64,000 nucleotides of DNA from Segatella copri (lineage in GTDB: Bacteria; Bacteroidota; Bacteroidia; Bacteroidales; Bacteroidaceae). Of this stretch, positions 1 to 64,000 are shown in pieces (the first letter of the stretch is position 1; each line of letters starts with the position of its first letter). Both the position numbers and the translations under genes were made by a program. The DNA is taken from assembly GCA_021615735.1 (NCBI GenBank), contig JAJWFY010000009.1:21527-85526 (forward strand). Reading direction: 5' to 3'. The notes under the pieces are model-generated. The model made no database searches, was not told the origin of the DNA, and was given only the letters and a program-made list of their open reading frames with translations.

Positions 1-1632
1 GAAATCCAGCTTGTTCTGCATTCTCATGCACATACTGAACCATGTTGCTTCCACCTGCTCCTGGGTGAACTCGTTCTGGTCGCCCGTGATGGTCGCTTTT
101 TCCTCATTGGTATCATCATACGGACTGTGCAGGCGGCGCTGGTTCTCCTCCCTCTTCTTCAGGTTAGAGAAAGTCATGCCTATGCCGCCCAGCTTGATAT
201 TCTTGAGTCGTGGCTTGTGAGGCGATGCAGCATCAACTGCTCCGGCAGAGGCAGAATCTTCTGAAGATGCAGATGCGGCTGCGGTGGCAGATGCAGAATA
301 AGATGCAGAATAAGATGCAGCATTGGAAGCTGCAGAAGCGGCTGCCGGTGCCCCTGAAGAAGGCACAGCAGTAGCTGTAGCAGCAGACGCTTCCGGCTGT
401 GAAGACCGGTTTTCGCTGCTGCCAGAAGGCTCAGAACCTGCACCCTGAGAGGCAAGCTTAGACTGAGCCAGGAGTTTCTGAAACAGGGATTTTAATCTAT
501 TGGGCGTACGCCCCGCACTAGGCACATCCTGATCCTCAGGCTGCGTAATCTGGCCTATCTGTATCAGGGTGAGCTCTACCAGTAATCGCTTGTTGCTGCT
601 GGCGCGGTAATGGATATCGCACTGGTTCATCAGTTCCAGCGCCTTATATAAGAAAGGTGTAGGCGCTTTCTGAGCCTGAGCCTGGAACTTGGCTTTCTGG
701 TCGTCGCTGGTTTCGAGCAGAGGCAGGGTCTGAGGGTCCTTCGCCATCATCACGTTGCGCACGTGCTGGGCAAGTCCCTGAATCATGTTGCCGCCATCGA
801 AACCGCGGCTCAGAATGCCGTCGAGCGTTACCATCATCTCGGGCACCTTATTCTCCAGAGCCAGGTCTACCAGACGGAAATAGTTGTCGCTGTCGAGCAC
901 GTTCAGGTCCTCGATAACTTTCTGGTAAGTGATGTTGCCCATGCAGAAGCTGGCAGCCTGGTCGAAGATGGAGAGGGCATCGCGCATACCTCCGTCAGCC
1001 TTTTCGGCTATCACGGCGAGCGCCTGCTCTTCATATTTGATGCCTTCCTTCTCGGCTACCATCTTCAGGTGATTGATGGTGTTGGCTACCGTCATTCGCT
1101 CGAAGTCGTAAATCTGGCATCGGCTCAGGATGGTAGGCAGAATCTTATGCTTCTCGGTAGTGGCGAGGATGAAGATGACATGCTGAGGCGGCTCTTCCAG
1201 CGTCTTGAGAAAAGCATTGAAGGCGGCTGTAGAGAGCATGTGCACCTCGTCGATGATAAACACCTTATACTTGCCCACCTGAGGCGGGATGCGGGTCTGC
1301 TCCATCAGAACCTTGATCTGGTCAACACCGTTGTTGCTGGCAGCATCCAGCTCGAAGATGTTGTAGGAACGCTGCTCATTGAAGGCGCGGCAGCTCTCAC
1401 ACTCGTTGCATGCCTCGCCGTCTTCGCGAGGGTGCTCACAGTTGATTGCCTTCGCAAAAATGCGGGCACAAGTGGTTTTGCCCACACCTCTCGGACCGCA
1501 GAAAAGATAGGCGTGCGCCAGCTTGCCGCTCTTCACTGCATTCTTCAAAGTGGTGGTCAATGCACTCTGTCCGACAACCGAATCGAAGGTCATCGGACGG
1601 TACTTTCTTGCAGAAACTATATACTCTTCCAT
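1..1632 (-). CDS. dnaX: DNA polymerase III subunit gamma/tau (N-terminal ~544 codons; 3' end runs off the window)
   Basis: The minus-strand ATG is at 1632-1630. The translation starts MEEYIVSARKYRPMTFDSVVGQSALTTTLKNAVKSGKLAHAYLFCGPRGVGKTTCARIFAKAINCEHPREDGEACNECESCRAF, showing the clamp-loader Walker A and the Zn module. The frame stays open to position 1, so it is absent from the ORF track. The listed 763..1704 + ORF is its antisense shadow. Confidence 0.93.
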   Translation of the reverse strand, partial: MEEYIVSARKYRPMTFDSVVGQSALTTTLKNAVKSGKLAHAYLFCGPRGVGKTTCARIFAKAINCEHPREDGEACNECESCRAFNEQRSYNIFELDAASNNGVDQIKVLMEQTRIPPQVGKYKVFIIDEVHMLSTAAFNAFLKTLEEPPQHVIFILATTEKHKILPTILSRCQIYDFERMTVANTINHLKMVAEKEGIKYEEQALAVIAEKADGGMRDALSIFDQAASFCMGNITYQKVIEDLNVLDSDNYFRLVDLALENKVPEMMVTLDGILSRGFDGGNMIQGLAQHVRNVMMAKDPQTLPLLETSDDQKAKFQAQAQKAPTPFLYKALELMNQCDIHYRASSNKRLLVELTLIQIGQITQPEDQDVPSAGRTPNRLKSLFQKLLAQSKLASQGAGSEPSGSSENRSSQPEASAATATAVPSSGAPAAASAASNAASYSASYSASATAAASASSEDSASAGAVDAASPHKPRLKNIKLGGIGMTFSNLKKREENQRRLHSPYDDTNEEKATITGDQNEFTQEQVEATWFSMCMRMQNKLDF

Positions 1633-1654
1633 TATTTTTTCTTAATTGATGATG

Positions 1655-1662
1655 CAAAGATA
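1655..1662 (-). promoter_or_regulatory. -7 box for dnaX
   Basis: TATCTTTG on the minus strand (TAnnTTTG), 23 nt before the ATG. It is divergent with the box at 1675-1682 inside the near-palindrome gcaaagataac..ttatctttgc. Confidence 0.6.
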
Positions 1663-1674
1663 ACAAAAAAATAT

Positions 1675-1682
1675 TATCTTTG
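1675..1682 (+). promoter_or_regulatory. -7 box for the ftsB-like gene
   Basis: TATCTTTG, 19 nt before the ATG at 1701. Confidence 0.6.
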
Positions 1683-1700
1683 CAAACAAATTCGGAAGAA

Positions 1701-2048
1701 ATGAGTAAAAAACTTGGTATTATATGGAATTATCTCGCTCATTATAAGTATCTTATAGTGATTGTAGCGGGTGTTCTGGTAGTTGGTGTAGTTGACGACA
1801 ACAGTGTAAGACAGCACATTAAGTACCAGATAGAGATAGCTACGCTCCGTTCGGAGATAGAAAAGTATCGTGAGCAGTATGAAAACGACAAGCATACCCT
1901 GCGCGATATGCAGCATGGTGCGCGGGCATTTGAGAAGATAGCCCGCCAGCGTTATTTCATGAAGGCTGATGATGAAGACATCTTTGTATTGAGTTCGGAT
2001 ATTCCGGAAAAAACTAACGAACAAGACGAAAATGAAACAATTGAGTAA
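1701..2048 (+). CDS. FtsB/DivIC-like septum formation initiator (single TM plus coiled coil)
   Basis: MSKKLGIIWNYLAHYKYLIVIVAGVLVVGVV is followed by a coiled-coil stretch, IEIATLRSEIEKYREQYE..ARQRYFMKADDEDIFVL. I chose the ATG at 1701, 19 nt after a -7 box, rather than the ORF-track start at 1680. Confidence 0.7.
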   Translation: MSKKLGIIWNYLAHYKYLIVIVAGVLVVGVVDDNSVRQHIKYQIEIATLRSEIEKYREQYENDKHTLRDMQHGARAFEKIARQRYFMKADDEDIFVLSSDIPEKTNEQDENETIE

Positions 2049-2457
2049 ACTGGAAAGTGCTATTTTCTTGCTGGGCGGCGTGCTGATGGTTGTCGGTGCG
2101 GCTTGCTTCGCATTTGGTTTTTCACATCCGCAGCTGGTGCAGATAACGAGCTGGGGGTTCCTGCTGGGCACCATACTCTTCAGCGTGATGCAGGCGATGC
2201 AGTTCTATGAGGGACCTTCGCTGGTAATCCACCGCCTGAAGCGCATGCAGTATGTAGCAGACATCTTCTTCGTGCTCTCAGGCATCTCGATGGTAGATAC
2301 GGTGTATGCTTTCCTGCGCCGCTGGTTTGAGAATTATGAGACCTATATCACCTATTTCTATAATAAGTGGGTAGTCTTCCTCCTCATCGCAGCCCTGCTG
2401 GAACTGTATACCACGCATCGCATCTCTCATGAACTGAAGAAGGAAAACAATCAGTAA
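2032..2457 (+). CDS. Small integral membrane protein, function unknown
   Basis: 141 aa with about 4 hydrophobic helices. It overlaps the preceding gene by 17 nt, which suggests translational coupling. I recognise no motif. Confidence 0.6.
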   Translation: MKQLSKLESAIFLLGGVLMVVGAACFAFGFSHPQLVQITSWGFLLGTILFSVMQAMQFYEGPSLVIHRLKRMQYVADIFFVLSGISMVDTVYAFLRRWFENYETYITYFYNKWVVFLLIAALLELYTTHRISHELKKENNQ

Positions 2458-2573
2458 TATAGAAAGGACGAGAAAAAAGCTTTCGGTGGCCAACAGGAGT
2501 GCAAACAAAACATAAATCTTGTAAGAATGAATTAAATTGCTGCAATTTATTTCGTCAGTTCAAATTAAGATTG

Positions 2574-2581
2574 TACTTTTG
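2574..2581 (+). promoter_or_regulatory. -7 box for the DUF4369-like gene
   Basis: TACTTTTG, 27 nt before the ATG at 2608. Confidence 0.55.
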
Positions 2582-2607
2582 TTCACCGAAAGTGATATAG
2601 ATAGCTT

Positions 2608-3432
2608 ATGAATAGAATATTTTACGCATTCATTGCCTTGATGGCACTTGCATCTTGTGCCAACAGTTACGATATCTCGGGTACTTCTAACGTAAGTACT
2701 CTGGACGGACGCATGCTGTACCTTAAGATACTGGAAAACAACGATTTCAAGAACGTGGATTCTTGCGATGTAGTGCACGGACAGTTCCATTTTCAGGGTT
2801 CTGTCGACTCTATGAAGATGGCGAATATCTTCATGGATGATGACCCTGTGCTGCCGCTGGTGCTGGAGAGTGGAAGCATTACGGTGAAGCTCGATGATAC
2901 ACAGCAGGTGGTAAGCGGTACTCCTATGAACGATAAACTCTTCGGATTCTTCAAGAAATACCAGCAGATTCAGAATCAGTTGCGCGAACTGGTACACAAG
3001 CACGACCAGGCTATCATGAACGGTAGCGATATGGTGGCTGTCAACAAGCATCTGAACGAGGAATCCATCCGCCTCTCTGAGCAGGAAGACAAGCTCATCA
3101 CTTCGTTTGTTACCGACAACTTCAACAATGTGCTGGGACCGGGCGTCTTCTTCCTCGTTACAATGGGCAACCAGTATCCGATGCTCTCTCCTTGGATTGA
3201 GGATATCATGAGCAAGGCTACCGACTATTTCAAGAATGATCCTTATGTAAAGGACTATTATAAGAAAGCTCAAGAGAATCAGGAAATTATGAACGGTACC
3301 CGAGATGCGCAGAGCGGCATGCAGCCAGAGATGGAAGCGGCTCCACAGGTAAATCCTGATGCGGCTCCGGCACCTACAGCCAACGAACTGGCTGCGCCTA
3401 CGATTCCTCAAAAACAGGAAGGTCAGGAGTAG
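2608..3432 (+). CDS. Lipoprotein, DUF4369-like N-terminal domain
   Basis: The lipobox is ALMALASC. LDGRMLYLKILENNDFKNVDSCDVVHGQFHFQG resembles the DUF4369 beta-sandwich found in front of thioredoxin-like proteins. The antisense ORF 2560..3411 is a shadow. Confidence 0.65.
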   Translation: MNRIFYAFIALMALASCANSYDISGTSNVSTLDGRMLYLKILENNDFKNVDSCDVVHGQFHFQGSVDSMKMANIFMDDDPVLPLVLESGSITVKLDDTQQVVSGTPMNDKLFGFFKKYQQIQNQLRELVHKHDQAIMNGSDMVAVNKHLNEESIRLSEQEDKLITSFVTDNFNNVLGPGVFFLVTMGNQYPMLSPWIEDIMSKATDYFKNDPYVKDYYKKAQENQEIMNGTRDAQSGMQPEMEAAPQVNPDAAPAPTANELAAPTIPQKQEGQE

Positions 3433-3501
3433 AAACAGGGCTCTTTCAGGGTCTTGGGCATTAACATCTTGTAAAACTCTTCATTTTATAAGTTTAGTAA
3501 T

Positions 3502-4836
3502 ATGAAATTAATCAAGAATGGAACCATTATAAATGAGGGTCGCTCTTTTGTGGGCGACCTGTTGTTGGATGGTGAATTTATCAAGGAGATATATGAAGGC
3601 GAGGCACCCCGTGGCAATTACGATGAAGTCATCGATGCCTCGGGGTGTTTTGTTTTGCCGGGTGTGATTGATGATCATGTTCACTTCCGTGAGCCGGGAC
3701 TTACGCAGAAGGCTGACATCGAGAGCGAAAGCCGCGCTGCTGCCTTTGGTGGTGTGACCAGTTATTTTGAGATGCCTAACACGGTACCTCAGACTACCAC
3801 TCTGGAGGCCTGGCAGGCAAAGCGGCAGCTGGGCGCTGAGAAGAGTCATGTGAACTACGGCTTCTTCTTTGGTGCTACCAATGATAATGTAAATGATTTT
3901 GAGCAGCTCGATACGCATCGTGTTCCGGGAATCAAGCTCTTTATGGGCTCCAGTACGGGCAATATGCTGGTGGATAAATATGAGGCGCTGCAGGCTATCT
4001 TCAAGAAGGCGAAAGAGCTGGATTTGCCGGTGATGACCCACTGTGAGGATACCGAAATCATCAACCGCAACATGCAGCTGGCTAAGCAGAAATGGGGTGA
4101 GGATCCTGCCGTAGAACATCATCCGGAAATACGCAGTGAGGAGGCTTGCTATGAAAGCAGCCGTCTGGCGGTGCAGCTGGCTAAGGAAAGCGGTGCGCAT
4201 CTCCATATCGCTCACGTTACTACAGCTAAGGAGCTGGAGTTCTTTGGTAAGGATAAGAATATTACAGGCGAGGCTGTTGTGGCTCATCTCATGTTCTCGG
4301 ATAAAGATTACGCTGTGAAGGGCGCACGCATCAAATGCAACCCTGCAGTAAAGACCGTTGCTGACCGCGATGCTTTGCGTAAGGCGCTGAGTAATGGTAA
4401 GATAACTGTAGTAGGTACCGATCATGCTCCTCATCAGTTGAAGGATAAACTGGGCGGTTGTGCCAAGGCTGCATCAGGTATGCCAATGGTACAGTTCTCG
4501 CTGGTAAGCATGCTGAAACTTGTTGACGAAAAGGTAATCAGTATCGAGCGTCTGGTTGAACTGATGTGCCATAATCCAGCCCGTCTGTTCCATATCAGTC
4601 AGCGCGGCTTCCTGCGTCCGGGTTATAAGGCAGATGTCGTTGTGGTGCGCAAGGGAGAGCCTTGGAAGGTGACCGAAGAGGTGATTCAGAGCAAGTGTAA
4701 ATGGAGCCCTGTAGAGGGTGACGAGTTTGCATGGAAAGTGGAACAGACTTTCTGTAACGGTCGTCTGATCTACGACAAAGGCGTGTTTGATGCCGCTTGC
4801 AGAGGAGAGGAACTGGAGTTCAGAAACAATTCCTGA
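3502..4836 (+). CDS. pyrC: Dihydroorotase (amidohydrolase superfamily)
   Basis: VLPGVIDDHVHFREPGLTQKADIESESRAAAFGGVTSYFEMPNT is the HxH metal motif in typical dihydroorotase/allantoinase context. GTDHAPH follows late in the protein. Confidence 0.85.
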   Translation: MKLIKNGTIINEGRSFVGDLLLDGEFIKEIYEGEAPRGNYDEVIDASGCFVLPGVIDDHVHFREPGLTQKADIESESRAAAFGGVTSYFEMPNTVPQTTTLEAWQAKRQLGAEKSHVNYGFFFGATNDNVNDFEQLDTHRVPGIKLFMGSSTGNMLVDKYEALQAIFKKAKELDLPVMTHCEDTEIINRNMQLAKQKWGEDPAVEHHPEIRSEEACYESSRLAVQLAKESGAHLHIAHVTTAKELEFFGKDKNITGEAVVAHLMFSDKDYAVKGARIKCNPAVKTVADRDALRKALSNGKITVVGTDHAPHQLKDKLGGCAKAASGMPMVQFSLVSMLKLVDEKVISIERLVELMCHNPARLFHISQRGFLRPGYKADVVVVRKGEPWKVTEEVIQSKCKWSPVEGDEFAWKVEQTFCNGRLIYDKGVFDAACRGEELEFRNNS

Positions 4837-4882
4837 AAAGAGGGAAATCTTACGGGAATTGTAAAATAAAATATCGTATCGG

Positions 4883-5704
4883 ATGCGAAAAATAGTATAC
4901 AATATAAGCGAAATTGAGCCATATATCAACTGGCTATATTTCTATCATGCCTGGGGATTGAGCGGCAAACCTCGAGAGGAAAAGGAAAAAATGAAGGCTG
5001 AGGCGCTCGATATGCTCCATTCATGGGAAGGCGAATATCATACCTATGCCGTCTTCGGACTCTTCGAGGCGAACAGCGAGGGGGATGATATCTGGCTGGA
5101 AGGGCAGAAAGTCCGCTTCCCGATGCTCCGACAGCAGCATCCGGCGGCTCAGGGAGAACCCAATCTCTGTCTGGCTGATTTCATCCGTCCTTTGGGCAGC
5201 GGAATAACAGACCGGCTGGGTATCTTCTGCACGACGGTAGATGGCGGTCTGGAGAAGAAATATCGCTCGGACGACTACCTCAATATGATGGCACAGACAC
5301 TCTGCGACCGGTTGGCTGAAGCCACGGCAGAGAAGTTGCACGAAGAGGTGAGACGCAGCATCTGGGGCTATGCTCCCGGCGAGCAGCTGAGCATCGAAGA
5401 CCAGCATCTGGAGCGCTATCAGGGCATCCGTCCGGCTATAGGATATCCTTCGCTGCCCGATACCAGTGCCAACTTCATCATCGACCAGCTCATCGATATG
5501 AGTCAGGTGGGCATTCGGCTCACCACAAGCGGAATGATGACGCCTCATGCCAGTGTCTCGGGGCTGATGTTTGCACATCCCAAGTCGCGGTATTTCGAAC
5601 TGGGACGGATAGGAGACGACCAGCTTCGCGACTATGCACAGCGCAGAGGAGTGCCCGTGCAGGCAATGAAAACGTATCTTCAATCAAGTTTGATCAAGAA
5701 ATGA
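4883..5704 (+). CDS. Stand-alone B12-dependent methionine synthase activation (AdoMet-binding) domain protein
   Basis: 273 aa. The motifs LCLADFI, GIFCTT and YQGIRPAIGYPSLPDTS..MTPHASVSGLMFAHPKSRYF match the C-terminal reactivation module of MetH. No Hcy, folate or B12 modules are attached. Confidence 0.8.
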   Translation: MRKIVYNISEIEPYINWLYFYHAWGLSGKPREEKEKMKAEALDMLHSWEGEYHTYAVFGLFEANSEGDDIWLEGQKVRFPMLRQQHPAAQGEPNLCLADFIRPLGSGITDRLGIFCTTVDGGLEKKYRSDDYLNMMAQTLCDRLAEATAEKLHEEVRRSIWGYAPGEQLSIEDQHLERYQGIRPAIGYPSLPDTSANFIIDQLIDMSQVGIRLTTSGMMTPHASVSGLMFAHPKSRYFELGRIGDDQLRDYAQRRGVPVQAMKTYLQSSLIKK

Positions 5705-6918
5705 TAGCAAGAATATTGATACCCGTAGTGGTATTCACCCTGTTGCCGTATCTGTGGATATATAAAAGGTATGGCAAGTTACGGCTGAAGAGTCTCTGGC
5801 AGCGGGTGCTCTTCTGGTTGCCGGCTTTCGTGGTTATCGCCTACAGCGCGTATATCACGATACTGCCCAACTTCCTGCCACGCAATCCGGTGCTCATCGA
5901 CATCTGGTTTGTGATGATGGCAGTATGTGCGGTTCCGCAGTTTGTCTTCAGCCTGTTCAGTCTCTTCGGTTGGTGCTGTATGCGGCTCCTTCACGGACAT
6001 CGCAACTGGGGCAAGCTCCTCGGACTGGTAGTGGGAGCGGTGGCGTTCATCTGCTTTATCTACGGATTTACCGAAGGATTTCCTAAGATGCAGGTCAAGC
6101 GTATCACCATCTATGTACCCAATCTGCCGAAGTCTTTCGAGGGCTATCGCATCGTTCAGTTCAGCGATATCCATCTCGGGTCATACTATGGCTGGCGTGG
6201 TCATCTGCCTCAGCGCGATATCGACAGCATCAATGCCGAAAAACCTGATCTGATTTGCTTTACGGGTGATTTACAGAATGTTACGCCCGATGAACTGCCT
6301 GAGTATCAGGCGCTGCTCAGCAGTCTGAAAGCCAGAGACGGCGTGATGAGTGTGCTGGGCAATCACGATTACACCTATTATATGGATGTAGATGACGAGC
6401 AGGAGATAGCTGCATTAGAGAAGCGGATGCAGGACTTCCAGCGGAGTTGCGGATGGCATCTGCTGATGAATGAACATGTGGCGGTGCATAGAGGCGCTGA
6501 CAGCATCTATGTAGCTGGTACAGAGAACTATGACAAGCCCAAGCGAACCAACGTAAAGAAGGCGCTGTATGGCATCAGACCGGGCTCTTTCGTGCTGATG
6601 CTGCAGCATATTCCGAAGCAATGGCGCGAGACCTGGCCTTCTACTATTAATAAGGAGAAGGATGAGGATGGCGATGTGATAGGACCTGACAGGAAGGATT
6701 CGCTGGTCGTAGCACCGCAGCTTACGCTGAGCGGTCATACGCATGCGGGTCAGATCAGTATCCTGGGCTTGCGTCCGTCGATGTTTACTCCTTATGATTA
6801 CGGTCTCTTCGAGGAGGAGGGTTGCCAGCTCTATACCACATCGGGTCTGGGCGGTACCGTTCCAATCCGCATAGGGGCTACGGCAGAAATCGTGGTCATC
6901 ACACTCAAAAGAAAATGA
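5701..6918 (+). CDS. Membrane-anchored metallophosphoesterase
   Basis: The N-terminus has about 4 TM helices. The calcineurin-like motifs follow: FSDIHLG, TGDL, GNHDY and SGHTHAGQ. An ATGA start/stop overlap links it to the upstream gene. Confidence 0.85.
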   Translation: MIARILIPVVVFTLLPYLWIYKRYGKLRLKSLWQRVLFWLPAFVVIAYSAYITILPNFLPRNPVLIDIWFVMMAVCAVPQFVFSLFSLFGWCCMRLLHGHRNWGKLLGLVVGAVAFICFIYGFTEGFPKMQVKRITIYVPNLPKSFEGYRIVQFSDIHLGSYYGWRGHLPQRDIDSINAEKPDLICFTGDLQNVTPDELPEYQALLSSLKARDGVMSVLGNHDYTYYMDVDDEQEIAALEKRMQDFQRSCGWHLLMNEHVAVHRGADSIYVAGTENYDKPKRTNVKKALYGIRPGSFVLMLQHIPKQWRETWPSTINKEKDEDGDVIGPDRKDSLVVAPQLTLSGHTHAGQISILGLRPSMFTPYDYGLFEEEGCQLYTTSGLGGTVPIRIGATAEIVVITLKRK

Positions 6919-6920
6919 GG

Positions 6921-6956
6921 AGTGTTGAGTGTTGAATGTTAAATGTTGAGTGTTAA
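6921..6956 (+). repeat. Heptad array AGTGTTG/AATGTTA x5
   Basis: It begins 2 nt after the stop codon at 6916-6918. TGA/TAA triplets occur at 6926, 6933, 6940, 6947 and 6954, covering all three frames. Confidence 0.85.
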
Positions 6957-6978
6957 ATTATTCATTCTTAAATAAAAA

Positions 6979-7737
6979 ATGAAGTACTTATATCGTCTGT
7001 ATCAACTTGTTATATGCTTGCCTATCCTGTTGGTAGCTAGCGTTTTAACCAGTTTAACTACTGTTTTGGGATGTATGCTGGGCAATGGCCATTTCTGGGG
7101 CTATTATCCCGGCAAGTATTGGGCTTGGCTTTGGGTCCGCATCCTCCTCCTGCCTGTAAAGGTGGAGGGACGTGAGCATCTCAAGAAGAACCAGAGTTAT
7201 GTTTTCGTGGCCAATCATCAGGGCGCTTTCGATATCTTCCTGATATACGGTTTTCTGGGCAGAAACTTCAAGTGGATGATGAAGAAGGGCTTGCGCAAAG
7301 TGCCTCTCATCGGTATCGCCTGTGAGTATGCGCACCACATCTTTGTAGACAAGAGCGGACCTTCTAAGATCCGTGCTTCTTATGACCGTGCTCGCGAGGT
7401 GCTTAAAGAGGGCATGTCGCTGGTGGTATTCCCAGAGGGTGCCCGTTCGTTTACGGGGCACATGGGTGTGTTCCGCCGCGGTGCTTTCATGCTTGCCGAT
7501 GAACTGCAGTTGCCGGTATGTCCGCTTACCATCAATGGCAGTTTTGATGTGAAGCCTCGCATGAAGGACATCTACTGGGCTTTCTGGCATCCTCTGAAGC
7601 TCACCATTCATGAGCCTATCGAGCCGATAGGCAAGGGAGCTGACAATATCAAGAACCAGATGAACAAGAGCTATGAGGCGATTATGAACGGGCTTGACAA
7701 GAAATATCAGGGTTTTGTAGAGAATCCGGACCAATAA
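6979..7737 (+). CDS. plsC: 1-acyl-sn-glycerol-3-phosphate acyltransferase
   Basis: The acyltransferase motifs are present: VANHQGAFDIF (HX4D) and VVFPEGARS. Confidence 0.85.
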   Translation: MKYLYRLYQLVICLPILLVASVLTSLTTVLGCMLGNGHFWGYYPGKYWAWLWVRILLLPVKVEGREHLKKNQSYVFVANHQGAFDIFLIYGFLGRNFKWMMKKGLRKVPLIGIACEYAHHIFVDKSGPSKIRASYDRAREVLKEGMSLVVFPEGARSFTGHMGVFRRGAFMLADELQLPVCPLTINGSFDVKPRMKDIYWAFWHPLKLTIHEPIEPIGKGADNIKNQMNKSYEAIMNGLDKKYQGFVENPDQ

Positions 7738-7773
7738 TTTCAGTTTTTTGCTTGTTATTTCAAAAATAAGTTG

Positions 7774-7781
7774 TAATTTTG
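7774..7781 (+). promoter_or_regulatory. -7 box for the GT2 gene
   Basis: TAATTTTG, 51 nt before the ATG at 7832. Confidence 0.55.
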
Positions 7782-7831
7782 CATCTGTATTACATTATAT
7801 AGAATCAGAATCATTAAAATTATAAGAAGTT

Positions 7832-8572
7832 ATGAGTGATAGCATAGTAATCATTCCTACATATAATGAGAAGGAAAACATCGAGAAAATCATCCGTGCT
7901 GTCTTCGGTCTCGAAAAGCAGTTTGATATCCTCGTTATCGATGACGGAAGTCCTGATGGTACTGCTGCCATTGTTAAGGGCTTGATGGCTAATGAGTTTG
8001 CCGGTCGTCTGCATATCCTGGAGCGTTCGGGTAAACTCGGTTTGGGTACAGCCTATATCATGGGCTTCAAATGGTCATTGAAGCAGGGCTATGACTTCAT
8101 CTTCGAGATGGATGCCGACTTCAGTCATGATCCTAATGATTTGCCTCGTCTCTATGCGGCAACTCACGATGAGGGCTATGATGTGGCTGTAGGCTCAAGA
8201 TATATTTCGGGTGTTAACGTGGTCAACTGGCCTATCGGACGCGTATTGATGAGCTATTTCGCTTCTAAATACGTACGTATCGTAACCGGATTTAAGGTGA
8301 ATGATACCACAGCTGGATTCGTCTGCTACCGACGTAAGGTATTGGAAACCATAGATTTGGATGCTATCCGCTTCAAGGGCTATGCTTTCCAGATAGAGAT
8401 GAAATATACGGCTCATCGAATAGGTTTCAAGATCAAGGAGGTGCCTGTCATCTTTGTTAACCGTCGTGAAGGTGTGAGCAAGATGAGTGGTGGCATCTTT
8501 GGTGAGGCTTTCTTTGGCGTGATGCGACTGCGCCTGGATGGCTGGTTCAAGAAATATCCGAAGAAGGATTAA
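7832..8572 (+). CDS. GT2 polyprenol-phosphate mannosyl/glycosyl-transferase
   Basis: IVIIPTYNEKENI..LVIDDGSPDGT..EMDADFSHDP is the typical dolichyl/polyprenyl-phosphate mannose synthase pattern. Confidence 0.8.
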   Translation: MSDSIVIIPTYNEKENIEKIIRAVFGLEKQFDILVIDDGSPDGTAAIVKGLMANEFAGRLHILERSGKLGLGTAYIMGFKWSLKQGYDFIFEMDADFSHDPNDLPRLYAATHDEGYDVAVGSRYISGVNVVNWPIGRVLMSYFASKYVRIVTGFKVNDTTAGFVCYRRKVLETIDLDAIRFKGYAFQIEMKYTAHRIGFKIKEVPVIFVNRREGVSKMSGGIFGEAFFGVMRLRLDGWFKKYPKKD

Positions 8573-8621
8573 TACTCTGTAATCACTACTCAGTAATCAG
8601 TAATCACTAATCAGTACTTGG
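8573..8621 (+). repeat. Heptad array TAATCAC/TAATCAG/TACTCAG x7
   Basis: Exactly 49 nt (7x7) fill the whole gap between the GT2 stop (8572) and the mfd ATG (8622). Confidence 0.85.
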
Positions 8622-11600
8622 ATGGAAATCCAAAAGATAGAAAAAACATACGGGCGTTCGCCACAGGCGGATGCCCTCTTTGATTTGATGGGGAAGAAGT
8701 CGGTTCATTCCATTTTTCTCCAGGGTTTGCTGTGCTCTTCGGCTCCGATGTTCTTTGCTTCTCTGCAGGGGAAGATGAGGCGTTCGGTACTCTTCGTACT
8801 GGATGATGCCGATGAAGCAGGCTATTTTTATCACGATCTCACTCAGATGATGGGGCAGGAGAAGGTCTTCTTCTTTCCTTCCAGCTATCGGCGTGCCGTG
8901 AAATACGGGCAGCGTGATGCTGCGAACGAAATCCTACGTACAGAGGTGCTGGCGCGCCTCTCTTCTGGAGGACATTTCCTGATAGTCACTTATCCCGATG
9001 CACTGGCAGAACTCGTTGTGGCTAAGCAGAATCTGGATGAACGGATTCTGAAACTGACTGTAGGCCAGCAGATTGCTCAGACCGATGTGGTTCATACCCT
9101 GCGCGATTTCGAACTCAAAGAAACCGATTATGTTTATGAACCGGGCCAGTTTGCCGTGCGTGGAAGCATCCTCGATGTCTATTCCTACAGCTGCGAATAT
9201 CCGTTCCGTATCGACTTCTTCGGCGATGAGATTGACACCATCCGTACCTTTGATGTTGAGACCCAGCTCTCGCAGGCGAAGCGCACAGAGATAGAAATCG
9301 TGCCCGAACTCTCCCATATCGAGAGCAACAAGCAGTGTTTCCTCAATTTCCTCTCCGAAAGTACGCCAGTCGTGGCGAAAGACCTTTCTTTCGTTTGCGA
9401 CCGCATCGGTCAGATTTATACCGAAGGCTTCTCATCGCAGAGCCTTGCCGAGCAACTGGAGGGAGCCACTGAGGTGGAGGCAGAGCGCATCAGACATGAG
9501 ATGAAGACCGAGCTCAACCTCGTTTCTCCGCTCGATTTCAAGAAGGCAGTAGCGGCTCATCTCCGTATCGAGTTCGGCAAGGTCGCTCCGCCAGAGAGTT
9601 CGGCTGTGATACCTTTCAATATCGCTCCACAGCCTCTTTTCCATAAGAATTTCGATTTGCTTTGTCAGACTCTGGAGGATTTCCTGCTCCAGGGTTACAC
9701 CTTATATATATTGGCAGATAGCCAGAAGCAGCAACAGCGCCTGAAGGATATCTTTGAAAGCGAAGAGCTGAAGCGCTATGCCATCCGTTTTACACCGGTA
9801 GACAAGACGCTTCATGAAGGCTTTACTGACCATGACAAGAAGTGCTGTTTCTTTACCGATCATCAGATTTTTGACCGTTTTCATAAATATAACCTGCGCT
9901 CAGATAAAGCGAGAGCCGGCAAGATGGCACTCACCATGAAGGAACTGCAGGAGATGGAAGTGGGAGATTTTATCGTGCATGTAGACTTCGGTATCGGCAA
10001 GTTCGGCGGTCTGGTTAGGATTCCTGCGGGCAACAGCTATCAGGAAATGATCCGCATCGTCTATACGAACAATGACAAGGTGGATGTTTCTATCCACTCG
10101 CTTTATAAAATCAGCAAATACCGCCGCAGCGATACCGGTACTCCGCCACGCCTGTCTACACTGGGCACAGGAGCCTGGGATAAACTCAAGGACAAGGCTA
10201 AGAAGCGAATCAAGGACATTGCGCGCGATCTTATCAAACTCTATGCCCAGCGCCGGCGCGAGAAGGGATTCGCCTTCAGTGCCGACAATTATCTGCAGCA
10301 TACCCTGGAGGCTTCCTTCCTCTATGAAGATACGCCAGACCAGAATAAGGCTACTCAGGAAGTGAAGAAGGATATGGAGAGCGGAAGACCGATGGACCGT
10401 CTGGTTTGTGGCGATGTGGGCTTCGGCAAGACTGAGGTTGCCATCCGTGCTGCCTTCAAGGCAGCGTGCGACAGCAAGCAGGTTGCGGTGCTGGTACCTA
10501 CTACCGTTCTGGCTTTCCAGCACTATCAGACCTTCAAGAAGCGTCTGGAAGGCATGCCTGTAAGGGTAGATTACCTCAGCCGGGCACGCACGACGAAGGA
10601 AACCAGAGAGGTGCTTGATGCCCTGAAGGAGGGTAAGATAGACATCCTGATAGGTACACATAAGCTGATATCCAAGACTGTGAAATGGCATGACCTGGGA
10701 CTGCTCATCATCGATGAAGAGCAGAAGTTCGGTGTGTCTACCAAAGAGAAACTCCGTCAGCTCAAGGTGAATGTCGACACACTTACGATGAGTGCCACTC
10801 CGATTCCGCGTACCCTCCAGTTCTCTCTGATGGGCGCCCGGGATATGAGCATCATGCGCACTCCGCCACCTAACCGTTATCCGATTCATACCGAACTGGT
10901 GACGTTTAGCAGTGAAGTAATTTGCGATGCCATTAACTTCGAGATGAGCCGAAATGGTCAGGTTTATTTCGTATGCGACAGGATATCCAAGCTTCCTGAA
11001 CTCAAAATGCTCATTGAGAAGCATATTCCTGACTGTAGGGTAGCAATCGGTCACGGACAGATGAAGCCTGAGGATTTGGAGAAAATCATCATGGGCTTTA
11101 TCAATTACGATTATGATGTACTGCTTTCTACCACTATTGTAGAGAACGGTATTGATATTTCCAATGCCAATACGATTATCGTGAGCGATGCTCATCACTT
11201 TGGATTGAGTGACCTGCATCAGATGCGTGGACGCGTAGGAAGAAGCAACAAGAAGGCTTTCTGCTATCTGATGGCGCCACCTAAGAGTGCACTTACTCCT
11301 GAGGCGCGTCGCCGTCTGGAGGCTCTGGAGACGTTCAGCGAACTGGGTAGTGGCTTCAATCTCGCCATGCAGGACCTGGATATCCGCGGTGCGGGTAATC
11401 TGCTGGGCTCTGAGCAGAGCGGTTTTATGGAAGATCTGGGTTATGAAACCTACCAGAAGATTCTCTCTCAGGCTGTCACAGAGTTGAAGAACGAGGAGTT
11501 CTGTGATCTTTATCAGGAGAAGATGGAAGATGGTGCCCAGCTTACGGGTGATGATTTCGTTGACGATTGTGGCATTGAGAGCGATCTGGAGATGTATTTT

Positions 11601-12035
11601 CCTCAGACTTATGTACCGGGTGACAGTGAGCGCATGCTCCTTTATCGTGAACTGGACCGTTTGGAGAGCGATGAGGAAGTAGAGGCTTACCGCAAGCGTA
11701 TGATAGACCGTTTCGGTCCTGTGCCTCACGAGGCAGACGAACTGATGCATGTGGTAGGTCTGCGTAGGGTAGGCAAGAAGCTAGGTTGCGAGAAGATTAT
11801 TCTCAAGCAGGGCTATATGCAGATGCAGTTTGTGAGCAATGTAAACAGTCCGTTCTACAGAAGTCAGATGTTTAACCGCATACTCGCTTACGTTACCAGT
11901 CATATTCAGGACTGTGTACTGAAGGAAAAATTCAACAAGCGAATGCTTCGTATCAATGATGTGAAGACGGTAGGGCAGGCTGTAAACCTGCTGAATCAGA
12001 TATCGCAGATTGATTTAGGTAATGAAAAGAAATAA
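8622..12035 (+). CDS. mfd: Transcription-repair coupling factor
   Basis: 1137 aa. It has a UvrB-homology N-terminus, a CarD-like region (VGDFIVHVDFGIGKF), SF2 helicase motifs (GDVGFGKTEVA, DEEQKFG, MSATPIPRT, QMRGRVGR) and a TRCF C-terminal domain. The 9900..11750 minus ORF is a shadow. Confidence 0.95.
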   Translation: MEIQKIEKTYGRSPQADALFDLMGKKSVHSIFLQGLLCSSAPMFFASLQGKMRRSVLFVLDDADEAGYFYHDLTQMMGQEKVFFFPSSYRRAVKYGQRDAANEILRTEVLARLSSGGHFLIVTYPDALAELVVAKQNLDERILKLTVGQQIAQTDVVHTLRDFELKETDYVYEPGQFAVRGSILDVYSYSCEYPFRIDFFGDEIDTIRTFDVETQLSQAKRTEIEIVPELSHIESNKQCFLNFLSESTPVVAKDLSFVCDRIGQIYTEGFSSQSLAEQLEGATEVEAERIRHEMKTELNLVSPLDFKKAVAAHLRIEFGKVAPPESSAVIPFNIAPQPLFHKNFDLLCQTLEDFLLQGYTLYILADSQKQQQRLKDIFESEELKRYAIRFTPVDKTLHEGFTDHDKKCCFFTDHQIFDRFHKYNLRSDKARAGKMALTMKELQEMEVGDFIVHVDFGIGKFGGLVRIPAGNSYQEMIRIVYTNNDKVDVSIHSLYKISKYRRSDTGTPPRLSTLGTGAWDKLKDKAKKRIKDIARDLIKLYAQRRREKGFAFSADNYLQHTLEASFLYEDTPDQNKATQEVKKDMESGRPMDRLVCGDVGFGKTEVAIRAAFKAACDSKQVAVLVPTTVLAFQHYQTFKKRLEGMPVRVDYLSRARTTKETREVLDALKEGKIDILIGTHKLISKTVKWHDLGLLIIDEEQKFGVSTKEKLRQLKVNVDTLTMSATPIPRTLQFSLMGARDMSIMRTPPPNRYPIHTELVTFSSEVICDAINFEMSRNGQVYFVCDRISKLPELKMLIEKHIPDCRVAIGHGQMKPEDLEKIIMGFINYDYDVLLSTTIVENGIDISNANTIIVSDAHHFGLSDLHQMRGRVGRSNKKAFCYLMAPPKSALTPEARRRLEALETFSELGSGFNLAMQDLDIRGAGNLLGSEQSGFMEDLGYETYQKILSQAVTELKNEEFCDLYQEKMEDGAQLTGDDFVDDCGIESDLEMYFPQTYVPGDSERMLLYRELDRLESDEEVEAYRKRMIDRFGPVPHEADELMHVVGLRRVGKKLGCEKIILKQGYMQMQFVSNVNSPFYRSQMFNRILAYVTSHIQDCVLKEKFNKRMLRINDVKTVGQAVNLLNQISQIDLGNEKK

Positions 12036-12185
12036 TCTGTGTCTACAGTCTATGGGTAAAATCCTGTATCAATTGTGGGAGTAGACAATAAAACAGACTG
12101 TTGATTTATACTGAAAGGTTATAAATCAGACAACGTTACATGATGATATGTCAACTTTACATGATGATATGTTTCAGTTTAGTGT

Positions 12186-12292
12186 ATAAAAAAAACATTG
12201 GAATCTCAATATCACTATTGAACTCCAATGTTTTATTTTTTTGTATAAGTAAAAGATGATGATAAGCGTTTCACAACGCATTTTGAATTTTT
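12186..12292 (-). ncRNA. Candidate small RNA (~105 nt), unclassified
   Basis: It is bounded by the orphan -7 box at 12299-12306 and the terminator at 12192-12234. It contains an internal hairpin gcgtt-GTGA-aacgc. No credible ORF is present. Confidence 0.3.
12192..12234. terminator. Bidirectional intrinsic terminator (mfd on +, orphan transcript on -)
   Basis: The hairpin is aaaacattgga..tcaata-gtga-tattga..tccaatgtttt. It is preceded by an A8 run and followed by a T-rich run. Confidence 0.6.
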
Positions 12293-12298
12293 CTGTTG

Positions 12299-12306
12299 CA
12301 AAGATA
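12299..12306 (-). promoter_or_regulatory. Orphan -7 box (no CDS downstream)
   Basis: TATCTTTGCAAC on the minus strand. It faces the hairpin at 12192-12234. Confidence 0.5.
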
Positions 12307-12498
12307 CTGTTTTTTATTATAATATAGGGGGTAATATTTGGTATTTTATGGGGTAATATTTGATTAAGTTTATAAAAATAGCACTGAAAATACACTTATA
12401 TAACAAATAATACCTGTAGAATGAACTATTTTATTGGATAAAAATAAAAAAATAGTGGAAAAACAGATAAAAAAGTTTTTTATTTCATTTTTTATTTG

Positions 12499-12506
12499 TA
12501 CCTTTG
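12499..12506 (+). promoter_or_regulatory. -7 box for the trpB2-like gene
   Basis: TACCTTTG, 37 nt before the ATG at 12543. Confidence 0.6.
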
Positions 12507-12542
12507 TTCAGGCATACAACAATTTTAAACATATATATAGAC

Positions 12543-13904
12543 ATGAGACAGAAAAAGTACATCTTAAGCGAGCAGGAACTTCCTACTCAGTGGTACAACA
12601 TTCAGGCAGATATGCCTAACAAGCCATTGCCACCGTTGAACCCTCAGACTCATCAGCCAATGAATGCTGATGACTTGTCACACGTATTTAATAAGGAGTG
12701 CTCAAAGCAGGAACTTGATACAGAGCATGCCTGGATTGATATTCCAGAAGATGTGTTGGAGAAGTACACCTTCTACCGTTCAACACCTCTTGTACGTGCT
12801 TACGCCCTTGAGGAGGCACTTGGTACGCCAGCGCATATCTACTTCAAGAATGAGAGTACCAACCCGTTAGGTTCTCATAAAATCAATTCTGCTATTCCTC
12901 AGTGCTACTATTGTAAGCAGGAGGGTGATACCAATGTCACAACAGAGACTGGTGCAGGTCAGTGGGGTGCAGCCCTTTCTTATGCAGCTAAGCTCTACGG
13001 TTTGGAGGCTGCGGTTTATCAGGTAAAGATTACCATGCAGCAGAAACCATACCGTTCTAGCATCATGCGTACGTTTGGAGCCACTGTAGAGGGTTCTCCT
13101 TCTATGAGTACACGTGCTGGTAAGAATATCATTACACGCGATCCTCATCATCCTGGTTCGCTCGGTACAGCCATCAGTGAGGCTGTTGAGTTGGCTACAA
13201 CCACACCGGGCTGTAAGTATACGCTGGGTTCTGTGCTCAATCATGTGGCACTTCACCAGACCATTATCGGTCTTGAGGCAGAGAAGCAGATGGCGATGGC
13301 AGGTGAGTATCCTGATCAGGTGATTGCTTGTTTCGGTGGCGGTAGTAACTTCGGTGGTATTGCCTTCCCATTCCTCCGTCATAACTTTACTGGCGAGCGC
13401 CATACTGAATTTATTGCTGCAGAACCAGAGAGCTGTCCTAAGCTGACTCGCGGTAAATTTGAGTACGATTTCGGTGATGAAGCAGGTTATACTCCATTGC
13501 TGCCAATGTTTACTCTGGGTCATGATTTCAAGCCTGCCAACATTCATGCCGGTGGTCTGCGTTATCATGGTGCGGGTATGATTATCTCACAGCTTCTGAA
13601 GGATGGTTATCTGCATGGTGTAGATATCCCACAGTTGGAGTCATTCAAGGCGGGTATGCTCTTCGCTCAAACTGAGGGTATTATCCCTGCCCCAGAGAGC
13701 TGTCATGCGATTGCAGCCACTATTCGTGAGGCTCAGAAGGCTAAGGAAGAGGGCAAGGAGAAGGTTATCCTGTTCTGTCTCTCAGGTCATGGTCTTATCG
13801 ATATGCCGTCTTACGATAGCTATATTAATGGCGATTTGCACGATTATTCTGTTAGTGATGAAGAAATCCAGCAGTTCCTCAAGGATGTGCCAAAGGTTGA
13901 GTAA
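12543..13904 (+). CDS. TrpB2-like PLP-dependent tryptophan synthase beta-chain homologue (stand-alone)
   Basis: The motifs are FKNESTNPLGSHKINSA (PLP lysine context), ETGAGQWGAA, CFGGGSNFGG and the long TrpB2-type N-terminal extension. The ATG at 12543 lies 37 nt after a -7 box. Confidence 0.85.
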   Translation: MRQKKYILSEQELPTQWYNIQADMPNKPLPPLNPQTHQPMNADDLSHVFNKECSKQELDTEHAWIDIPEDVLEKYTFYRSTPLVRAYALEEALGTPAHIYFKNESTNPLGSHKINSAIPQCYYCKQEGDTNVTTETGAGQWGAALSYAAKLYGLEAAVYQVKITMQQKPYRSSIMRTFGATVEGSPSMSTRAGKNIITRDPHHPGSLGTAISEAVELATTTPGCKYTLGSVLNHVALHQTIIGLEAEKQMAMAGEYPDQVIACFGGGSNFGGIAFPFLRHNFTGERHTEFIAAEPESCPKLTRGKFEYDFGDEAGYTPLLPMFTLGHDFKPANIHAGGLRYHGAGMIISQLLKDGYLHGVDIPQLESFKAGMLFAQTEGIIPAPESCHAIAATIREAQKAKEEGKEKVILFCLSGHGLIDMPSYDSYINGDLHDYSVSDEEIQQFLKDVPKVE

Positions 13905-13946
13905 TAGTTAATAGTTTATAGTTAATAGTTTATAGCAAACAGTTGA
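13905..13946 (+). repeat. Heptad array TAGTTAA/TAGTTTA x5-6
   Basis: It starts at the nucleotide after the trpB2-like stop codon. Confidence 0.85.
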
Positions 13947-13995
13947 CAATTATTCTTTGAGATATATTGAAATAACAATATCACATGATAAAAGA

Positions 13996-14027
13996 AGCCA
14001 GGCTGCGAAAAGCAACCTGGCTTTTTA
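13996..14027 (+). terminator. Intrinsic terminator of the trpB2-like gene
   Basis: Stem agccagg/cctggct followed by TTTTT. Confidence 0.6.
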
Positions 14028-14089
14028 TTTAGAGATTCTATTTCTTTTATTTAGAGATTCTATTCTCAGTTCGAGACTTCTATCTTTCA

Positions 14090-14644
14090 TTAGAAGTTCA
14101 ACCACTCTTCGATTGCCTTAGCGATAACATCGAAGCTTGTGGTAGGCTCGAAACGGGCAACAACCTGACCTTTCTTGTTGACGAGGAACTTGGTAAAGTT
14201 CCACTTGATATCAGCACTCTCCTTGTAGTTAGGATCAGCCTCGCTCAACATCTTGTCGAGAACAGGGTAGAGAGGATGACTCTCGTCCCAACCAGCAAAG
14301 CCCTTACATTCTTTCAAGAATTTGAAGAGAGGGGCAGCATCGTCTCCGTTTACCTTGATCTTCTTGTAGCGCTGGAACTCTGTGCCGTATGTAAGCTTGC
14401 AGAACTGATGAATGCTTTCATCTGTACCAGGGGCTTGCTGACCAAACTGGTTGCAAGGGAAATCAAGTATTTCGAAACCTTGAGAATGATAGGTCTCATA
14501 AAGTTTCTCCAGTTCCTCATACTGAGGGGTGAAACCACACTTTGTGGCGGTGTTAACGATGAGCAGCACTTCGTTGGCATACTCCTTGAGGGAAACATCC
14601 TTTCCCTTTCTGTCTTTAACAGAAAATTCGTAAACAGTTCTCAT
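14090..14644 (-). CDS. gpx: Glutathione peroxidase
   Basis: LLIVNTATKCGFTPQYEELEKLY..LDFPCNQFGQQAPG..WNFTKFLV are the canonical Gpx motifs, with a Cys active site. Confidence 0.9.
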   Translation of the reverse strand: MRTVYEFSVKDRKGKDVSLKEYANEVLLIVNTATKCGFTPQYEELEKLYETYHSQGFEILDFPCNQFGQQAPGTDESIHQFCKLTYGTEFQRYKKIKVNGDDAAPLFKFLKECKGFAGWDESHPLYPVLDKMLSEADPNYKESADIKWNFTKFLVNKKGQVVARFEPTTSFDVIAKAIEEWLNF

Positions 14645-14706
14645 TTTTTTTATCTTTATGTATGTGTTATCTATATTTCCGATCTCAACTTATATGATCT
14701 AGAGTG

Positions 14707-14714
14707 CAAAGATA
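14707..14714 (-). promoter_or_regulatory. -7 box for gpx
   Basis: TATCTTTGCAC on the minus strand, 63 nt before the ATG at 14644. Confidence 0.6.
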
Positions 14715-14882
14715 CTACTTTTCTCTTAGAATACTTCAATAGTTTTTTTAAAAATTCTAAAAATCGAACAAAATCATAGATGAATGGATAAGCATATCAT
14801 ATATAATAATGTATTGAAAAGAAGATGTGTGTAGAATGAGGGGCTACACGTAATCAGCATCAGGCTGCATGAAAATAAAAAA

Positions 14883-14990
14883 TGCAGGATTTTCACAAAC
14901 CCTGCATTCCTTTTTCTGTTCCTCTTTTTCCTCAAAAAAACAAAGAAAAAGAGGTTTACGATTAATCTATCATTTAACTTTTCTAAGAAC
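14883..14990 (-). ncRNA. Candidate small RNA (~108 nt), unclassified
   Basis: It is bounded by the orphan -7 box at 14997-15004 and the terminator at 14892-14919. It contains an internal 10-bp hairpin, cctctttttc/gaaaaagagg. Confidence 0.3.
14892..14919. terminator. Bidirectional hairpin terminator
   Basis: Stem atgcagg/cctgcat, flanked by aaaataaaaa upstream and tccttttt downstream. Confidence 0.5.
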
Positions 14991-14996
14991 TTGTTG

Positions 14997-15004
14997 CAAA
15001 GATA
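14997..15004 (-). promoter_or_regulatory. Orphan -7 box (no CDS downstream)
   Basis: TATCTTTGCAAC on the minus strand. It faces the hairpin at 14892-14919. Confidence 0.5.
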
Positions 15005-15260
15005 CTACATTTTCTTGTAACACCAAACTTTTTCTCAGTTTTTTTTCAGTAAAAAGGGAAAATTAATCAAATACCCCCCCCCATTTTTATACTTTTTTGC
15101 AATATTCGGTCAAAAAACTAAGCAAAACGGCTCAATTTTATGACTATTCTGCTTTTTTCCTTGCTTAAACGTTTTGCTGTGTGCGATAACGAATAAGGCT
15201 GTGCCCGACAACAACTGAAGATATATCCTGTAAGATGTATTACTTTTGTCAATACAGATA

Positions 15261-15290
15261 AAAGCAGCCATCAGTAATGATGACTGCTTT
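15261..15290 (-). terminator. Terminator of the HTCS-like gene
   Basis: aaagcagccatc-agtaat-gatgactgcttt gives a 12-bp stem with 1 mismatch, 19 nt after the stop codon. Confidence 0.5.
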
Positions 15291-15308
15291 CATCTGTAAT
15301 GATGCAAG

Positions 15309-18300
15309 CTACACTTGCGTTCTGTTTCGGTATTCAGTAGGTACGATACCCGTTTCTTTCTTGAATACCTTCGAGAAATACTTAGGGTCGGTGAAACCTA
15401 CTGCGAAGGCGATGCTGCTCAGTGTATCGTCTGTCTTGCGTAACATCTCGCATGCCTTCTTGATACGTATATGGCGAACGAAGTCTACCGGTGTCATTCC
15501 GGTCGTTGCTTTCACCTTATTATATAGTACGCTTCGGCTCATACCGATTTCGTTCGAGATGTCATCAATCTTGAGTTCCGGATTGCCTGTATGGGCAACA
15601 ACAAATCTGAAGACACGCATCATGGCTCTGTCCTGAATCTGTGCCGCTATAAATGCCAGCTCGCTGTTTGGATCAACCGTTTCGTTCTCGGCACTAGTTT
15701 CAGCCTGGTTAAGAGCAGGCTGAGGAACTGCTGCAGGCAGTATTCGCAGGGCTGCTATGGCATCTTTATCGCCAGTTTCCTTCAGTTTTCTGATGACATC
15801 CATCTGAATGTTGCGGCGCTGGGTGAGGATAGCCTCTATTCTGCCGAGCAGATAAGGGGTAGAGAATGGCTTGGTGATATAGGCGTCAACTCCTTCATCA
15901 AAACCTCGCTGCTGATCTTCTACGCTTGCCTTGGCCGAGAGAATCATCACTGGGATGTTGTTGAGGGTGGTATCCTGCTTGATCTCGTGAATCATCGACA
16001 AACCATCCATCACAGGCATGGTAACGTCCGTGAGGATAAAGTCTGGTATCTCCTTGCGGACCATCACTAAACCAGCCTTTCCGTTCTCTGCAAGCAGCAC
16101 GTTATAGGTAGGCGAGAGGATACTGTAGAGGAACTTGCGCAGGTCGGCATTGTCTTCTACTACCAGTATCGTCTGGTCTTTGAGTTCCGCTTCTTCCTGT
16201 GCTTCTTTCTGTTCCTTGCCCATTTCTTCCAGTCGTTCAGCCTTTTCATCCTTTTCTTCTTTCTGTTTGTTGGTTTCTTCCAGATAGTCAGATGCATTGT
16301 GGTCGTCAATCTGGCCATTCGCTTTTTCTCTTTCTGCCAGGTCGTAATCTTCTTCGGTCAGACCGCTGTTCGTATGGAAGTCTGCATTGTTGCCATACCT
16401 CTGAACCTTGTCCAGTGTCATCAGCATATCGTTGGCATTGTCTACCACCATTTTCAGCAGTTCCTTGCCCTTGCGGGTGATACCCGGCTCGGTTTCCAAA
16501 ACGGTTTTTACCGGGGCTCCGATGAGCGTTAATGGGGTTCTCAGGCGGTTGGCTGCATCGCTGTAGAATTCGTTCTTCAGCATGCTCATTTCGTGGCTTA
16601 CGTTCTCGCGCTGGCGCTGGTTGTAGGTATAGAAGATGGCACCTACGATACCGATGAGCAGGAGCAGCATGAGAAACTTGCCCCAGATGCTCTCCCAGAA
16701 GGTAGGGCGCACTTCGATAGGCAGTTCTGCTACATATTTGCTCCATACGCCATGAGAGTTGGTGGCTCTCACTTTGAGTACATAGTTGCCATGGCTGATA
16801 CGGTTAAAGCCGATGACATTGCTGCTTCCGTTCGAAATCCACTCGCCCGGAGCGGTATAACCATCGATGCGATAGAGGTATTGGGTCTGATACTTGCGTT
16901 CATAGTCGAGCGAAGCAAAGGTGATGGTCAGGTTTCGCTTATTGGCTGGAATCACCACTTTTTCCTTGTGCAGGATAGGCTCCGACTCTTTCTCTCCGCT
17001 ATAGTTGAGGGAACTGAAGACGACCTTAGGCTGGTAGTTACTCTTCTTCAGCGTAGCCGGATTGAAGGTAATCAGTCCCATAGGGGTACCTACCGAGATG
17101 TTGTTGCTTGCCGGGTCGTGGTATGGGCGGCTGTTCGAGAACGACATGTTGAAGTCGAAATCGTTAGGTCCGAACACGTTGCACTTGCCCGTTTTCGGGT
17201 CTACGCAGTCGATGCTCGATTCTCTGATCACCCAGATTCTTCCCTGGTTGTCTTCTACCATGCCCTGTACGATGCCTTCGTTTATATTGATGGGATGGAA
17301 GTATTTCATCTTCAGGTTGTCTTGCAGGAGCGATTTGTTCACAATCTCTTCCATCACACCGCCCTGTTGCGAGATATACATCTTTCCGCTGGTATGCTCC
17401 ATGATGTTGTTCACATCGTTTGCTGCCAGACTTGTGGTATCGTTCGGTATGTAGTAGGTCTTGTGATAATTGATTTTCCTTGCGTTTGTAAAGGCATCAC
17501 TGAAGGTGATGAGACCGTCTGTAGTTCCTACAAGAATGGTTCCCGTAGTGGTGCAGCAGATGCGGCGTACGCGGTCGTAGTGCTGCTTCTCCCAAGGCAG
17601 TCCGTTTCGTTTACTGATGAAGCTGATACTGCCGTCTGCTGCCTCATTTACCAGGGCGATACCGCCACCATAGGTACCTATCCAGATGCGTCCGGTGCGG
17701 TCGGCTACGATGTCGAATACCTTGTCGAATGGCAGTGAAGCGGGGTCGTTTGCATCGTAGGTAAAGTGCCTTACCTGCATCTTGTCTATCAGATAAATAC
17801 CGTTACCGTTGGTTCCAATCCATGCTCTTCCCTTGATATCGAAGTAGATGGAGAAGATGCCCTTTTCGGCGAAGTTTACCTGTTGTGGCACGATTTGTCC
17901 GCTTGGCGAAAGGTAACCGATGCTCTGGTAGGATGCGTTGAGTACCTGGATTACTCCATTGTGATAGCCTGTCCAGATATGTCCGTCTGGTGATGCATTT
18001 ACCGAGAACACTTCGTCTTCGCCCACATCCAGCTTGTTGATAATGTAAGGGTGATATTTGAAGACTACCTGTGTCAGGTCGTGAGAGCCTGTCAGCCAGA
18101 GGATTCCCTGGTCAGAGAGTACATATTTCGTAATCTTCGGTATGCGGTAGTTGCCCGATGAGTTGCTTCTGAGCAGATAAGGCACCAGTTTTCCTGCCTT
18201 GCGGTCAAAATAACTGAAGGTTCCTCCTCTTGGCACTACCCAGAGGGTCTTGTTTTCGTCTTGTGTGATGAAATTGCTTTCGCAGGTTGTGCGGTCCATC

Positions 18301-19307
18301 GGGTCGTCCTGATCGGCAAAGAGCCACTGCTTCTGTCCGGTCTTCGGGTTGATGAGGGTTACTCCCATACCGTCTGTAAATGCCCATACCATACCGAAAT
18401 CATCGGTATAAATCTTCTTTACCTCTTCCAGAGGCTGACTCGGGCTCTGTACGTTGATGATATCAAACTTGAAGGTGCGCGGGTTGTAGATAATCACACC
18501 CAGATTGGTTGCCAGCAGGAGTTGGTAACCTGTATTTTTCAGTTGGTTGATACGGGTTACGCCTTCTGGCATTGGTATCATGGTGAGTCGGTTCTGCAGG
18601 TCATATTTTGCCAGTTTACCGTCTTCAGTTGCCAGGAACTCATCTTCTCCCACCCCTCTGAGCCATTTGAAAGGCAGCTGGCTTGGGAATTTCGAATTGT
18701 ATACGTATGCGCCTTTGTCGGTAAGCACCCATTCTCTTCCGTGTATATCTTGATGGATGTACCATACATTTCCGCTTCTGAGTCCCTTTTCTCCTACTTT
18801 GATGAGTTCTATGTTAAGCTTGTCATAAGAATCTCCTGTTGTTCTAACAGTTATTCCATTTTCAGCTGTAATCCATGTAGTCCCGTTCTTCAATGGGTAT
18901 ACCCGGTTCACACGCAGGTCTATATTGAACATTTCGTTTATTCTTTTTCCCAATTGTCTAAACTGGCATAAATGGGTATCGTATACGTAGAGCTGCTGGT
19001 CGTATGTGATACACCATACGTTGTTGGTGTAGGATGGTTCTATTTTCAGTATACGGTTGGTTGACAGGACGTCAATATCATCCGGGTTGTCTCTGAAAGT
19101 ATGAAACTGGTAGCCGTCATAGAACGACAGTCCGTTCCATGTACTGAACCACATGAGGTTGTCTTTACCTTGTTTCAGGTCTGAGATGGTATTGGCAGCG
19201 AGTCCGTCTGTGATAGAGAATTTCCTCACATCGCAGTAGGGTACAGCTGCTGTCATGATGGTAGAGAGCAGTCCTAATAGGGTGATATATAATTTTCTTT
19301 TCATCAT
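15309..19307 (-). CDS. Hybrid two-component-system-like regulator: periplasmic beta-propeller/Y_Y_Y sensor, TM, degenerate HisKA, REC and AraC HTH, with no HATPase domain
   Basis: 1332 aa. The N-terminus has repeated propeller blades (W..T..GL..YD type). The TM segment is FLMLLLLIGIVGAIFYTY. The HisKA-like helix is FYSDAANRLRTPLTLI. An acidic K/E linker follows. The REC domain has ILVVEDNAD..ILTDVTMPVMDG..ILSAKAS..YITKPF. The HTH_AraC region has IAFAVGFTDPKYFSKVFKK. Confidence 0.9.
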   Translation of the reverse strand: MMKRKLYITLLGLLSTIMTAAVPYCDVRKFSITDGLAANTISDLKQGKDNLMWFSTWNGLSFYDGYQFHTFRDNPDDIDVLSTNRILKIEPSYTNNVWCITYDQQLYVYDTHLCQFRQLGKRINEMFNIDLRVNRVYPLKNGTTWITAENGITVRTTGDSYDKLNIELIKVGEKGLRSGNVWYIHQDIHGREWVLTDKGAYVYNSKFPSQLPFKWLRGVGEDEFLATEDGKLAKYDLQNRLTMIPMPEGVTRINQLKNTGYQLLLATNLGVIIYNPRTFKFDIINVQSPSQPLEEVKKIYTDDFGMVWAFTDGMGVTLINPKTGQKQWLFADQDDPMDRTTCESNFITQDENKTLWVVPRGGTFSYFDRKAGKLVPYLLRSNSSGNYRIPKITKYVLSDQGILWLTGSHDLTQVVFKYHPYIINKLDVGEDEVFSVNASPDGHIWTGYHNGVIQVLNASYQSIGYLSPSGQIVPQQVNFAEKGIFSIYFDIKGRAWIGTNGNGIYLIDKMQVRHFTYDANDPASLPFDKVFDIVADRTGRIWIGTYGGGIALVNEAADGSISFISKRNGLPWEKQHYDRVRRICCTTTGTILVGTTDGLITFSDAFTNARKINYHKTYYIPNDTTSLAANDVNNIMEHTSGKMYISQQGGVMEEIVNKSLLQDNLKMKYFHPININEGIVQGMVEDNQGRIWVIRESSIDCVDPKTGKCNVFGPNDFDFNMSFSNSRPYHDPASNNISVGTPMGLITFNPATLKKSNYQPKVVFSSLNYSGEKESEPILHKEKVVIPANKRNLTITFASLDYERKYQTQYLYRIDGYTAPGEWISNGSSNVIGFNRISHGNYVLKVRATNSHGVWSKYVAELPIEVRPTFWESIWGKFLMLLLLIGIVGAIFYTYNQRQRENVSHEMSMLKNEFYSDAANRLRTPLTLIGAPVKTVLETEPGITRKGKELLKMVVDNANDMLMTLDKVQRYGNNADFHTNSGLTEEDYDLAEREKANGQIDDHNASDYLEETNKQKEEKDEKAERLEEMGKEQKEAQEEAELKDQTILVVEDNADLRKFLYSILSPTYNVLLAENGKAGLVMVRKEIPDFILTDVTMPVMDGLSMIHEIKQDTTLNNIPVMILSAKASVEDQQRGFDEGVDAYITKPFSTPYLLGRIEAILTQRRNIQMDVIRKLKETGDKDAIAALRILPAAVPQPALNQAETSAENETVDPNSELAFIAAQIQDRAMMRVFRFVVAHTGNPELKIDDISNEIGMSRSVLYNKVKATTGMTPVDFVRHIRIKKACEMLRKTDDTLSSIAFAVGFTDPKYFSKVFKKETGIVPTEYRNRTQV

Positions 19308-19337
19308 TTTTTATTCGTATACGTTTATTAATCGCAA

Positions 19338-19345
19338 CAAAGGTA
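19338..19345 (-). promoter_or_regulatory. -7 box for the HTCS-like regulator
   Basis: TACCTTTG on the minus strand, 31 nt before the ATG at 19307. Confidence 0.55.
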
Positions 19346-19484
19346 GTGAAAATAAATGAGATATCGTAGTTTTAGGTGTATTTTTTTATGTTATTGCATT
19401 AAATTATTCCACTTTTCATGTTATAGGGGTAATATTTGGTTGATTTGCTGGTGGTTCTTTCTTATGTTATGCCTAACAAAAAAA

Positions 19485-19512
19485 CTCCCCCGATAAATGA
19501 ATATCGGAGGAG
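19485..19512 (-). terminator. Terminator of the T9SS cargo gene
   Basis: Stem ctcctccgata/tatcgggggag. The A8 run at 19476-19484 becomes a U-tail on the minus transcript. Confidence 0.65.
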
Positions 19513-19540
19513 CAGTAGGGGTATGTTGTATTGAATTTGA

Positions 19541-20728
19541 TTACTTCTGAATCATCTTCTTTCCGTTCTTGATGACTACACCCTTGTAAGCCTTGGTTAC
19601 CTTCTGGCCTGCGAGGTTGTAAACAGGAGCGTTCTTTGCAGCTTCGTCTGCTGTAATGTTAGTGATGCCGGTAGTTGATGCTGTAGGAGCTACAGTAGGA
19701 GCGAGTTCTAACTTGGTATTGAATGGAATGATGATACCTGTATAGTCCATTGCAGTCTCCGTATTAGGTTTGTAACCAAGTTTGAACTTGTCGAAAATCT
19801 GCATTGTCTTTTCGGCATCTGTGTAATAGTTTGTGTATTCGCCTTCTACTGCCTTTACGAGAGTAACATCTTTGATAGTAACAAGTTTGCATGCATTTTC
19901 CTGTTTTGCAGCCTCTTCTACCGTCATTTCGAAAGGCTTGACAATACCATCTGTAACTTTGATGTCTGAAGCAGCAATGTTAACTAACTCTGGAAGTTTT
20001 TTAAATTCATCATAAGAAGCCTCAATTGTTCCATTGAGAATTTGACCTGCTTTATAAGACAGAGAACTCTGGTAGATGTCTATACCACCAGTCTCATCAA
20101 CGATATAGATGTCGCCAGTGCCTATATATTGTACCTGTGCATTCTTTAAAGTCAAAATAGCTTTATTGCCGACACCAATAGCTTTAAATGCAGCAATGTT
20201 ATCTACCTTCTTTGTTTCTATAGGTTTGGCAGAACCCTTTTTCCAGATCAGAATTTTTTGGATTTGGTCATTGTTGGCATTTGTAACTTTGATGGTATAT
20301 ACCGTATTGGCAGCCTGGTTGTCTGCAGCAATTTCGTACTGGTGTGTACCTTTAGCACCTGTTGTTTGTGTACTGACAGCTTTATTACCAACAAAAATGT
20401 TTCTGGTAGTTTTACTAGATCCTCCAGCAGGGCTGATAATATCAATTCTTTCTACATCAAAGTCAAACTTAGGAAGGTTGATATATGCGTCCTTTTTTCC
20501 ATAGATGATGGCATTGTTTGATGCAAGATAGTATGCTTTTTCCGGTGCACTGACCGTAATGGTATACGTGCCATTGGTGAAATCTGTTGCATTGGTAATG
20601 CCTTGTTCTTTAGAGGCTGGCAGTTTCCAATTGTTTCCTGCAAAGTCAAAAGTTACTTCCTGTGCAAACGTAACGCTAGCTACGAACGCCAGAACCAATG
20701 ATAATGAATAGCGTAAAAATTTGTTCAT
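19541..20728 (-). CDS. Secreted protein with a T9SS C-terminal sorting domain and an OB-fold-like module
   Basis: The signal peptide is MNKFLRYSLSLVLAFVASVTFAQE. The C-terminus, PVYNLAGQKVTKAYKGVVIKNGKKMIQK, has the pattern of a type A Por-secretion tail. The middle segment, VQYIGTGDIYIVDETGGIDIYQSS..GQILNGTIEASYDEFKKLPEL, resembles the OB modules appended to extracellular nucleases. Confidence 0.75.
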   Translation of the reverse strand: MNKFLRYSLSLVLAFVASVTFAQEVTFDFAGNNWKLPASKEQGITNATDFTNGTYTITVSAPEKAYYLASNNAIIYGKKDAYINLPKFDFDVERIDIISPAGGSSKTTRNIFVGNKAVSTQTTGAKGTHQYEIAADNQAANTVYTIKVTNANNDQIQKILIWKKGSAKPIETKKVDNIAAFKAIGVGNKAILTLKNAQVQYIGTGDIYIVDETGGIDIYQSSLSYKAGQILNGTIEASYDEFKKLPELVNIAASDIKVTDGIVKPFEMTVEEAAKQENACKLVTIKDVTLVKAVEGEYTNYYTDAEKTMQIFDKFKLGYKPNTETAMDYTGIIIPFNTKLELAPTVAPTASTTGITNITADEAAKNAPVYNLAGQKVTKAYKGVVIKNGKKMIQK

Positions 20729-20852
20729 AACTTAATAATTTAAAAGGTTTAACGTATAATTAATAAACTGTTGAAACTCATTTTGTGAGCGCATTCTTAG
20801 AATTTACTTTATGCTAAAAGCATGTTCTTTGAATAATTACTTATTTATGATG

Positions 20853-20860
20853 CAAAGATA
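20853..20860 (-). promoter_or_regulatory. -7 box for the T9SS cargo gene
   Basis: TATCTTTGCATC on the minus strand, 125 nt before the ATG at 20728. Confidence 0.55.
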
Positions 20861-21052
20861 CGAAAAATATCGATACGATGTGTTAAGAAGGTGTTAAATC
20901 TTTGATACAGAGAAAGAAAGACCATCAAAACCGAAAGAAATACCACTCTGGGCAAAGAGAAATATCATCAAAAAAACTGTTGCTTTTGAAAGAATAGGGA
21001 TTTCCCCCTCAGTTTGTATCCTTTTCCCCTTTGATGCAGACGAAAAATCCAC

Positions 21053-21060
21053 TACCTTTG
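21053..21060 (+). promoter_or_regulatory. -7 box for the D/Y/W lipoprotein gene
   Basis: TACCTTTGCA, 88 nt before the ATG at 21148. Confidence 0.55.
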
Positions 21061-21147
21061 CATCGGGTTCAAGAAAGAATGCTGTTCTTCGAGAGCTCAA
21101 AAGTATAGAAGATATAAGAATATAAATAACTTAACTGATAAATTGAT

Positions 21148-21861
21148 ATGAAAAAGTTTACTACTCTTCTCACAATGGCTTTCATAGCTTTGATGAGCAT
21201 CTCATTCACTTCATGTGATGATGACGATTACTGGTATGATGATTATTATTGGTATGATGACTATAATCATGGTGGCTGGGGATGGAACCAGGACTACTGG
21301 AATAATGGTTCTAACAGCTCTCAGAACAATTACCTGCTGTCTGAGGCTCAGACCCTTATTGGCGACTGGAGAGGCTCTGTGCTGCTCTCTGAGCTTGCAG
21401 AGGATGGGCAGTCACGTGACAATTACAGTTTCAATGCCGAGATGACGTTCTATCAGACGGGTAACAAGGTTAATACTCTCTGCGGTGATGGTATAGAACA
21501 GGATTATATTGAAGAAACGGGTGAAACCCAGACCCTGAAGTTTACCTGGTATATCGATAATAATGGTGATATTTATATCCGTTATAATAAATCTGGTTTT
21601 ACTTATGTGATGGATTTGGGCTCTTCTCAGAGTGGTTTCTTTCTAGGTGAAGAAAAGGGCCGTGATGTGTTCTATGGTTATATGATAGGAACAGGAGCAG
21701 CTAAGGGCGATGTCATGTATATCGATTTGGAGCGTTACGATCCGAGTGGAGCCCGTAAGAAGACCCGTTCAGCTGCAACCGATTCCGTAGCTCCTAGCTT
21801 CGGTAAGGCTACCGGCAGGGCATTCATGCCACATGCTATCAAGAAGTTGCCAAGAAGATGA
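21148..21861 (+). CDS. Lipoprotein with a D/Y/W-rich low-complexity N-terminus, function unknown
   Basis: The lipobox is ISFTSC, immediately followed by DDDDYWYDDYYWYDDYNHGGWGWNQDYWNNGSNSS. The C-terminal ~170 aa looks like a globular beta-rich domain. Confidence 0.75.
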   Translation: MKKFTTLLTMAFIALMSISFTSCDDDDYWYDDYYWYDDYNHGGWGWNQDYWNNGSNSSQNNYLLSEAQTLIGDWRGSVLLSELAEDGQSRDNYSFNAEMTFYQTGNKVNTLCGDGIEQDYIEETGETQTLKFTWYIDNNGDIYIRYNKSGFTYVMDLGSSQSGFFLGEEKGRDVFYGYMIGTGAAKGDVMYIDLERYDPSGARKKTRSAATDSVAPSFGKATGRAFMPHAIKKLPRR

Positions 21862-21872
21862 TGATATAAACA

Positions 21873-22111
21873 AAAGAAAGAGGGTGTGTCATAAGTTTAT
21901 GATTCACCCTCTTCTTGTTGTTGGATGAGATAGGATATGTTGTTGGATGAGATAGGATATGTTGTTGGAAGAGATAGGATATGTTGTTGGAAGAGATAGG
22001 ATATGTTATTGAGACAGTCAGTATCTTCGGCCGCACAACAGCTGATGTGCATGCGTTGCTCAACTGTTATGCGCCAACTATTATCCAGACTTATGACACA
22101 CCCTCTTCTTT
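21873..22111. repeat. Three copies of a ~20-bp word AAGA(A)GAGGGTGTGTCATAAG bracketing the tandem array
   Basis: Copy 1 is 21873-21895 (+). Copy 2 is 21897-21916 (inverted and imperfect), forming a local hairpin with copy 1. Copy 3 is 22090-22111 (inverted), matching the copy-1 core at 17 of 17 positions. Confidence 0.85.
21917..22012 (+). repeat. 22-bp tandem repeat x4 plus a partial unit
   Basis: GTTGTTGGATGAGATAGGATAT x2, then GTTGTTGGAAGAGATAGGATAT x2, then GTTATTGAG. Confidence 0.9.
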
Positions 22112-22131
22112 GTTTGTATATAGCCTTTTAT

Positions 22132-23175
22132 TTAAAACCCCAGATTCTTGATGATTTCTGCATCTACGTTTTCCACTTCCTTCTCGATTCCATCAGGGAG
22201 ATTACAGAAGAAGTCGATGCCGGTTTTGTCTTCCAGCGTCTTGATGTTTACGATATGGTTGCCGAGCTTATCGCCCTTTTCAAATGCCTTGTTCTCGTGA
22301 GGGAACCAGTAGCCGAAAGCACTGTATTTGTGCTTGTTACTTTCCGTATCAAACGCTTTTTCCAATATTGCTACAAAGAAATACTTTGGTACTGGGATGT
22401 AACCTGTTGTTGCAGTATAGACCGTTTGTCTTCCGTTGATATATTCAATAATGTTTTCAGGACTGTCTATAGTACCGCCTTTTACAACAAATAGAGTATC
22501 CTTGTCATTTATTATAGCATTGGCTTTTTTCCTCAAGGCGTTCTCCATTTGTATCCATGTTCCGTTCTGGTTGAATTTGGCATATTGTGGTTGCATGTTG
22601 GTCAGAAAGTCTGTCTGTCTTTCCTGGGTACTGTTTAATCTTCTGTCGCCTGATGGGCAGATGTGTCCATGATCATATCTTCCATTGCCTTTATATGGAT
22701 CATAAGTGAAGTCTACCACTCCATATAGAGACTTTAAATCTGTATCAGATGGATAATCATCTTTAGGTCTACTAACAATGTTTTTATTGTTTCCTGTATG
22801 GAAAGTATAGCAACTCCATCTCTGGCTCTTCATGTTGTCGTCCCATTCTGTAGAATAGTTCAACATACCTGTGGTTTTATCTATGTGAACGATGGCATAG
22901 CTGGTACCATTGTTCTTGAGTTTTGGGAACTCCAGACCGCCGATAGCGTTTCTTACCACTTGTGGCATGTTGGCAGTAACCACATTCTTGTTTGTATTGT
23001 TCTTATCGGTTGACTCACCACCGGTATTGCCACCTGTGCTTCCACCACCCGTATTATCGCCACCGGTAGTACCACCGTTTTCGGGATAATAGAACTGCAG
23101 CGAATCATCAGTACCGCAGGCAGAGAAGGTCATCGCAGCTACGAGTGCGAAGATAAAAAACTTAGTATGCTTCAT
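22132..23175 (-). CDS. DNA/RNA non-specific endonuclease (Serratia NucA family) lipoprotein
   Basis: The lipobox is MTFSAC, followed by a G/T-rich linker (GGTTGGDNTGGGSTGGNTGGEST). The catalytic block YDHGHICPSGDRR..FLTNMQPQ corresponds to the DRGH..N..PQ motif of beta-beta-alpha-metal nucleases. Confidence 0.85.
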   Translation of the reverse strand: MKHTKFFIFALVAAMTFSACGTDDSLQFYYPENGGTTGGDNTGGGSTGGNTGGESTDKNNTNKNVVTANMPQVVRNAIGGLEFPKLKNNGTSYAIVHIDKTTGMLNYSTEWDDNMKSQRWSCYTFHTGNNKNIVSRPKDDYPSDTDLKSLYGVVDFTYDPYKGNGRYDHGHICPSGDRRLNSTQERQTDFLTNMQPQYAKFNQNGTWIQMENALRKKANAIINDKDTLFVVKGGTIDSPENIIEYINGRQTVYTATTGYIPVPKYFFVAILEKAFDTESNKHKYSAFGYWFPHENKAFEKGDKLGNHIVNIKTLEDKTGIDFFCNLPDGIEKEVENVDAEIIKNLGF

Positions 23176-23274
23176 AATTCTCGATAATGTTTATTAAGTT
23201 AAAGATTTAGTACTTTCTATATATAGAGATATGTAGAAAATCGATTGTATGAGGAATAGTAGTGAGAGAAAAAA

Positions 23275-23314
23275 AGTGCATTCCTACGTATATGCAACTA
23301 CGCTGGAATGCACT
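23275..23314 (-). terminator. Terminator of rpmE
   Basis: Stem agtgcattcc/ggaatgcact. The A7 run at 23268-23274 becomes a U-tail on the minus transcript. Confidence 0.6.
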
Positions 23315-23361
23315 CTGTATCTAAGCGATAATAAATATATCCTTATAAAAAAGGTATATTA

Positions 23362-23613
23362 TTACTTCTTCAATTTGCCGTAACGGTTCATGAAGCGGTC
23401 TACACGACCCGCTGTATCAACGAGCTTGCTCTTACCTGTGTAGAATGGGTGAGATGTGCTAGAGATTTCAATCTTAACAACTGGATAAGTCTCGCCTTCG
23501 AACTCAACAGTGTCGTTAGTCTTGCATGTAGACTGAGAGAGGAACATATCGCCGTTAGACATATCCTTGAATACTACAGGACGATAATTCTCTGGATGAA
23601 TACCTTTTTTCAT
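23362..23613 (-). CDS. rpmE: 50S ribosomal protein L31 (type B, lacking the CxxC Zn ribbon)
   Basis: [54 protein letters not shown] is the L31 signature. The Zn-binding cysteines are absent. Confidence 0.95.
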
Positions 23614-23731
23614 TTTTCTTTTTTTATTTTTATTGGGTTATTAAAATTAGACGTCATGGGGATGCTTGTTGCATCATTTCGTGTCCCTTATCGGGGCATG
23701 CCCATTATAGCCTGTTATCAATTTCAGGCTG

Positions 23732-23739
23732 CAAAGTTA
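23732..23739 (-). promoter_or_regulatory. -7 box for rpmE
   Basis: TAACTTTGCAG on the minus strand, 119 nt before the ATG at 23613. Confidence 0.55.
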
Positions 23740-23877
23740 CGCTTTTTTCCTGAAACCACCAAATATTTCTTCTTCTTTTTAAGAAATATTTTGGAAAAGA
23801 GCGAGTTATTCATTCATAAATTGTTTTTGAACGGATGGAAGTCAATACTTTTTGTTTTGCCACTCACCCCAGTTTTA

Positions 23878-24088
23878 CCCCACACGCCCTGAAAGGGCAG
23901 AAGCTCCTAGCCCAGGGCACCGCCCTGGGGATATTGACAGTTCGCAAGACGCCCTGTAAGGGCAAAAGCTTTAAAAACATTCGGGTTCAATGAAAGCTTT
24001 TGCCCTTACAGGGCGACAGGTTTGTGCCCGTAATTACCCAGGGCGATGCCCTGAGCTAGGAGCTTCTGCCCTTTCAGGGCGTGTGGGG
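23878..24088. repeat. 211-bp GC-rich nested palindrome (MITE/REP-like element or structured RNA)
   Basis: The outer arms 23878-23929 and 24037-24088 are complementary at 50 of 52 positions. The inner arms 23950-23972 and 23993-24015 are complementary at 23 of 23 positions. The loop is 20 nt. Each arm also has local hairpins (gccctgaaagggc, cccagggcaccgccctggg, gccctgtaagggc). Confidence 0.85.
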
Positions 24089-24125
24089 CAAATTTAGAAT
24101 GGCAATTAATTTTTCTTTTGTCATT

Positions 24126-24287
24126 TTAGCTCAAATTCATTTCACGCAAAAACTCTTTCATCATTTTGATGAACTTTGGATCCATTTTTGTCTGCCCTGG
24201 ATGAGCTTCCACCCATTCAGCTCTTTCTATGAATTTTCTTGCTTCCTCGCCGTGAAGCGTAGGAATGACTCTGATTGGTGTTGCCAT
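24126..24287 (-). CDS. Unlisted small ORF (53 aa), hypothetical
   Basis: The translation is MATPIRVIPTLHGEEARKFIERAEWVEAHPGQTKMDPKFIKMMKEFLREMNLS. It falls below the 60-aa cut-off of the ORF track. It has its own -7 box (24327-24334) 40 nt upstream and is followed by the 211-bp palindrome. The overlapping + ORF 24081..24305 looks spurious. Confidence 0.5.
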   Translation of the reverse strand: MATPIRVIPTLHGEEARKFIERAEWVEAHPGQTKMDPKFIKMMKEFLREMNLS

Positions 24288-24326
24288 AATTTTATCTGTT
24301 TATGAGTTTATTTTATAATTCTGCTG

Positions 24327-24334
24327 CAAAGATA
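24327..24334 (-). promoter_or_regulatory. -7 box for the 53-aa ORF
   Basis: TATCTTTGCAGC on the minus strand, 40 nt before the ATG at 24287. Confidence 0.55.
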
Positions 24335-24403
24335 AGAAAGTTTTCTGAAACATGCAAGGAAAGGGGGATAAATCTTTGATATTTAACAATATGGATGAAA
24401 AAA

Positions 24404-24442
24404 ATCCCCATCGCCTCGGCTTGTGTAGAGGACGATGGGGAT
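24404..24442. terminator. Bidirectional terminator after the barrel/lipoprotein operon
   Basis: 10-bp stem atccccatcg/cgatggggat, flanked by an A-run and a T7 run. Confidence 0.6.
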
Positions 24443-24480
24443 TGGTATTTTTTTCTAATACATAATATCTACTCAGGGAA

Positions 24481-25962
24481 TTACTTCAGTGTGATGATGA
24501 TCTTCTCGATGTAGAGAGCACCTTTCGTGTTGTTGCTGAGAGTAAAGTGCTTGACGTTCTGAGCGCTCAAGTCGAATGTCTCAGTGTAGGTTTTGTAATC
24601 ACCTGAAACCTCGTTGGTAGAATTGCCTTTGATAGCTGTATCCTTACCATTTGCTGCCTTTGCTGCATAGAAGGTATAGCTTGGGGCATAAGTAGAAGTT
24701 GCTTTTGTTGAGAATAGGATTGTTACGGTCTTGATCTCCTTGGCAAAGGCTGTAGCATTAAACAGGAAGCCCTGTTTGGTAGCATCAGCTGCATCACCTT
24801 GCATTTGGATACCCTTTCCATTTTTGCCTTCCGAAATGCATATTTTAGCACCTTTAAAGGTGATGTCGCCAATCTTCCAAGCGTACCAGGTTGCTTCGTC
24901 TGTAACATTCTGACTATTATAAAACTTTTCTGCAAGTTCCACAGCACCGCTCTTACCACTCAAGATAGTTGCATCTGTCATTTCAATGTTGCCGCTGGCT
25001 GGTGTATCAGGAGTCTCTGGATCTGGCTTAACCTCACCACCGCCAGTCTTACCATTAATAGAGATGAGGGTGGTGTTCTTAGTTTCAGGAGTGGTTCCCA
25101 GGTAATTAGTGAGGTTGGCACTAACCACAATTTCGTCGCCTACATTCAACTGGGTATCACCTTCTTTCCACTTTTCACCACCAAAGTAGCGAACGCTGTA
25201 TACAAGGAAAGTTGTGCTGTTTGCATCATCTGCAATGTTTACTGTAGCTGTACCATGTTCTGCGTCGAATGGGTACTTGATGCTTTGTATCTTACCCTTG
25301 ATATAATATACCTTGTCTGTAACCTTGTCAGCCTCTAATGCCTTGGCCTTGTTGTATGCAGCTACACTGTTGAATGGATTAGCTTCAGAACCATCGCCCT
25401 TAGCTTCTCCCTTGATTTCAGTATCTGTGCCTGGGGTAGTATCTCCTGGTTTCTTACCAATCTCCTTGCCGTCAATCTTAGCGTATACAGGCGACTTCAA
25501 GCCGGTAGCTCCGAAATAGCTTTCAATATTACCGCAGATGAGCAATTCTTTCTTCAGATTACCTGAGTTATCCTTCAGGTTGAGAGCTGTGCGGAGATCG
25601 CCAGCTGGCAACTGGATAGGCATACAGTTGTTAACCTCTTTCTCATCTGCCTTGGCAGCGAGGAGAAGGTTTGTAGGAGCTGTAGCAGCACTTGATGCAT
25701 CACCGAAGATAGCCTCGTTGAGCGCCTTGTCTGGTACATAACCTACGATGTAACCCTTAATATATTTGCTGGTGCCTGTCTTTACTGTCTTAGCGTCAGT
25801 CACAGTATAAGGACTGGCTTCTGTACCCTGTGTTGCCACTTCAGGAGTGGTTGGAGCACCAGGCTGAGTAGGCAGTGTGTAAGGCTCTGGTACGTCCTCA
25901 CAGCTAATGAATGTGAAGGCTGCCATAGCTGCCATCAAAACTGAAAATATATACTTTTTCAT
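24481..25962 (-). CDS. Surface lipoprotein with DUF6359-like and OB-fold-like modules (last gene of the barrel operon)
   Basis: The lipobox is FTFISC. The first module is ASPYTVTDA..YIKGYIVGYV..LLLAAKADEKEVNNCMPIQLPAGDLRTALNLKDN..ELLICGNIESYFGATGLK. The second is VYYIKGKIQSIKYPFDAEHGTATVNIADD..LVYSVRYFGG..VGDEIVVSANLTNYLGTTPE. The family call is from memory of nuclease-associated domains. Confidence 0.7.
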   Translation of the reverse strand: MKKYIFSVLMAAMAAFTFISCEDVPEPYTLPTQPGAPTTPEVATQGTEASPYTVTDAKTVKTGTSKYIKGYIVGYVPDKALNEAIFGDASSAATAPTNLLLAAKADEKEVNNCMPIQLPAGDLRTALNLKDNSGNLKKELLICGNIESYFGATGLKSPVYAKIDGKEIGKKPGDTTPGTDTEIKGEAKGDGSEANPFNSVAAYNKAKALEADKVTDKVYYIKGKIQSIKYPFDAEHGTATVNIADDANSTTFLVYSVRYFGGEKWKEGDTQLNVGDEIVVSANLTNYLGTTPETKNTTLISINGKTGGGEVKPDPETPDTPASGNIEMTDATILSGKSGAVELAEKFYNSQNVTDEATWYAWKIGDITFKGAKICISEGKNGKGIQMQGDAADATKQGFLFNATAFAKEIKTVTILFSTKATSTYAPSYTFYAAKAANGKDTAIKGNSTNEVSGDYKTYTETFDLSAQNVKHFTLSNNTKGALYIEKIIITLK

Positions 25963-26013
25963 ATTATTGTCTTTTTTAGATTATTACTATTTATATCTAT
26001 AGAAGTGAACCGG

Positions 26014-27348
26014 TTATTTTACTGCAAAATTCTTAACCTCCCAGGTTGGAGCACTCGTTGGAGTACTGCTGTAGAGGAAACCGATGTAGATGGTCTTGCC
26101 ACAATATTTCGTCAAATCTGCAGTAGATGGAACAAAGTCCCAGTTGTCTCCTGTTGGATAACCCTGTACGTCCAAGTCGGTCCATGTCTTTCCGTCTGTA
26201 GAAATCTGAACCTTACATTCCTGCTTTATATCTGAGGCAAAATTGATAGCCTGCTCGAACATGAGTTTAGCGCTCTTGGCTGATTTCAGGTCGATGGCAG
26301 GCGATTTGAGACGTGACTGGAGGTCATATTTAGTACTGTTCACATAGCCTGAAGCCTTCATTCCGTAAGCTGCTGATGCCCATTTCCAGACAAATTCTAC
26401 ACCATCAGCCAGTTTGATATTGTCGATGGTGAAATTGCCCTGGCTGGCATCAAACGGCTCGCTGAGGTAGGCTAGAACTACTGATTTCAGATCATCCGTG
26501 CTGCGAAGCACAATCTGCCAGGTATCGCCGAATCGGGTGAAGATACCGGTGATATCGAATACGCCCTGTGGAACCACCTCGTTGGCAAACTTAGAATAAC
26601 CCGAGTTGCGCACTACCAGATTGCTGCTGTTGATCTTCTTGCCGCTTTCGGCATCAATCAGTTCCAGACTCGTATTGGTATCATCTGGTGCCCATACGTT
26701 TGTACCGTTAGCTGAAGCAAACTTCACCTTCTTCAGGGTCATCAGCTTGCCCACGTTAGCATCCATATAGGCTGCATCAGTAAGCTTTGTCAGGTCAAAC
26801 TCCTCTGGCACTACCGTGCTTGCATCAGCCTCGCCAGGGTTCAGAATCTTGAAGTGCTCGTTCCAGATGGCACGCTCTATCTTGCCCATACCCAGACTTC
26901 CATCTGAGAGCTTGGTATTCACACCGCCAATCTGAGGCAACTTCTTGTAACTTCCGATATAGAGACCCTTCAGGTTTACGAGAATCTCCTGACCAACAGG
27001 AAGATAACCCGACAGGCCACTTCCGTTGATGGCAATGATGATAGCGCCGGATGCATCCTGTACGCTCACCTGGTTGTAGATATTGCCACTGACATCATTG
27101 CCCGTCACTACCGCCTTGATCATCATGTCTTTCTCAATCTGCTTGTAGCCATTGTCGCTGTTGATAACCGTAGCAAACTGGGTCTTCAAATCTGCTATGC
27201 TGATCACATTCTTCTCCCTCAGGCTGTTGTTGCCCCATGGAGATGCAGGCACCTTCTCGGTCAGGTCTGGGTCAGCATAACCGTCGCCCATACACGACCC
27301 CAGGGTTAGTGCCAGGAATGCCAATGCTATGAATTTTATCTTTTTCAT
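26014..27348 (-). CDS. Surface lipoprotein, DUF5689-like (OB-like) N-terminal half and choice-of-anchor-J-like C-terminal half
   Basis: The lipobox is LTLGSC. The N-terminal half has IKAVVTGNDVSGNIYNQVSVQDASGAIIIAINGSGLSGYLPVGQEILVNLKGLYIGSYKKLPQIGG. The C-terminal beta-sandwich ends PTWEVKNFAVK. Confidence 0.7.
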   Translation of the reverse strand: MKKIKFIALAFLALTLGSCMGDGYADPDLTEKVPASPWGNNSLREKNVISIADLKTQFATVINSDNGYKQIEKDMMIKAVVTGNDVSGNIYNQVSVQDASGAIIIAINGSGLSGYLPVGQEILVNLKGLYIGSYKKLPQIGGVNTKLSDGSLGMGKIERAIWNEHFKILNPGEADASTVVPEEFDLTKLTDAAYMDANVGKLMTLKKVKFASANGTNVWAPDDTNTSLELIDAESGKKINSSNLVVRNSGYSKFANEVVPQGVFDITGIFTRFGDTWQIVLRSTDDLKSVVLAYLSEPFDASQGNFTIDNIKLADGVEFVWKWASAAYGMKASGYVNSTKYDLQSRLKSPAIDLKSAKSAKLMFEQAINFASDIKQECKVQISTDGKTWTDLDVQGYPTGDNWDFVPSTADLTKYCGKTIYIGFLYSSTPTSAPTWEVKNFAVK

Positions 27349-27419
27349 TGTTCTTTCTTTTTATTGTTATAGAGAAACGGGATTGCTCCCTGTTCTTTAT
27401 GTTAAAGAGAAACTGCTCT

Positions 27420-30020
27420 TTAGAATCTGTAAGATACCTGGAACATGCCGTTGGTACCCCAGGTGTAATACTTCTTAGGATTCTTAGAGAACTGGTAGAG
27501 GCGTGGATTCTTCACGTTGTCGTTAGCATCCAGTGTATAGCTTGAACGTGAGTTCTGCTCATATCCGCCTGTTACGATGGTCTGGTTGTTCAGCAGGTTG
27601 GTAATCATGAGGTTGAAGTTGAGAGAACCCTTCTTCAGTCTCACGCTCTTGCCTATGCTCAGGTCAACCATCCATCCTCCGTGACCTTTCTCCTGGGCTA
27701 CAGCATCCTCAGTCCAGCTCATACCGTCGAGTGTAGTAGGAGCAAAGATTTCAGGGAATGCCTTGTAGGCATCCTGGCGGTTTTTCAGCACCTTCTCATA
27801 TCTGTAGCTTGGAGAATAAGAGAGGTAGATGCGGTCGTAGTAGTTGGCTTTGAGGTTGACGAACCATCCGTTTACGTGGGCATCGAGACCGATGCTTCCC
27901 ACTGTGAGCGGTGTGCCACTCTCACGCATATCCATCACGTAAGCCTTGTCACGGTAAACCTCAGCACTCTTTGAGAGCATGTATACGGCGTTTACATTGT
28001 TGATGTTCTTCGCCTCGCTCATAGCGCCCAGGGTCTTCAGGTCGAGCCATGATGTGAGCTTGAACTTAGCGCCCACCTCTACACCATAGTATTCCTTTTT
28101 CAGTCCGGTCATGCTCACGTAGGTGAATGAGTTCTCATCATCGTTGTAGAAGTTCTGCCATTCGGTAACGTTCTCCAACCGGCTGTAGTAACCGCTCACG
28201 TTGGCGCTCAGCCATGCGTTGCGGTACATGTAGCTGAATTCAGAGCTGAAGATGCGCTCGTTCTTGAGGTTTGTCACGAAGTCGTTGCTGATTTCTGGTG
28301 CGATGAAGGCTGTGTTTGCCATCGGTGCACGCAGTTCGTAACCGGCTCCTATGCTGAAGGCATGGCCTCTGCCCATATCCACGTTCAGGCTTCCCTTTAC
28401 GCCACCGTCCAGGAAGTTGGCTGTGCCGCTCTTGCCCTGGCTGTTGTTAGGTGCCATACCGTTGCGCATATAGCCTCGGCGGTTCATGCCGGTATATCCG
28501 ATACGTCCGCTCAGCATCGCCTTCATGTTGTAGAATTCGGCTGTATAGGTGCTCCATGCGTTTGCCTTGTTCACGTCGATGCGATAGTCGTAACCGAACT
28601 TGTCGCCCTCGTAAACCAGCTTGCCTGTGTTGTTTGGACCGGCTGTGTTCAGGTCGTACTGCACACGTGGGTCGGTCTTAGGATAATCGCCCAGGGCATA
28701 GGTGTTGATGTTGTGGAAGATGGCACCGCCCAGCATGTCTTCCAGAGTCTGATAGTGCTGGTTGGTACTCTTTCCGAGCATGATACCCGTAGCCAGGTTC
28801 GATTTCTTGGTCAGCTTGGTGTTCAGAACGGATGAGAGACTCAGGGTCAGGTTGTCGTTGTGCTTAGCCTGAACATAGTAGAGCAGATCCTGTCCGTTCT
28901 TGGCTGCCTGCTGGTTGGCATAGTACAGACGGTCCCAGTTAATCTGTCGGTTCAGCTTGCTTGCCTGCCAGTAGTTTACGGCGTTGTTCCAGTTTTCCCA
29001 GGTATACATGTTGTTGCCGTTCTTGTAGTCGCCCCATACATAGTAGTTGGCAGATGGCATGTTCTTCCAGTAGTCTGGCTGCGGATTCTCTGCGTTGTTG
29101 TAGTTGAGTTTGGTGCTCTTGTACATAGAGTATTTTCCGAACACCGATGTGGTGAGCTTCATCTGGTCGTTGATATCCCAGTCCCATGTAGCGATAGCCG
29201 AAGGTGCAAAGTCGTTCACTACGCGTGAGTTTCTCTTGTGTCCGTTCTGGTATCCCCAGTATGGGTTATACTGGTAGTCGTTCGCCAGCCAGTAAGCCTC
29301 GTCGGTAGATGCGCCCTGGGTGCTTCTTTCTGTCGGGTTACCCCATGTAGAGAAGCTCAGCGAGTGGCCATTCATCCACTTCTTCTGCACGCCGAAGAAA
29401 TAGGAGAGGGCGTTGTAGATGGTTCCCTCTACGTATCCCTGGTTAGCCCAGCGGTAGGTGAGACCGGCTGTTATCGCCCATCCCTTCTCGTTGAATCCGC
29501 TGGAGTAGGAGTAGAGTCCGCGCAGGGTATAGTTGCGGTTGGCAACACCTACGCTTGCATACTGTCCTTCCTGCATGCTTCCGGCACGGAAATCATAGTT
29601 GTTGGAGCCTGCCATGCCCGTCATCGAATAGCCATTGGCTTCGAAAGGCAGGGCGAAGTCTACGTTCCTGGAGAATCGGTTCAATCCACCGATGTTGGAG
29701 AAACGGAACTGTCCGGTCTCCATATCGTTCATGGAAGCACCATTGATATAGACATCGTTGTACTTCTGGTTGAAGGCACGGTAGCGGAAACGTGCTGGCG
29801 AGAACAGGTAACCTGCCTGGCTCGCGTATACGTTGCTGGTAGAATTGAGGATGGTGACATTGGATGACATGTCATCGTCCTCGCCCAACTGTGCCTCGGA
29901 GAAGGTGAAAGCATTCTCGTCAAGTCCCTGTGCTACGTTCTGGTCAGTCTTTTCGTTCTGAGCCATAGCTAATGAACACGAGAAGAGCGCTAACATTGCT
30001 AAGTTTACTTTCTTCTGCAT
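27420..30020 (-). CDS. TonB-dependent-receptor-like outer-membrane beta-barrel (not SusC-type, no adjacent SusD)
   Basis: 866 aa with a signal peptide. The plug-like segment is FRYRAFNQKYNDVYINGASMNDMETGQFRFSNIGGLN. The barrel is aromatic-rich and ends in the C-terminal motif QVSYRF. Confidence 0.75.
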   Translation of the reverse strand: MQKKVNLAMLALFSCSLAMAQNEKTDQNVAQGLDENAFTFSEAQLGEDDDMSSNVTILNSTSNVYASQAGYLFSPARFRYRAFNQKYNDVYINGASMNDMETGQFRFSNIGGLNRFSRNVDFALPFEANGYSMTGMAGSNNYDFRAGSMQEGQYASVGVANRNYTLRGLYSYSSGFNEKGWAITAGLTYRWANQGYVEGTIYNALSYFFGVQKKWMNGHSLSFSTWGNPTERSTQGASTDEAYWLANDYQYNPYWGYQNGHKRNSRVVNDFAPSAIATWDWDINDQMKLTTSVFGKYSMYKSTKLNYNNAENPQPDYWKNMPSANYYVWGDYKNGNNMYTWENWNNAVNYWQASKLNRQINWDRLYYANQQAAKNGQDLLYYVQAKHNDNLTLSLSSVLNTKLTKKSNLATGIMLGKSTNQHYQTLEDMLGGAIFHNINTYALGDYPKTDPRVQYDLNTAGPNNTGKLVYEGDKFGYDYRIDVNKANAWSTYTAEFYNMKAMLSGRIGYTGMNRRGYMRNGMAPNNSQGKSGTANFLDGGVKGSLNVDMGRGHAFSIGAGYELRAPMANTAFIAPEISNDFVTNLKNERIFSSEFSYMYRNAWLSANVSGYYSRLENVTEWQNFYNDDENSFTYVSMTGLKKEYYGVEVGAKFKLTSWLDLKTLGAMSEAKNINNVNAVYMLSKSAEVYRDKAYVMDMRESGTPLTVGSIGLDAHVNGWFVNLKANYYDRIYLSYSPSYRYEKVLKNRQDAYKAFPEIFAPTTLDGMSWTEDAVAQEKGHGGWMVDLSIGKSVRLKKGSLNFNLMITNLLNNQTIVTGGYEQNSRSSYTLDANDNVKNPRLYQFSKNPKKYYTWGTNGMFQVSYRF

Positions 30021-30186
30021 AGTTTATATGTTTTAAATATTAATAGATCGGCAACAGTGATTTCTTTGAGCAGTGATGATATATTTATAGTCCCGTTGGA
30101 TTTTGTTTAGGTAAACTGTAAGGGGGACTTATCATGGTTTCTGGTCTTGTGTCTTCTGTCCCGATCAAAAATAATTATTAGTGCTG

Positions 30187-30194
30187 CAAAGTAA
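30187..30194 (-). promoter_or_regulatory. Near-consensus -7 box for the barrel/lipoprotein operon
   Basis: TTACTTTGCAGC on the minus strand, one nucleotide off TAnnTTTG, 167 nt before the ATG at 30020. Confidence 0.45.
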
Positions 30195-30289
30195 CAAAAT
30201 TATTTTTAAAAAGAGAAGTTATTTATGTTAAAAATGCATGAAAACTGAAAAAATATTCGTTTTTATGGAGATATTTCCGGTTTTTTAGG

Positions 30290-30297
30290 TATCTTTG
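30290..30297 (+). promoter_or_regulatory. -7 box for the EEP nuclease/UDG/udk operon
   Basis: TATCTTTGCT, 68 nt before the ATG at 30365. It is divergent from the barrel-operon promoter. Confidence 0.6.
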
Positions 30298-30364
30298 CTG
30301 CGTATTTCCTTATGAATTTAAGAAATACATATATAATAAGGTATACATTAATAATTAATATTGT

Positions 30365-31435
30365 ATGAGAAAACAATTGCTCTTGCTGGCTGCCCTCCTC
30401 ATGATAGGGCTGGGCGCTACAGCACAGAAAAAGAAGTCGCAGACTTCAGGCAACAGGCAGTTTCAAGTGTATGCTGTAGGTTTCTACAATCAGGAGAACC
30501 TCTTCGATACCTGTCATGATGCCGGTAAGAATGATTATGAGTATCTCCCTGCTAAGGGATGGAATGGTATGAAATATACCAATAAACTCAAGAATATGTC
30601 GCGTGCACTTGCCGACATGGGTACCGATGTGCTGCCTAACGTGGGCTGTGCCTTCATCGGTCTGTCTGAGGTTGAAAATGCCAACGTGCTGAAGGATCTC
30701 ACCGCACAGCCGCCTCTCAAGGCAAGAAACATGCAGTTCTGCCATATCGAGGGTCCCGATAAGCGAGGCATCGATTGTGCGCTGCTCTATAATCCGGCAC
30801 TCTTCACGGTGAAGAACACCCGATTGGTGCCTTACGTACAGGAACTCGCCAAGGATTCAGCCTACAAGACCCGTGGTTTCCTCACTGTTCGCGGTGAACT
30901 GGCGGGCGAGGATGTGGCGGTTATCGTATGCCACTGGCCAAGCCGTTTCTCCGTTTCGTTCTATCGCGAGAGCGGAGCACGCCAGACTAAGGCTGTAAAA
31001 GACAGTTTGCTGAAATTGAACCCGACGATGAAGGTGTTCGTGATGGGTGATATGAACGATGATCCTACCAATGCCAGTATGCACAAGGTGCTGAAGGCGA
31101 AGGCTGAAATCAGCGAGGTGGGTGCCGATGATATGTACAACCCATGGTATAACATCCTGGCCAAGGAGGGCAAGGGAACCCTGTTCTACAGCGGTTCGTG
31201 GAATCTCTTCGACCAGATAGTCATCACGCCTAATCTCCTGAACAAGGATAGTAAGCATAAGGACTACAGTTCTCTGAAGTTCTGGAAGAACCACATCTTC
31301 CGCCGCGATTACCTCATCCAGCAGGAAGGTCAGTACAAGGGTGCTCCTTTGCGTACCAAGGCAGGCGGCAGATGGCTTAACGGCTACAGCGATCACCTGC
31401 CGGTAGTGATGTACCTGGTGAAGGAAAAGAAGTAG
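30365..31435 (+). CDS. Secreted endonuclease/exonuclease/phosphatase (EEP) family nuclease
   Basis: The signal peptide is LLLAALLMIGLGATAQ. EEP motifs are present: VGFYNQENLFD, GLSEVEN, MGDMNDDP and GYSDHLPV. Confidence 0.85.
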   Translation: MRKQLLLLAALLMIGLGATAQKKKSQTSGNRQFQVYAVGFYNQENLFDTCHDAGKNDYEYLPAKGWNGMKYTNKLKNMSRALADMGTDVLPNVGCAFIGLSEVENANVLKDLTAQPPLKARNMQFCHIEGPDKRGIDCALLYNPALFTVKNTRLVPYVQELAKDSAYKTRGFLTVRGELAGEDVAVIVCHWPSRFSVSFYRESGARQTKAVKDSLLKLNPTMKVFVMGDMNDDPTNASMHKVLKAKAEISEVGADDMYNPWYNILAKEGKGTLFYSGSWNLFDQIVITPNLLNKDSKHKDYSSLKFWKNHIFRRDYLIQQEGQYKGAPLRTKAGGRWLNGYSDHLPVVMYLVKEKK

Positions 31436-31437
31436 AA

Positions 31438-32007
31438 ATGGTTGAAAATCATCCTTTTGAGCCGTGGCTGCCCGAGAATGCGCGGCTGCTGATGCTCGGC
31501 ACGTTTCCGCCTGCAGAGAAGCGGTGGTGCATGCCCTGGTATTATCCCAACTTCCAGAATGATATGTGGAGGATATTCGGGATTATCTACTTCCAGGATA
31601 AGTTCCATTTCGTGGATGTAGAGAAGAAGACCTACCGCCTCGATGCTATTAAGAAATTTCTCGGGGAGAAGGGCGTCGCCATTTATGATACCGCACAGCA
31701 GGTGATACGCACCAAGAATACGGCATCCGATAAGGATCTGCAGATCGTGCAGCCCGCCAATCTCGACGGCATGCTCCGCCAGCTGCCCCATTGCAGGGCG
31801 GTGCTCACAGCCGGCCAGCTTGCCACGAAGGTATTTTCAGAACACTTCGGCATCAAGGAAAAGCCTGAGATGGGAGGTTATGCAGAATTCCAGTTCGAGG
31901 GCCGCAGACTCCGTCTGTACCGCATGCCCTCCAGTTCCCGTGCCTATCCTATGGCAGTGGAGAAGAAGGCTGAATTCTACCGCAAGATGTTTGATGAAAT
32001 CTTATAG
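31438..32007 (+). CDS. Uracil-DNA glycosylase superfamily protein (family-6 / deoxyinosine glycosylase-like)
   Basis: LLMLGTFPPAEKRWCMPWYYPNFQNDMWRIFG resembles the ILGSxP...YY....N.FW signature. The gene starts 3 nt after the EEP stop codon. Confidence 0.65.
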   Translation: MVENHPFEPWLPENARLLMLGTFPPAEKRWCMPWYYPNFQNDMWRIFGIIYFQDKFHFVDVEKKTYRLDAIKKFLGEKGVAIYDTAQQVIRTKNTASDKDLQIVQPANLDGMLRQLPHCRAVLTAGQLATKVFSEHFGIKEKPEMGGYAEFQFEGRRLRLYRMPSSSRAYPMAVEKKAEFYRKMFDEIL

Positions 32008-32021
32008 AAAGAAGAAAGAAT

Positions 32022-32645
32022 ATGAAAGATAAAGTGACCGTTATTGGCATTGCGGGAGGTACAGGCTCCGGCAAGACTACTGTGGTGAAGAAACTCGTAG
32101 AAGTGCTGCCGCCTCATTATGTGGCTGTGGTGCCCCTCGATTCATATTATAACGATACCTCGCAGATGACCGAGGAAGAACGTCATCAGATCAACTTCGA
32201 CCACCCGTCGGCATTCGATTGGAAGCTTTTGCACCAGCAGCTCGCTGATCTGCGTGCTGGCAAGGCGATAGAGCAACCCACCTATAGTTATATCAAATGC
32301 AACCGTGAACCGGAAACGGTTCACGTTGACCCCAAACCGGTTGTGATTATCGAAGGTATCATGACGCTGGTGGACAAGAAGTTGAGAGACCTGATGGACC
32401 TGAAGGTGTTCGTGGATACCGATGCTGATGAGCGCCTGATACGCAACATTCAGCGTGATACCATCGACAGGGGTCGCACCGTATCGATGGTGGTAGACCG
32501 ATACCTCAAGGTCCTGAAGCCGATGCACGAGCAGTTTATCGAACCCACCAAGCGCTATGCTGACATCATCATTCCGCAGGGTGGCGAAAACCTCAAGGGC
32601 ATCGGTATCCTCTGCAAGTATGTAGAGGGACTGATAGAGAAATAA
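32022..32645 (+). CDS. udk: Uridine kinase
   Basis: VIGIAGGTGSGKTT is the P-loop. NFDHPSAFDW, EQPTYSY, IIEGI and DTDADERLIRNIQRDTIDRGR follow. Confidence 0.93.
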   Translation: MKDKVTVIGIAGGTGSGKTTVVKKLVEVLPPHYVAVVPLDSYYNDTSQMTEEERHQINFDHPSAFDWKLLHQQLADLRAGKAIEQPTYSYIKCNREPETVHVDPKPVVIIEGIMTLVDKKLRDLMDLKVFVDTDADERLIRNIQRDTIDRGRTVSMVVDRYLKVLKPMHEQFIEPTKRYADIIIPQGGENLKGIGILCKYVEGLIEK

Positions 32646-32706
32646 AAATATTTTTGCTCAAGCATTGCATTTCTATTGCAAAATAAAGATTTTTAGGAAT
32701 AGAATA

Positions 32707-32738
32707 GGGCGGGCTTCTTCGCAAGAAGAGGTCCGTCC
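32707..32738. terminator. GC-rich hairpin between convergent udk and the 429-aa gene
   Basis: gggcgggcttctt-cgca-agaagaggtccgtcc gives about a 13-bp stem including G-U pairs. Confidence 0.5.
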
Positions 32739-32831
32739 GAGTGTTTTATGGGGCCGTTGTTTCTTAGCACTAAAAAACGTGCACACCATAAAGAATGGCA
32801 TGCACGTTCCGATTACATATCTAATAAAAAA

Positions 32832-34121
32832 TTATTCCTCTTCCTCCTTCTCAAAGGCCTCTACGAAAGGCTGGTGGAAACCCTGGAAGATGCGGAGATA
32901 CTCGGCTCGCACCTCATCACTCTCCTCAAAAAGATTCAACTCGCCACGCTTGTGAGCCTTCAGCATACTGCTGTAACGGCGAATCTTACGCTTGTAGTTC
33001 CTTGCCATCAACGCATCTGCCTGAACCGGATTCTGACTGACATACGAAAAGGCACAAAGTTGCTTCATGAAAATGTCGAACACTGGATTGTCATGACTCC
33101 AGTCGTCCTCACTCAGCCAGAACCACTGGAAATGATACTTCTGCTCCAACGCCATCAGATGCTGTCCCAGCTCGTCGATCTCCATGCCCTTCTGCATCTG
33201 CTCCTCAGCAAAAGCAACCAGAGATGCCGCATCTACATTCAACTCAACCTCGTGAGACAGCGTGGTGCCCTCTACCTGAATGCGCCAACGGTGATTCCTG
33301 TTCTTGATGAGCGCAGAATTCGTGTTCATCAGCAACTCAGAAAGCTTGCCCTCGGTAGGAATCTGATCTACTACCGAAAGACGGTCGCGCTGGTTGCGAA
33401 CCACCAGCTGATGATCCTCATGGCGCAATACACACATGTAAACCAGTCGGTTGCTGTCGAGCTGCAGAGTGAAACGGTCGTTGTTGTCATCGCCCACAAA
33501 TTCGTAGGTGTAGTCATCCACCTTATCCTGCGGAATGCTCAGCTCGCCATGCACCTTGTTGCCCTCGGCATCGTAGAGCGAGAAACCGATATAAGGAATC
33601 TGAAGGCGGAGGACAACCGGATTGCCCCCATCCTCTGGAATCAGAGTAACAGCCAGTCCGTCATCGCCGAAATCATCCTTGCGGCATACGAATCCGTCAT
33701 CCGTCTTCTCAGCCTTCTCCACCTTCACCTCGCCGTGGCGCCACCAGAAATCGAAGGTGATGGTCTGGTCATCCTCAGCGGCTACACGGATGAAATCCTC
33801 GATGTCCTGACCCAGGTAAATCACCTTGGCAGGCTCAATCTCCTCATCGTCATCGCCCAGCGCTCGCACCCACATCTCGCCCGGAACAGGATCATCTTCC
33901 CATTCGGCATCAGCAGGGGCTGCAGTAGATTTGAAAACGAGGAAAACCATTCTTTCTTCTTCCCTCGTGCCATCTTCGCGGCACGTGAAGCACTTCGCCT
34001 CCTTAGGGATGAAGAATGGGGTTAACAGGTACGGGTTTTTGCATAATGCGGTATACTCTACCTCGGTCCATGCCGGGAGAGCGTGTGTATTTGTCTTGTC
34101 TGTCATATTCTCTTGTTGCAT
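32832..34121 (-). CDS. Hypothetical acidic cytoplasmic protein (429 aa), no recognisable domain
   Basis: It has its own -7 box at 34206-34213, no signal peptide, and a D/E-rich composition with a C-terminal EKEEEE tail. The long + ORF 32748..34025 on the opposite strand is L/R-rich and is judged a shadow. Confidence 0.65.
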   Translation of the reverse strand: MQQENMTDKTNTHALPAWTEVEYTALCKNPYLLTPFFIPKEAKCFTCREDGTREEERMVFLVFKSTAAPADAEWEDDPVPGEMWVRALGDDDEEIEPAKVIYLGQDIEDFIRVAAEDDQTITFDFWWRHGEVKVEKAEKTDDGFVCRKDDFGDDGLAVTLIPEDGGNPVVLRLQIPYIGFSLYDAEGNKVHGELSIPQDKVDDYTYEFVGDDNNDRFTLQLDSNRLVYMCVLRHEDHQLVVRNQRDRLSVVDQIPTEGKLSELLMNTNSALIKNRNHRWRIQVEGTTLSHEVELNVDAASLVAFAEEQMQKGMEIDELGQHLMALEQKYHFQWFWLSEDDWSHDNPVFDIFMKQLCAFSYVSQNPVQADALMARNYKRKIRRYSSMLKAHKRGELNLFEESDEVRAEYLRIFQGFHQPFVEAFEKEEEE

Positions 34122-34205
34122 ATAATTCTTGAGTTGGTCCTATTTCTTTTCATCATCCGGCGTGTGTGGCAGGACGAGGGGGATGTTGATCCCAAAAAAC
34201 GGTTG

Positions 34206-34213
34206 CAAAGGTA
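34206..34213 (-). promoter_or_regulatory. -7 box for the 429-aa hypothetical gene
   Basis: TACCTTTGCAAC on the minus strand, 85 nt before the ATG at 34121. Confidence 0.55.
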
Positions 34214-34299
34214 ATGCAAAATCGAGACACTACAAAATATATCACCTATTTTTTTAATTATTTTACGATTCAATATTTGGTGCTTCCAAAAAATAGTTG

Positions 34300-34307
34300 T
34301 AGTTTTG
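34300..34307 (+). promoter_or_regulatory. -7 box for the lipoprotein gene at 34319
   Basis: TAGTTTTGCA, 12-21 nt before the candidate starts. Confidence 0.5.
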
Positions 34308-34318
34308 CATTTGAAATA

Positions 34319-35179
34319 ATGAATAGAAAGATGAAAGTCAAGACAATACTCACACTGGCGCTAGCCGCCACAACCCTCGCAGCATGTCATAGGGGAAAGA
34401 AACCACCACGTATGGACAATTCGAAACTCGCCATCAGCCTCTCGAAACCGGCTAAGGGCGACAGGGCTATCTACGGACTTGCCTGCCTGGGCTGCTCGGA
34501 TACCGCGCTGGTGCTGCTGCCCAACGGAGGCGGCGACCCCGTAAGATACAACATCCTGGATGCCACTCGCAACCATCAGGTGTTTGGAGATATAGAGGTG
34601 GGCGACTGGGTTTGCGTGATGCCATGCGAGGAGAAGGATGAGAAGAACCGTGCCGACATGGTGATAGACCTGGACCAGCTGAAGGCCACCTGGACCTATC
34701 CGGTGATGCCGAAGCTGCGCGATGTATCGCATCTGAGCAAGCGCCAGCAGGCGAGAATCCTTGCCAATATGCCCGACAGCATCGTAGAAACCTATATGGT
34801 GCCGCGCCAGTATGGCTTCACCCTGAAGCGCATGAGCGAGGCGATGGCCGTGGGCAGGGTGATGATAAACAAAGATGTGGACGACGACAGCCCGGTAGAA
34901 TATCCTGATGTGCCTCAGTATACGGAATGGCATGCCTATAACGGCAAACTGATTCTGGTGCAGGGCCACCGCGAGCTGGATGGCGTGGTGATCAATGAGA
35001 AGACGAAGCGCGATACCTTCACCTTTGTATATATGAAGGGCGACAGTCTGGCTCTCTCAGACCGTGAGGGCCGCATCCAGGGTTTCCACCGCTCGCTCAA
35101 TGCGATGAAGGCCAACGCCAAGGCCCATGCTGCAGCCGAGAAGCTGAACAGCAAGATGAAGAAGGAAATATTGAAGTAA
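34319..35179 (+). CDS. Lipoprotein, function unknown
   Basis: The signal and lipobox are MNRKMKVKTILTLALAATTLAAC. I chose the start at 34319 (alternative 34328) because the ORF-track start at 34214 lies upstream of the -7 box at 34300-34307. Confidence 0.7.
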   Translation: MNRKMKVKTILTLALAATTLAACHRGKKPPRMDNSKLAISLSKPAKGDRAIYGLACLGCSDTALVLLPNGGGDPVRYNILDATRNHQVFGDIEVGDWVCVMPCEEKDEKNRADMVIDLDQLKATWTYPVMPKLRDVSHLSKRQQARILANMPDSIVETYMVPRQYGFTLKRMSEAMAVGRVMINKDVDDDSPVEYPDVPQYTEWHAYNGKLILVQGHRELDGVVINEKTKRDTFTFVYMKGDSLALSDREGRIQGFHRSLNAMKANAKAHAAAEKLNSKMKKEILK

Positions 35180-35236
35180 ATTACATAATAAATATAAAAA
35201 AAGAGGCGAATAGGACGATTTCTCAATTTTTTTGTC

Positions 35237-35244
35237 TAATTTTG
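35237..35244 (+). promoter_or_regulatory. -7 box for the carboxyltransferase gene
   Basis: TAATTTTGCA, 52 nt before the ATG at 35296. Confidence 0.6.
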
Positions 35245-35295
35245 CACCTTGGAATTTAATTCATACATCGAATATAAAGAAAAAGAACAAGAATA

Positions 35296-37071
35296 ATGAA
35301 GAAGAAAATTCAGTTCAGTCTCGTTTATCGAGACATGTGGCAGAGCTCTGGTAAGTTCCAGCCACGCAAGGATCAGTTGGCTAAAATTGCCCCAGTTATC
35401 ATCGAAATGGGATGCTTTAGCCGTGTAGAGACTAACGGCGGTGCCTTCGAACAGGTTAACCTCCTGGCTGGTGAAAACCCTAACGATGCCGTACGCGCAT
35501 TCTGCAAACCTTTCAACGAGGTGGGTATCAAGACTCACATGCTCGACCGCGGATTGAACGCTCTTCGTATGTATCCTGTGCCTGATGACGTGCGCGCCCT
35601 TATGTATAAGGTAAAGGCTAAGCAGGGTACCAACATCACACGTATCTTCGACGGACTGAACGATGTGCGCAACATCATTCCTTCTATCAAGTGGGCTAAG
35701 GAGGGTGGCATGACTCCACAGTGTGCACTCTGTATCACCAACTCTCCTGTTCATACCCTGGAATATTACATGAACATCGCCGACCAGCTCATCGCTGCCG
35801 GTGCAGAGGAAATCTGTTTGAAGGATATGGCAGGTATCGGCCAGCCGGCATTCCTCGGCAAACTCACCAAGATGATTAAGGACAAGTATCCTGAGATCAT
35901 CATCCAGTATCACGGCCACTCAGGTCCTGGTCTCTCTATGGCTTCTATCCTCGAGGTCTGCAACAATGGTGCCGACATCATCGATACAGCCATCGAGCCA
36001 TTGTCATGGGGTAAGGTTCACCCAGACGTAATCTCAGTTATCAGCATGCTGAAGAACGAGGGCTTCGAGGTACCTGAAATCAACATGAGCGCTTATATGA
36101 AGGCTCGTGCTATGACTCAGGAGTTCATCGACGAGTGGCTCGGCTACTTCATCAACCCAGGTAACAAGATCATGTCTTCATTGTTGCTCGGTTGCGGTCT
36201 CCCTGGCGGTATGATGGGTTCTATGATGGCAGACCTCGGCGGTATGCGTCAGACCATCAACAACATTCGCAAGAAGAAGGGTGAGGAAGAGTTGTCTATG
36301 GACGACCTGCTCATCAAGCTCTTCGACGAGGTAGAGTATGTATGGCCACGCGTAGGTTATCCTCCATTGGTAACCCCATTCAGCCAGTATGTAAAGAACA
36401 TCTCACTGATGAACCTCCTCACCATGGAGCAGGGCAAGGGTCGCTTCGTAATGATGGACGACTCTATGTGGGGTATGATTCTCGGTAAGAGCGGTAAGAT
36501 TCCTGGAACTATCGACCCAGAACTCGTAGAGCTCGCCAAGAAGCAGGGCCGTGAGTTTACCGACGTAGATGCACACACATTGCTCACCAACGCCCTCGAC
36601 GACTTCAAGAAGGAGATGGACGAGAACGGCTGGGATTACGGTCAGGACGACGAGGAACTCTTCGAGCTCGCTATGCACCCAGAGCAGTATCGCAACTACA
36701 AGAGCGGACAGGCAAAGAAGAACTTCCTGGCCGACCTTCAGAAGGCAAAGGATGTCAAGCTCGGTACAACCCTTACTCCTGCACAGCTTGCAGAGTTCAA
36801 GCATGCCAAGGCAGATGCCATCGTGGCACCAGTAGCCGGCCAGCTCTTCTGGGAATTCCAGGGCGAGGGCGAGTGCCAGCCAGCTGTAGAGCCATACATC
36901 GGCAAGGAATATAAAGAAGGTGATGCCTTCTGCTATATCCAGGCTCCTTGGGGCGAGTTTGAAACCATCCCAGCTGCATTGGGCGGCAAGCTCGTAGAAA
37001 TCAATGCCAAGCAGGGCAGCAAGGTGCGCAAGGGCGATGTTATCGCTTACATCGAGCGAGAGGCTGAATAA
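35296..37071 (+). CDS. Oxaloacetate decarboxylase alpha / pyruvate carboxylase subunit-B-like carboxyltransferase with a C-terminal biotinyl-like domain lacking the biotinyl lysine
   Basis: The carboxyltransferase TIM-barrel motifs are VYRDMWQS (canonical TLRDxHQS), RIFDGLND, LKDMAGIG and QYHGHSGPG. The C-terminal domain is IVAPVAGQLF..GDAFCYIQAPWGEFETIPA..GDVIAYIE, with QAPWG where EAMKM is expected. Confidence 0.8.
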   Translation: MKKKIQFSLVYRDMWQSSGKFQPRKDQLAKIAPVIIEMGCFSRVETNGGAFEQVNLLAGENPNDAVRAFCKPFNEVGIKTHMLDRGLNALRMYPVPDDVRALMYKVKAKQGTNITRIFDGLNDVRNIIPSIKWAKEGGMTPQCALCITNSPVHTLEYYMNIADQLIAAGAEEICLKDMAGIGQPAFLGKLTKMIKDKYPEIIIQYHGHSGPGLSMASILEVCNNGADIIDTAIEPLSWGKVHPDVISVISMLKNEGFEVPEINMSAYMKARAMTQEFIDEWLGYFINPGNKIMSSLLLGCGLPGGMMGSMMADLGGMRQTINNIRKKKGEEELSMDDLLIKLFDEVEYVWPRVGYPPLVTPFSQYVKNISLMNLLTMEQGKGRFVMMDDSMWGMILGKSGKIPGTIDPELVELAKKQGREFTDVDAHTLLTNALDDFKKEMDENGWDYGQDDEELFELAMHPEQYRNYKSGQAKKNFLADLQKAKDVKLGTTLTPAQLAEFKHAKADAIVAPVAGQLFWEFQGEGECQPAVEPYIGKEYKEGDAFCYIQAPWGEFETIPAALGGKLVEINAKQGSKVRKGDVIAYIEREAE

Positions 37072-37185
37072 TGTTAAATGTTGAATGTTGAATGTTGAGT
37101 TGTCCCTTTCTGCAAAACAGCAAGGACACTTACGGCGCAAGCCCCATAATTCAACATTCAACATTCAACATTCAACATTTAATAT
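37072..37185. repeat. Composite element: TGTTGAA-type heptad arm, 48-nt core, inverted TTCAACA x4 arm
   Basis: The arms are 37072-37099 and 37150-37177, with 23 nt perfectly complementary. The core is 37100-37147. The element starts 1 nt after the stop codon at 37069-37071. Confidence 0.85.
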
Positions 37186-37192
37186 AAAAACG

Positions 37193-37729
37193 ATGAATTA
37201 TCAAGCTATTATTGATAAGTATTATCCTGAGGATAATGAGCTTCGGCATATCCTCATTACACATAGCCAATCTGTAGCGCGAAAAGCGCTACAGATTGTT
37301 TCGTATCATCCCGAATTGCAACTCGATGCCCAGTTTATCGAAGAAGCTGCTATGCTCCACGACCTCGGCATCTTCATGACCGATGCCCCAGGCATACAGT
37401 GTTTCGGCTCGCAGCCCTACATCTGCCATGGACGACTGGGAGCAGAAATCCTGCGCAAGGAAGGATATGAGCGACATGCCCGCGTATGTGAGCGCCATAC
37501 CGGTGCAGGCATTACAGAGGCACAGATCATAGCACAGAACCTGCCCCTGCCACATCAGGATTTCCTGCCGGAAACCATGGAGGAGAAGGTGATTTGCTAC
37601 GCTGATAAATTCTTCAGCAAAACTCACCTCGACCGGGAAAAAACAATTGAGAAAGCAGAAAAAAGTCTCATGAAGTTCGGAGAGGAAGGAGTAAAACGCT
37701 TCCAGCAATGGGAACGCATGTTTGAATAG
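37193..37729 (+). CDS. HD-domain phosphohydrolase
   Basis: ITHSQSVARKAL..AAMLHDLGIF..CHGRLGAEIL..CERHTGAGI shows the H..HD..H pattern. The ORF-track start at 37085 would translate through the repeat element, so I chose the ATG at 37193. Confidence 0.8.
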   Translation: MNYQAIIDKYYPEDNELRHILITHSQSVARKALQIVSYHPELQLDAQFIEEAAMLHDLGIFMTDAPGIQCFGSQPYICHGRLGAEILRKEGYERHARVCERHTGAGITEAQIIAQNLPLPHQDFLPETMEEKVICYADKFFSKTHLDREKTIEKAEKSLMKFGEEGVKRFQQWERMFE

Positions 37730-37745
37730 AATTCTAATTTATTGA

Positions 37746-40607
37746 ATGAGAAAACAATCGACGATAGCTATGCTGCTGCTCGCTGCCATCTCGTGTATGA
37801 TGGTGGCTAACCCAGGTACGCCCGATTCGAAAAAGAAAAAGAAGAAGGAGAAGACGGAAACCGTGGACAGCGTGGGTGACAGTGTGTTCGTAGACTCGCT
37901 GGGCAACGAAATAAAGCCCAAACTGAAACAGGCTGACGACACCACGCAGATGGACTCGCTGCAGAAAGCTATATGGAAACATAATAAAGTGGTGGATGAC
38001 AGTATCCGCCTCGACAGTATCGCCAGAAAGAAACAGGGTGGAGTAGACGCACCGGTTAACTATCAGGCGGACGATTCTCTCGTATACGATGCCAAGAACA
38101 AGGTGGCATATCTCTACGGAAACTCCAACGTGAAGTATACCAACATGGACCTCAGTTCCGACCGCATCTCCATGGATATGGACAAGAGCAACGTGAAGGC
38201 GATGGGTACACCCGACAGTACGGCGGAGGGAGGCATCAAGGGCAAACCTGTCTTCAAGATGGGTAGCGATATCTATGATACCGACACCATCAAATTCAAC
38301 TTCAAGAGCAAGAAGGCCCTTATTAATAATGTATATACAGAACAGCAAGACGGATTCCTGACCGGTATGAAGTCGAAACGCGACTCATCGGGAGTCATCT
38401 ATCTGCAGCACGGAAGGTATACCACCTGCGATGATCCGCATCCCGATTTCTACATCTCGCTCTCCCGAGCCAAGGTAAGGCCGGGCAAGGATGTGGTATT
38501 CGGACCAGCCTATCTCGTGGTGTGCGATGTGCCTATGCCGCTTGCCATCCCTTACGGCTTCTTCCCGTTCACCAAGAGCTACAGCAGCGGTTTCATCATG
38601 CCAACCTACGGCGATGAAACGGCACGAGGATTCTATCTCAGAGATGGCGGATATTATTTCGCCATGAACGATAAATGGGACCTGAAGCTGCTGGGCGAGA
38701 TTTATACCAAGGGATCGTGGGGACTCTCGGCAGCCAGCAACTACCGAAAGAGATACAAATACTCGGGTTCCTTCTTCTTCAGTTACCAGGATACGAAGAA
38801 CGGCGACAAGGGAATGCCAGACTTTACCGAGCAGGAGAGCTTCAAACTGCAATGGAGCCACCGCCAGGACAGCAAGGCAAACCCATATAGTTCGCTTTCG
38901 GCAAGTGTGAACTTCGCCACATCGAGCTACGAACGCAATAACCTCAACTCGCTCTACAATCCGCAGACGATGACGCAGAGTACGCGAACCTCTTCCGTAA
39001 GCTGGAGCACCAACTTCTCGAGCATCGGAATGTCGCTCAGCTCTACCGCCAACCTCTCGCAGAATATGCGCGATTCATCCATCGCCATGACGCTGCCCGA
39101 CCTGAACATCAGCATCTCCCGCTTCTATCCGTTCAGAAGAAAGAAGATGGTGGGCGATGAGAAATGGTACGAGAAGATAGCCATGAGCTATACGGGACAC
39201 ATCTCTAACAGCATCAATACCAAAGAGGATAAGCTGATGCACAGTTCACTCATCAAGGACTGGCGCAACGGATGGCAGCATCAGATACCGGTGAGCGCTA
39301 CATTCACGCTCTTCAAATATCTCAACGTGAACCCATCGTTCAATTTCACCGACCGTATGTATACCAACAAGGTGGAGAGATCATGGGATGAAGCCAGCCA
39401 AACGGAGAAATGTGATACCATCTACGGTTTCAACAACGTGTATAACTGGAACATGAGCGTAGGTCTCTCTACCAAACTCTATGGTTTCTACATACCAAGC
39501 CGCAAGCTCTTCGGAGATAAAATACAGGCTGTGCGCCACGTGTTTACGCCTACGGTGAGCTTCAGTTATGCCCCAGACTTCGGAGCTTCACGCTACGGCT
39601 ACTGGGACACCTACCAGAAGACCGATGCCGACGGAAACGTATCGCTGGTGAGCTACTCGAAGTATGCCAATGCCCTCTACGGTGCGCCTGGCAAGGGTAA
39701 GAGCGGTAATATCTCGTTTACCCTGGGCAACAACATCGAGATGAAGGTGAAGAGCGATAAGGACTCTACCGGATACAAGAAACTCAGTATCATCGATGCG
39801 TTCGACATCAATATGAGTTACAATACCGCAGCCAAGGTTCGCCCTTGGAGCGATATGAACATCAACCTCAGACTGAAATGGTGGAAGAACTATACCTTCA
39901 ACATGAACGCTGTGTTTGCCACCTATGCCTACGAGCTGGACGACCAGAACAATGTTTATGTGGGTACCCATACGGAGTGGGGCAAGGGCAGGTTCGGACG
40001 ATTCCAGGGTATGTCGCAGAACTTCTCGTTCACACTGAACCCGGAGAAGCTGAAGAAACTCTTTGGCGGGGGCGATGATGAGGACGACAAGAAGGACAGC
40101 CAGCGCAATGATGATGACGATGAAGGCCTGGATACCGACATCGAGAGCAACGTAGACGACAGCATGGAGAAGGGTAAGACGGCAGCCAAGAAGGGCGGCA
40201 AGGCTGAAACGGATTCAGATGGTTATATGGCGTTTAAGATGCCATGGTCGCTGACCTTCGGTTATGGTGTAACGATGCGCGAGGATACGCGAAGAGAGAA
40301 GTTCAATGAGAAGACGATGCGCTATGCATATAAGTTTACCCAGACTCTGAACATGAGTGGTAACGTAAGAATCAGTGATGGCTGGAACATCAGTTTCTCA
40401 TCCGGTTATGATTTTGACAACCACAAGATCAGTATGACCACCGCCAGTTTGGCTCGTGATCTTCACTGTTTTAACATGAGCTGTTCTGTGGTTCTCGCTC
40501 CATATACGAGCTACAACTTCACCTTCCGTTGTAACGCAGCCACCCTGACAGATGCGCTGAAATACGACAAGCGCAGCGGTTATTCGAACGCTGTACAATG
40601 GTACTAG
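37746..40607 (+). CDS. lptD: LptD-like LPS-assembly outer-membrane protein (Bacteroidetes type)
   Basis: 953 aa with a signal peptide. The OstA-like N-terminal segment is VNYQADDSLVYDAKNKVAYLYGNSNVKYTNMDLSSDRISMDMDKSNVKAMG, followed by a long beta-barrel. An acidic insert is present (GGGDDEDDKKDSQRNDDDDEGLD). Confidence 0.7.
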   Translation: MRKQSTIAMLLLAAISCMMVANPGTPDSKKKKKKEKTETVDSVGDSVFVDSLGNEIKPKLKQADDTTQMDSLQKAIWKHNKVVDDSIRLDSIARKKQGGVDAPVNYQADDSLVYDAKNKVAYLYGNSNVKYTNMDLSSDRISMDMDKSNVKAMGTPDSTAEGGIKGKPVFKMGSDIYDTDTIKFNFKSKKALINNVYTEQQDGFLTGMKSKRDSSGVIYLQHGRYTTCDDPHPDFYISLSRAKVRPGKDVVFGPAYLVVCDVPMPLAIPYGFFPFTKSYSSGFIMPTYGDETARGFYLRDGGYYFAMNDKWDLKLLGEIYTKGSWGLSAASNYRKRYKYSGSFFFSYQDTKNGDKGMPDFTEQESFKLQWSHRQDSKANPYSSLSASVNFATSSYERNNLNSLYNPQTMTQSTRTSSVSWSTNFSSIGMSLSSTANLSQNMRDSSIAMTLPDLNISISRFYPFRRKKMVGDEKWYEKIAMSYTGHISNSINTKEDKLMHSSLIKDWRNGWQHQIPVSATFTLFKYLNVNPSFNFTDRMYTNKVERSWDEASQTEKCDTIYGFNNVYNWNMSVGLSTKLYGFYIPSRKLFGDKIQAVRHVFTPTVSFSYAPDFGASRYGYWDTYQKTDADGNVSLVSYSKYANALYGAPGKGKSGNISFTLGNNIEMKVKSDKDSTGYKKLSIIDAFDINMSYNTAAKVRPWSDMNINLRLKWWKNYTFNMNAVFATYAYELDDQNNVYVGTHTEWGKGRFGRFQGMSQNFSFTLNPEKLKKLFGGGDDEDDKKDSQRNDDDDEGLDTDIESNVDDSMEKGKTAAKKGGKAETDSDGYMAFKMPWSLTFGYGVTMREDTRREKFNEKTMRYAYKFTQTLNMSGNVRISDGWNISFSSGYDFDNHKISMTTASLARDLHCFNMSCSVVLAPYTSYNFTFRCNAATLTDALKYDKRSGYSNAVQWY

Positions 40608-40642
40608 ATGATAGTTTATAGTTGAAAGTTTATAGTTAATAG
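40608..40642 (+). repeat. Heptad array (ATGATAG TTTATAG TTGAAAG TTTATAG TTAATAG)
   Basis: It starts directly after the lptD-like stop codon (40605-40607). Confidence 0.8.
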
Positions 40643-40656
40643 AGCTTTTCAGCTTA

Positions 40657-40713
40657 TAGATAAAACAAAAAAAACAGGCAAAATCATTTTGCCTGTTTTT
40701 TTTGTTTTATCTA
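40657..40713. terminator. Perfect 57-nt palindrome, bidirectional terminator (lptD-like on +, helicase on -)
   Basis: tagataaaacaaaaaaaacaggcaaaat-c-attttgcctgttttttttgttttatcta. The GC core is caggc/gcctg, with A8/T8 runs built into the stem. Confidence 0.65.
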
Positions 40714-40723
40714 TATTACTTTT

Positions 40724-42460
40724 TTACCTTTTTACCCTTAAAAGCCTTTTTTTCGCCTCCGGGTGCTCTGGATAAAGGGTGAGGGCCTTGCGGTAATTCA
40801 TGATGGCAGCCTCTTTCATGCCCTCTTTTTCGCACTCCTTCCCCATAATCACATACTCCGTGGCAAGGCGCTTGAGGAACTTCTTCTGCTTCTCCTTCTC
40901 TTCATCCTTCTTTCTTATTTCTTCGCGCAACCGCTCGTTCTCTGCCTGAAGTTCGTTCACCCTGTTCAGCTTTTTGCGGATGAAACGCTTGGCAAGCGGC
41001 TGCTCGATGTCATAACGACTGTGGATGGCAAGGAAGAAGTTGTCGAGAGCCGACTGCATATCGCCCCTGTCAAAGGCCTTGACGGCATCATGATACTGTT
41101 TGTCGGCCTTACTCTGGGTAAGCGCTGTATTGATGGTGCTCTGGTCGTTGTAATGACGGGCAAACTGCTTGACATCATTGCGCACGAAAACATCACTCTG
41201 ACGCAACGGCTCCTGAAGACTGATGCCCTCGAGACTGGTGCAGCGGGACAAGGCAACATACGTCTGTCCGCCCGCAAAGACACCACCCGTGAAATCAATC
41301 TTCACCTGGTTGAAGGTGAGGCCCTGGCTCTTATGAACCGTTATCGCCCAAGCCAGACGGATGGGGTACTGCTCGTATCTGCCAATCTCTTCCTCCTCAA
41401 TCTTTTTCTCAACCTCATTGAAATGGTATCTCATGTTGCTCCATGCCGCAGGCTCCACCATCACATCCTTGCCTTCCTCGGTGCGCACATAAATCTTGGC
41501 ATCCTCATCCTCATCAAAACCGATGATGGTGCCCAGCGTGCCATTCACCCACTGATGCTCGATATCATTCTTGATGAAGATAACCTGAGCCCCCGTCTTG
41601 AGGTAAAGCTCGATAGGGGTAGGGAGACTGCTCTCCGGAAACTCGCCCTGTATGTGGCCACGGAAGAGGCAAGGCTCTCCCGGAAGACACTGGAGCTGGC
41701 TGTCGTTGATGTAATCTACCGTATCGCGGCGTGTAGAGAGGGTGATGGCAAGTTTGGAATCGCTCTCATCGAGCTGGGCTCCCACGCGCTGGTTGAGGCG
41801 CTGTAGATCCTGCATGGGCACCTGAGACGTGCGGATATGGTCGAGGATGCTGATGAAAACGGGATCGCTCTGACGGTATACCTTCTTGAGTTCGATGCTC
41901 ACGAGCTTGAAGTATTCGAACACCTTGGCATCGAAGAAGAAACTGCTGCGGTAGAAGGGACTGAGCAGACGGCGGTCTTCCTCTCTTACCACAGGCTCCA
42001 GCTGGAAGATATCGCCCACCAGAAGCAGCTGCTTGCCACCGAAAGGCTCTCGCATGTTGCGGCAATATACCCGCAATACCTTGTCCAGGAAATCGATGAT
42101 ATCGGCACGAACCATACTGATCTCATCGATGATGATGAGCTCTACCTCGCGGATAATCTTTATCTTCTCTGAATTATACTTCAGGGTGTTGCGGATGTTG
42201 CGGACGGAATACATGCTGTCGTTGGGCAGCAGCGGGTGGAAAGGAAGCTTGAAAAAGCTGTGGAGCGTGCTTCCTCCGGCGTTGATGGCCGCAATGCCTG
42301 TTGGGGCAAGAATGATATGTTTCTTCTTGGTATTGGCGGCTATATAACGTAAAAAAGTAGATTTACCCGTCCCCGCCTTTCCGGTAAGGAAAAGCGAACG
42401 ACGGGTAAACTGTATGATTTGGAGTGCATTCTGCAACTCCGGGTTGTCGAGATCAATCAT
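40724..42460 (-). CDS. Pif1/RecD-family SF1 DNA helicase with a C-terminal coiled-coil/TPR tail
   Basis: LFLTGKAGTGKST is the Walker A motif. The other motifs are ILAPTGIAAINAGGSTLHSFF, IIIDEISMV, LLLVGDIFQLEPV and ITVHKSQGLTF. The tail is YRKALTLYPEHPEAKKRL. Confidence 0.85.
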   Translation of the reverse strand: MIDLDNPELQNALQIIQFTRRSLFLTGKAGTGKSTFLRYIAANTKKKHIILAPTGIAAINAGGSTLHSFFKLPFHPLLPNDSMYSVRNIRNTLKYNSEKIKIIREVELIIIDEISMVRADIIDFLDKVLRVYCRNMREPFGGKQLLLVGDIFQLEPVVREEDRRLLSPFYRSSFFFDAKVFEYFKLVSIELKKVYRQSDPVFISILDHIRTSQVPMQDLQRLNQRVGAQLDESDSKLAITLSTRRDTVDYINDSQLQCLPGEPCLFRGHIQGEFPESSLPTPIELYLKTGAQVIFIKNDIEHQWVNGTLGTIIGFDEDEDAKIYVRTEEGKDVMVEPAAWSNMRYHFNEVEKKIEEEEIGRYEQYPIRLAWAITVHKSQGLTFNQVKIDFTGGVFAGGQTYVALSRCTSLEGISLQEPLRQSDVFVRNDVKQFARHYNDQSTINTALTQSKADKQYHDAVKAFDRGDMQSALDNFFLAIHSRYDIEQPLAKRFIRKKLNRVNELQAENERLREEIRKKDEEKEKQKKFLKRLATEYVIMGKECEKEGMKEAAIMNYRKALTLYPEHPEAKKRLLRVKR

Positions 42461-42570
42461 TGTATTTAATTTATAGTTTATAATTTATAGTTTATAGCAT
42501 AAGCCACATTAAATCGCCTTCTTGCTAAACGGCGTAGCCGCTATAAACTATAAATTATTAACTAAATTTA
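42461..42570. repeat. Composite element: AGTTTAT/AATTTAT arm, 43-nt core, inverted ATAAACT arm
   Basis: It fills the whole gap between the PBP1A stop (42568-42570) and the helicase ATG (42460). 19 nt of the arms pair perfectly. The core is 42498-42540. Confidence 0.85.
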
Positions 42571-45117
42571 AAGATCATCGAAGTTGACAGGCTGCTCCGT
42601 TGGCTTGGCCTTCTTCTTCTCTTTCTTTTCTTCTGTGGTGGCTGTACCGTTGGCAGATTCGCTTTCAGCCTTCTTGGCAGGAACTTCGCGGATGATAGGG
42701 TTGCCTTCGTCATCGAGAACGATCTCTTCCTGGAAGGCGGTACTGTCTACCTTGGTGGTATCTACCTTTGGCTTTGGTGCATAGCTTGCACAGATGTACA
42801 TATCGCGGGTGATATCGCTGTCCTGTGGCTTGTCAAACTTGCCGTGATACTGCTGGAAGACTGGGTCGCCAAAGACACTCTGGAGGAAGTAACCGCACAC
42901 AGGAAGAGCGGTTCTGGATCCCTGACCCAATGCTCCGGTGCGGAAGTGGAGACAGCGGTATTCGCCTCCTACCCAGGCACCAACTACGAGCTTAGGGCTC
43001 ACACACATGAACCAGGCATCGGAGTGGTTATTGGTGGTACCTGTCTTGCCACCGAACTCAGTATCACGGTAGTTGTCTACATAGCCCCAGAGACTCTGGG
43101 ATGTACCTCCCGGCTCCTTCATACCGCCCTGTAAGAGCTGCTGCATGAGGAAGGCACTCTTGTAAGGTATCACCTGCTCGGAATCGGTAGGCCCCTCGTA
43201 AACCACCTTACCGTCGTGGTCTACAATCTTGGTAACCAATACCGGGTCGTGGTGCTTGCCATTGTTGGCAATGGTGCTGTAGGCGCATGCCATCTCCAGG
43301 AGGTTGACATCGCTGGAACCGAGGGCGAGAGAAGGGGTGTCATCCAGCGGACTGTTGATACCCATCTTCTTGGCTGTCTCGATGATGCGCTTGATGCCCA
43401 TCTCCTGTCCTAATCTTACAGCCACAGAGTTGATACTCTTGGCAAAGGCACTCTTCAATGGGATACTGTCGCCCGAGAACGAACCGTTGGCATTGGATGG
43501 ACGCCAGATGGTCATTTCGTGCTTCTTCTTATCGTATACCTCCATAGAGATATATTCGTCGCGACGCTTATCACAAGGGGTTAAACCCTGATTCATCGCC
43601 TCGGTATATACAAAGAGTTTGAAGGTAGAACCAGGCTGGCGCTCGGCTGTTACCTTGTCATACTTCCAGTGGTCGAAGTCGATATCGCCCACCCATGCCT
43701 TTACTGCTCCGGTCTGTGGCTCCATGGCTACAAAGGCGCAGTGCATGAAGGTGGTCATATACTTGATGGAGTCTTCTGATGTCATGTTCATCGTGATGCT
43801 GCCCTTGTCATAATCGAATACCTTAACCGGGTGAACCCACTCCTTATAGTAATAGTTTACTGAGTCGGGATTATCAGGGAAGCGGGCAACCAATGCCTTG
43901 TAGAATGGCTGGCGCTCGGCGATGCCCTGGATGAAGTTTGGTATCACGTTGTGGTTCTCATCCTGCCAAGGATCCTGACCCATCCAGTTGCCTTTGCCTG
44001 CCTGGGTACGGCGGATGCTCCAGTGGTTGTTGAAGTTCTGCTGTACCTGTTTCATCTGCTTGCGGGCTGCATCTTCTGCATACTTCTGCATGCGGGTATC
44101 GATGGTGGTATAAATCTTCAAACCGCTGGTATAGAGGTCGTAACCTTCGTCTTTACACCAGTCTTTCAGGTAGTTGGCTACTGCCTCACGGAAGTATTTA
44201 GCCTGTCCGTCGTAGTTTTCTTCTACCTTGAAATCGAGCTTGATAGGCTCATCTTTCAGTTCATTGTATCTGTCTTTTGAGAGATCGCCATGTGTCACCA
44301 TATTATATAATACGGTGTTGCGGCGTGCAAGACTGTTCTCCGGGTTGGTGCGTGGGTTGTAGTAGGTGGTAGCTTTGAGCATGCCCACGAGCACGGCAGC
44401 CTGACCGGTGGTCAACTCCTTAGGGGTGGTGTTGAAGTAGGTCTTCGCAGCGGTTTTGATACCATAGGAATTGCTACCGAAATCTACCGTATTAGCATAC
44501 ATGGTGATGATTTCCTTCTTGCTGAACACCGTTTCGAGTTTAACCGCGATGATCCACTCCTTGCTCTTGATGATGAGCAGGCGGAGTACAGGAATCTTGC
44601 CCAGCAAACCGGTAGAATATTGCGAACGTACACGGAACATGTTCTTCGCCAGCTGCTGTGTGATGGTAGAAGCACCGCGCCCGTTATGATGGAGGAGTGC
44701 ATCCTTGGCAGCAGCAAACACGCCGATAGGATCGATACCGATATGCTTGTAGAATCGTTCATCCTCGGTATCTACCAGTGCCTTGAAGAAATCGGGTGTT
44801 ACCTCACCATATTCTACCGGAGTACGGTTTTCGTTGAAATACTTGCCGATGAGTTTTCCATCAGCCGAATAGATTTCAGAGGCCTCTGAGGTCTGTGGAT
44901 CCAGAATGCCTGAGAAATAGCCAGGCGACTTGCCGAAGAGCCATAAGAAGTTGATATCTACTGCGCCCAGATACAAGATGAAGGCGACTATGCAACTTGC
45001 CAAGGCAACGAGGGTCTTGGTATACCACGCCCTGCCCTGATACAATCCCTTGTACCAAGGCCAGAATGCGCGAAACTTTTGCCATAACCAGGCAAAGAGA
45101 GCTTTAATTTTATTCAT
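42568..45117 (-). CDS. mrcA: Class A penicillin-binding protein 1A (glycosyltransferase plus transpeptidase)
   Basis: The GT51 motifs are EDERFYKHIGIDP and GASTITQQLAKN. The transpeptidase motifs are PGSTFK (SxxK), SxN and KTGTT. Confidence 0.9.
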   Translation of the reverse strand: MNKIKALFAWLWQKFRAFWPWYKGLYQGRAWYTKTLVALASCIVAFILYLGAVDINFLWLFGKSPGYFSGILDPQTSEASEIYSADGKLIGKYFNENRTPVEYGEVTPDFFKALVDTEDERFYKHIGIDPIGVFAAAKDALLHHNGRGASTITQQLAKNMFRVRSQYSTGLLGKIPVLRLLIIKSKEWIIAVKLETVFSKKEIITMYANTVDFGSNSYGIKTAAKTYFNTTPKELTTGQAAVLVGMLKATTYYNPRTNPENSLARRNTVLYNMVTHGDLSKDRYNELKDEPIKLDFKVEENYDGQAKYFREAVANYLKDWCKDEGYDLYTSGLKIYTTIDTRMQKYAEDAARKQMKQVQQNFNNHWSIRRTQAGKGNWMGQDPWQDENHNVIPNFIQGIAERQPFYKALVARFPDNPDSVNYYYKEWVHPVKVFDYDKGSITMNMTSEDSIKYMTTFMHCAFVAMEPQTGAVKAWVGDIDFDHWKYDKVTAERQPGSTFKLFVYTEAMNQGLTPCDKRRDEYISMEVYDKKKHEMTIWRPSNANGSFSGDSIPLKSAFAKSINSVAVRLGQEMGIKRIIETAKKMGINSPLDDTPSLALGSSDVNLLEMACAYSTIANNGKHHDPVLVTKIVDHDGKVVYEGPTDSEQVIPYKSAFLMQQLLQGGMKEPGGTSQSLWGYVDNYRDTEFGGKTGTTNNHSDAWFMCVSPKLVVGAWVGGEYRCLHFRTGALGQGSRTALPVCGYFLQSVFGDPVFQQYHGKFDKPQDSDITRDMYICASYAPKPKVDTTKVDSTAFQEEIVLDDEGNPIIREVPAKKAESESANGTATTEEKKEKKKAKPTEQPVNFDDL

Positions 45118-45144
45118 ATATGATGATATAATGATTTCGTTGTT

Positions 45145-45795
45145 TTACTCTTCGTTCTTCACTTCCTCTACATCCACATAAATCTCCTTTGAATCCTGTT
45201 TCTGCTGCTGGTTCTTCAGCCAGATTCTCTTGTTGTTGGAGACTTTAAAGGCGTTGAGAAGCTCTACTACTCCATAGATGAGCATACCCCAACCGATGAT
45301 GAAAAGAGGGGCAGAGGCGATGGCTGAAGGCTTGATGATGGCGAGCAGACCCAGCAGAAGAAGGGCTGAAGGGAAGAGCCAGAAGAGAATGCCTACGCGA
45401 CCCATCTTAGCTGCTGAAGCCAGGTTGACAAACTGGGTCAGAGCGCCCAAAATCAGGATGAACGCCAGGATGAACATCAGCCAGGCGATAAACACCTGAG
45501 GCATCAGGGCAAGCAGCAATCCCAGGATAAGACTGCCTACGCTCACAAGCGGGAATTTAGGCATCATGCCCATGATAGGCTTACCATTGGAATCAGACAG
45601 AATCTGGCCCTGCATCTTCTCTGCATTGCGTTTGGCTGCCCAATAACTGGCAAGGGAGATGACACCTGAAAGGAAAAACAAAACACCGATGGCGATGGTT
45701 ATCCAGGTGACGGTCTGCTCACGATATTGGATGAGCAGGACTCCTACGATGATGGCGCATACTGCGCGGAATATTGAACTGTGAATTACCTTCAT
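45145..45795 (-). CDS. DUF308/HdeD-like membrane protein
   Basis: It has six hydrophobic helices with a repeated G..I..G...L pattern. I chose the ATG at 45795 (MKVIHSS), 28 nt after the -7 box at 45823-45830. It is probably the first gene of an operon with PBP1A and the helicase. Confidence 0.6.
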   Translation of the reverse strand: MKVIHSSIFRAVCAIIVGVLLIQYREQTVTWITIAIGVLFFLSGVISLASYWAAKRNAEKMQGQILSDSNGKPIMGMMPKFPLVSVGSLILGLLLALMPQVFIAWLMFILAFILILGALTQFVNLASAAKMGRVGILFWLFPSALLLLGLLAIIKPSAIASAPLFIIGWGMLIYGVVELLNAFKVSNNKRIWLKNQQQKQDSKEIYVDVEEVKNEE

Positions 45796-45822
45796 ACTAA
45801 AACTGATTTTGTTATTTCGGGG

Positions 45823-45830
45823 CAAAGTTA
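45823..45830 (-). promoter_or_regulatory. -7 box for the DUF308-PBP1A-helicase operon
   Basis: TAACTTTGCC on the minus strand, 28 nt before the ATG at 45795. I see no box in front of PBP1A or the helicase. Confidence 0.55.
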
Positions 45831-45874
45831 CGAAAGAAATCCGAAACTAGCAAGAAGTTTTTTATATAAACTTA

Positions 45875-45927
45875 AATTATTGCTATATTTAACGCTAATT
45901 ATTGCTATATTTAACGCTAATTATTTG
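45875..45927 (+). repeat. 22-bp tandem repeat x2 plus a partial unit
   Basis: AATTATTGCTATATTTAACGCT x2, then AATTATTTG. Confidence 0.85.
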
Positions 45928-45947
45928 TTGGTCTCGATAGAAAGCCG

Positions 45948-45955
45948 TAATTTTG
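45948..45955 (+). promoter_or_regulatory. -7 box for the histidine phosphatase gene
   Basis: TAATTTTGTA, 123 nt before the ATG at 46078. Confidence 0.5.
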
Positions 45956-45988
45956 TAAGCAAAATCAGAATCATGATGTCTTGGAAAG

Positions 45989-46077
45989 AGACTTAGTGAA
46001 AGTAAAAACTATGTCTGGAGTATAGACTTAGGAAAAGTAAAAACTCATTTTTGATATAGACGGAAAAAGTAAAGACA
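45989..46077 (+). repeat. Three dispersed ~22-nt direct repeats in the 5' UTR of the histidine phosphatase gene
   Basis: agacttagtgaaagtaaaaact (45989-46010), agacttaggaaaagtaaaaact (46024-46045) and agacggaaaaagtaaagaca (46058-46077). The period is about 35 nt. Confidence 0.75.
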
Positions 46078-46584
46078 ATGACAAAATTATATTTGGTGCG
46101 CCATGGTGAAACGGTGGATAACAAGGCGCAAATTATGCAGGGACAAACACCGGGAAAACTCAATATGAAAGGTATTGAGCAGGCTGAGGAAGTGGCCAGG
46201 AAAATGGCGGGTACGCCTATCGATGTTTTCGTATCGAGCGATCTCTATCGCAGTATACAGACCTGTGAAATTATCGCCGGCTCGCATCCCGTTGTCACCA
46301 CTCCCTTGCTCAGAGAGCGCGATTGGGGCGATTTTACGGGTAAATTCATCCCTGACCTGCCGAAGGACCCAAAGGATTGGCCGGACAACATAGAGACGCT
46401 GGAAAAGATGAAATCAAGAGCCCAGAATTTCCTTACCTGGCTCAAGGTTACTTATCCTGACCAGACCGTTCTTGCTGTGGGGCATGGCATCATAAATAAG
46501 GCTATCCAGAGTGTTTATTATAAACGTCCGATGAACCAGATAGAGAAAATGGCGAATGCTGAGGTCAGAGTCCTTATTCTTTAA
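46078..46584 (+). CDS. Histidine phosphatase (phosphoglycerate mutase) family protein
   Basis: LYLVRHGETVDN is the RHG motif. SSDLYRSIQT and AVGHG follow. Confidence 0.85.
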   Translation: MTKLYLVRHGETVDNKAQIMQGQTPGKLNMKGIEQAEEVARKMAGTPIDVFVSSDLYRSIQTCEIIAGSHPVVTTPLLRERDWGDFTGKFIPDLPKDPKDWPDNIETLEKMKSRAQNFLTWLKVTYPDQTVLAVGHGIINKAIQSVYYKRPMNQIEKMANAEVRVLIL

Positions 46585-46617
46585 GTGAAGAGTGAAAAAT
46601 TCAATTGCTTCGCTAAT

Positions 46618-46684
46618 CATAAAGTTCAAAGTATCAAAAGTTCTAAGTATAATTTAAAGTATCAAAGAAAAAGTATCAAAGAAT
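46618..46684 (+). repeat. 14-nt (2x7) periodic array AAAGTAT CAAAGAA
   Basis: aaagttc aaagtat caaaagt tctaagt ataattt aaagtat caaagaa aaagtat caaagaa. It ends just before the SDR ATG at 46685. Confidence 0.7.
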
Positions 46685-47440
46685 ATGAATAAAATTGCTC
46701 TTATTACAGGCGCAACAAGCGGTATTGGCGAAGGTTGTGCACGTCGTTTTGCCCGTGGCGGCTATAACCTGATTCTTACAGGTAGAAACACGGGAAAGTT
46801 GGAAATCCTGAAGAAAGAACTCGAGGCTGAGGGCGTTGAGGTGCTTGCCTTGGCTTTCGATGTGCGTAACCGTGAAGCTGCCAAGAAAGCGGTGGATTAC
46901 ATCCCTGAGGAGTGGCGCAATGTGGATGTGCTTATCAATAATGCGGGACTCGCACGTGGATTGGAACCTGAATATGAGGGCGATTTTGAAGATTGGGATC
47001 AGATGATTGATACCAATATTAAGGGCCTTTTAACCATGACTCGCCTGATTGTACCTGGTATGGTGGAGCGTAATCATGGTCATGTAATCAATATAGGTAG
47101 TGTGGCGGGTGATGCTGCTTATGCGGGAGGTAATGTATATTGTGCTACCAAAGCGGCTGTAAAGGCTATTACAGACGGCTTGCGCATTGATGTGGCACAT
47201 ACGAAAGTGCGTGTTACCAATGTGAAACCGGGTTTGGTTGAAACCAACTTCTCTAACATCCGTTTCCATGGTGACCAGAACCGCGCAGACAACGTTTACC
47301 GCGGCATAGAGCCTCTGAACGGCGATGACGTGGCTGATGTAGCCTTCTATGCTGCAAGTGCTCCAGAACACGTGCAAATAGCTGAGGTTCTGGTTCTTGC
47401 TACGCATCAGGCTAACGGAACCGTGATACACAGAAGCTAG
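46685..47440 (+). CDS. SDR-family NADP-dependent oxidoreductase (YdfG-like)
   Basis: ITGATSGIGEG is the TGxxxGxG motif. NNAG and the catalytic YCATKAAV (YxxxK) are present. Confidence 0.9.
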   Translation: MNKIALITGATSGIGEGCARRFARGGYNLILTGRNTGKLEILKKELEAEGVEVLALAFDVRNREAAKKAVDYIPEEWRNVDVLINNAGLARGLEPEYEGDFEDWDQMIDTNIKGLLTMTRLIVPGMVERNHGHVINIGSVAGDAAYAGGNVYCATKAAVKAITDGLRIDVAHTKVRVTNVKPGLVETNFSNIRFHGDQNRADNVYRGIEPLNGDDVADVAFYAASAPEHVQIAEVLVLATHQANGTVIHRS

Positions 47441-49293
<1,853 letters not shown>

Positions 49294-49416
49294 TTACTTT
49301 AGATAAAAATAGTTAATATATTAAAGTATCTGATTCTTAAGGAGTTATCTGTTTCTTTGGTAGACTTATCTTTTACCAAAATACTACTTAGGTATACAAC
49401 TTTGAAAAAAATGATA

Positions 49417-49424
49417 TAACTTTG
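49417..49424 (+). promoter_or_regulatory. Orphan -7 box (no CDS before the next terminator)
   Basis: TAACTTTGCAAAC. The hairpin at 49651-49682 with its T-tail lies about 230 nt downstream. Confidence 0.45.
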
Positions 49425-49431
49425 CAAACGA

Positions 49432-49690
49432 AATCAGAAAACAGTAGTTTTAATGGTTTAATTACCACTTCAAGTCTTCTAAAAGTATTTAATGATAAAG
49501 AAAATTCCTTTTGTTGATTTAGTATGTTGATTTAAATAGGAAAACAGGTTTAGTTTATATTAGGGAAAAAAGGATTGGTAATAGACTAGGCTACTTGATG
49601 ATTCAAGTTTGCCCTTAAAGGCAAAGCTTATCTATTATGTTTTAGGGAAAACCGCCATGCTTTTGTGAAAAAGTGTGGCGGTCTTTGTTT
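49432..49690 (+). ncRNA. Candidate non-coding transcript (~260 nt), or a leader/attenuator upstream of rfbD
   Basis: It runs from the orphan -7 box at 49417-49424 to the terminator at 49651-49682. It is AT-rich, has no ORF, and carries an internal hairpin tttgcc/ggcaaa at about 49606-49626. Confidence 0.25.
49651..49682 (+). terminator. Hairpin plus T-tail inside the 700-bp intergenic region upstream of rfbD
   Basis: accgccatgc-ttttgtgaaaaa-gtgtggcggt followed by ctttgttt. Confidence 0.45.
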
Positions 49691-49740
49691 AATATATGTT
49701 AGTTTCTTCTCTTTTCTTTGGTCAACTCAAATTATTTTTT

Positions 49741-49748
49741 TACCTTTG
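49741..49748 (+). promoter_or_regulatory. -7 box for rfbD-rfbB
   Basis: TACCTTTGCC, 144 nt before the ATG at 49892. Confidence 0.55.
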
Positions 49749-49891
49749 CCACATATTTATATATAGATGAATGGATTTATATATATAGGTAGTAGGAAAT
49801 AGATTTCGAGAGAAAATATCAGTTTTCTTCATGTGTAGAGGGAAATGGTAAGTAGACTTTAAAATATTATATTGAATAAAATATTAAAACA

Positions 49892-50764
49892 ATGAATATA
49901 TTAGTAACAGGCGCTAATGGTCAATTGGGACATGAAATGCAAATCTGTGCCCAAAAAAGCAATCACAAGTTTGTCTTCACCGATGTGGCTGAAGGCTATG
50001 AAAAACTGGATATCACCAATCTTGACGCTATCCGAGAAAAGGTGAGGGAGAATGATATTCAGGTAATTGTTAACTGCGCTGCTTATACCAACGTAGATAA
50101 GGCTGAAACAGATTACGATCTGGCTAATCTGCTCAACAATACTGCTGCGGGAAATTTGGCACAGGCTATGAAGGAGGTAGATGGTACTTTGATTCATGTA
50201 TCTACCGACTATGTTTTTCAGGGCGACAAGAATATACCTTGCCGTGAAGATTGGGAAACGAATCCTTTGGGGGTATATGGTAAAACGAAACTTGCAGGCG
50301 AAAAGAGTATTGAAGCTACTGGATGCAAGCATATCATCATCCGTACAGCATGGCTCTACTCGCAGTGGGGTAAGAACTTCGTGAAGACCATGCAGAGTCT
50401 CACGGCAAGCCATGACACCCTAAAGGTGGTCTTCGATCAGGTGGGTACTCCAACTTACGCTGGCGACCTGGCTGCTGTCATCTCACATATCATCGAAACT
50501 GACCAGTTGGATAAGACGGGCATCTACCACTTCTCTAATGAGGGTGTCTGCTCTTGGTTTGATTTCGCTAAGATTATCTGCGAACTGAGCGGAAATACTT
50601 GCGATATACAGCCTTGCTACAGCGAGGAGTTCCCAAGCCCAGTGAAGCGTCCTCACTTCTCTGTACTTGACAAGAGTAAGCTGAAGCAGACTTTCGGATT
50701 CAAGGTGCCATACTGGACTGACAGTTTGAAGAAGTGCATCGCTGAATTGGCGGCAGCAAAATAA
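49892..50764 (+). CDS. rfbD: dTDP-4-dehydrorhamnose reductase
   Basis: MNILVTGANGQLG, NCAAYTNVDKAE, STDYVF and YGKTKLAGE form the RmlD pattern. Confidence 0.9.
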   Translation: MNILVTGANGQLGHEMQICAQKSNHKFVFTDVAEGYEKLDITNLDAIREKVRENDIQVIVNCAAYTNVDKAETDYDLANLLNNTAAGNLAQAMKEVDGTLIHVSTDYVFQGDKNIPCREDWETNPLGVYGKTKLAGEKSIEATGCKHIIIRTAWLYSQWGKNFVKTMQSLTASHDTLKVVFDQVGTPTYAGDLAAVISHIIETDQLDKTGIYHFSNEGVCSWFDFAKIICELSGNTCDIQPCYSEEFPSPVKRPHFSVLDKSKLKQTFGFKVPYWTDSLKKCIAELAAAK

Positions 50765-50790
50765 TTATTAATTATAAATTATTAATTGAA
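50765..50790 (+). repeat. Heptad array TTATTAA/TTATAAA x3
   Basis: It fills the rfbD-rfbB gap, from the stop at 50764 to the ATG at 50791. Confidence 0.7.
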
Positions 50791-51924
50791 ATGAAGAATA
50801 TCATTATCACGGGCGGTGCTGGTTTCATCGGCTCACACGTAGTAAGACTTTTCGTGAACAAATATCCTGAGTATCACATCATCAACCTCGACAAGTTGAC
50901 ATACGCAGGCAACCTGGCTAACCTCAAGGACATCGAGGACAAGCCTAACTATACTTTCGTTAAGGGCGACATCTGCGATTTCGACCTGATGTTGAAACTG
51001 ATGCAGGACTACAAGGTGGATGGCATCATCCATCTCGCTGCCGAGAGCCATGTAGATAGAAGTATCAAGGATCCATTCACTTTTGCTCATACCAACGTGA
51101 TGGGTACCCTGTCTCTGCTCCAGGCTGCCAAGATTTACTGGGAGAGTCTTCCTGAGGGTTACGAGGGCAAGCGCTTCTACCACATCTCTACTGATGAGGT
51201 TTACGGTGCATTGAAGATGACTCATCCTGAGGGTATTCCTGCTCCTTTCACCACCAAGGCATCAAGCGGTAAGAACCACGAGGCTTACGGCGAGGAGTTC
51301 TTCGTAGAGACTACCAAGTACAATCCTCACTCTCCATACTCTGCATCCAAGGCAAGCTCAGACCACTTCGTCCGTGCTTTCCACGATACATACGGTATGC
51401 CTACCATCGTGACCAACTGCTCTAACAACTACGGTCCATACCAGTTCCCAGAGAAGTTGATTCCGCTGTTTATCAACAATATCCGTCATCGCAAGCCATT
51501 GCCAGTATATGGTAAGGGTGAGAACGTGCGCGACTGGTTGTATGTAGTAGATCATGCCCGTGCCATCGATATGATTTTCCACAAGGGTAAGATAGCCGAG
51601 ACCTATAACATCGGCGGTTTCAACGAGTGGAAGAACATCGATATCATCAAGGTGGTAATCAAGACTGTTGATAGATTGCTCGGCAGAAAGGAAGGCGAGG
51701 ATATGGATCTCATCACTTATGTAACAGACAGAAAGGGTCATGATATGCGTTATGCCATCGACTCTAGAAAGTTGCAGAAGGAATTGGGGTGGGAGCCATC
51801 TCTCCAGTTTGAGGAGGGTATCGAGGAAACCGTGAAATGGTATCTCGATAACCAGGAATGGATGGATAATGTAACATCGGGTGATTACCAGAAGTATTAC
51901 GATAATATGTATTCAAACCGATAA
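50791..51924 (+). CDS. rfbB: dTDP-glucose 4,6-dehydratase
   Basis: IIITGGAGFIGSH, HLAAESHVDRS, STDEVYG, YSASKASSDH and NCSNNYGPYQFPEKLIP form the RmlB pattern. Confidence 0.95.
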   Translation: MKNIIITGGAGFIGSHVVRLFVNKYPEYHIINLDKLTYAGNLANLKDIEDKPNYTFVKGDICDFDLMLKLMQDYKVDGIIHLAAESHVDRSIKDPFTFAHTNVMGTLSLLQAAKIYWESLPEGYEGKRFYHISTDEVYGALKMTHPEGIPAPFTTKASSGKNHEAYGEEFFVETTKYNPHSPYSASKASSDHFVRAFHDTYGMPTIVTNCSNNYGPYQFPEKLIPLFINNIRHRKPLPVYGKGENVRDWLYVVDHARAIDMIFHKGKIAETYNIGGFNEWKNIDIIKVVIKTVDRLLGRKEGEDMDLITYVTDRKGHDMRYAIDSRKLQKELGWEPSLQFEEGIEETVKWYLDNQEWMDNVTSGDYQKYYDNMYSNR

Positions 51925-52020
51925 TAGCTTTTGGAGTAATCGGAACATGTTTTTATTGTAACCGGTGCATGTCTCTATTGTAACCGGTGCAAGAGATTCT
52001 GTTTTATATATTGAATCAGG

Positions 52021-52061
52021 AGTCCTGTATTTGTTTATAACAGCAAATGCAGGACTTTTTT
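52021..52061 (+). terminator. Terminator of rfbB
   Basis: agtcctgtatttg..caaatgcaggact gives a 13-bp stem with 1 mismatch, followed by TTTTTT. Confidence 0.65.
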
Positions 52062-52155
52062 GTTTTATGGCAATTAAAATGCTGTAAATATATTATTATT
52101 TCTTAATTTTTTATGCTTTATGTCGAAGAAAACTGAAAACTAGAAAATATTTTTC

Positions 52156-52163
52156 TATCTTTG
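52156..52163 (+). promoter_or_regulatory. -7 box for the PCMD/Omp85/EptA cluster
   Basis: TATCTTTGCAG, 29 nt before the ATG at 52192. Confidence 0.6.
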
Positions 52164-52191
52164 CAGCCTTAATGATATAAAAAAAACAGAT

Positions 52192-53154
52192 ATGAAGAAA
52201 ATAATAATATCAGGCATCGTTATGGCGGTTGCTACCTTGTCGTGCCTTCCCGTTAAGGGACAGGAAAAGGTGGTTCCTTTTAAATATGGTAATATGGACC
52301 ACTGGGTAATCAGGAATATCAAAGAATCAGGCATTATCGGAGGAAATCAGAAAAAAGTTTATGCCGTTGGACCTAATATGACTATCAATGGTAATATTCC
52401 TTATACCAATAAGGGTGGTTCGCCTTGGGGTTCCTCTAATGTCCTGGCACATGTATCGGGCATCTATAAGACGAATAACTCTGTGTTTCGTGATAAACAT
52501 GGTAGTGGATATTGTGCCAAACTGGTAACCCATATTGAGAAAGTAAAAGTGCTGGGACTCATCAATATCAAGGTCTTGGCTGCCGGTTCTCTCTTTCTGG
52601 GTGATGTTCGTGAACCGATAACAAGTACCAAGGATGGTCCTAAAGCCATCAACTGGGGTATACCATTCACCGCACGTCCTAAGGCTTTGCGCTTTGATTA
52701 TAAGACTTCTTTTCCTAATGCAGCCAATCGTATCAAGCAGAATGGATTTAGCGGAGCCTCTACGGTTGCAGGTCGAGATCATGCTATAGCTGTGCTCTAT
52801 CTGCAGAAACGGCATGAAGATGCTAAGGGAAATATAACAGCTAAACGTGTGGGTACGATGGTAGTCAGATTCGGAAAGAGTACCGATAGATGGGTGGAAG
52901 ATGCTACCTATACAATCCATTATGGCGATATCCGCCACATGGCAGGTTATCAGGCTGCTACTATGGGACTGCGATCCACTGACTATGCCCGTAACAGCAA
53001 GGGTAAGAGTGTGCCGGTAAAAGAAGTAGGATGGGCGAGTGCTAACGAAAAACCTACTCATCTGATTCTTCAGTTCTCCTCATCCGATGGTGGAGCCTAT
53101 ATCGGAACTCCAGGCAATACCTTGTGGATTGATAATGTAGCATTGGTGTATTAA
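52192..53154 (+). CDS. Secreted PCMD-like (putative carbohydrate metabolism domain) protein
   Basis: It has a signal peptide. LAAGSLFLGDV..WGIPFTARPKALRFDYK..LWIDNVALVY resembles the PCMD family. The call is from memory only. Confidence 0.55.
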   Translation: MKKIIISGIVMAVATLSCLPVKGQEKVVPFKYGNMDHWVIRNIKESGIIGGNQKKVYAVGPNMTINGNIPYTNKGGSPWGSSNVLAHVSGIYKTNNSVFRDKHGSGYCAKLVTHIEKVKVLGLINIKVLAAGSLFLGDVREPITSTKDGPKAINWGIPFTARPKALRFDYKTSFPNAANRIKQNGFSGASTVAGRDHAIAVLYLQKRHEDAKGNITAKRVGTMVVRFGKSTDRWVEDATYTIHYGDIRHMAGYQAATMGLRSTDYARNSKGKSVPVKEVGWASANEKPTHLILQFSSSDGGAYIGTPGNTLWIDNVALVY

Positions 53155-53172
53155 AATAATAAAATCGACAAA

Positions 53173-54348
53173 ATGAAGCATATTCTGACAATACTTATTA
53201 TGATGTTGGCATTGGGCAGCTATGCCTCTGAGCCTTCTGTAACCGATAGTATCTCATCTGCAGAGAAGGTGGATACGATGGCTTTACATACTGGGAAATC
53301 ATGGGTGAACCGGATTCTTGACTACTTTAATGATTCCAACAAAAACAAGAAGCATAAGCGTTTCGATTTTAGTGTGATAGGTGGCCCTCATTATGCCTCT
53401 GATACCAAGTTTGGATTGGGATTGGTGGCAGCAGGACTATACCGTACTGATCCGAATGACAGTATTCTTCCTCCTTCTAATGTCTCGCTTTATGGTGATG
53501 TCAGTTCTGTAGGTTTCTATATGTTGGGTGTCCGTGGTAACCATATTGCTCCTAAAGGAAGATATCGCATCGATTATCACCTTTATTTCTATTCTTTTCC
53601 CTCTGAATTTTGGGGAATAGGTTATGAAATGGGCGATAACGATGCCAATAAGAGTGACATGAAGCGTTGGCAGGCTCAGGCTGAAGTTAGCTTCCTGTTT
53701 CGTGTAGCAGATAATTTCTATATCGGACCGATGGCGAGTTATGACTATGTAATAGGTAAACATATAGAGCGTCCGGAATTACTGCAAGGCATGGATCAGC
53801 ATACTTGGAATGTAGGAGCTGGCGTTTCTCTGGTATATGATAACCGGGATAATCTTACGAATCCACATCGTGGTATCTATCTGAATATCAATCAGATGTT
53901 CAGACCTGGATTTATGGGAAATGATTATGCTTTCAGTACGACGGCATTTCGTTTTGATGCCTATCAGCGACTGGGTAAGGGAACGGTTCTTGCCGAGGAC
54001 ATTGGGGCTAACCTCAACTTTGGTAATCCTTCGTGGGGAATGATGGCTGAATTGGGTGGTACTCATTCCATGCGTGGCTATTATGAAGGCCGTTATCGCG
54101 ATAAACATTCTCTGGAAGCTACGGTTGAGTTGCGCCAACATGTATGGAAGCGTAATGGCATCGTAGTGTGGGTTGGAGCAGGAACCATCTTCCCAAAATT
54201 CTCGGCATTGCGCTCTAAACAGATTTTGCCGAATGCCGGTGTAGGTTATCGCTGGGAATTTAAGAAGAATGTGAATGTACGTCTGGATTATGGATTCGGT
54301 AAGTCGGGGCAGTCTGGTTTTCTCTTCAATATCAATGAAGCGTTTTAG
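53173..54348 (+). CDS. Omp85/BamA-family beta-barrel without POTRA domains
   Basis: It has a signal peptide. GGTHSMRGYYEGRYRDKH..GVGYRWEF..VRLDYGFG is the bacterial surface antigen (D15) barrel motif. The protein ends in a C-terminal Phe. Confidence 0.7.
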   Translation: MKHILTILIMMLALGSYASEPSVTDSISSAEKVDTMALHTGKSWVNRILDYFNDSNKNKKHKRFDFSVIGGPHYASDTKFGLGLVAAGLYRTDPNDSILPPSNVSLYGDVSSVGFYMLGVRGNHIAPKGRYRIDYHLYFYSFPSEFWGIGYEMGDNDANKSDMKRWQAQAEVSFLFRVADNFYIGPMASYDYVIGKHIERPELLQGMDQHTWNVGAGVSLVYDNRDNLTNPHRGIYLNINQMFRPGFMGNDYAFSTTAFRFDAYQRLGKGTVLAEDIGANLNFGNPSWGMMAELGGTHSMRGYYEGRYRDKHSLEATVELRQHVWKRNGIVVWVGAGTIFPKFSALRSKQILPNAGVGYRWEFKKNVNVRLDYGFGKSGQSGFLFNINEAF

Positions 54349-54406
54349 TAATAATGCTCTTTATGTAGTTTGATAATGCTCTTTAAAGTGTTAATGAAAA
54401 AGTAGA

Positions 54407-56149
54407 ATGAACAGTTTTACGGATATATATAATAAGGTGGTGTTGCCTATATATAATAAGGTGTCATCGGGCGCATTCCTTTACGGGTATGCTGTGGTAG
54501 CATTGTTGTTGCCTAATATAGCTCTGTGCTATACCGAATGTCTGGCTCCTTGGGCTTGTGGTGCCAATGTGTTGCTGCCTTTGGCACTCTACATGTGGTT
54601 CTTTTCGTTAACCAGATGCCCGGGTAAGATGATCTGGTGGGCTTTTCTTTTTGTTTTTTTCGCTGCCTTCCAACTGGTATTGCTTTATCTCTTCGGGACG
54701 GGAGTGATAGCGGTAGATATGTTTCTGAATCTTGTAACTACCAATCCTGGCGAGGTGAAGGAACTGCTTGGTAATCTGTTGCCTGCTGTGGTGGGTGTTT
54801 TTGTGGTTTATCTTCCTTTGCTGGTTCTGGCTATTGTCAATATCAGCAAGAAAGGGATGATAGTGGTTCAACTCCAGCATCGAGTGCGTCGTTGGGCTTT
54901 GGAGATAGCTGCTGTCGGTTTATTCTGTCTGCTGGCTTGCTATGTGGCTGTAGATGATTATCGCTTGCGCAACCAGCTTTATCCTGTTAACGTTTGCTAT
55001 AATCTCTATCTTGCTTTCGAGCGTGATGCGGCTTCAGAGAATTACAGGGAGGCAAGCAGGAATTTCAGGTTTGATGCCAGGAGCGAGCACGATGCTGAGG
55101 CTCCCGAGGTGTATGTGATGGTGGTGGGAGAGACGGCGAGAGCCCATAATTTCAGTCTCTATGGCTATCCGCGCGATACCAATCCTTTGCTTTCCAAGAC
55201 TCCTGGAATCATAGCTTTTCCCGATGCTACAACCCAGAGTAATACTACGCATAAGAGTGTTCCTATGCTCCTGTCGGCTGCATCAGCAGAGGATTTCGAA
55301 CGTCTCTTTCATGAGAAAGGTATCCTGGCTGCTTTCAGGGAGGCGGGATTTCATACCGTATTTATCAGCAATCAGCTGCCTAATCATTCTTTTATTGATT
55401 TCCTTGGCGAACAGGCTGATGAACATTACTTCCTGAAGGAAGGTGCTTCTGCAAAAGATAATCATTATGATAGTGATTTGTTGCAGAAGTTGGATGGGAT
55501 ATTGCCTGCGGCAGATGCTTCTTCATCCAAGCAATACCGTTATCGGAAACTCTTCGTGGTACTTCATACTTATGGTTCTCACTTTAATTACCAGGAGCGC
55601 TATCCCCGTAATTTCGCTTTCTTTAAACCTGACAGTAAGAGCGAAGCGAAGCCGGAGAACCGGCGTGACCTGCTGAATGCATACGATAATACCATCCGGT
55701 ATACCGATTATATCCTGCATGGTATCGTAGAACGTCTGCAGAAATGGGAGAAGACTCAGGCAAAGACGGATGGGGTATATAGCCAACCTACATCGGCGAT
55801 GCTCTATACCAGCGACCATGGAGAGAATATCTTTGATGATGACCGTCGCCTCTTTCTGCACGCCGCCCCGAAGGCATCTGATTATGAGCTGCATGTTCCT
55901 TTCATCATCTGGACATCAGATGGTTATGAAAAACAATATCCGGGAATACTGAAAACTTTGTCTGGTCATCGTACCCAACAGGTACAGACGAGTCTTTCGG
56001 CTTTTCATACGATGTTGGGGATAGGAGGCATCCTGACCCGTTATCGCCAGGATGAATATTCTGTGGCAAGTGAGAAGTATCATCCTGTGAAGTTGTTTTA
56101 TCTGGATGATCATGATAAAGCGATTCCACAGGAAAATGCCAAATATTAG
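54407..56149 (+). CDS. Phosphoethanolamine transferase (EptA/sulfatase family)
   Basis: An N-terminal 5-TM domain is followed by the sulfatase-fold motifs VMVVGETARAHNFSLYGYPRDTNP, TQSNTTHKSVP and YTSDHGE. Confidence 0.8.
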   Translation: MNSFTDIYNKVVLPIYNKVSSGAFLYGYAVVALLLPNIALCYTECLAPWACGANVLLPLALYMWFFSLTRCPGKMIWWAFLFVFFAAFQLVLLYLFGTGVIAVDMFLNLVTTNPGEVKELLGNLLPAVVGVFVVYLPLLVLAIVNISKKGMIVVQLQHRVRRWALEIAAVGLFCLLACYVAVDDYRLRNQLYPVNVCYNLYLAFERDAASENYREASRNFRFDARSEHDAEAPEVYVMVVGETARAHNFSLYGYPRDTNPLLSKTPGIIAFPDATTQSNTTHKSVPMLLSAASAEDFERLFHEKGILAAFREAGFHTVFISNQLPNHSFIDFLGEQADEHYFLKEGASAKDNHYDSDLLQKLDGILPAADASSSKQYRYRKLFVVLHTYGSHFNYQERYPRNFAFFKPDSKSEAKPENRRDLLNAYDNTIRYTDYILHGIVERLQKWEKTQAKTDGVYSQPTSAMLYTSDHGENIFDDDRRLFLHAAPKASDYELHVPFIIWTSDGYEKQYPGILKTLSGHRTQQVQTSLSAFHTMLGIGGILTRYRQDEYSVASEKYHPVKLFYLDDHDKAIPQENAKY

Positions 56150-56255
56150 CATCTGATTTTAAGCGTAAACGCGCTCTTTGTGTAAAATACATGAAAAGAG
56201 TTTTCGTAAATGTCAATTATTTGCGAAAACTCTTTGTCGTATCTATAATTTGCTG

Positions 56256-56263
56256 TATCTTTG
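56256..56263 (+). promoter_or_regulatory. -7 box for the GNAT/CN-hydrolase gene
   Basis: TATCTTTGCAC, 37 nt before the ATG at 56300. Confidence 0.6.
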
Positions 56264-56299
56264 CACCCGGATTTAGATAATAATAAAAATACAGTTGTT

Positions 56300-57829
56300 A
56301 TGGAACCAACTCGAAAAATCGAAAAGGTAGGCATGCGCAACCTCCGTATGGAGGATTATGATCAGCTTGCCAAGTCATTTAGGCGTATTTACGCAGACTC
56401 AGATGTATTCTGGACAAAAGAACAGATTAAGAAACTCATTACTATCTTCCCTGAGGGACAGGTGGTTATTATCGTTGATGATAAGATTGTGGGCTGTGCG
56501 CTCTCTATCATCGTCAATTATAATATGGTGAAGGGTGATCATACCTATGCTCAGGTTACGGGTAATGAAACCTTCAATACCCACGATCCTAATGGAAATA
56601 TCCTTTACGGCATCGAGGTGTTTATCCACCCAGACTATCGTGGCTTGCGATTGGCTCGCCGTATGTATGAGTATCGCAAGGAACTCTGCGAGAAGCTCAA
56701 CTTGAAGGCTATCATGTTTGGCGGTCGTATACCAAACTATCACAAGTATGCCGATAAGATGCGCCCTAAGGAGTATATTGAACATGTAAGAAACCGTGAA
56801 ATCTATGACCCGGTTCTTACCTTCCAGCTTTCCAATGATTTCCACGTGCGCCGCGTAATCCGCAACTATCTTCCTAGCGATGAGGAGAGCGAACACTGCG
56901 CCACCCTCTTGCAGTGGGATAACATCTATTATCAGCCACCTACGGATTCTTATGTAGATAGAAAGCCAACCGTGCGAATCGGATTGGTACAGTGGCAGAT
57001 GCGCCCATACGCTTCGGTGGATGACCTCTTTGAGCAGGTTGAGTTCTTCGTTGATTCCGTGAGCGATTACAAGAGCGACTTTATCCTCTTCCCTGAGTAT
57101 TTCAATGCGCCTTTGATGGCTCGTTTCAACGACTTGGGTGAGGCGCAGAGTATCCGAAAGATGGCGCAGTATACCGAAGAAATCCGTGACCGTTTCCGCG
57201 AGTTGGCCATCAGTTACAACATCAATATCATCACGGGTAGTATGCCTTATCTCAAGGACGATTCCCTCTATAACGTGGGTTTCCTCTGCCGCAGAGATGG
57301 TAGCGTGGATATGTACGAGAAGATTCATGTTACACCAGATGAGCAGAAGTGCTGGGGATTGAGTGGTGGTAGCCATATCCAGACCTTCGATACCGATTGC
57401 GGTAAGATTGGTATCGTCATCTGCTATGATGTGGAGTTCCCTGAGTTGTCAAGATTAATGGCTGAGGATGGCATGCAGATTCTCTTCGTGCCATTCATGA
57501 CCGATACCCAGAATGCTTACTCCCGAGTAAGAGTATGTGCCCAGGCGCGTGCTATCGAGAACGAGTGCTATGTAGCCATTGCGGGTAGTGTGGGCAACTT
57601 GCCACGTGTTCACAACATGGATATCCAGTATGCCCAGAGCGCCGTGTTCACCCCTTGCGACTTTGCTTTCCCTAACGATGGCAAGCGTTCAGAGGCAACA
57701 CCTAATACCGAGATGATTCTCGTATCAGATGTTGACCTGAATCTCTTGAATGAGCTTCATACCTACGGTGCTGTAAGAAATCTTCGCGACCGCCGCAAGG
57801 ATCTGTATGAATTGAAACAGAAGAAGTAA
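56300..57829 (+). CDS. Bifunctional GNAT N-acetyltransferase / carbon-nitrogen hydrolase (nitrilase superfamily)
   Basis: The GNAT block is IEVFIHPDYRGLRLARRMY. The CN-hydrolase E-K-C triad contexts are LFPEYF, YEKIHV and GIVICYDVEFPE. The ORF-track start at 56261 is a TTG inside the -7 box, so I chose the first ATG at 56300. Confidence 0.85.
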   Translation: MEPTRKIEKVGMRNLRMEDYDQLAKSFRRIYADSDVFWTKEQIKKLITIFPEGQVVIIVDDKIVGCALSIIVNYNMVKGDHTYAQVTGNETFNTHDPNGNILYGIEVFIHPDYRGLRLARRMYEYRKELCEKLNLKAIMFGGRIPNYHKYADKMRPKEYIEHVRNREIYDPVLTFQLSNDFHVRRVIRNYLPSDEESEHCATLLQWDNIYYQPPTDSYVDRKPTVRIGLVQWQMRPYASVDDLFEQVEFFVDSVSDYKSDFILFPEYFNAPLMARFNDLGEAQSIRKMAQYTEEIRDRFRELAISYNINIITGSMPYLKDDSLYNVGFLCRRDGSVDMYEKIHVTPDEQKCWGLSGGSHIQTFDTDCGKIGIVICYDVEFPELSRLMAEDGMQILFVPFMTDTQNAYSRVRVCAQARAIENECYVAIAGSVGNLPRVHNMDIQYAQSAVFTPCDFAFPNDGKRSEATPNTEMILVSDVDLNLLNELHTYGAVRNLRDRRKDLYELKQKK

Positions 57830-57843
57830 GTGAGGAAGGATAA

Positions 57844-57885
57844 TTCAACACTCAACATTCAATATTCAACATTTAACATTTAAAT
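57844..57885 (+). repeat. Heptad array TTCAACA-type x6 (reverse complement of the 6921 family)
   Basis: ttcaaca ctcaaca ttcaata ttcaaca tttaaca tttaaat. It ends 3 nt before the menC GTG start. Confidence 0.8.
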
Positions 57886-57888
57886 AAA

Positions 57889-59016
57889 GTGTATAAGATA
57901 GAAATCTCGGAGCGCACGCTCCATTTCAAGCAGCCGGCAGGCACGTCTCGTGGGGTTTATACCACGAGACACAGTTATTATCTCACTCTCACCTCGGATG
58001 AAATGCCGGGAGTAGAGGGAGTGGGAGAGTGTGCTACGCTCCCTGATCTCAGTTGCGATGCCAAACCGGAATATGAGATGACCCTGCGACAGGTTTGTCA
58101 GATGGTGGAGCAGATGGGACGCATTCCTTACGATATGATTCGTGCTTACCCTAGCATCACCTTCGGTCTCGAGACCGCCTTTGCTTCGTTCTTTGATGCA
58201 GCAAAGAAGTTTTTGGAGATTGTTCCTGCTGAAGGAGCATCTTCTTCTTCAGAAATGTTGAAGCTGAAAGGGGGTTCTGTTCCAGCCGGAATGGAGAACC
58301 TGACAGATCTCTTCGATTCTCCTTTCGGAAGAGGTGAAGAAGGTATTACCATCAACGGATTGGTGTGGATGGGAACCTACGAGGAGATGCTGGCACGACT
58401 GGAGGAGAAACTCCAGGCGGGTTTCCATTGCGTGAAACTGAAGATCGGTGCCATCGATTTCTTCAAGGAACTCGATCTCATCAAGCGCATCCGTGATGTG
58501 TATACCAAGGAGCAGGTTGAGTTGCGTGTAGATGCCAATGGTGGCTTTTTGCCGGAGAATGCGATGAGTCAGCTGGAGGCTTTGGCTAAATATGACATTC
58601 ATTCGATTGAGCAGCCTATCAAGCAGCATCAGTGGCCTAAGATGGCTCAGCTTTGTCGCGAAACACCGCTTCCTATCGCCCTAGACGAGGAACTGATTGG
58701 TGTGAATGTCCGGAGTATGAAACAGGCTTTGCTCGATACGGTCCGTCCTCAGTATATCATCCTCAAGCCTTCACTTCATGGTGGCATCTATGGATGCAAC
58801 GAGTGGATAGAACTGGCTAACCAGCGTGGTATCGGCAGCTGGATTACTTCTGCTCTTGAGAGTAATATCGGTCTGAATGCTATTGCTCATTATGCAGCTA
58901 AAGTATATGGTCCTAATGTCAAGATGCCGCAAGGCTTGGGTACCGGTCAGCTCTTTACTGATAATATACCGATGCCTTTGGAGATTCGTGGTGACAAACT
59001 GTTTGTAGTAAAATGA
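57889..59016 (+). CDS. menC: o-Succinylbenzoate synthase (enolase superfamily)
   Basis: FKQPAGTSRG, VKLKIG, LRVDANGGF, SIEQP and ALDEEL are present. The apparent start codon is GTG at 57889. The next in-frame Met is 38 codons downstream, beyond the conserved N-terminus. Confidence 0.85.
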   Translation: MYKIEISERTLHFKQPAGTSRGVYTTRHSYYLTLTSDEMPGVEGVGECATLPDLSCDAKPEYEMTLRQVCQMVEQMGRIPYDMIRAYPSITFGLETAFASFFDAAKKFLEIVPAEGASSSSEMLKLKGGSVPAGMENLTDLFDSPFGRGEEGITINGLVWMGTYEEMLARLEEKLQAGFHCVKLKIGAIDFFKELDLIKRIRDVYTKEQVELRVDANGGFLPENAMSQLEALAKYDIHSIEQPIKQHQWPKMAQLCRETPLPIALDEELIGVNVRSMKQALLDTVRPQYIILKPSLHGGIYGCNEWIELANQRGIGSWITSALESNIGLNAIAHYAAKVYGPNVKMPQGLGTGQLFTDNIPMPLEIRGDKLFVVK

Positions 59017-59996
59017 CTTTAGAAGAATTCCTTTCAGAATGGAATAACGATAGCGATCGGGTGCTGGTGCATACCAGTGGTTCCACGGGAAAGCCCAAAC
59101 CGATGATGGTAGAGAAGAAGCGAATGCTCAACTCAGCCCGCATCACTTGTGATTTCCTGGGATTGAAACCTGGTGATAGCGCCCTGCTCTGTATGTCGCT
59201 CGATTATATTGCAGGTAAGATGGTGGTGGTGCGGAGTATAGAGCGCCATCTCCATCTTATTTCTGTTTGCCCAAGTGGGCATCCTTTGAAAGATGTAAAT
59301 GAAGAGATTACTTTCGCTGCGATGGTTCCGATGCAGGTTTATAACACCCTGCAGGTTCCTGAAGAGCGGGCTCGTCTCTGCCGCATCAGGCATCTTATTA
59401 TCGGTGGCGGAGCCATAGATGAGGCTCTCGAACAGAACCTGAAGGCTCTTCCCGGCAATATTGCCATCTGGAGTACCTACGGAATGACCGAAACGCTCTC
59501 GCATATTGCCCTGAGAAGAATTAACGGTGCTGAGGCCAGCGAATGGTACCAGCCTTTCGATAGTGTGAAAATCAGTCAGACCGATGAAGGATGTCTGGTG
59601 ATAGATGCTCCGCAAGTCTGTGCTGAGCCCCTGGTAACGAACGATATAGTGGAAATAGAATCCTATATATATAATAAGGTGGAAAAACTCCGTTTTCGCA
59701 TCAAAGGCAGAAAAGACAATGTGATTTGCAGCGGAGGCATCAAGATACAGATAGAAGAGGTTGAGGCTCTGTTGAAGCCTTATCTTGAAAAACCTTTCAT
59801 GATAGCCAAGAAGAAAGACGGGAAGTTTGGAGAAATTGCTGTCCTCCTGACGGAAGATGAGGAGATAGAAAAAGTAGAGGCGACTGTTCGCCGCCTCTTA
59901 TCTGATCATAAATATTGGATTCCAAGGGAATACCTTCATGTAGACCAACTCCCGCTTACCGAAACCGGAAAGCCGAAGCGCTCTATCTTTCTTTAA
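59013..59996 (+). CDS. menE: o-Succinylbenzoate--CoA ligase (short AMP-binding enzyme)
   Basis: VHTSGSTGKPK is the AMP-binding motif I. YGMTET and the C-terminal TETGKPKR are present. An ATGA overlap links it to menC. Confidence 0.8.
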   Translation: MTLEEFLSEWNNDSDRVLVHTSGSTGKPKPMMVEKKRMLNSARITCDFLGLKPGDSALLCMSLDYIAGKMVVVRSIERHLHLISVCPSGHPLKDVNEEITFAAMVPMQVYNTLQVPEERARLCRIRHLIIGGGAIDEALEQNLKALPGNIAIWSTYGMTETLSHIALRRINGAEASEWYQPFDSVKISQTDEGCLVIDAPQVCAEPLVTNDIVEIESYIYNKVEKLRFRIKGRKDNVICSGGIKIQIEEVEALLKPYLEKPFMIAKKKDGKFGEIAVLLTEDEEIEKVEATVRRLLSDHKYWIPREYLHVDQLPLTETGKPKRSIFL

Positions 59997-60029
59997 AGGG
60001 ATTCTCTGAAGAAAGATTCTTTAGCTGAA

Positions 60030-61076
60030 TTATCCTTCTCTGAAGAAATCGAGTGCTTCCTTGATCTCTTCTGTCGTAGCAGTCTGGTTGATACGGATAT
60101 CGCCTATGCCGCCCAGCATCGTGAAGTTGATGATGCCATTCTGGTTCTTCTTGTCATGGTGCATCAGTTCTATCAGTTCATCATAGTCATCGCAGGTAAT
60201 ATCCAGTGTACCATAGAATTCCTTGATGAAGTTTACGGTCTGGCGCATCTTCTCTGTAGGGAATCCGGTTTTGGCAACACTCAGATAGAGTTCTGGAATC
60301 AGACCGAATGCCACAGCGTAACCATGCAGGATAGGCTTGCGCTTCAAAGCCCAGCTCTCAAACGCATGACCGAAAGTATGCCCCAGGTTCAGCGCCTTGC
60401 GGATGCCCTGCTCGTGAGGATCCTGCTCTACAATGCGCTCCTTTACCTTCACGCTGTCGCCTACCATGCGCTGCAACTGCTTCAAATCAGGCTTGTCGAG
60501 GTCGAAACTGACCAGTTCTTCCCACATTGCTTCTGTAGAAATCAGACCGTGTTTCAGCATCTCTGCATAGCCCGAACAGATGTTTTCTGCATCGAGCGTC
60601 TTTAAGAATTCTGTATCGAGAATAACGAACTTAGAATCGTTGAACACACCTACTTCGTTCTTCAGTCCGCCGAAGTTGATGCCTGTCTTTCCACCTACCG
60701 ATGCGTCTACCATAGCCAGCAGGGTGGTAGGAATATTGATAAAGTTGATACCTCTCTTAAAAGTGCTGGCAGCAAAGCCACCCAGGTCGGTTACCATACC
60801 GCCGCCCAGATTAATCATACAGGAGTGGCGTGAAGCTCCTCCCTCCTGCAGTCCTTTCCATACCATCATAAGACTTTCGATGTCTTTATGGCTGTCGGTA
60901 GCCGGAATAGTGATGATATGGGCTTCCTTCATGCAGTAAAAATTCTGCAATACAGGCATGCATAGTTCCAATGTCGTAGTATCAGTAAGCACAAAAAGCT
61001 TGTCGTGCTCACACTCAGAAAGTGCACTTACCAGTTCGCTTTCCAGTTGGGTTGATATGATTACTCTTTGTTCCAT
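60030..61076 (-). CDS. aroB: 3-dehydroquinate synthase
   Basis: NLGGGMVTDLGGFAASTFKRGINFINIPTTLLAMVDASVGGKTGINF and LNLGHTFGHAFE are present. Confidence 0.93.
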   Translation of the reverse strand: MEQRVIISTQLESELVSALSECEHDKLFVLTDTTTLELCMPVLQNFYCMKEAHIITIPATDSHKDIESLMMVWKGLQEGGASRHSCMINLGGGMVTDLGGFAASTFKRGINFINIPTTLLAMVDASVGGKTGINFGGLKNEVGVFNDSKFVILDTEFLKTLDAENICSGYAEMLKHGLISTEAMWEELVSFDLDKPDLKQLQRMVGDSVKVKERIVEQDPHEQGIRKALNLGHTFGHAFESWALKRKPILHGYAVAFGLIPELYLSVAKTGFPTEKMRQTVNFIKEFYGTLDITCDDYDELIELMHHDKKNQNGIINFTMLGGIGDIRINQTATTEEIKEALDFFREG

Positions 61077-61102
61077 AACATTCTAACGTATTAATTTTTG
61101 TG

Positions 61103-61110
61103 CAAAGATA
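61103..61110 (-). promoter_or_regulatory. -7 box for aroB
   Basis: TATCTTTGCAC on the minus strand, 27 nt before the ATG at 61076. Confidence 0.6.
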
Positions 61111-61144
61111 CACTAAAATGGAGACAATACAAAAAAAAAGTTGC

Positions 61145-61152
61145 TAAATTTG
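61145..61152 (+). promoter_or_regulatory. -7 box for the barrel gene at 61312
   Basis: TAAATTTGCG, 160 nt before the ATG. Confidence 0.5.
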
Positions 61153-61311
61153 CGTTTTTTATCTCAGAATGCATTAAACCTTGGTGTATTTAACGCGTCA
61201 AAACTACCAGATTAACAAAAATGGTTATTAAAATATCATAACGGTTAAGTGAAAATAATGGTCAGGCGGAAATAACGAACAAGTGAATATAATAACAAAT
61301 TAAAAATAAGA

Positions 61312-64000
61312 ATGAAAAAATCGATTCTGACGATGCTGCTGCTGTTGACGGCAATAGCATCCTTTGCTCAACAGCGACTGATATCCGGTCAGATTACCGA
61401 CCGCGATACCAAGGAAGCCATTGAGCAGGTAACTGTTCAATTGCTTAAGAGCGACAGCACGTATGTGGCTGGTGCCATCAGCAATGAGAACGGACTCTTT
61501 CATGTCACCGCTCCGGCTAATGGCAAGTATCTGCTCAAGATTTCGAGCGTAGGATACAAGGCTACCGTGAAGCATATCCAAATTTCTGATAACAAGGATC
61601 TGGCTATGGGTAAGATTGTGCTGGGTGCTGAGGCTATCATGCTGAAAGGCGCAGTGGTAACAGCCATGGCTCAGAAGGTAACCCTGAAGGAGGATACTTT
61701 CGTGTACAATTCTTCTGCCTATCGCACACCGGAAGGCTCGGTAGTAGAGGAACTCGTAAAGCGTCTGCCGGGTGCAGAGGTGAGCGATGACGGTACTATT
61801 AAGATCAATGGTAAGGAAGTAAAGAAGATTCTCGTAGACGGCAAAGAGTTTATGACGGGCGATACCAAGACTGCCTTGAAGAACCTGCCTACCAGCATCA
61901 TCGAGAAAATCAAGGCATACGATGAGAAGAGTGACCTCTCTAAGGTGACCGGTATTGATGATGGTGAGGAGCAGACCGTGCTCGACTTCGGTGTGAAGAA
62001 GGGTATGAACAAGGGCTTGATTTCCAATATCGACTTGGGTGTGGGCAACAAGAGCCGCTATAACATGCGTGGCATGGGAGGTTATTTCAGTGATAACAAC
62101 CGATTCATGCTCTTTGCCAATGCCAATAACACCAGCGACCGTGGTTTCGGAGGCGGTGGCCCCGGTAGAGGCTTCGGAGGTGCTAACGGTTTGAATGCCA
62201 GCAAGATGATTGCTGCCAACTACAATTACGAACTGAAAGATAAATTCAAGTTTAATACTTCACTTCGCTGGAATCACAGCGATGGCGATATTTGGAGCCG
62301 TCGTTCCAGCGAGAACTTCATGGGTAGTAGCTCTTCGTTCAGCAACAGCTTGACTCAGAATTTCTCCCGCAGCAATAGCTGGAACGGTAACATCCGATTG
62401 GAGTGGATGCCTGATTCCATGACCAATATCCTCTTCCGTCCTTCCATCTCCTGGAATACCAGCGATGGATTGAGTGGCAGCCAGTCGGCTTCTTACAACA
62501 AGGATCCTTATACCATTACCACCAAAGACCCTCTTTCTAAGGAAGGTATTGAGGAGTTGGACAAGGCTGAGGCTATGGTGAACAGTCAGTTGACTAACGG
62601 AATCACCTATTCTGATAATAACAATATCAGGGGTATGCTGCAGGTGAACCGCAAGTTGGGCAACAAGGGACGCAACATCACCTTGCGTATGGATGCCAAA
62701 TATACGGATAATGACAGCAAGAGCATCTCGCTCAACAATGCCAAGCTCTATCTCGTACAGACAGCGGAGGGTAAGGATTCTACTTATCAGACCAACCGCT
62801 ATAACCTGACTCCTTCGAAGAATTACAGTTATGCGGGCCAGTTGACCTATAGTGAGCCACTCTGGAAGGCTACCTTCCTGCAGTTCAGCTATAAGTTTAC
62901 TTACAGCTACTCCAAGAGCGACCGCAGCACCTACGATTTCAGCAAGTATGCGATGAATGGCGATCATGAATATCGTGGTTGGGATAGCTACCTGAATCCG
63001 TTTGCCGGTCAGCTTGGTAATTACAGAAATGATGAATTGAGCCGTTTCTCTGAGTATCGCAACTACAATCACGATATCCAGGTGATGATGCGATTCGTCC
63101 GTCAGAAGTATAACTTGAACTTCGGTGTGATGATTCAGCCACAACAGTCGAAGTATATCCAGGAATATCAGGGAGTGCATGTAGATACCGTCCGCAACGT
63201 AACGAATATCAGTCCAACCCTCGATTTCCGTTATCGCTTCTCAAAGATGAGCAACCTGCGCGTGAATTACCGTGGTACCACCTCTCAGCCAAGCATCTCT
63301 CAGTTGCTTGACATCACAGATAACAGCGACCCGCTGAACATCTCGAAGGGTAACCCTGGATTGAAGCCATCGTTCACCCAGAACTTCCGATTGTTCTACA
63401 ACAATTTCGTGCAGAACCACAACAAGGGTGTCATGACCTTCATCAACTTCTCTACCACTAACAATAGCATTAGCAATAAGGTGACTTACGATGAGAAGAC
63501 TGGTGGTAGAATCACCCGACCTGAGAATATCAATGGTAACTGGAATGTGATGGGAGCCTTTATGTTCAACTGCTCTATCGATAGTGCCGGTGTATGGAAC
63601 TTGAATACCGACACCTACTTGGGTTACAACAACTATGTGAGCTATCTGAGTCTCGACAAGCAGTCTGATTCCCAGAAGAATACCACCCGCAGTACTACTT
63701 GGAGAGAGCGCCTCTCTTTCAGCTATCGCAACAACTGGCTGGAGCTTTCGCTCGATGGAACATTGAATTATAACCATGCTACAAACAAGTTGCAGCCTAA
63801 CAGCAACCTCAATACCTGGCAGTTCTCTTATGGTCCTAGCATGACGCTTACAGCGCCTTGGGGTACCAGCTTGAACTCAAGCCTCTCTATCAGCAGCCGC
63901 CGCGGTTATAGCGACAGCAGCATGAATACGGATGAGTTTGTATGGAATGCGCAGCTCTCTCAGGGTTTCCTGAAGGGCAAGCCTCTTACCATCATGCTGC
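61312..64000 (+). CDS. Outer-membrane beta-barrel family protein (CarboxypepD_reg-like N-terminus plus TonB-dependent-receptor-like barrel), 3' end off the window
   Basis: The translation starts MKKSILTMLLLLTAIASFAQQRLISGQITDRDTKEAIEQVTVQLL and continues with VKRLPGAEVSDDGTIKINGKEVKKILVDGKEFMTGD. The frame is open to position 64000, so it is absent from the ORF track. The minus ORFs 62260..63180 and 63241..63777 are shadows. Confidence 0.85.
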   Translation, partial: MKKSILTMLLLLTAIASFAQQRLISGQITDRDTKEAIEQVTVQLLKSDSTYVAGAISNENGLFHVTAPANGKYLLKISSVGYKATVKHIQISDNKDLAMGKIVLGAEAIMLKGAVVTAMAQKVTLKEDTFVYNSSAYRTPEGSVVEELVKRLPGAEVSDDGTIKINGKEVKKILVDGKEFMTGDTKTALKNLPTSIIEKIKAYDEKSDLSKVTGIDDGEEQTVLDFGVKKGMNKGLISNIDLGVGNKSRYNMRGMGGYFSDNNRFMLFANANNTSDRGFGGGGPGRGFGGANGLNASKMIAANYNYELKDKFKFNTSLRWNHSDGDIWSRRSSENFMGSSSSFSNSLTQNFSRSNSWNGNIRLEWMPDSMTNILFRPSISWNTSDGLSGSQSASYNKDPYTITTKDPLSKEGIEELDKAEAMVNSQLTNGITYSDNNNIRGMLQVNRKLGNKGRNITLRMDAKYTDNDSKSISLNNAKLYLVQTAEGKDSTYQTNRYNLTPSKNYSYAGQLTYSEPLWKATFLQFSYKFTYSYSKSDRSTYDFSKYAMNGDHEYRGWDSYLNPFAGQLGNYRNDELSRFSEYRNYNHDIQVMMRFVRQKYNLNFGVMIQPQQSKYIQEYQGVHVDTVRNVTNISPTLDFRYRFSKMSNLRVNYRGTTSQPSISQLLDITDNSDPLNISKGNPGLKPSFTQNFRLFYNNFVQNHNKGVMTFINFSTTNNSISNKVTYDEKTGGRITRPENINGNWNVMGAFMFNCSIDSAGVWNLNTDTYLGYNNYVSYLSLDKQSDSQKNTTRSTTWRERLSFSYRNNWLELSLDGTLNYNHATNKLQPNSNLNTWQFSYGPSMTLTAPWGTSLNSSLSISSRRGYSDSSMNTDEFVWNAQLSQGFLKGKPLTIML

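Follow-up and report, generated by a model that had tools for sequence, protein, structure and literature searches.

Heptad arrays in the window

The window analysed here, a 64,000-nt stretch of DNA from the Segatella/Prevotella copri complex, carries 13 period-7 arrays at 10 intergenic junctions (J1-J10). Three of the junctions (J4, J6 and J8) hold hairpins, in which an array, a GC-rich core and an inverted array follow one another.

6919..6956, plus strand: J1, solo TGTTGAR array (Tandem Repeats Finder, period 7), flanked by the metallophosphoesterase stop (TGA, 6916-6918) and the start of the acyltransferase gene at 6979
8573..8621, plus strand: J2, solo TAATCAS array taking up all 49 nt between the GT2 stop and the mfd ATG (Tandem Repeats Finder)
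13902..13946, plus strand: J3, solo TAGTTWA array in a convergent gap, its first unit at the stop TAA 13902-13904 (Tandem Repeats Finder start 13902)
37069..37101, plus strand: J4, left hairpin arm of four TGTTGAA copies that overlaps the oadA stop (TAA, 37069-37071) (inverted repeat I4)
37102..37147, plus strand: J4, GC-rich hairpin core with GGAC...GGC-GCAA-GCC, related to the phage core
37148..37186, plus strand: J4, right hairpin arm, TTCAACA x4, a few nt 5' of the HD-domain gene ATG at 37193
40605..40642, plus strand: J5, solo TAGTTTA-type array in a convergent gap, opening with the lptD stop TAG 40605-40607
42461..42498, minus strand: J6, hairpin arm adjoining the pif1 start, TAGTTTA type on the plus strand (inverted repeat I7)
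42499..42539, minus strand: J6, hairpin core, GGCTACGCCGTTTAGCAAGA... on the sense (minus) strand (exact motif match)
42540..42570, minus strand: J6, hairpin arm with the PBP1A stop
46585..46684, plus strand: J7, spacer of mixed 7/14/16-nt periodicity ending at the SDR ATG (Tandem Repeats Finder periods 14 and 16), with GTGAAGA units first and then AAAGTATCAAAGAA x2
47438..47475, no strand assigned: J8, left hairpin arm, TAGTTWA, in a convergent gap and in register with the SDR stop TAG 47438-47440 (inverted repeat I2)
47476..47514, no strand assigned: J8, hairpin core, GGCTGCGCCGTTGAGCAAGA...
47515..47549, no strand assigned: J8, right hairpin arm, TAAACTA type, with the minus-strand DUF6377 gene stop
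50762..50790, plus strand: J9, solo TTATTAA array that starts at the rmlD stop (TAA, 50762-50764) and occupies all the space before the rmlB ATG
57844..57885, plus strand: J10, solo array in TTCAACA orientation, 14 nt past a stop and separated from the next start by 3 nt

Tandem Repeats Finder placed period-7 starts at 6920, 8579, 13902, 37070, 37149, 40611, 42470, 42541, 47438, 47530, 50762 and 57843. These calls and our reading of the sequence bear out the tandem heptads that an earlier, sequence-only reading of this DNA had listed at intergenic sites; its four word families (TGTTGAA, TAGTTTA, TAATCAG and TTATTAA) and its stops at 6926 (TGA), 6933 (TGA) and 6940 (TAA) are likewise right, as are the minus-strand gene stops that it saw within two arms (42568-42570 and 47539-47541). 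Two of its claims needed adjustment. The site at 46618-46684 is mainly of period 14-16, though it does vary by 7 and 14 nt between strains. The seven arrays said to begin 0-2 nt past a stop (6921, 8573, 13905, 37072, 40608, 47441 and 50765) are indeed placed there, but those with gene stops at 13902, 40605, 47438 and 50762 include the stop, in register, instead of following it.

Requiring 18 or more matches per 21-nt scanning window, we found nine arrays in the 9.4 kb of intergenic DNA of the window and none in its 54.6 kb of coding DNA, and none in 200 dinucleotide shuffles; the sequence-only reading had named both coding DNA and shuffled sequence as comparisons. The same scan of the window at periods 5, 6 and 8-11 returned no arrays. 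Period-7 arrays are confirmed to occur in the window far beyond chance, and they show both an over-represented tandem 7-nt unit and confinement to non-coding DNA, the hallmarks of heptanucleotide simple sequence repeats (SSRs). In 740 kb of ORF sequence from the comparison loci there was at most one array. That more than 20 independent assemblies contain the arrays, multi-megabase chromosome-scale records among them, shows that they are not assembly artefacts.

Hairpins and their position at gene ends

The hairpins have arms of 25-35 nt and cores of 39-50 nt, the whole element measuring ~95-125 nt. Arm complementarity is 94% at J4, 96% at J6 and 89% at J8, where the arms are 35 nt long. The J4 element folds with an energy of -50 kcal/mol (z = -10), and z-scores of the three window hairpins range from -5 to -10. 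Heptad-armed hairpins were also found in loci L002, L016, L017, L019, L030 and L042. The conserved GC-rich core is present as a single copy in the loop, and its mini-stem, GGC-N3-4-GCC, is just 3 bp. As candidates for intrinsic terminators the heptad hairpins were rejected: their stems are 25-35 bp long and AT-rich, with neither a GC stem and U-tract nor a following T-run, and a terminator scan of 36900-48000 flagged no heptad hairpin. A canonical terminator palindrome does lie directly 3' of the J5 array, at 40655-40715 (flagged by the scan at 40662-40708).

The start of an element falls at or within the upstream stop codon, and divergent promoter gaps are avoided. With gene positions in the comparison loci taken from simple ORF picking, none of 31 phage hairpins (P about 0.006) and none of 19 arrays in the host census (P about 0.004) lay in a divergent gap. 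Of the 19 co-directional elements in phages, 18 started between -14 and +13 nt from the upstream stop, and for most the end was separated from the next start by 36-82 nt. Orientation of the phage core relative to transcription was biased (16 of 19, p = 0.004), and our reading of host sites pointed the same way, by about 6 to 2. At one site two lineages carry the core in opposite orientations, with the same arms around it and one flank in common, which is compatible with an inversion mediated by the arms.

The flipped core would suit an element acting as DNA, either through cooperative protein-binding sites or as a cruciform for replication, recombination or packaging. The omega repressor of plasmid pSM19035 uses heptad operators, and the 7-bp periodicity in direct and inverted arrangement would fit such sites. 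A test at the RNA level was also only marginal and not significant: the sense fold was the more stable one for 12 of 18 elements (p = 0.053), with 42 G.U pairs in sense and 36 in antisense folds. However, at least four unrelated words would demand as many different proteins, the sites are associated with gene 3' ends rather than promoters, and core orientation follows the direction of transcription. We consider a DNA-level role very improbable.

The G-poor, unstructured arrays might alternatively serve translation of the downstream gene, as places where ribosomal protein S1 or a cold-shock-type protein could land. MacGregor proposed such a leader role for TAACTGA repeats and noted that one CspB protein is bound per heptamer (PMC4679880). 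The proposal suits a phylum that largely does without Shine-Dalgarno pairing, and the solo arrays at J2, J7, J9 and J10 end 0-5 nt before a start, a placement seen again at two L112 sites and at one phage gene in L346. Yet J3, J5 and J8 lie in convergent gaps and have no downstream start, phage hairpins are anchored at the upstream stop, at a distance from the next start, and the words are several, unrelated and used in both orientations. Array lengths, moreover, drift between strains, and relatives manage without arrays. A leader role therefore seems to us quite unlikely.

Variation between strains and dispersal

A comparison of orthologous junctions, suggested by the sequence-only reading, was made across ~20 S. 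copri strains and revealed clean 7-nt steps as well as presence or absence of whole elements. All ten junctions are polymorphic; at nine the length changes by multiples of 7 nt. The gap alleles are 53, 60, 67 and 74 nt at J1; 28 or 49 nt, three units apart, at J2; 75, 82 and 89 nt, and also 85, at J3; 33 or 47 nt at J5; 79, 86 and 100 nt at J7; 95, 102, 109 and 225 nt at J8; 26 or 33 nt at J9; and 45, 52, 59, 66 and 73 nt at J10, where a GTGAAGA-type array replaces the window array in two strains. Variation at J6 consists of substitutions and element replacement. Phage arms at one site range from 4 to 13 units, so whole-unit copy-number polymorphism, a further SSR hallmark, is found in strains and phages alike. 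Hairpin arms change symmetrically in L045 and asymmetrically in L046 and L048. Gain and loss of whole 7-nt units in arms and solo arrays is the signature of replication slippage, and every window array is a fast-changing heptanucleotide microsatellite.

Whole hairpins, too, are present or absent at orthologous sites whose flanks are 97-100% identical. The J4 element is entirely absent in L001, L040, L043 and L142, and its site holds a TAGTTTA-type element in L102 and L135. Three states occur at J6, namely the window hairpin, a TGTTAAG-type element (L048 and L002) and an empty site (L003). Different family members can occupy one junction. Four more filled/empty pairs, with flanks 92-100% identical, were found beyond J4 and J6. 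Filled and empty alleles differ in a short residual spacer and the last codons, and five of the pairs show no clean direct repeat, their flanks being AT-rich and their spacers rewritten; J4 and L116/L105 may carry a TA or TAA duplication, a reading that the same flanks and spacers make ambiguous. Since no unambiguous target-site duplication was found, these alleles do not establish classical cut-and-paste transposition. In the L129/L132 pair the empty spacer resembles part of one arm, which local amplification or deletion would explain no less well than insertion.

These comparisons bear on the idea, raised by the sequence-only reading, that the arrays form a three-frame stop buffer, kept by selection to halt any ribosome that leaves the upstream gene by readthrough or after a frameshift at its end. 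The seven window arrays close behind a stop are in its favour, as are the gene stops in register with array stops at 13902, 40605, 47438 and 50762 and in L102, and the presence of a stop on the sense strand in 18 of 20 listed arrays. But when the heptamers of 11 independent words (those from the window and relatives) were letter-permuted, 73-100% had a stop on at least one strand, and the joint probability of a stop in all 11 words under this composition null was about 0.23. Words with a stop on one strand only, in non-hairpin arrays, split into two sense and two antisense, and in TTCAACA-sense arrays such as J10 the perfect unit has no stop. Stop content is thus as predicted by AT-rich composition, with no sense-strand bias, and the stop-buffer idea is unsupported. 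One backup stop per frame would suffice, yet arrays run to 13-18 units; the corresponding gaps are 3-23 nt long and array-free in close relatives, and 3-17 nt long in sister strains and species; copy number changes freely from strain to strain; and the same arrays serve as hairpin arms and also adjoin start codons upstream. A purpose-built three-frame stop buffer is disfavoured, and we regard it as extremely improbable. Stops fall in all three frames because the period is 7 nt and the words are AT-rich.

The arrays and cores recur well beyond the window. A metagenome scan located the core GGCTnCGCCGTT... at at least six distinct host sites, and in all of the at least six host contexts of the core GGCTNCGCCGTTNAGCAAGA it lies between TAGTTTA-type arms. 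A related 26-nt phage core, GCCTnACGGACTCnAnGGCG-nnn-GCC, with TGTTGAA/TTCAACA arms, occurs in 48 hairpin contexts. The phage contigs (~100 kb, tailed, encoding tail, baseplate, head-protease, clamp and ligase genes) contain 143 period-7 arrays in 729 kb, 109 of them with the TGTTGAA word. The same core at many unlinked host sites, and a related multicopy core in phages, indicate that the elements were dispersed and did not arise separately at each site. Of 22 distinct sites in 540 kb, almost all use one of the four word families. The distribution in Prevotellaceae is patchy, with 27 of 43 loci lacking arrays.

Neutral heptanucleotide microsatellites of the LSSR5-11 kind, grown from chance seeds, wherever selection permits, by a polymerase slippage that favours 7-nt units, with no element, dispersal or function, would account for part of this picture: the clean 7-nt steps in copy number, the patchy distribution, the exclusion from coding DNA, and the L129/L132 pair, which resembles local expansion or contraction. 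Polymerase slippage has already been proposed for heptamer excess, as cited in PMC4679880 and PMC4692102. Chance seeds, however, predict a different word at each site, whereas four words dominate the 22 sites. Nor would they explain one GC core shared among host sites and, in related form, phages, whole 110-nt elements between identical flanks, the bias of core orientation relative to transcription or the avoidance of long divergent gaps. We hold such a purely neutral origin to be unlikely.

The probable reading, in our judgement, is that the arrays are the heptanucleotide microsatellites of a family of palindromic intergenic elements shared by S. copri, some relatives and their phages. The inverted arms, recurrent cores, presence/absence and phage copies make the arms of a REP/MITE-like family the best supported of the options offered by the sequence-only reading. 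The full element would be a long hairpin, (heptad)n, GC-rich core and inverted (heptad)n, with the solo arrays drawing on the same few words and representing decayed half-elements or local expansions. We infer that the elements are non-autonomous, REP/REPIN- or MITE-like, and copied by a putative enzyme. They may persist at gene 3' ends by being harmless or useful there; next to a gene, only units starting with the stop codon could expand without damaging that gene. Our best guess for a function is a transcribed 3'-end stem-loop, which might act as an attenuator, a processing site or an mRNA-stabilizing 3' structure, like REP/BIME, ERIC and Correia elements.

Comparison with known repeats

Cyanobacterial STRR heptamers and LSSR5-11 repeats, associated with Mazel (1990) and Mrazek (2007) and cited in PMC4692102 and PMC4679880, are reportedly short tandem heptanucleotides of non-coding DNA; heptamers are said to be the commonest long-SSR class, with slippage proposed as the cause. 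They are described as simple arrays, not as arms of a dispersed, stop-anchored hairpin as in S. copri.

The statement of the sequence-only reading that this is not a described repeat class was too strong, since intergenic heptamer arrays have been published for Xanthomonas and Nostoc (PMC4692102), together with TAACTGA repeats (PMC4679880), although our literature search found no description of such arrays for Segatella/Prevotella. According to Rehm et al. 2015 (PMC4692102), the heptameric SSRs of Xanthomonas (GGGAATC) and Nostoc (GGGGAYT) are about 90% intergenic, and a Xanthomonas genome contains 70-75 convergent pairs of heptamer arrays, which lie near the ends of upstream ORFs. Heptamer arrays near ORF ends, including inverted pairs, were thus already known. 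The same paper describes further likenesses to S. copri: tandem 7-nt units much nearer the upstream ORF end than the next ORF, few arrays between divergent genes, use of either strand, many convergent pairs with stem-loop potential, and length and sequence that vary among close relatives. In contrast, those units are G-rich and quadruplex-capable, with one dominant word per genome, whereas S. copri has AT-rich units and at least four words; a conserved GC-rich core, presence/absence polymorphism and sharing with phages are S. copri features that term searches of that paper did not bring up. TAACTGA direct repeats of Beggiatoaceae, cyanobacteria and a few Bacteroidetes (MacGregor 2015, PMC4679880) are also intergenic heptamers, in 2-6 copies or more, with a stop-containing unit and a proposed post-transcriptional role. 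They often lie a few nt before starts, mostly in one orientation, with one word across phyla and a single indirect repeat reported, whereas the S. copri arrays are stop-anchored, of several words and often in inverted pairs.

The S. copri elements share their extragenic position, at gene 3' ends or in convergent gaps, with a second group of repeats. REP/BIME and REPIN sequences of Proteobacteria are extragenic palindromes at gene 3' ends whose inverted pairs form a long hairpin; dispersed without target-site duplications, they are transcribed and can stabilize upstream mRNA or attenuate transcription. REPIN arms are the conserved GC-rich REP, whereas in S. copri the GC-rich part lies in the loop, between arms that consist of variable AT-rich microsatellites; the paired inverted GC-rich palindromes (~20-40 nt) of REP/REPIN were not found in the S. 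copri elements.

Like MITEs, the S. copri elements are small inverted-repeat elements of intergenic DNA, common to host and phage and probably non-autonomous; identical MITE families occur in prokaryotes and their viruses, Prevotella phages being prominent among them (PMC11602168). A target-site duplication, usual for MITEs, could not be clearly made out in the five filled/empty pairs. BrickBuilt of Porphyromonas gingivalis shows that a Bacteroidales MITE can hold an internal tandem repeat, but this is a 23-nt minisatellite (PMC4596501). In S. copri, by contrast, the repeat unit is 7 nt and the inverted arm consists of the repeat. BrickBuilt keeps a distance of 49-591 nt from coding sequences (PMC4596501); the S. 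copri elements touch the stop codon. The S. copri elements resemble MITEs in having terminal inverted repeats on either side of a short non-coding body (about 50-800 bp for MITEs), in occurring as many scattered copies, and in being present in some strains and absent from others at orthologous sites.

Period-7 arrays and their variation between strains

The period-7 (heptad) arrays described in the sequence-only reading were recovered by Tandem Repeats Finder at essentially every coordinate claimed for them, and the sequences agree by eye. Direct reading also bore out the four word families (TGTTGAA, TAGTTTA, TAATCAG and TTATTAA), the stops at 6926, 6933 and 6940, and the position of arrays 0-2 nt past the stop codon; at 13902, 40605, 47438 and 50762 the first unit of the array is the gene's own stop codon (Tandem Repeats Finder and sequence reading). 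The site at 46618-46684 has a period of mainly 14-16. With the criterion held fixed at 18 or more matches at lag 7 within a 21-nt window, 9 arrays were found in the 9.4 kb of intergenic DNA, and none in the 54.6 kb of coding DNA, in dinucleotide-preserving shuffles (n=200), or at periods 5, 6 and 8-11.

Pfam domains encoded in the window, among them a hybrid two-component regulator, LptD_2 and DUF6377, indicate a Bacteroidota origin, and its LptD gene shows 99% identity to assemblies of the Segatella (Prevotella) copri complex. Rfam gave no match at the gathering threshold across the whole window, and a search of it for tRNA and tmRNA found none. MicroRNA-precursor matches on the long hairpins, from a permissive Rfam search of 36900-47700, were sub-threshold and treated as noise, and a telomere-like or CRISPR-like identity of the arrays was without any support.

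Segatella copri is among the most abundant and most strain-diverse human gut bacteria. Exact-protein look-ups brought in another 20 strain loci, with coverage of both halves of the window, and comparison of orthologous junctions for gain and loss revealed lengths that differ by clean 7-nt steps between strains.

Junction length alleles (J1-J10 are the ten intergenic junctions of the window that carry arrays)
J1: 53, 60, 67, 74 nt
J2: 28, 49 nt
J3: 75, 82, 89 nt
J5: 33, 47 nt
J8: 95, 102, 109 nt
J9: 26, 33 nt
J10: 45, 52, 59, 66, 73 nt

The heptad arrays are hypervariable microsatellites, and in two strains the word at J10 is replaced by GTGAAGA. Among Prevotellaceae and Bacteroides they are patchy: 27 of 43 loci, an 85%-identity relative included, have none, and array-bearing loci of other species use different words (GAGTTAG, GATGAAG, AACACTA), some after the lptD stop, i.e. 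at the same junction. If the window is typical, S. copri carries about two arrays per 10 kb, and these loci would be a rich source of length differences between strains that could serve as natural VNTR markers.

The window also holds six non-coding tandem arrays of 22-nt period with unrelated sequences (12325-12364, 14022-14065, 21915-22011, 45874-45926, 51952-51993 and 54349-54385). Other periods within 16-33 gave 0-2 arrays each in the window, except period 21, a multiple of 7, with four. The 22-nt arrays may represent a second family that conserves its period but not its sequence.

Hairpin elements and their phage copies

At three junctions the array is one arm of a larger element, with a GC-rich core of 39-50 nt followed by an inverted array; most of the others are solo arrays.

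Hairpin elements of the window
37069-37186: array, GC-rich core and inverted array, between oadA and an HD-domain gene (J4)
42461-42570: array, GC-rich core and inverted array, between pif1 and PBP1A (J6)
47438-47549: array, GC-rich core and inverted array, between convergent genes (J8)

Fold z-scores of the three were -5 to -10. The hairpin at 37069-37186 is missing in four near-identical strains, where the junction reads TAA-ATATAATAGAA-ATG, and other strains carry a TAGTTTA-armed element there, so that this junction has three allelic states (TGTTGAA-type, TAGTTTA-armed and empty). At the pif1/PBP junction the alleles comprise elements of TAGTTTA type and of TGTTAAG type, an unrelated GC-rich palindrome, and an empty site; in four additional filled/empty pairs the flanks match at 92-100% identity. 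The cores have GGCTnCGCCGTT in common and contain two CCGTTRAG-like motifs and a GGC-NNNN-GCC mini-hairpin; two lineages carry the core in opposite orientations at one host site. Scanning metagenome contigs with GGCTNCGCCGTTNAGCAAGA placed the core in at least six distinct S. copri-complex contexts, with TAGTTTA-type arms every time; about a dozen further core-motif matches, in GC-rich unrelated organisms, were set aside as chance. Nearly all of the 22 distinct array sites in a 540-kb census fall within the same four word families, each of which was seen both as hairpin arm and as solo array.

One-unit indels in both arms, found between the window and one strain (L040), had appeared compensatory; as proof of selection on the hairpin they were downgraded, because other alleles alter one arm only. 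A 225-nt allele at the J8-orthologous junction of locus L051 (window 47441-47549), with the left arm expanded and core and right arm duplicated, is a tandem duplication inside the composite element. In four empty alleles (L142, L125, L105 and L141) the short spacers share AATAGAA(A)T shortly 5' of the downstream ATG, which may mark a translation-initiation context common in S. copri or else a target favoured by the elements.

The arrays recur in phage DNA. A search of IMG/VR contigs found three tandem copies of TGTTGAA in 80 stretches, many of them belonging to ~100-kb contigs with several arrays apiece; the stretches (GC 0.47) hold 143 period-7 arrays in 729 kb, 109 of them with the TGTTGAA word. 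The arrangement is (TGTTGAA)n, a core of ~26 nt, GCCTnACGGACTCnAnGGCG-nnn-GCC, and then (TTCAACA)n. Phage and host cores share GGCTnCGCCGTTGAG, and in both the GGC-N3-4-GCC mini-hairpin keeps its stem while the loop varies. Array-rich contigs encode tail, baseplate, tail-fibre, head-protease, clamp, ligase, ThyX, primase and ParA proteins, and are therefore tailed phages; these genes came from the wider contig sample, a PHROGs search of the first phage gene cluster having given no match. A search of GenBank phages with an array-rich contig returned no close relative, just a 34-nt array match. Matches of TAGTTTA x3.4 in viral contigs were not used as evidence, as they include many unrelated AT-rich viruses and giant-virus MAGs. 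Beta-ketoacyl synthase, LysR-type regulators, reverse transcriptase and ParA, encoded on array-rich contigs (L346 2747-3949 and others), are unusual phage cargo, and ParA points tentatively to a phage-plasmid lifestyle. The elements provide a sequence link from uncultured ~100-kb phages to Segatella hosts, of use in phage-host assignment.

Hairpins, a recurrent core, filled/empty alleles and phage copies together support the proposal of a REP/MITE-like family. Filled and empty alleles showed no clean target-site duplication, so several copying mechanisms remain candidates: a TSD-less HUH-type mechanism, recombination, or local palindrome growth.

Other repeats occur in the window and in the loci compared with it. 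A large nested GC-rich palindrome at 23874-24092 (56-nt arms 95% complementary, inner 23-nt arms perfect) looks like a member of a separate MITE-like family; at the pif1/PBP junction of L053 a relative takes the place of one heptad arm and core, giving a 277-nt allele. The small palindrome CCAGCGATnGAATCGCTGG is common to host and phage: it appears as a ~150-nt insertion past the lptD terminator in one strain (L040, about 12990-13090), is nested in some heptad-hairpin cores (phage hairpins with loops of 72-78 nt), and replaces the heptad hairpin at an orthologous phage site (L308 and L302 versus L301 and L304). In L112 a module, AAAACTCCGAAGGAGTCnAAAATCTGTGAnAATCTGTGTAATCTGTGGGAAAA, comprising a small hairpin and three AATCTGTG units, is repeated at about 2860-2915 and about 4380-4425, both times directly 5' of a solo heptad array and ATG, and could be a promoter or leader cassette. 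Another Prevotella (L007, 3685-3787 and 7845-7946) has hairpins with arms of 9-nt tandem repeats (GACAATAGA x3); microsatellite-armed hairpins are therefore not limited to 7-nt units. In L060 (14654-15877) a DDE-transposase insertion sequence, absent from other strains, lies between mfd and a PLP-dependent enzyme gene.

Gene-end placement, stop codons and function

The elements avoid divergent gaps and are polar with respect to transcription. The 31 non-redundant phage hairpins lie in 12 convergent, 19 co-directional and no divergent gaps (P about 0.006 by gap length). In 18 of the 19 co-directional cases the element starts -14 to +13 nt from the upstream stop, and in most it ends 36-82 nt before the next start; a single core orientation relative to transcription accounts for 16 of 19 phage cases (p = 0.004). 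Readable host sites lean the same way, about 6 to 2, and divergent gaps of host DNA hold 0 of 19 array sites (P about 0.004). In the first locus set 16-18 arrays were co-directional and 7 convergent, with 2 in divergent gaps and at most 1 in coding DNA.

The arrays had been proposed to act as a buffer that stops read-through or frameshifted ribosomes in all three frames. By arithmetic, any stop-bearing tandem 7-mer shows a stop in all three frames, and the analysis did not support the proposal, stops not being enriched over composition. When the letters of the 11 independent words are permuted, 73-100% of the permuted versions have a stop on at least one strand, and the joint probability that all 11 do is about 0.23; 55% of AT-rich intergenic heptamers would yield a stop on a given strand when tandemly repeated, and words with stops on one strand only were placed twice sense and twice antisense. 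In filled alleles the last codon and stop are rewritten into array register (GAG TAA to GAA TAA TGTT... or GAA TAG TTAA...). The in-register stop codons are better explained by a constraint on expansion, whereby a 7-nt unit beside a gene could expand only when it begins at or after the stop codon. Annotators should note that AT-rich 7-mers produce three-frame stops automatically, with no adaptive explanation required.

To our knowledge, very little is known about the gene-regulatory signals of S. copri. A canonical intrinsic terminator identity was rejected for the heptad hairpins. Directly after the array at J5, between lptD and pif1, lies a perfect 30-bp palindrome (40655-40715) whose inner stem is GC-rich and which has T8/A8 runs; it resembles a canonical bidirectional intrinsic terminator. 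HutP-type UAG-N4 binding and omega-type heptad operators were rejected as general explanations because at least four unrelated words are in use. In their long AT-rich stems, conserved GC loop, gene-end anchoring and transcription polarity, the hairpins resemble REP/BIME, ERIC and Correia-type elements, transcribed stem-loops that serve as attenuators, processing sites or mRNA stabilisers, and by this analogy we infer that they would be stem-loops of such a type. A test of RNA-level selection (G.U versus A.C asymmetry, sense/antisense fold energies) was marginal only. Solo G-poor arrays near start codons may have a leader role, as some end 0-5 nt 5' of the start in host and phage.

A bolder reading, which we consider unlikely, is that heptad-armed hairpins are a functional gene-end signal of Segatella and its phages, in which arm slippage would continuously retune stem length. 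Hundreds of operon junctions would in this way have their read-through, processing or mRNA stability adjusted, and the GC core would be the recognition site of a dedicated factor. If true, the elements would constitute a genome-wide, heritable and rapidly reversible 'rheostat' of operon polarity, read by a core-recognising factor of host or phage origin.

Comparison with known repeats

Our literature coverage was incomplete and does not prove absence, but in it hairpins with heptad arms, a core and stop anchoring were nowhere described for Segatella. MITEs common to Prevotella and its phages are reported in a 2024 survey (PMC11602168), and BrickBuilt is a Bacteroidales MITE carrying an internal minisatellite (PMC4596501). 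TAACTGA arrays were described by MacGregor 2015 (PMC4679880), citing Mrazek for the result that long SSRs are most commonly heptamers. The closest parallel is the GGGAATC repeats of Xanthomonas, which, as described by Rehm et al. 2015 (PMC4692102), have almost the same anatomy as the Segatella arrays: about 90% are intergenic, at a mean of 28 nt from the upstream ORF, on both strands, with few between divergent genes and 70-75 convergent pairs per genome, and their length differs among relatives. The novelty lies in one element uniting microsatellite arms, a conserved core, transcription polarity, allelic presence/absence and sharing with phages. Xanthomonas, Nostoc and Beggiatoaceae are known to have intergenic heptamer arrays at ORF ends, noted there without explanation; in Segatella a conserved core, an orientation tied to transcription, presence/absence alleles and phage copies are added to the picture, which makes the heptamer question experimentally approachable.

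Follow-up and report, generated by a model that had tools for sequence, protein, structure and literature searches.

A probable ddb-type nucleic-acid utilization locus in a bacterium of the Segatella copri complex

The window, i.e., the whole stretch of 64 kb analysed here, contains a minus-strand operon encoding an outer-membrane barrel and two lipoproteins, a divergent operon encoding an EEP-family nuclease, a UDG-like protein and uridine kinase, and the separate gene of an Endonuclease_NS lipoprotein (Table 1). The six open reading frames of the two operons, previously called in a sequence-only reading of this DNA, are present exactly at the positions and on the strands given there. Five of the six were assigned to a Pfam or NCBIfam family, as was the additional endonuclease gene, which that reading had missed and to which the locus extends. 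Its family guesses for the two lipoproteins, the EEP nuclease and the kinase were borne out by the matches in Table 1.

Table 1. Genes and sequence features of the locus (window coordinates)
Feature	Position	Strand	Properties
Endonuclease_NS lipoprotein	22132..23175	-	Pfam E 9.5e-32; DRGH-type, here DHGH
rpmE (ribosomal protein L31), housekeeping gene inside the locus	23362..23613	-	Pfam Ribosomal_L31 E 1.5e-27
Probable terminator of the barrel-DUF5689-DUF6359 operon	24397..24455	-	Hairpin (inverted repeat I3) then T-run, just past lipoprotein stop codon; read from the sequence
DdbE-like surface lipoprotein	24481..25962	-	493 aa; DUF6359 ~45-170 (Pfam E 2.7e-33), OB-like ~185-305, variable beta-sandwich ~325-493
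DdbD-like surface lipoprotein	26014..27348	-	444 aa; DUF5689 47-286 (Pfam E 6.7e-67), choice-of-anchor J C-terminal domain 296-442 (choice_anch_J E 5e-11)
DdbC-like outer-membrane transporter	27420..30020	-	866 aa; SPI signal peptide; divergent TonB-dependent-transporter (TBDT) fold in model
Divergent control region	30021..30364		344 bp, AT-rich; candidate Bacteroidetes-type -7 boxes
Candidate -7 boxes TAnnTTTG	30195-30202, 30166-30173	-	Motif scan
Candidate -7 box TAnnTTTG	30290-30297	+	Motif scan
EEP-family nuclease	30365..31435	+	356 aa; SPI signal peptide; Pfam Exo_endo_phos_3 E 4e-88
UDG-superfamily protein (weak match), cytoplasmic	31438..32007	+	189 aa; signal peptide absent
Uridine kinase (udk)	32022..32645	+	207 aa; TIGR00235 263 bits (cutoff 220); NF004018 E 4e-85
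Terminator-like hairpin ending the EEP-UDG-udk operon	32707..32738	+	Strong; 14 pairs, T-rich tail

The 866-aa barrel protein gave no sequence match in Pfam, NCBIfam, or the PDB, and was recognised neither by the SusC/RagA model nor by any other TBDT sequence model. When its AF2 model (pLDDT 75, pTM 0.77, about 22 long strands) was searched with Foldseek, the best 50 matches were all TBDTs (E 4e-20, probability 1.0). As modelled, the protein has a TBDT fold, in agreement with the TonB-dependent barrel proposed earlier. Its homologs carry the name 'TonB-dependent receptor'; 25 of 51 showed a weak Pfam Plug match at residues 51-110 (E only 0.005-0.15), and 5 of 51 a TonB_dep_Rec_b-barrel match. 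The plug and the TonB box are not confidently resolved, because the pLDDT of the model is below 50 across much of residues 1-140 and the Plug matches are weak.

Both lipoproteins keep their lipobox cysteine (C21 invariant in 31 homologs and C19 invariant in 27). The DUF5689 protein aligns over its full length to the profile of the Riemerella-named M949_1556 lipoprotein family (positions 36-456 of 457, E 2e-28, below cutoff); most Prevotella homologs are shorter, about 285 aa. A profile search of the PDB gave no match for it. We predict that this protein serves the barrel as its lid or substrate-binding partner and is a functional stand-in for SusD, which, as the sequence-only reading noted, is absent from the locus.

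In the DUF6359 protein, all three domains of the AF2 model are well folded (pLDDT 80). Foldseek matched the model to the N-terminal OB fold of LysRS (about 118 aligned columns, rmsd 3.3-4 Å, probability 1.0, E ~2e-3), and homologs match Pfam tRNA_anti-codon or tRNA_anti_2. The model thus contains the OB fold expected by the sequence-only reading, resembling the anticodon-binding domain of LysRS. A module said to be shared by the two lipoproteins was not recovered (BLASTP E > 0.8; hhalign probability between DUF5689 and DUF6359 domains <10%), and their resemblance is at fold level at best.

The C-terminal domains of the lipoproteins appear beta-sandwich or CBM-like, with weak F5/8-type-C matches, strain variants carrying CBM_4_9, and Foldseek matches to CBM and Eph ligand-binding domains at E > 0.01. 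These features would suit a reading in which the locus is an unusual one for glycan or protein utilization, the lipoproteins bind carbohydrates, and the nucleases are neighbours by coincidence. However, the Pfam search found no glycoside hydrolase, sulfatase or SusD-like gene in the locus, the N-terminal domains (DUF5689, DUF6359 or OB) belong to nuclease-associated families, and the nuclease neighbours are conserved over 38-87% barrel identity. We regard this explanation as highly improbable.

The control region between the two operons is longer than the ~270 bp first estimated. The motif TAnnTTTG was found 57 times over the window against 38 expected; therefore, single -7 sites are candidates only. 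Across loci, the EEP and barrel genes keep their divergent arrangement, and the gap between them has a median of about 218 bp. The EEP nuclease is the counterpart of Bacteroides thetaiotaomicron DdbB and Prevotella intermedia NucA. It had been called secreted; the signal peptide is present, but in the ddb model such an enzyme is periplasmic rather than secreted, and it is probably periplasmic here.

The assignment of the 189-aa protein to the UDG superfamily is weaker. It matches TIGR04274 below the cutoff (48 bits against 80, E 1e-12) and, in a profile search, PDB 2L3F (E 2e-5); one homolog has the JGI name 'G:T/U-mismatch repair DNA glycosylase', but Pfam UDG was found in just 1 of 12 homologs. 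By sequence, the protein appears nearest to family 6 hypoxanthine-DNA glycosylase, and the superfamily match is weak. The spacing between the EEP and UDG-like genes is 2 nt, not 3 as reported, and that before udk is 14 nt, as reported; the median gaps in 33 loci are 38 and 29 nt, respectively. The UDG-like gene and udk occur behind the EEP gene only in Prevotella/Segatella (33 of 42 close loci and 0 of 30 distant loci). They are a lineage-specific attachment outside the core locus, of which they had been taken to be members, and their adjacency may be mere synteny, since all 30 distant loci lack them and udk has a housekeeping function.

The Endonuclease_NS lipoprotein carries an acidic export signal, C-GT-DD, matching the C(x/xx)(D/E)(D/E) pattern defined in PMC12478041. 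It is likely a surface or vesicle-borne DNA/RNA endonuclease that corresponds to DdbA/DdbF and to NucD of P. intermedia. Its co-regulation with the barrel operon is not evident, because a terminator, a small ORF, a palindromic element and rpmE intervene. By motif scan, rpmE has its own promoter-like TAACTTTG box at 23732-23739, and it lies between the lipoprotein and endonuclease genes in 31 of 41 close loci.

Gene-neighbourhood comparison showed that the arrangement recurs in 84 related loci of different species, which argues against chance. The sequence-only reading had made its interpretation depend on the nuclease genes being conserved neighbours of the barrel, and they are: the EEP gene is divergent and upstream of the barrel in 67 of 78 loci, down to 38% barrel identity, and the Endonuclease_NS gene lies downstream of the barrel operon in 48 of 66. 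Two remote relatives have the same architecture; in one of them (L086) DUF5689 and DUF6359 are fused into a single 751-aa protein and a DeoC gene adjoins the EEP gene. The EEP gene is not adjacent to the barrel in the related locus of P. nigrescens.

The most conserved part is the barrel-DUF5689 pair (78 of 79 loci, the DUF5689 gene being directly downstream), above any nuclease. This bears on the proposal of a mainly extracellular role, in which the secreted nucleases would remodel biofilm eDNA or degrade host DNA traps, and the barrel and lipoproteins would have an accessory function or import some other substrate. Neutrophil extracellular traps are degraded by NucA and NucD of P. intermedia (PMC5516193). 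The order of conservation speaks against this proposal. Furthermore, after deletion of ddb, nucleobases were no longer produced from DNA but still were from nucleosides (PMC12478041), which points to an import role. We consider an extracellular main role quite unlikely, although extracellular and import roles are not mutually exclusive.

In B. thetaiotaomicron, BT3560-3563/ddbABCDEF is needed for the depletion of exogenous DNA (Béchon 2022, PMC8851478; Sharan 2025, PMC12478041) and for nucleobase production (PMC12478041). Its synteny in Prevotella was noted in 2022 (PMC8851478). DdbD, a DUF5689 protein, resembles the p202 HIN DNA-binding domain and is predicted by AF3 to form an interface with DdbC (PMC12478041). 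We regard the present region, with good confidence, as a ddb-type locus for nucleic-acid utilization in a member of the Segatella copri complex. The observation of the sequence-only reading is confirmed, and its interpretation, a PUL-like system for extracellular nucleic acid, is supported by these experiments and those on the Riemerella pair (PMC8459023). Its statement that no such Bacteroidales system had been characterised is outdated: the locus is the form that the Bacteroidales "DNA-utilization locus" takes in Segatella/Prevotella, and hence is not a new type of system. That locus, characterised recently, combines an importer in the outer membrane with surface lipoproteins that bind DNA and with secreted nucleases. 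Because DNA served B. theta poorly as the only source of C, N or P (PMC12478041), 'utilization' may not mean growth substrate.

We infer a scheme that includes the localisation of the proteins, the order of steps, the substrate size and TonB dependence. The Endonuclease_NS lipoprotein, on the cell surface or vesicles, would cut extracellular DNA, and probably RNA, to fragments, which the OB-fold and DUF5689 lipoproteins would bind, the latter sitting on the barrel in the position of SusD on SusC. Oligonucleotides would enter the periplasm through the divergent TonB-dependent-type barrel, and the EEP nuclease would trim them further, yielding nucleotides and nucleosides that can be taken up and salvaged. 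In Prevotella/Segatella, the presumably co-transcribed cytoplasmic family-6-like DNA glycosylase and uridine kinase could plausibly process salvaged material by removal of deaminated bases and phosphorylation of uridine and cytidine.

The barrel and DUF5689 protein might instead take up DNA across the outer membrane for natural transformation, with the nucleases generating or processing transforming DNA rather than feeding metabolism. In Riemerella anatipestifer, natural transformation requires the homologous pair (Huang 2021, PMC8459023) and is reduced in tonB mutants (PMC8383284); the window DUF5689 protein retains the full Riemerella-type DUF5689 and choice-of-anchor J architecture. However, the locus is packed with non-specific nucleases, which would destroy incoming DNA. 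ComEC, DprA and ComF were not found within the window, which is weak evidence because the genes could lie elsewhere in the genome. We consider this explanation unlikely and prefer nucleic-acid utilization.

The comparison with B. theta and Riemerella relies on shared Pfam families, architecture and statements in the papers. As in B. theta ddb, the gene of a TonB-dependent-type barrel is followed by that of a DUF5689 protein. Both loci also have a further, functionally uncharacterised SPII surface protein, one or more SPII lipoprotein nucleases and, next to the barrel, an SPI nuclease, and both follow a PUL-like logic without SusD. Unlike in B. theta, the lipoprotein nuclease is Endonuclease_NS, placed behind rpmE and a terminator, and the EEP gene is divergent, in an operon with the UDG-like gene and udk that is undescribed in PMC12478041. 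Judging from identity, the barrel is probably outside the four ddb subtypes of PMC12478041, which are defined by >50% identity, since its nearest representatives beyond a 57% Prevotella-like cluster are <=45% identical. In Riemerella, the barrel (RA0C_RS04915) likewise adjoins a DUF5689 and choice-of-anchor J lipoprotein (RA0C_RS04920), with a nuclease like DdbB, itself an SPI nuclease, as a neighbour (PMC12478041); the demonstrated function there is DNA uptake for transformation, whereas no competence is known in Segatella. SusC/SusD PULs similarly combine an outer-membrane TBDT, a surface lipoprotein partner, further surface binding proteins, and surface and periplasmic hydrolases, but in the present locus SusD is absent, the barrel escapes the sequence models and the enzymes are all nucleases. 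P. intermedia NucA (EEP) and NucD (Endonuclease_NS, PF01223) belong to the same two families and are similar in size; they degrade DNA and RNA in a Mg2+/Ca2+-dependent manner, but were studied as isolated virulence factors outside a transporter context (PMC5516193). The features that set the present locus apart are the UDG-like gene and udk after the EEP gene, the stand-alone DUF6359/OB third lipoprotein, and a barrel that lacks the N-terminal carboxypeptidase-regulatory-like domain of the B. theta and Riemerella barrels.

The six open reading frames of the nucleic-acid capture locus proposed by the sequence-only reading were reproduced by the ORF listing with exactly the same coordinates, and the assignments to DUF6359, DUF5689, EEP and udk were upheld by Pfam and NCBIfam searches. 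Both lipoproteins have the expected N-terminal lipoprotein signal peptides, with cysteines that are invariant across homologs. Some distances had to be corrected. The divergent intergenic region, put at about 270 bp, is 344 bp long; the spacing of 14 nt between the UDG-like gene and udk was right, but that between the EEP and UDG-like genes is 2 nt and not 3. The proposed region is real, but it leaves out an Endonuclease_NS gene.

Features of the locus and its surroundings (window positions)
Feature	Coordinates	Strand	Remarks
Hybrid two-component regulator	15309-19307	-	1332 aa; Reg_prop, Y_Y_Y, receiver and AraC HTH domains
Secreted protein	19541-20728	-	395 aa; weak T9SS type-A C-terminal sorting tail
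Endonuclease_NS lipoprotein	22132-23175	-	acidic export motif C-GT-DD
rpmE (ribosomal protein L31)	23362-23613	-	between lipoprotein and endonuclease genes
Nested palindrome	23874-24092		~220 nt, GC-rich; in the 867-bp gap
53-aa ORF (MATPIRVIPTLHGEEARKFIE...)	24126-24287	-	own TATCTTTG box at 24327-24334
Hairpin and T-run	24397-24455		after the DUF6359 gene, third in the barrel operon
DUF6359 lipoprotein	24481-25962	-	493 aa; DUF6359 E 2.7e-33 (Pfam)
DUF5689 lipoprotein	26014-27348	-	444 aa; DUF5689 E 6.7e-67 and C-terminal choice-of-anchor J domain (Pfam/NCBIfam)
Barrel	27420-30020	-	866 aa (ORF listing)
EEP nuclease	30365-31435	+	356 aa; Exo_endo_phos_3 E 4e-88 (Pfam); SPI-type signal
UDG-like protein	31438-32007	+	189 aa; weak UDG superfamily assignment
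Uridine kinase (udk)	32022-32645	+	207 aa; exceeds curated NCBIfam cutoffs
14-pair hairpin	32707-32738		end of the EEP-UDG-udk unit

The barrel protein was unmatched in Pfam, NCBIfam and the PDB, both as a single sequence and as a 25-sequence profile; some sources label its homologs 'TonB-dependent receptor'. The AlphaFold2 model, built with 51 homologs (pLDDT 75, pTM 0.77), contains about 22 long strands, and a Foldseek search with this model gave 206 PDB matches at E <= 0.001, the best 50 of the 206 being all TBDTs (best E 3.7e-20, probability 1.0; matches include Fiu, FecA, FhuA and PqqU). The model and the search agree on a 22-stranded outer-membrane beta-barrel, and we regard the TBDT-type fold predicted for this protein as established. 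As the family is missed by the sequence models of Pfam, NCBIfam and the PDB, such loci are easily overlooked in annotation.

The barrel probably also has a plug and a TonB box, both putative. Pfam Plug matches the window protein weakly (E 0.15), and residues 51-110 are weakly matched in 25 of the 51 homologs (best 0.005); TonB_dep_Rec_b-barrel (Pfam) was matched in 5/51. Residues 37-47 (AFTFSEAQLGE), which precede an acidic run, form the candidate TonB box, and distant homologs show a comparable hydrophobic-then-acidic pattern. The N-terminal 140 residues are strongly conserved, yet poorly modelled (pLDDT mostly <50). In many distant relatives the signal peptide is followed by a carboxypeptidase-regulatory-like domain, which the window barrel lacks. 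A homolog 84% identical to the barrel (P0004, L004:1577-4492) contains an insert of this kind, of about 105 aa, directly after the signal peptide; the extension is absent from the window barrel and most Prevotella homologs, and is a presence/absence polymorphism within close relatives.

The DUF5689 gene is the direct neighbour of the barrel gene, at a distance of 71 nt on its downstream side, the arrangement that characterizes the DNA-utilization locus ddbABCDEF of Bacteroides thetaiotaomicron. That locus comprises three nucleases, the TonB-dependent-type transporter DdbC, the DUF5689 protein DdbD and the SPII protein DdbE (Sharan et al. 2025, PMC12478041). The window lipoprotein scored 43 bits against NF038128 (cutoff 30), and it aligned over its full length with NF052645 but at 99 bits (cutoff 475). 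A DUF5689 profile search of the PDB found nothing. In its published model, DdbD is similar to the HIN domain of p202, which binds DNA (PMC12478041), and by analogy with that model the window lipoprotein may have an OB fold.

For the DUF6359 lipoprotein, the AlphaFold2 model (pLDDT 80) consists of three well-folded domains (residues ~45-170, 185-305 and 325-493). Foldseek matched the N-terminal anticodon-binding OB fold of LysRS over about 118 columns (rmsd 3.3-4 Å, probability 1.0), at an E value of only ~2e-3 and with the matching domain of the lipoprotein not pinpointed; CBM- or Eph-like beta-sandwiches were also matched, more weakly. Homologs of the protein match Pfam tRNA_anti-codon and tRNA_anti_2. 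The protein is modular across S. copri-like strains (homologs P0194-P0240, P0198 and P0202): some homologs combine the N-terminal 63% (82-95% identical) with an unrelated CBM_4_9-type C-terminal domain, and two have a second tRNA_anti-like OB domain in place of domain 1. These modular homologs suggest domain shuffling in a surface-exposed lipoprotein.

A module common to the two lipoproteins had been read from the sequence, a claim that did not hold: no sequence relationship was detectable by BLASTP or hhalign, and BLASTP showed no similarity between the two proteins or between their domains. The first hhalign comparisons gave probabilities of 99% for domain 1 against domain 2 of the DUF6359 protein and 93% for the DUF5689 C-terminus against the same domain 2. 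Misaligned or recombinant rows (P0198, P0202 and long fusion proteins) had produced both values artificially, and once these rows were filtered out the probabilities fell to 19% and <1%, respectively. Because the scores vanished, we do not claim a shared module at the sequence level. The two families are nevertheless joined in a remote locus (L086), where a single 751-aa protein contains both DUF5689 (1e-53) and DUF6359 (5e-39); this natural fusion indicates that they are functionally linked. In the case of the 395-aa secreted protein, the stretch 'GDIYIVDETGGIDIY...KAGQIL' resembles the first OB-like region of DUF5689. The protein was rejected as a further member of the locus, as it has no significant similarity to DUF5689 by BLASTP or hhalign and is not conserved beside related loci.

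The window proteins were searched by tblastn against 84 loci; the counts refer to loci with enough flanking sequence. The best 80 loci, from one genome scan (barrel identity 38-87%), belong to Prevotella, Segatella, Hoylesella, Paraprevotella, Alloprevotella, Palleniella and Bacteroidaceae MAGs, and the other four came from contig look-ups. The DUF5689 gene directly follows the barrel gene in 78 of 79 loci, and a DUF6359-like lipoprotein gene is next in order in 52 of 76. The nuclease genes are conserved neighbours of the barrel, as the earlier proposal required: the EEP nuclease is divergent upstream in 67/78 loci (median gap ~218 bp), and an Endonuclease_NS gene is found further downstream in 48/66. 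Both are of exported type, the EEP protein having an SPI-type N-terminus and the Endonuclease_NS lipoprotein the C-GT-DD motif. The rpmE gene lies between the lipoprotein and endonuclease genes in 38/68 loci, and has this position inside the locus in 31 of 41 close relatives. Two remote loci outside these counts share the core of the window locus but with different nucleases: L085 has the order EEP, barrel, DUF5689, CBM_4_9 protein and Endonuclease_NS, and L086 has DeoC, EEP, barrel with an N-terminal domain, the DUF5689-DUF6359 fusion and Endonuclease_1. What the present analysis shows is the gene families, their folds and their conservation.

Sigma-70 and terminator scans performed at chance level overall, and of the hairpins only the two that follow udk and the lipoprotein gene were retained. 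TAnnTTTG boxes occur on both strands of the divergent region. Between the DUF6359 lipoprotein gene and rpmE is a gap of 867 bp that contains the 53-aa ORF and the palindrome; rpmE is preceded by its own TAACTTTG box, and the endonuclease gene is next. Since the hairpin with its T-run, this gap and rpmE with its own box intervene, the Endonuclease_NS gene shares synteny with the barrel operon in the window, but probably lies outside its transcript. The arms of the palindrome show 95% (outer, 56 nt) and 100% (inner, 23 nt) complementarity. The window contains one copy of this element, which may be a MITE-like insertion; the corresponding interval in related Prevotella loci spans only about 110-150 bp. 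A protein identical to the 53-aa product, for which Pfam gave no family, is recorded on about 1000 contigs as 'hypothetical protein [Segatella copri]'. An Rfam scan of the whole 64-kb window gave no RNA family. The hybrid regulator is encoded about 3 kb past the endonuclease gene; its Reg_prop/Y_Y_Y/receiver/AraC architecture is typical for PUL regulators.

The glycosylase call for the 189-aa protein stood as relatedness, a profile of 12 homologs matching PDB 2L3F at 2e-5, but not as membership: against TIGR04274 (family-6 hypoxanthine-DNA glycosylase) the protein scored 48.4 bits, below the curated cutoff of 80. Pfam UDG was matched in one of the 12 homologs, and a homolog with 77% identity is named 'G:T/U-mismatch repair DNA glycosylase' by JGI. 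These matches weakly suggest a relative of UDG superfamily family 6. Uridine kinase exceeds its curated cutoffs (TIGR00235, 263 bits, cutoff 220; NF004018, 285 bits, cutoff 180). A protein-cluster look-up placed the UDG-like protein in one 90% cluster with 207-aa uridine kinases, which probably reflects an artefact of the clustering, or else a gene call somewhere in the collection that reads through or is a fusion.

Among loci with barrels at least 52% identical to that of the window, the EEP gene is followed by the UDG-like gene in 33/42 and by udk in 33/40, whereas below this value the counts are 0/30 and 1/28; the median gaps are 38 nt (EEP to UDG-like) and 29 nt (UDG-like to udk). By these counts and those for the nuclease genes, the nucleases are part of the core and the UDG-like gene and udk an attachment of the Prevotella/Segatella lineage. 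DUF308 and histidine-phosphatase genes adjoin udk in other Prevotella species (L001:6198-7448, L003:5323-6629). In the window these genes are at 45145-46584, about 12.5 kb from udk; therefore, an insertion or rearrangement (32.7-45.1 kb) appears to have occurred downstream of the udk operon.

Within the searched literature, this conserved EEP/UDG-like/udk operon is, as far as shown, the sole element not described before. Beyond the Prevotella-like cluster, barrel identity to the nearest cluster representatives is at most 45%; thus, the Segatella barrel is probably below the 50% subtype threshold of the ddb study, in which DdbC homologs were taken at BLASTP >50% identity and >75% coverage to Bt1, Bt2, Pv1 or Pv2 DdbC (PMC12478041). 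That Prevotella and Segatella have a distinct fifth ddb type, with a periplasmic nuclease in one operon with a cytoplasmic, family-6-like deaminated-base DNA glycosylase and udk, is an unlikely reading in our estimation. The B. theta study names no enzymes for the downstream steps (PMC12478041); should the UDG-like protein and udk process what is imported, the pathway would have in them its first 'downstream' enzymes with a genetic link to it. In that case, the glycosylase would strip imported oligonucleotides of hypoxanthine, xanthine or uracil, or alternatively protect the genome against misincorporated deaminated nucleotides; the kinase would trap uridine and cytidine derived from RNA, and the substrate range of ddb would be widened from DNA to RNA.

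We consider the following order of events, as a whole, quite likely. At the surface or on vesicles, the Endonuclease_NS lipoprotein would cleave nucleic acid, and the fragments would be captured by the OB and DUF5689 lipoproteins. Import would take place through the divergent TBDT, with the DUF5689 protein as a lid, followed by periplasmic degradation by the SPI EEP nuclease and salvage of the products. The activities and phenotypes in this scheme would be those demonstrated for homologs; we infer where the proteins are located, that import depends on TonB, and what the UDG-like protein and udk do. The exported nucleases could also serve a mainly extracellular role, the degradation of eDNA or NETs, which we judge quite improbable. 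Segatella copri ranks among the most abundant human gut bacteria, and to our knowledge no study has addressed how it handles nucleic acids from the diet, the host or microbes. With nucleic-acid utilization as the function, a ddb-type locus predicts that S. copri depletes extracellular DNA and RNA and feeds gut nucleobase pools, as does B. thetaiotaomicron. The barrel/DUF5689 pair, the two nuclease families and the lineage-specific glycosylase-kinase operon provide experimental handles.

The statement that no Bacteroidales system of such composition had been characterised is outdated. The ddb locus, which is PUL-like, has four subtypes and is kin to Riemerella transformation genes, is needed to deplete exogenous DNA and to produce uracil and xanthine, both in vitro and in mice (PMC12478041). 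Béchon et al. 2022 (PMC8851478) characterised BT3560-3563, a TBDT, a hypothetical protein and two lipoprotein nucleases, and stated that their synteny is kept in Prevotella and Alloprevotella. Two nucleases of P. intermedia, the EEP enzyme NucA and the Endonuclease_NS enzyme NucD, degrade DNA as well as RNA (Doke et al. 2017, PMC5516193). By architecture and this literature, the window barrel would be a member of the DdbC family. The ddb and Riemerella papers agree with the function, nucleic-acid uptake, that the sequence-only reading had inferred. The observation is thus confirmed and its interpretation supported, and the locus is a Prevotellaceae-type instance of a system already described; as the basic discovery has been published, the value here is in the extension of a known system.

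Unlike a SusC/SusD-type PUL, the window locus gave no SusD-like match for any of its proteins, in accordance with the earlier reading, and no SusC/RagA match (Pfam, NCBIfam); despite the PUL-like layout, a glycan locus is hardly credible. In Riemerella, the barrel and the DUF5689 lipoprotein are essential in natural transformation (Huang et al. 2021, PMC8459023), and an uptake system for transformation is a conceivable but quite improbable counterpart here; no competence genes were found within the 64-kb window. The lipoprotein architecture of the Riemerella pair (DUF5689 and choice-of-anchor J) is present in the window, whereas the Riemerella barrel has a CarboxypepD_reg domain that the window barrel lacks.

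Follow-up and report, generated by a model that had tools for sequence, protein, structure and literature searches.

The window analysed here is a 64,000-nt stretch of Segatella copri DNA. It contains a PBP1A gene with Transgly and Transpeptidase domains (42568-45117, minus strand) and, as its downstream neighbour, a gene encoding a PIF1-like helicase (40724-42460, minus strand). Positions 42461-42570 correspond exactly to the 107-nt gap between these two genes plus the PBP1A stop codon. A sequence-only reading of this DNA had proposed that a 110-nt hairpin with perfectly pairing 19-nt arms fills the entire gap, and the gene coordinates as well as the arms bear this out. The hairpin, which we refer to as element A, is ~100 nt long, has terminal inverted repeats and contains no ORF (Table 1). 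Its arms are perfectly complementary over 19 nt (42480-42498 and 42540-42558), and complementarity extends to 25 nt at 96%. The 5' arm supplies a stop codon to each of the three frames, and 13 nt separate the end of the 3' arm from the helicase ATG. By eye, no match to the Bacteroidetes promoter motif TAnnTTTG was seen in the arms. Folding of the sense-strand RNA yielded a free energy of -35.4 kcal/mol (z = -5.7), a value equalled by none of 200 shuffled sequences, and in the folded structure ~16 nt remain unpaired from the PBP1A stop codon to the helicase start codon. Orthologues of element A were found in 7 GTDB S. copri species.

Table 1. Positions of hairpin elements and solo heptamer arrays in the window
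Feature	Position	Strand	Remarks
Element A, whole hairpin	42461..42567	(-)	fills the gap from PBP1A stop to PIF1-helicase start
Element A, 5' arm (sense strand)	42540..42566	(-)	tandem 7-mers TTAATAA/TTTATAG/TTTATAG
Element A, core (loop), GGCTACGCCGTTTAGCAAGAAGGCGATTTAATGTGGCTTAT	42499..42539	(-)	41 nt, GC-richer than the arms
Element A, 3' arm (sense strand)	42472..42498	(-)	CTATAAA-type 7-mers
Element B	47438..47549	(+)	family and arm type of A; core (47477-47514) inverted relative to A
Element C	37070..37185	(+)	AATGTTG/CAACATT arms; 46-nt core with GGCGCAAGCC; carboxylase-HD gap
Solo array, TTAATAG/TTTATAG	13902..13944	(+)	starts at stop codon; no inverted partner
Solo array, TTTATAG-type	40605..40642	(+)	after LptD stop codon; adjoins terminator ~40655-40715
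Solo array, GTTGAAT-type	6920..6958	(+)	short gap
Solo array, ATTCAAC-type	57840..57883	(+)	after stop codon; reverse of C-type arm
Two further solo 7-mer arrays	8573-8618, 50760-50787		short gaps

The earlier reading had also noticed the core of element A in inverted orientation at a second locus, and this observation held. A search of the window with the core pattern GGCTNCGCCGTTNAGCAAGA returned two copies, at 42520-42539 on the minus strand and 47477-47496 on the plus strand, versus 0.01 expected from shuffled sequence for this 20-nt pattern. The second copy belongs to element B, which is situated where an SDR gene and a DUF6377 gene converge and overlaps the stop codon of each. Arm length of element B varies among strains by 7-nt steps. 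A covariance model (R1) was built from 11 A/B-type sites, and a match to this model defines the A/B-type core family. Within the window R1 scored element A at 93 bits and element B at 98 bits and found no other members. The third core that had been proposed, at 37100-37147, lies in element C. This element is indeed a strong hairpin (fold z about -10) that has short motifs in common with A and B, namely ACGGCG..AGCC and a CTTGC-like block. However, it scored only 20 bits on R1 (E about 0.1), no better than an ordinary terminator at ~40655-40715. Judged by its sequence, element C is a different subfamily and not a member of the A/B type.

The terminator at ~40655-40715, located where the LptD and helicase genes converge, is canonical and bidirectional. 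It consists of a 30-nt perfect palindrome with A/T runs, and its presence means that ordinary terminators coexist with heptamer hairpins in this genome. We considered whether element A is itself an intrinsic terminator and rejected this assignment, as its stem is AT-rich and has no T-run, which sets it apart from 40655-40715.

All six solo heptamer arrays in the window begin at or just past a stop codon. As most of their heptamers hold a stop codon, these arrays stop all three reading frames. Heptamers of another kind, CAAAGTT/CAAAGTA, form arrays at 46616-46684 in the window and in two of the loci used for comparison (L numbers; L005:7828-7860 and L009:3402-3427). In these cases the common motif ATCATAAAGTTCAAAG precedes the array and the start codons of unrelated genes directly follow it. 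The window also contains perfect 22-nt tandem repeats at 21916-22011 (4.4 copies) and at 45875-45925 (2.3 copies); the latter is upstream of a histidine-phosphatase gene and is kept in all strains compared.

Searches beyond the three loci in the window were carried out with exact patterns, nhmmer and an array census. Scanning one genome per species for the exact pattern returned ~27 matches, every one of them from the Segatella copri complex or an unnamed Prevotella, as well as ~23 chance matches inside coding sequence of unrelated phyla. A stricter pattern that excluded A and B gave 53 metagenome matches, all from human-gut S. copri and corresponding to 5-6 sites. Together these searches identified ~13 distinct sites with an A/B-type core, all of them in the S. 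copri complex, in agreement with the proposal that a repeated element with a core shared beyond chance is embedded in operons. Plasmid and phage databases contained only low-complexity arm matches and unannotated faecal contigs resembling S. copri fragments. Without exception, sites of the core family lie between the stop and start codons of same-strand neighbours or between convergent genes. With the adjacent genes as reference, the core is oriented one way at 10 sites and the opposite way at 2, with 1 site convergent. Long cores are 38-42 nt, while short cores are 23-25 nt and are without the 3' block. The solo arrays that occupy many gaps of the window raise the question of whether element A is a chance inverted arrangement of low-complexity arrays common in this genome; among long simple repeats, those with heptamer units are the most frequent type in many bacteria (Mrazek 2007, as cited in PMC4679880). 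Recurrence of a 20-nt core against an expectation of 0.01, at ~13 sites within one species complex, refutes this explanation, to which we assign a negligible probability.

We then consider the possibility that these elements are a cis-regulatory RNA or a protein-binding module conserved for its core, as the sequence-only reading had suggested. In an alignment of 11 sites GGCT-N-CGCCGT and AGCA were invariant, with N being A, G or T, and RNAalifold predicted the arm stem plus two mini-hairpins in the core, GGC(UNC)GCC and GCA(AGAU)UGC. Two arm pairs showed compensated changes. No covariation was detected in the core across these 11 independent sites, because the core pairs never vary. Rfam returned nothing at gathering or permissive thresholds, the best score being 22 bits versus a threshold of 55. 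Divergence among orthologous cores is roughly on a par with that of the coding sequence around them. Moreover, the core occurs in both gene orientations, short cores are without the 3' block, and close relatives have empty alleles (see below). The variable N had made a GNA triloop on the opposite strand (GCGNAGC) attractive, and this idea was discarded since L080 has GGCTTAGCC and orientation is not fixed. From these data we conclude that a regulatory or protein-binding role for the core is quite unlikely.

Comparison of orthologous gaps revealed that the elements are polymorphic. In a sister S. copri clade (P0088; L052-L061), whose helicase is 91% identical, the PBP1A-helicase gap is empty and consists of 9 nt (TAAtattttaacATG). 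In L025, L047 and L051, which represent three GTDB species, a C-type hairpin occupies this gap; in L012 its place is taken by a GC-rich palindrome of 274 nt. A protein search for more distant helicase homologues, which would have provided further orthologous gaps, gave only matches of at least 91% identity. The carboxylase-HD gap that contains element C is empty (11-15 nt) in L014, L017, L020 and L058, while in L060 and L083 it is occupied by an element of the A/B type. Empty alleles were also found at each of the L082b, L009a and L104 sites. Other gaps had empty alleles in addition to alternative hairpins with GTGAAGA, TAATTTA or 9-mer arms. A pair of empty and filled alleles at the L009a site indicated that the insertion splits a stop codon (TA|A), which fits either a TA duplication or none, and other strains carry a different A/B core in the opposite orientation at this site. 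At several sites the entire gap differs between alleles, and hence allelic exchange by homologous recombination could give rise to the polymorphism without transposition. These comparisons show that the family exists and that each copy is dispensable, that the same gaps are multi-allelic, and that arm length shifts in 7-nt steps. The hairpin of element A is thus genuine and belongs to a small S. copri family of repeats that strains can do without.

The palindrome found in L012 belongs to a family that has another copy in the window. This copy, at 23866-24092, is an intergenic GC-rich nested palindrome with 56-nt arms that are 95% complementary and an inner perfect 23-nt inverted repeat.

Elements with the same arms that carry a gene were also identified. 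The aroE-purM gap of several S. copri strains contains a 450-nt element (L082:3987-4438) in which TTTATAG/CTATAAA arms surround a gene for a four-helix-bundle protein of 119 aa that matches TIGR02436 (115 bits) and PF05635 (100 bits); this gap is 50 nt in other strains. Between the arms, GGCTTTTCTGACT precedes the ATG and GCAAGAATG follows the TAA. When fused, these two inner ends agreed with GGCTTCGCCGTTTAGCAAGATTG, the short core, at 16 of 23 positions, a match with a shuffle p of about 0.003 that was seen in only one of the two orientations. The closest homologues of the cassette gene (72-81% identity) occupy the same gap in other species, where they are bracketed by inverted TAAGAAT/ATTCTTA heptamers instead. 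More distant homologues in the brxB-brxC, Peptidase_S11-tRNA methyltransferase and LysE-DUF4924 gaps have yet other inverted heptamers, and these genes invariably point the same way as their neighbours. In all, orthologous and paralogous PF05635 genes of Bacteroidales were found between other inverted heptamers at four further gap contexts. The earlier description of a conserved core with interchangeable arms is correct for orthologous cassettes, in which TTTATAG arms in one species and TAAGAAT arms in another surround an inside that is kept, but not for the three hairpins on which it was based: A and B have the same arm type, and C differs in both arms and core.

The four-helix-bundle ORF of L082 (4040-4396) contains an in-frame TGA for Trp, and that of L114 is frameshifted, while the ORF is intact in L088, L092, L110 and L112. 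This pattern suggests ongoing decay of the cargo gene.

A second type of cargo was observed at L113:6605-7105 and also in L009, L093 and L099. Here inverted tandem 9-mers (CACGGATTA) flank a 133-aa GxxExxY / PDDEXK_3 gene (PF13366). In other strains this gap is empty or contains an A/B-type hairpin, and a hairpin with the arms of the GxxExxY cassette and no ORF is present at another gap. A GxxExxY paralogue that is 46% identical (L040:7100-8000) has ~57-nt flanking tandem repeats with CACGAAT motifs.

In 8 of 9 gene-carrying elements, PF05635 and GxxExxY types combined, the upstream and downstream gaps are complementary to one another (z from -3.4 to -11). These results show that gene-carrying relatives with the same arms exist and that arm complementarity is kept as arm sequence changes. 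Such drift with complementarity maintained is a sign that the stem is selected for, or that some mechanism keeps the two arms coupled. One form of such selection would be a transcript structure maintained by the host, i.e. an attenuator, a terminator or a barrier to 3' exonucleases that tunes expression of neighbouring genes, much as E. coli REP/BIME elements have been proposed to set the relative expression of their neighbours. Apart from the retained complementarity, this explanation is consistent with the position of every site after a stop codon, with element B being the only hairpin between its two convergent genes, and with a canonical terminator hairpin as the alternative allele at the L064 site. 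However, no U-tract follows the stem, although terminators with U-tracts occur nearby (40655-40715), and the elements are dispensable in sister clades. We consider host selection of this kind unlikely as the primary explanation.

The reading that we favour, and regard as probable, is that element A is an ORF-less (MITE-like), internally deleted derivative of a heptamer-bracketed PF05635 cassette that forms a long stem in operon mRNA. The parent would have been a small four-helix-bundle PF05635 gene located between inverted tandem-heptamer arrays and co-oriented with the host operon. The conserved core would then correspond to the fused inner ends of the cassette, persisting by common descent rather than function, and the ends expected in common with cassettes would be GGCT.../...AGCAAGANTG. 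In the polycistronic mRNA the arms would form a stem of 25-35 bp. Folding of this stem would leave a stop-to-start distance of ~16 unpaired nt, similar to the 9-17 nt that empty gaps measure, and for this reason insertion within operons may be tolerated. The stem may also be a substrate of RNase III, by analogy with intervening sequences (IVS) of 23S rRNA. IVS-type insertions carry 23S_rRNA_IVP ORFs, and IVS stems are cut by RNase III (bioRxiv 10.1101/2024.02.27.582315). PF05635 comprises the ORFs of 23S rRNA intervening sequences, and Avd, a DGR protein, is a relative of this family. As PF05635 ORFs are found in rRNA insertions that RNase III cuts, processing of the mRNA stems by this enzyme is a reasonable hypothesis. 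Spread could occur by insertion or by gene conversion between arrays. A role in transcript structure is compatible with derivation from a cassette as a secondary effect.

Several points argue against derivation from a cassette. The similarity spans only about 20 nt; when the fused cassette ends were compared with element A itself p was about 0.05, and the comparison with B alone was not significant. The extra 15 nt of long cores (CAAAGYGGTTYATG) are unaccounted for by the cassette ends. In addition, neither a transposase nor a clear target-site duplication was found at the loci compared, and allelic exchange could suffice to explain the polymorphism.

A broader version of the cassette hypothesis can be put forward tentatively, as a possibility that we hold with less confidence than the origin of element A. 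Bacteroidales might contain a class of promoterless operon-gap cassettes, each carrying a PF05635 gene or a GxxExxY PD-(D/E)XK nuclease gene between inverted heptamers (9-mers for GxxExxY) and set exactly from stop to start. Their stems would restore the proximity of the neighbouring genes or be excised by RNase III, and A-like elements would be their ORF-less remnants. If true, the intergenic heptamer arrays, the IVS/Avd-like and GxxExxY genes of Bacteroidales, and the S. copri hairpins would be one kind of element, which would colonise tiny gaps within operons. The four-helix-bundle ("IVS protein", Avd-like) and GxxExxY genes are abundant in Bacteroidales and have no known function. Multi-allelic gaps, of which S. 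copri has many between stop and start codons, are useful for strain typing and bear on how operons are expressed in a major species of the human gut, as well as on assembly breaks at repeats.

Among known systems, 23S rRNA IVS resemble the elements described here in having a long stem of inverted flanks around a short loop or a four-helix-bundle ORF, in the PF05635 family of the gene-carrying relatives, and in being sporadic, dispensable insertions. The bracketing stem with or without a PF05635 ORF is thus common to both. In contrast to IVS, which interrupt 23S rRNA helices, all of our sites lie between protein-coding genes, in the stop-to-start gaps of mRNA, and the arms are tandem heptamers.

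Correia/NEMIS, ERIC, RUP and BOX are MITEs that fold in mRNA. Like them, the elements described here are small, non-coding, co-transcribed inverted-repeat elements that are polymorphic among strains. They differ in their low copy number, in arms made of simple repeats that change by 7-nt slippage, and in having a related full-length element that carries a four-helix-bundle gene. The terminal inverted repeats, small size and absence of coding capacity are those of a MITE; among the loci compared, no transposase-bearing parent was found, and the cargo of the element sharing these arms is a PF05635 gene instead.

REP/BIME elements of Enterobacteria also form hairpins at gene 3' ends and in operons, and none of the sites that we observed is in a divergent promoter gap. 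Element A even contains GTAG (GGCGTAGCC), which brings to mind a REP mobilised by a RAYT (Y1 HUH) transposase or a palindrome-associated element of the IS200/IS605 type. This tetranucleotide is not conserved, however, being GCAG in B and GAAG in others. Unlike REPs, which have a conserved GTAG/CGTC tag and 20-40 nt palindromes in hundreds of copies, these elements are AT-rich with tandem heptamer arms, measure ~100 nt including a large loop, and number about ten. Mobilisation by a RAYT or IS200/IS605-type transposase is accordingly very improbable. Integron attC sites were considered as well, because C-type heptamers fit GTTRRRY; this assignment was rejected since the flanking genes are core housekeeping genes and A/B arms do not fit the motif.

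Heptamer arrays as such have precedents. Cyanobacterial STRR sequences are intergenic heptamer direct repeats. Heptamer arrays between genes have been described from other phyla and from a small number of Bacteroidetes (PMC4679880). The literature searched, which covered S. copri hairpin/MITE repeats, GxxExxY and PF05635 cassettes, yielded no description of inverted heptamers bracketing a core or gene. A preprint reports a ~159-bp near-palindromic, MITE-like S. copri repeat without duplications, which may or may not belong to the A/B family. A close parallel to the arrays themselves is provided by the TAACTGA direct repeats (MacGregor 2015, PMC4679880), which likewise occupy short gaps directly before start codons, provide stops in three frames and vary in copy number. 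TAACTGA sets are inverted in only 1 of 170 cases (PMC4679880), whereas the elements described here consist of other heptamers, arranged as inverted pairs on either side of a core or gene.
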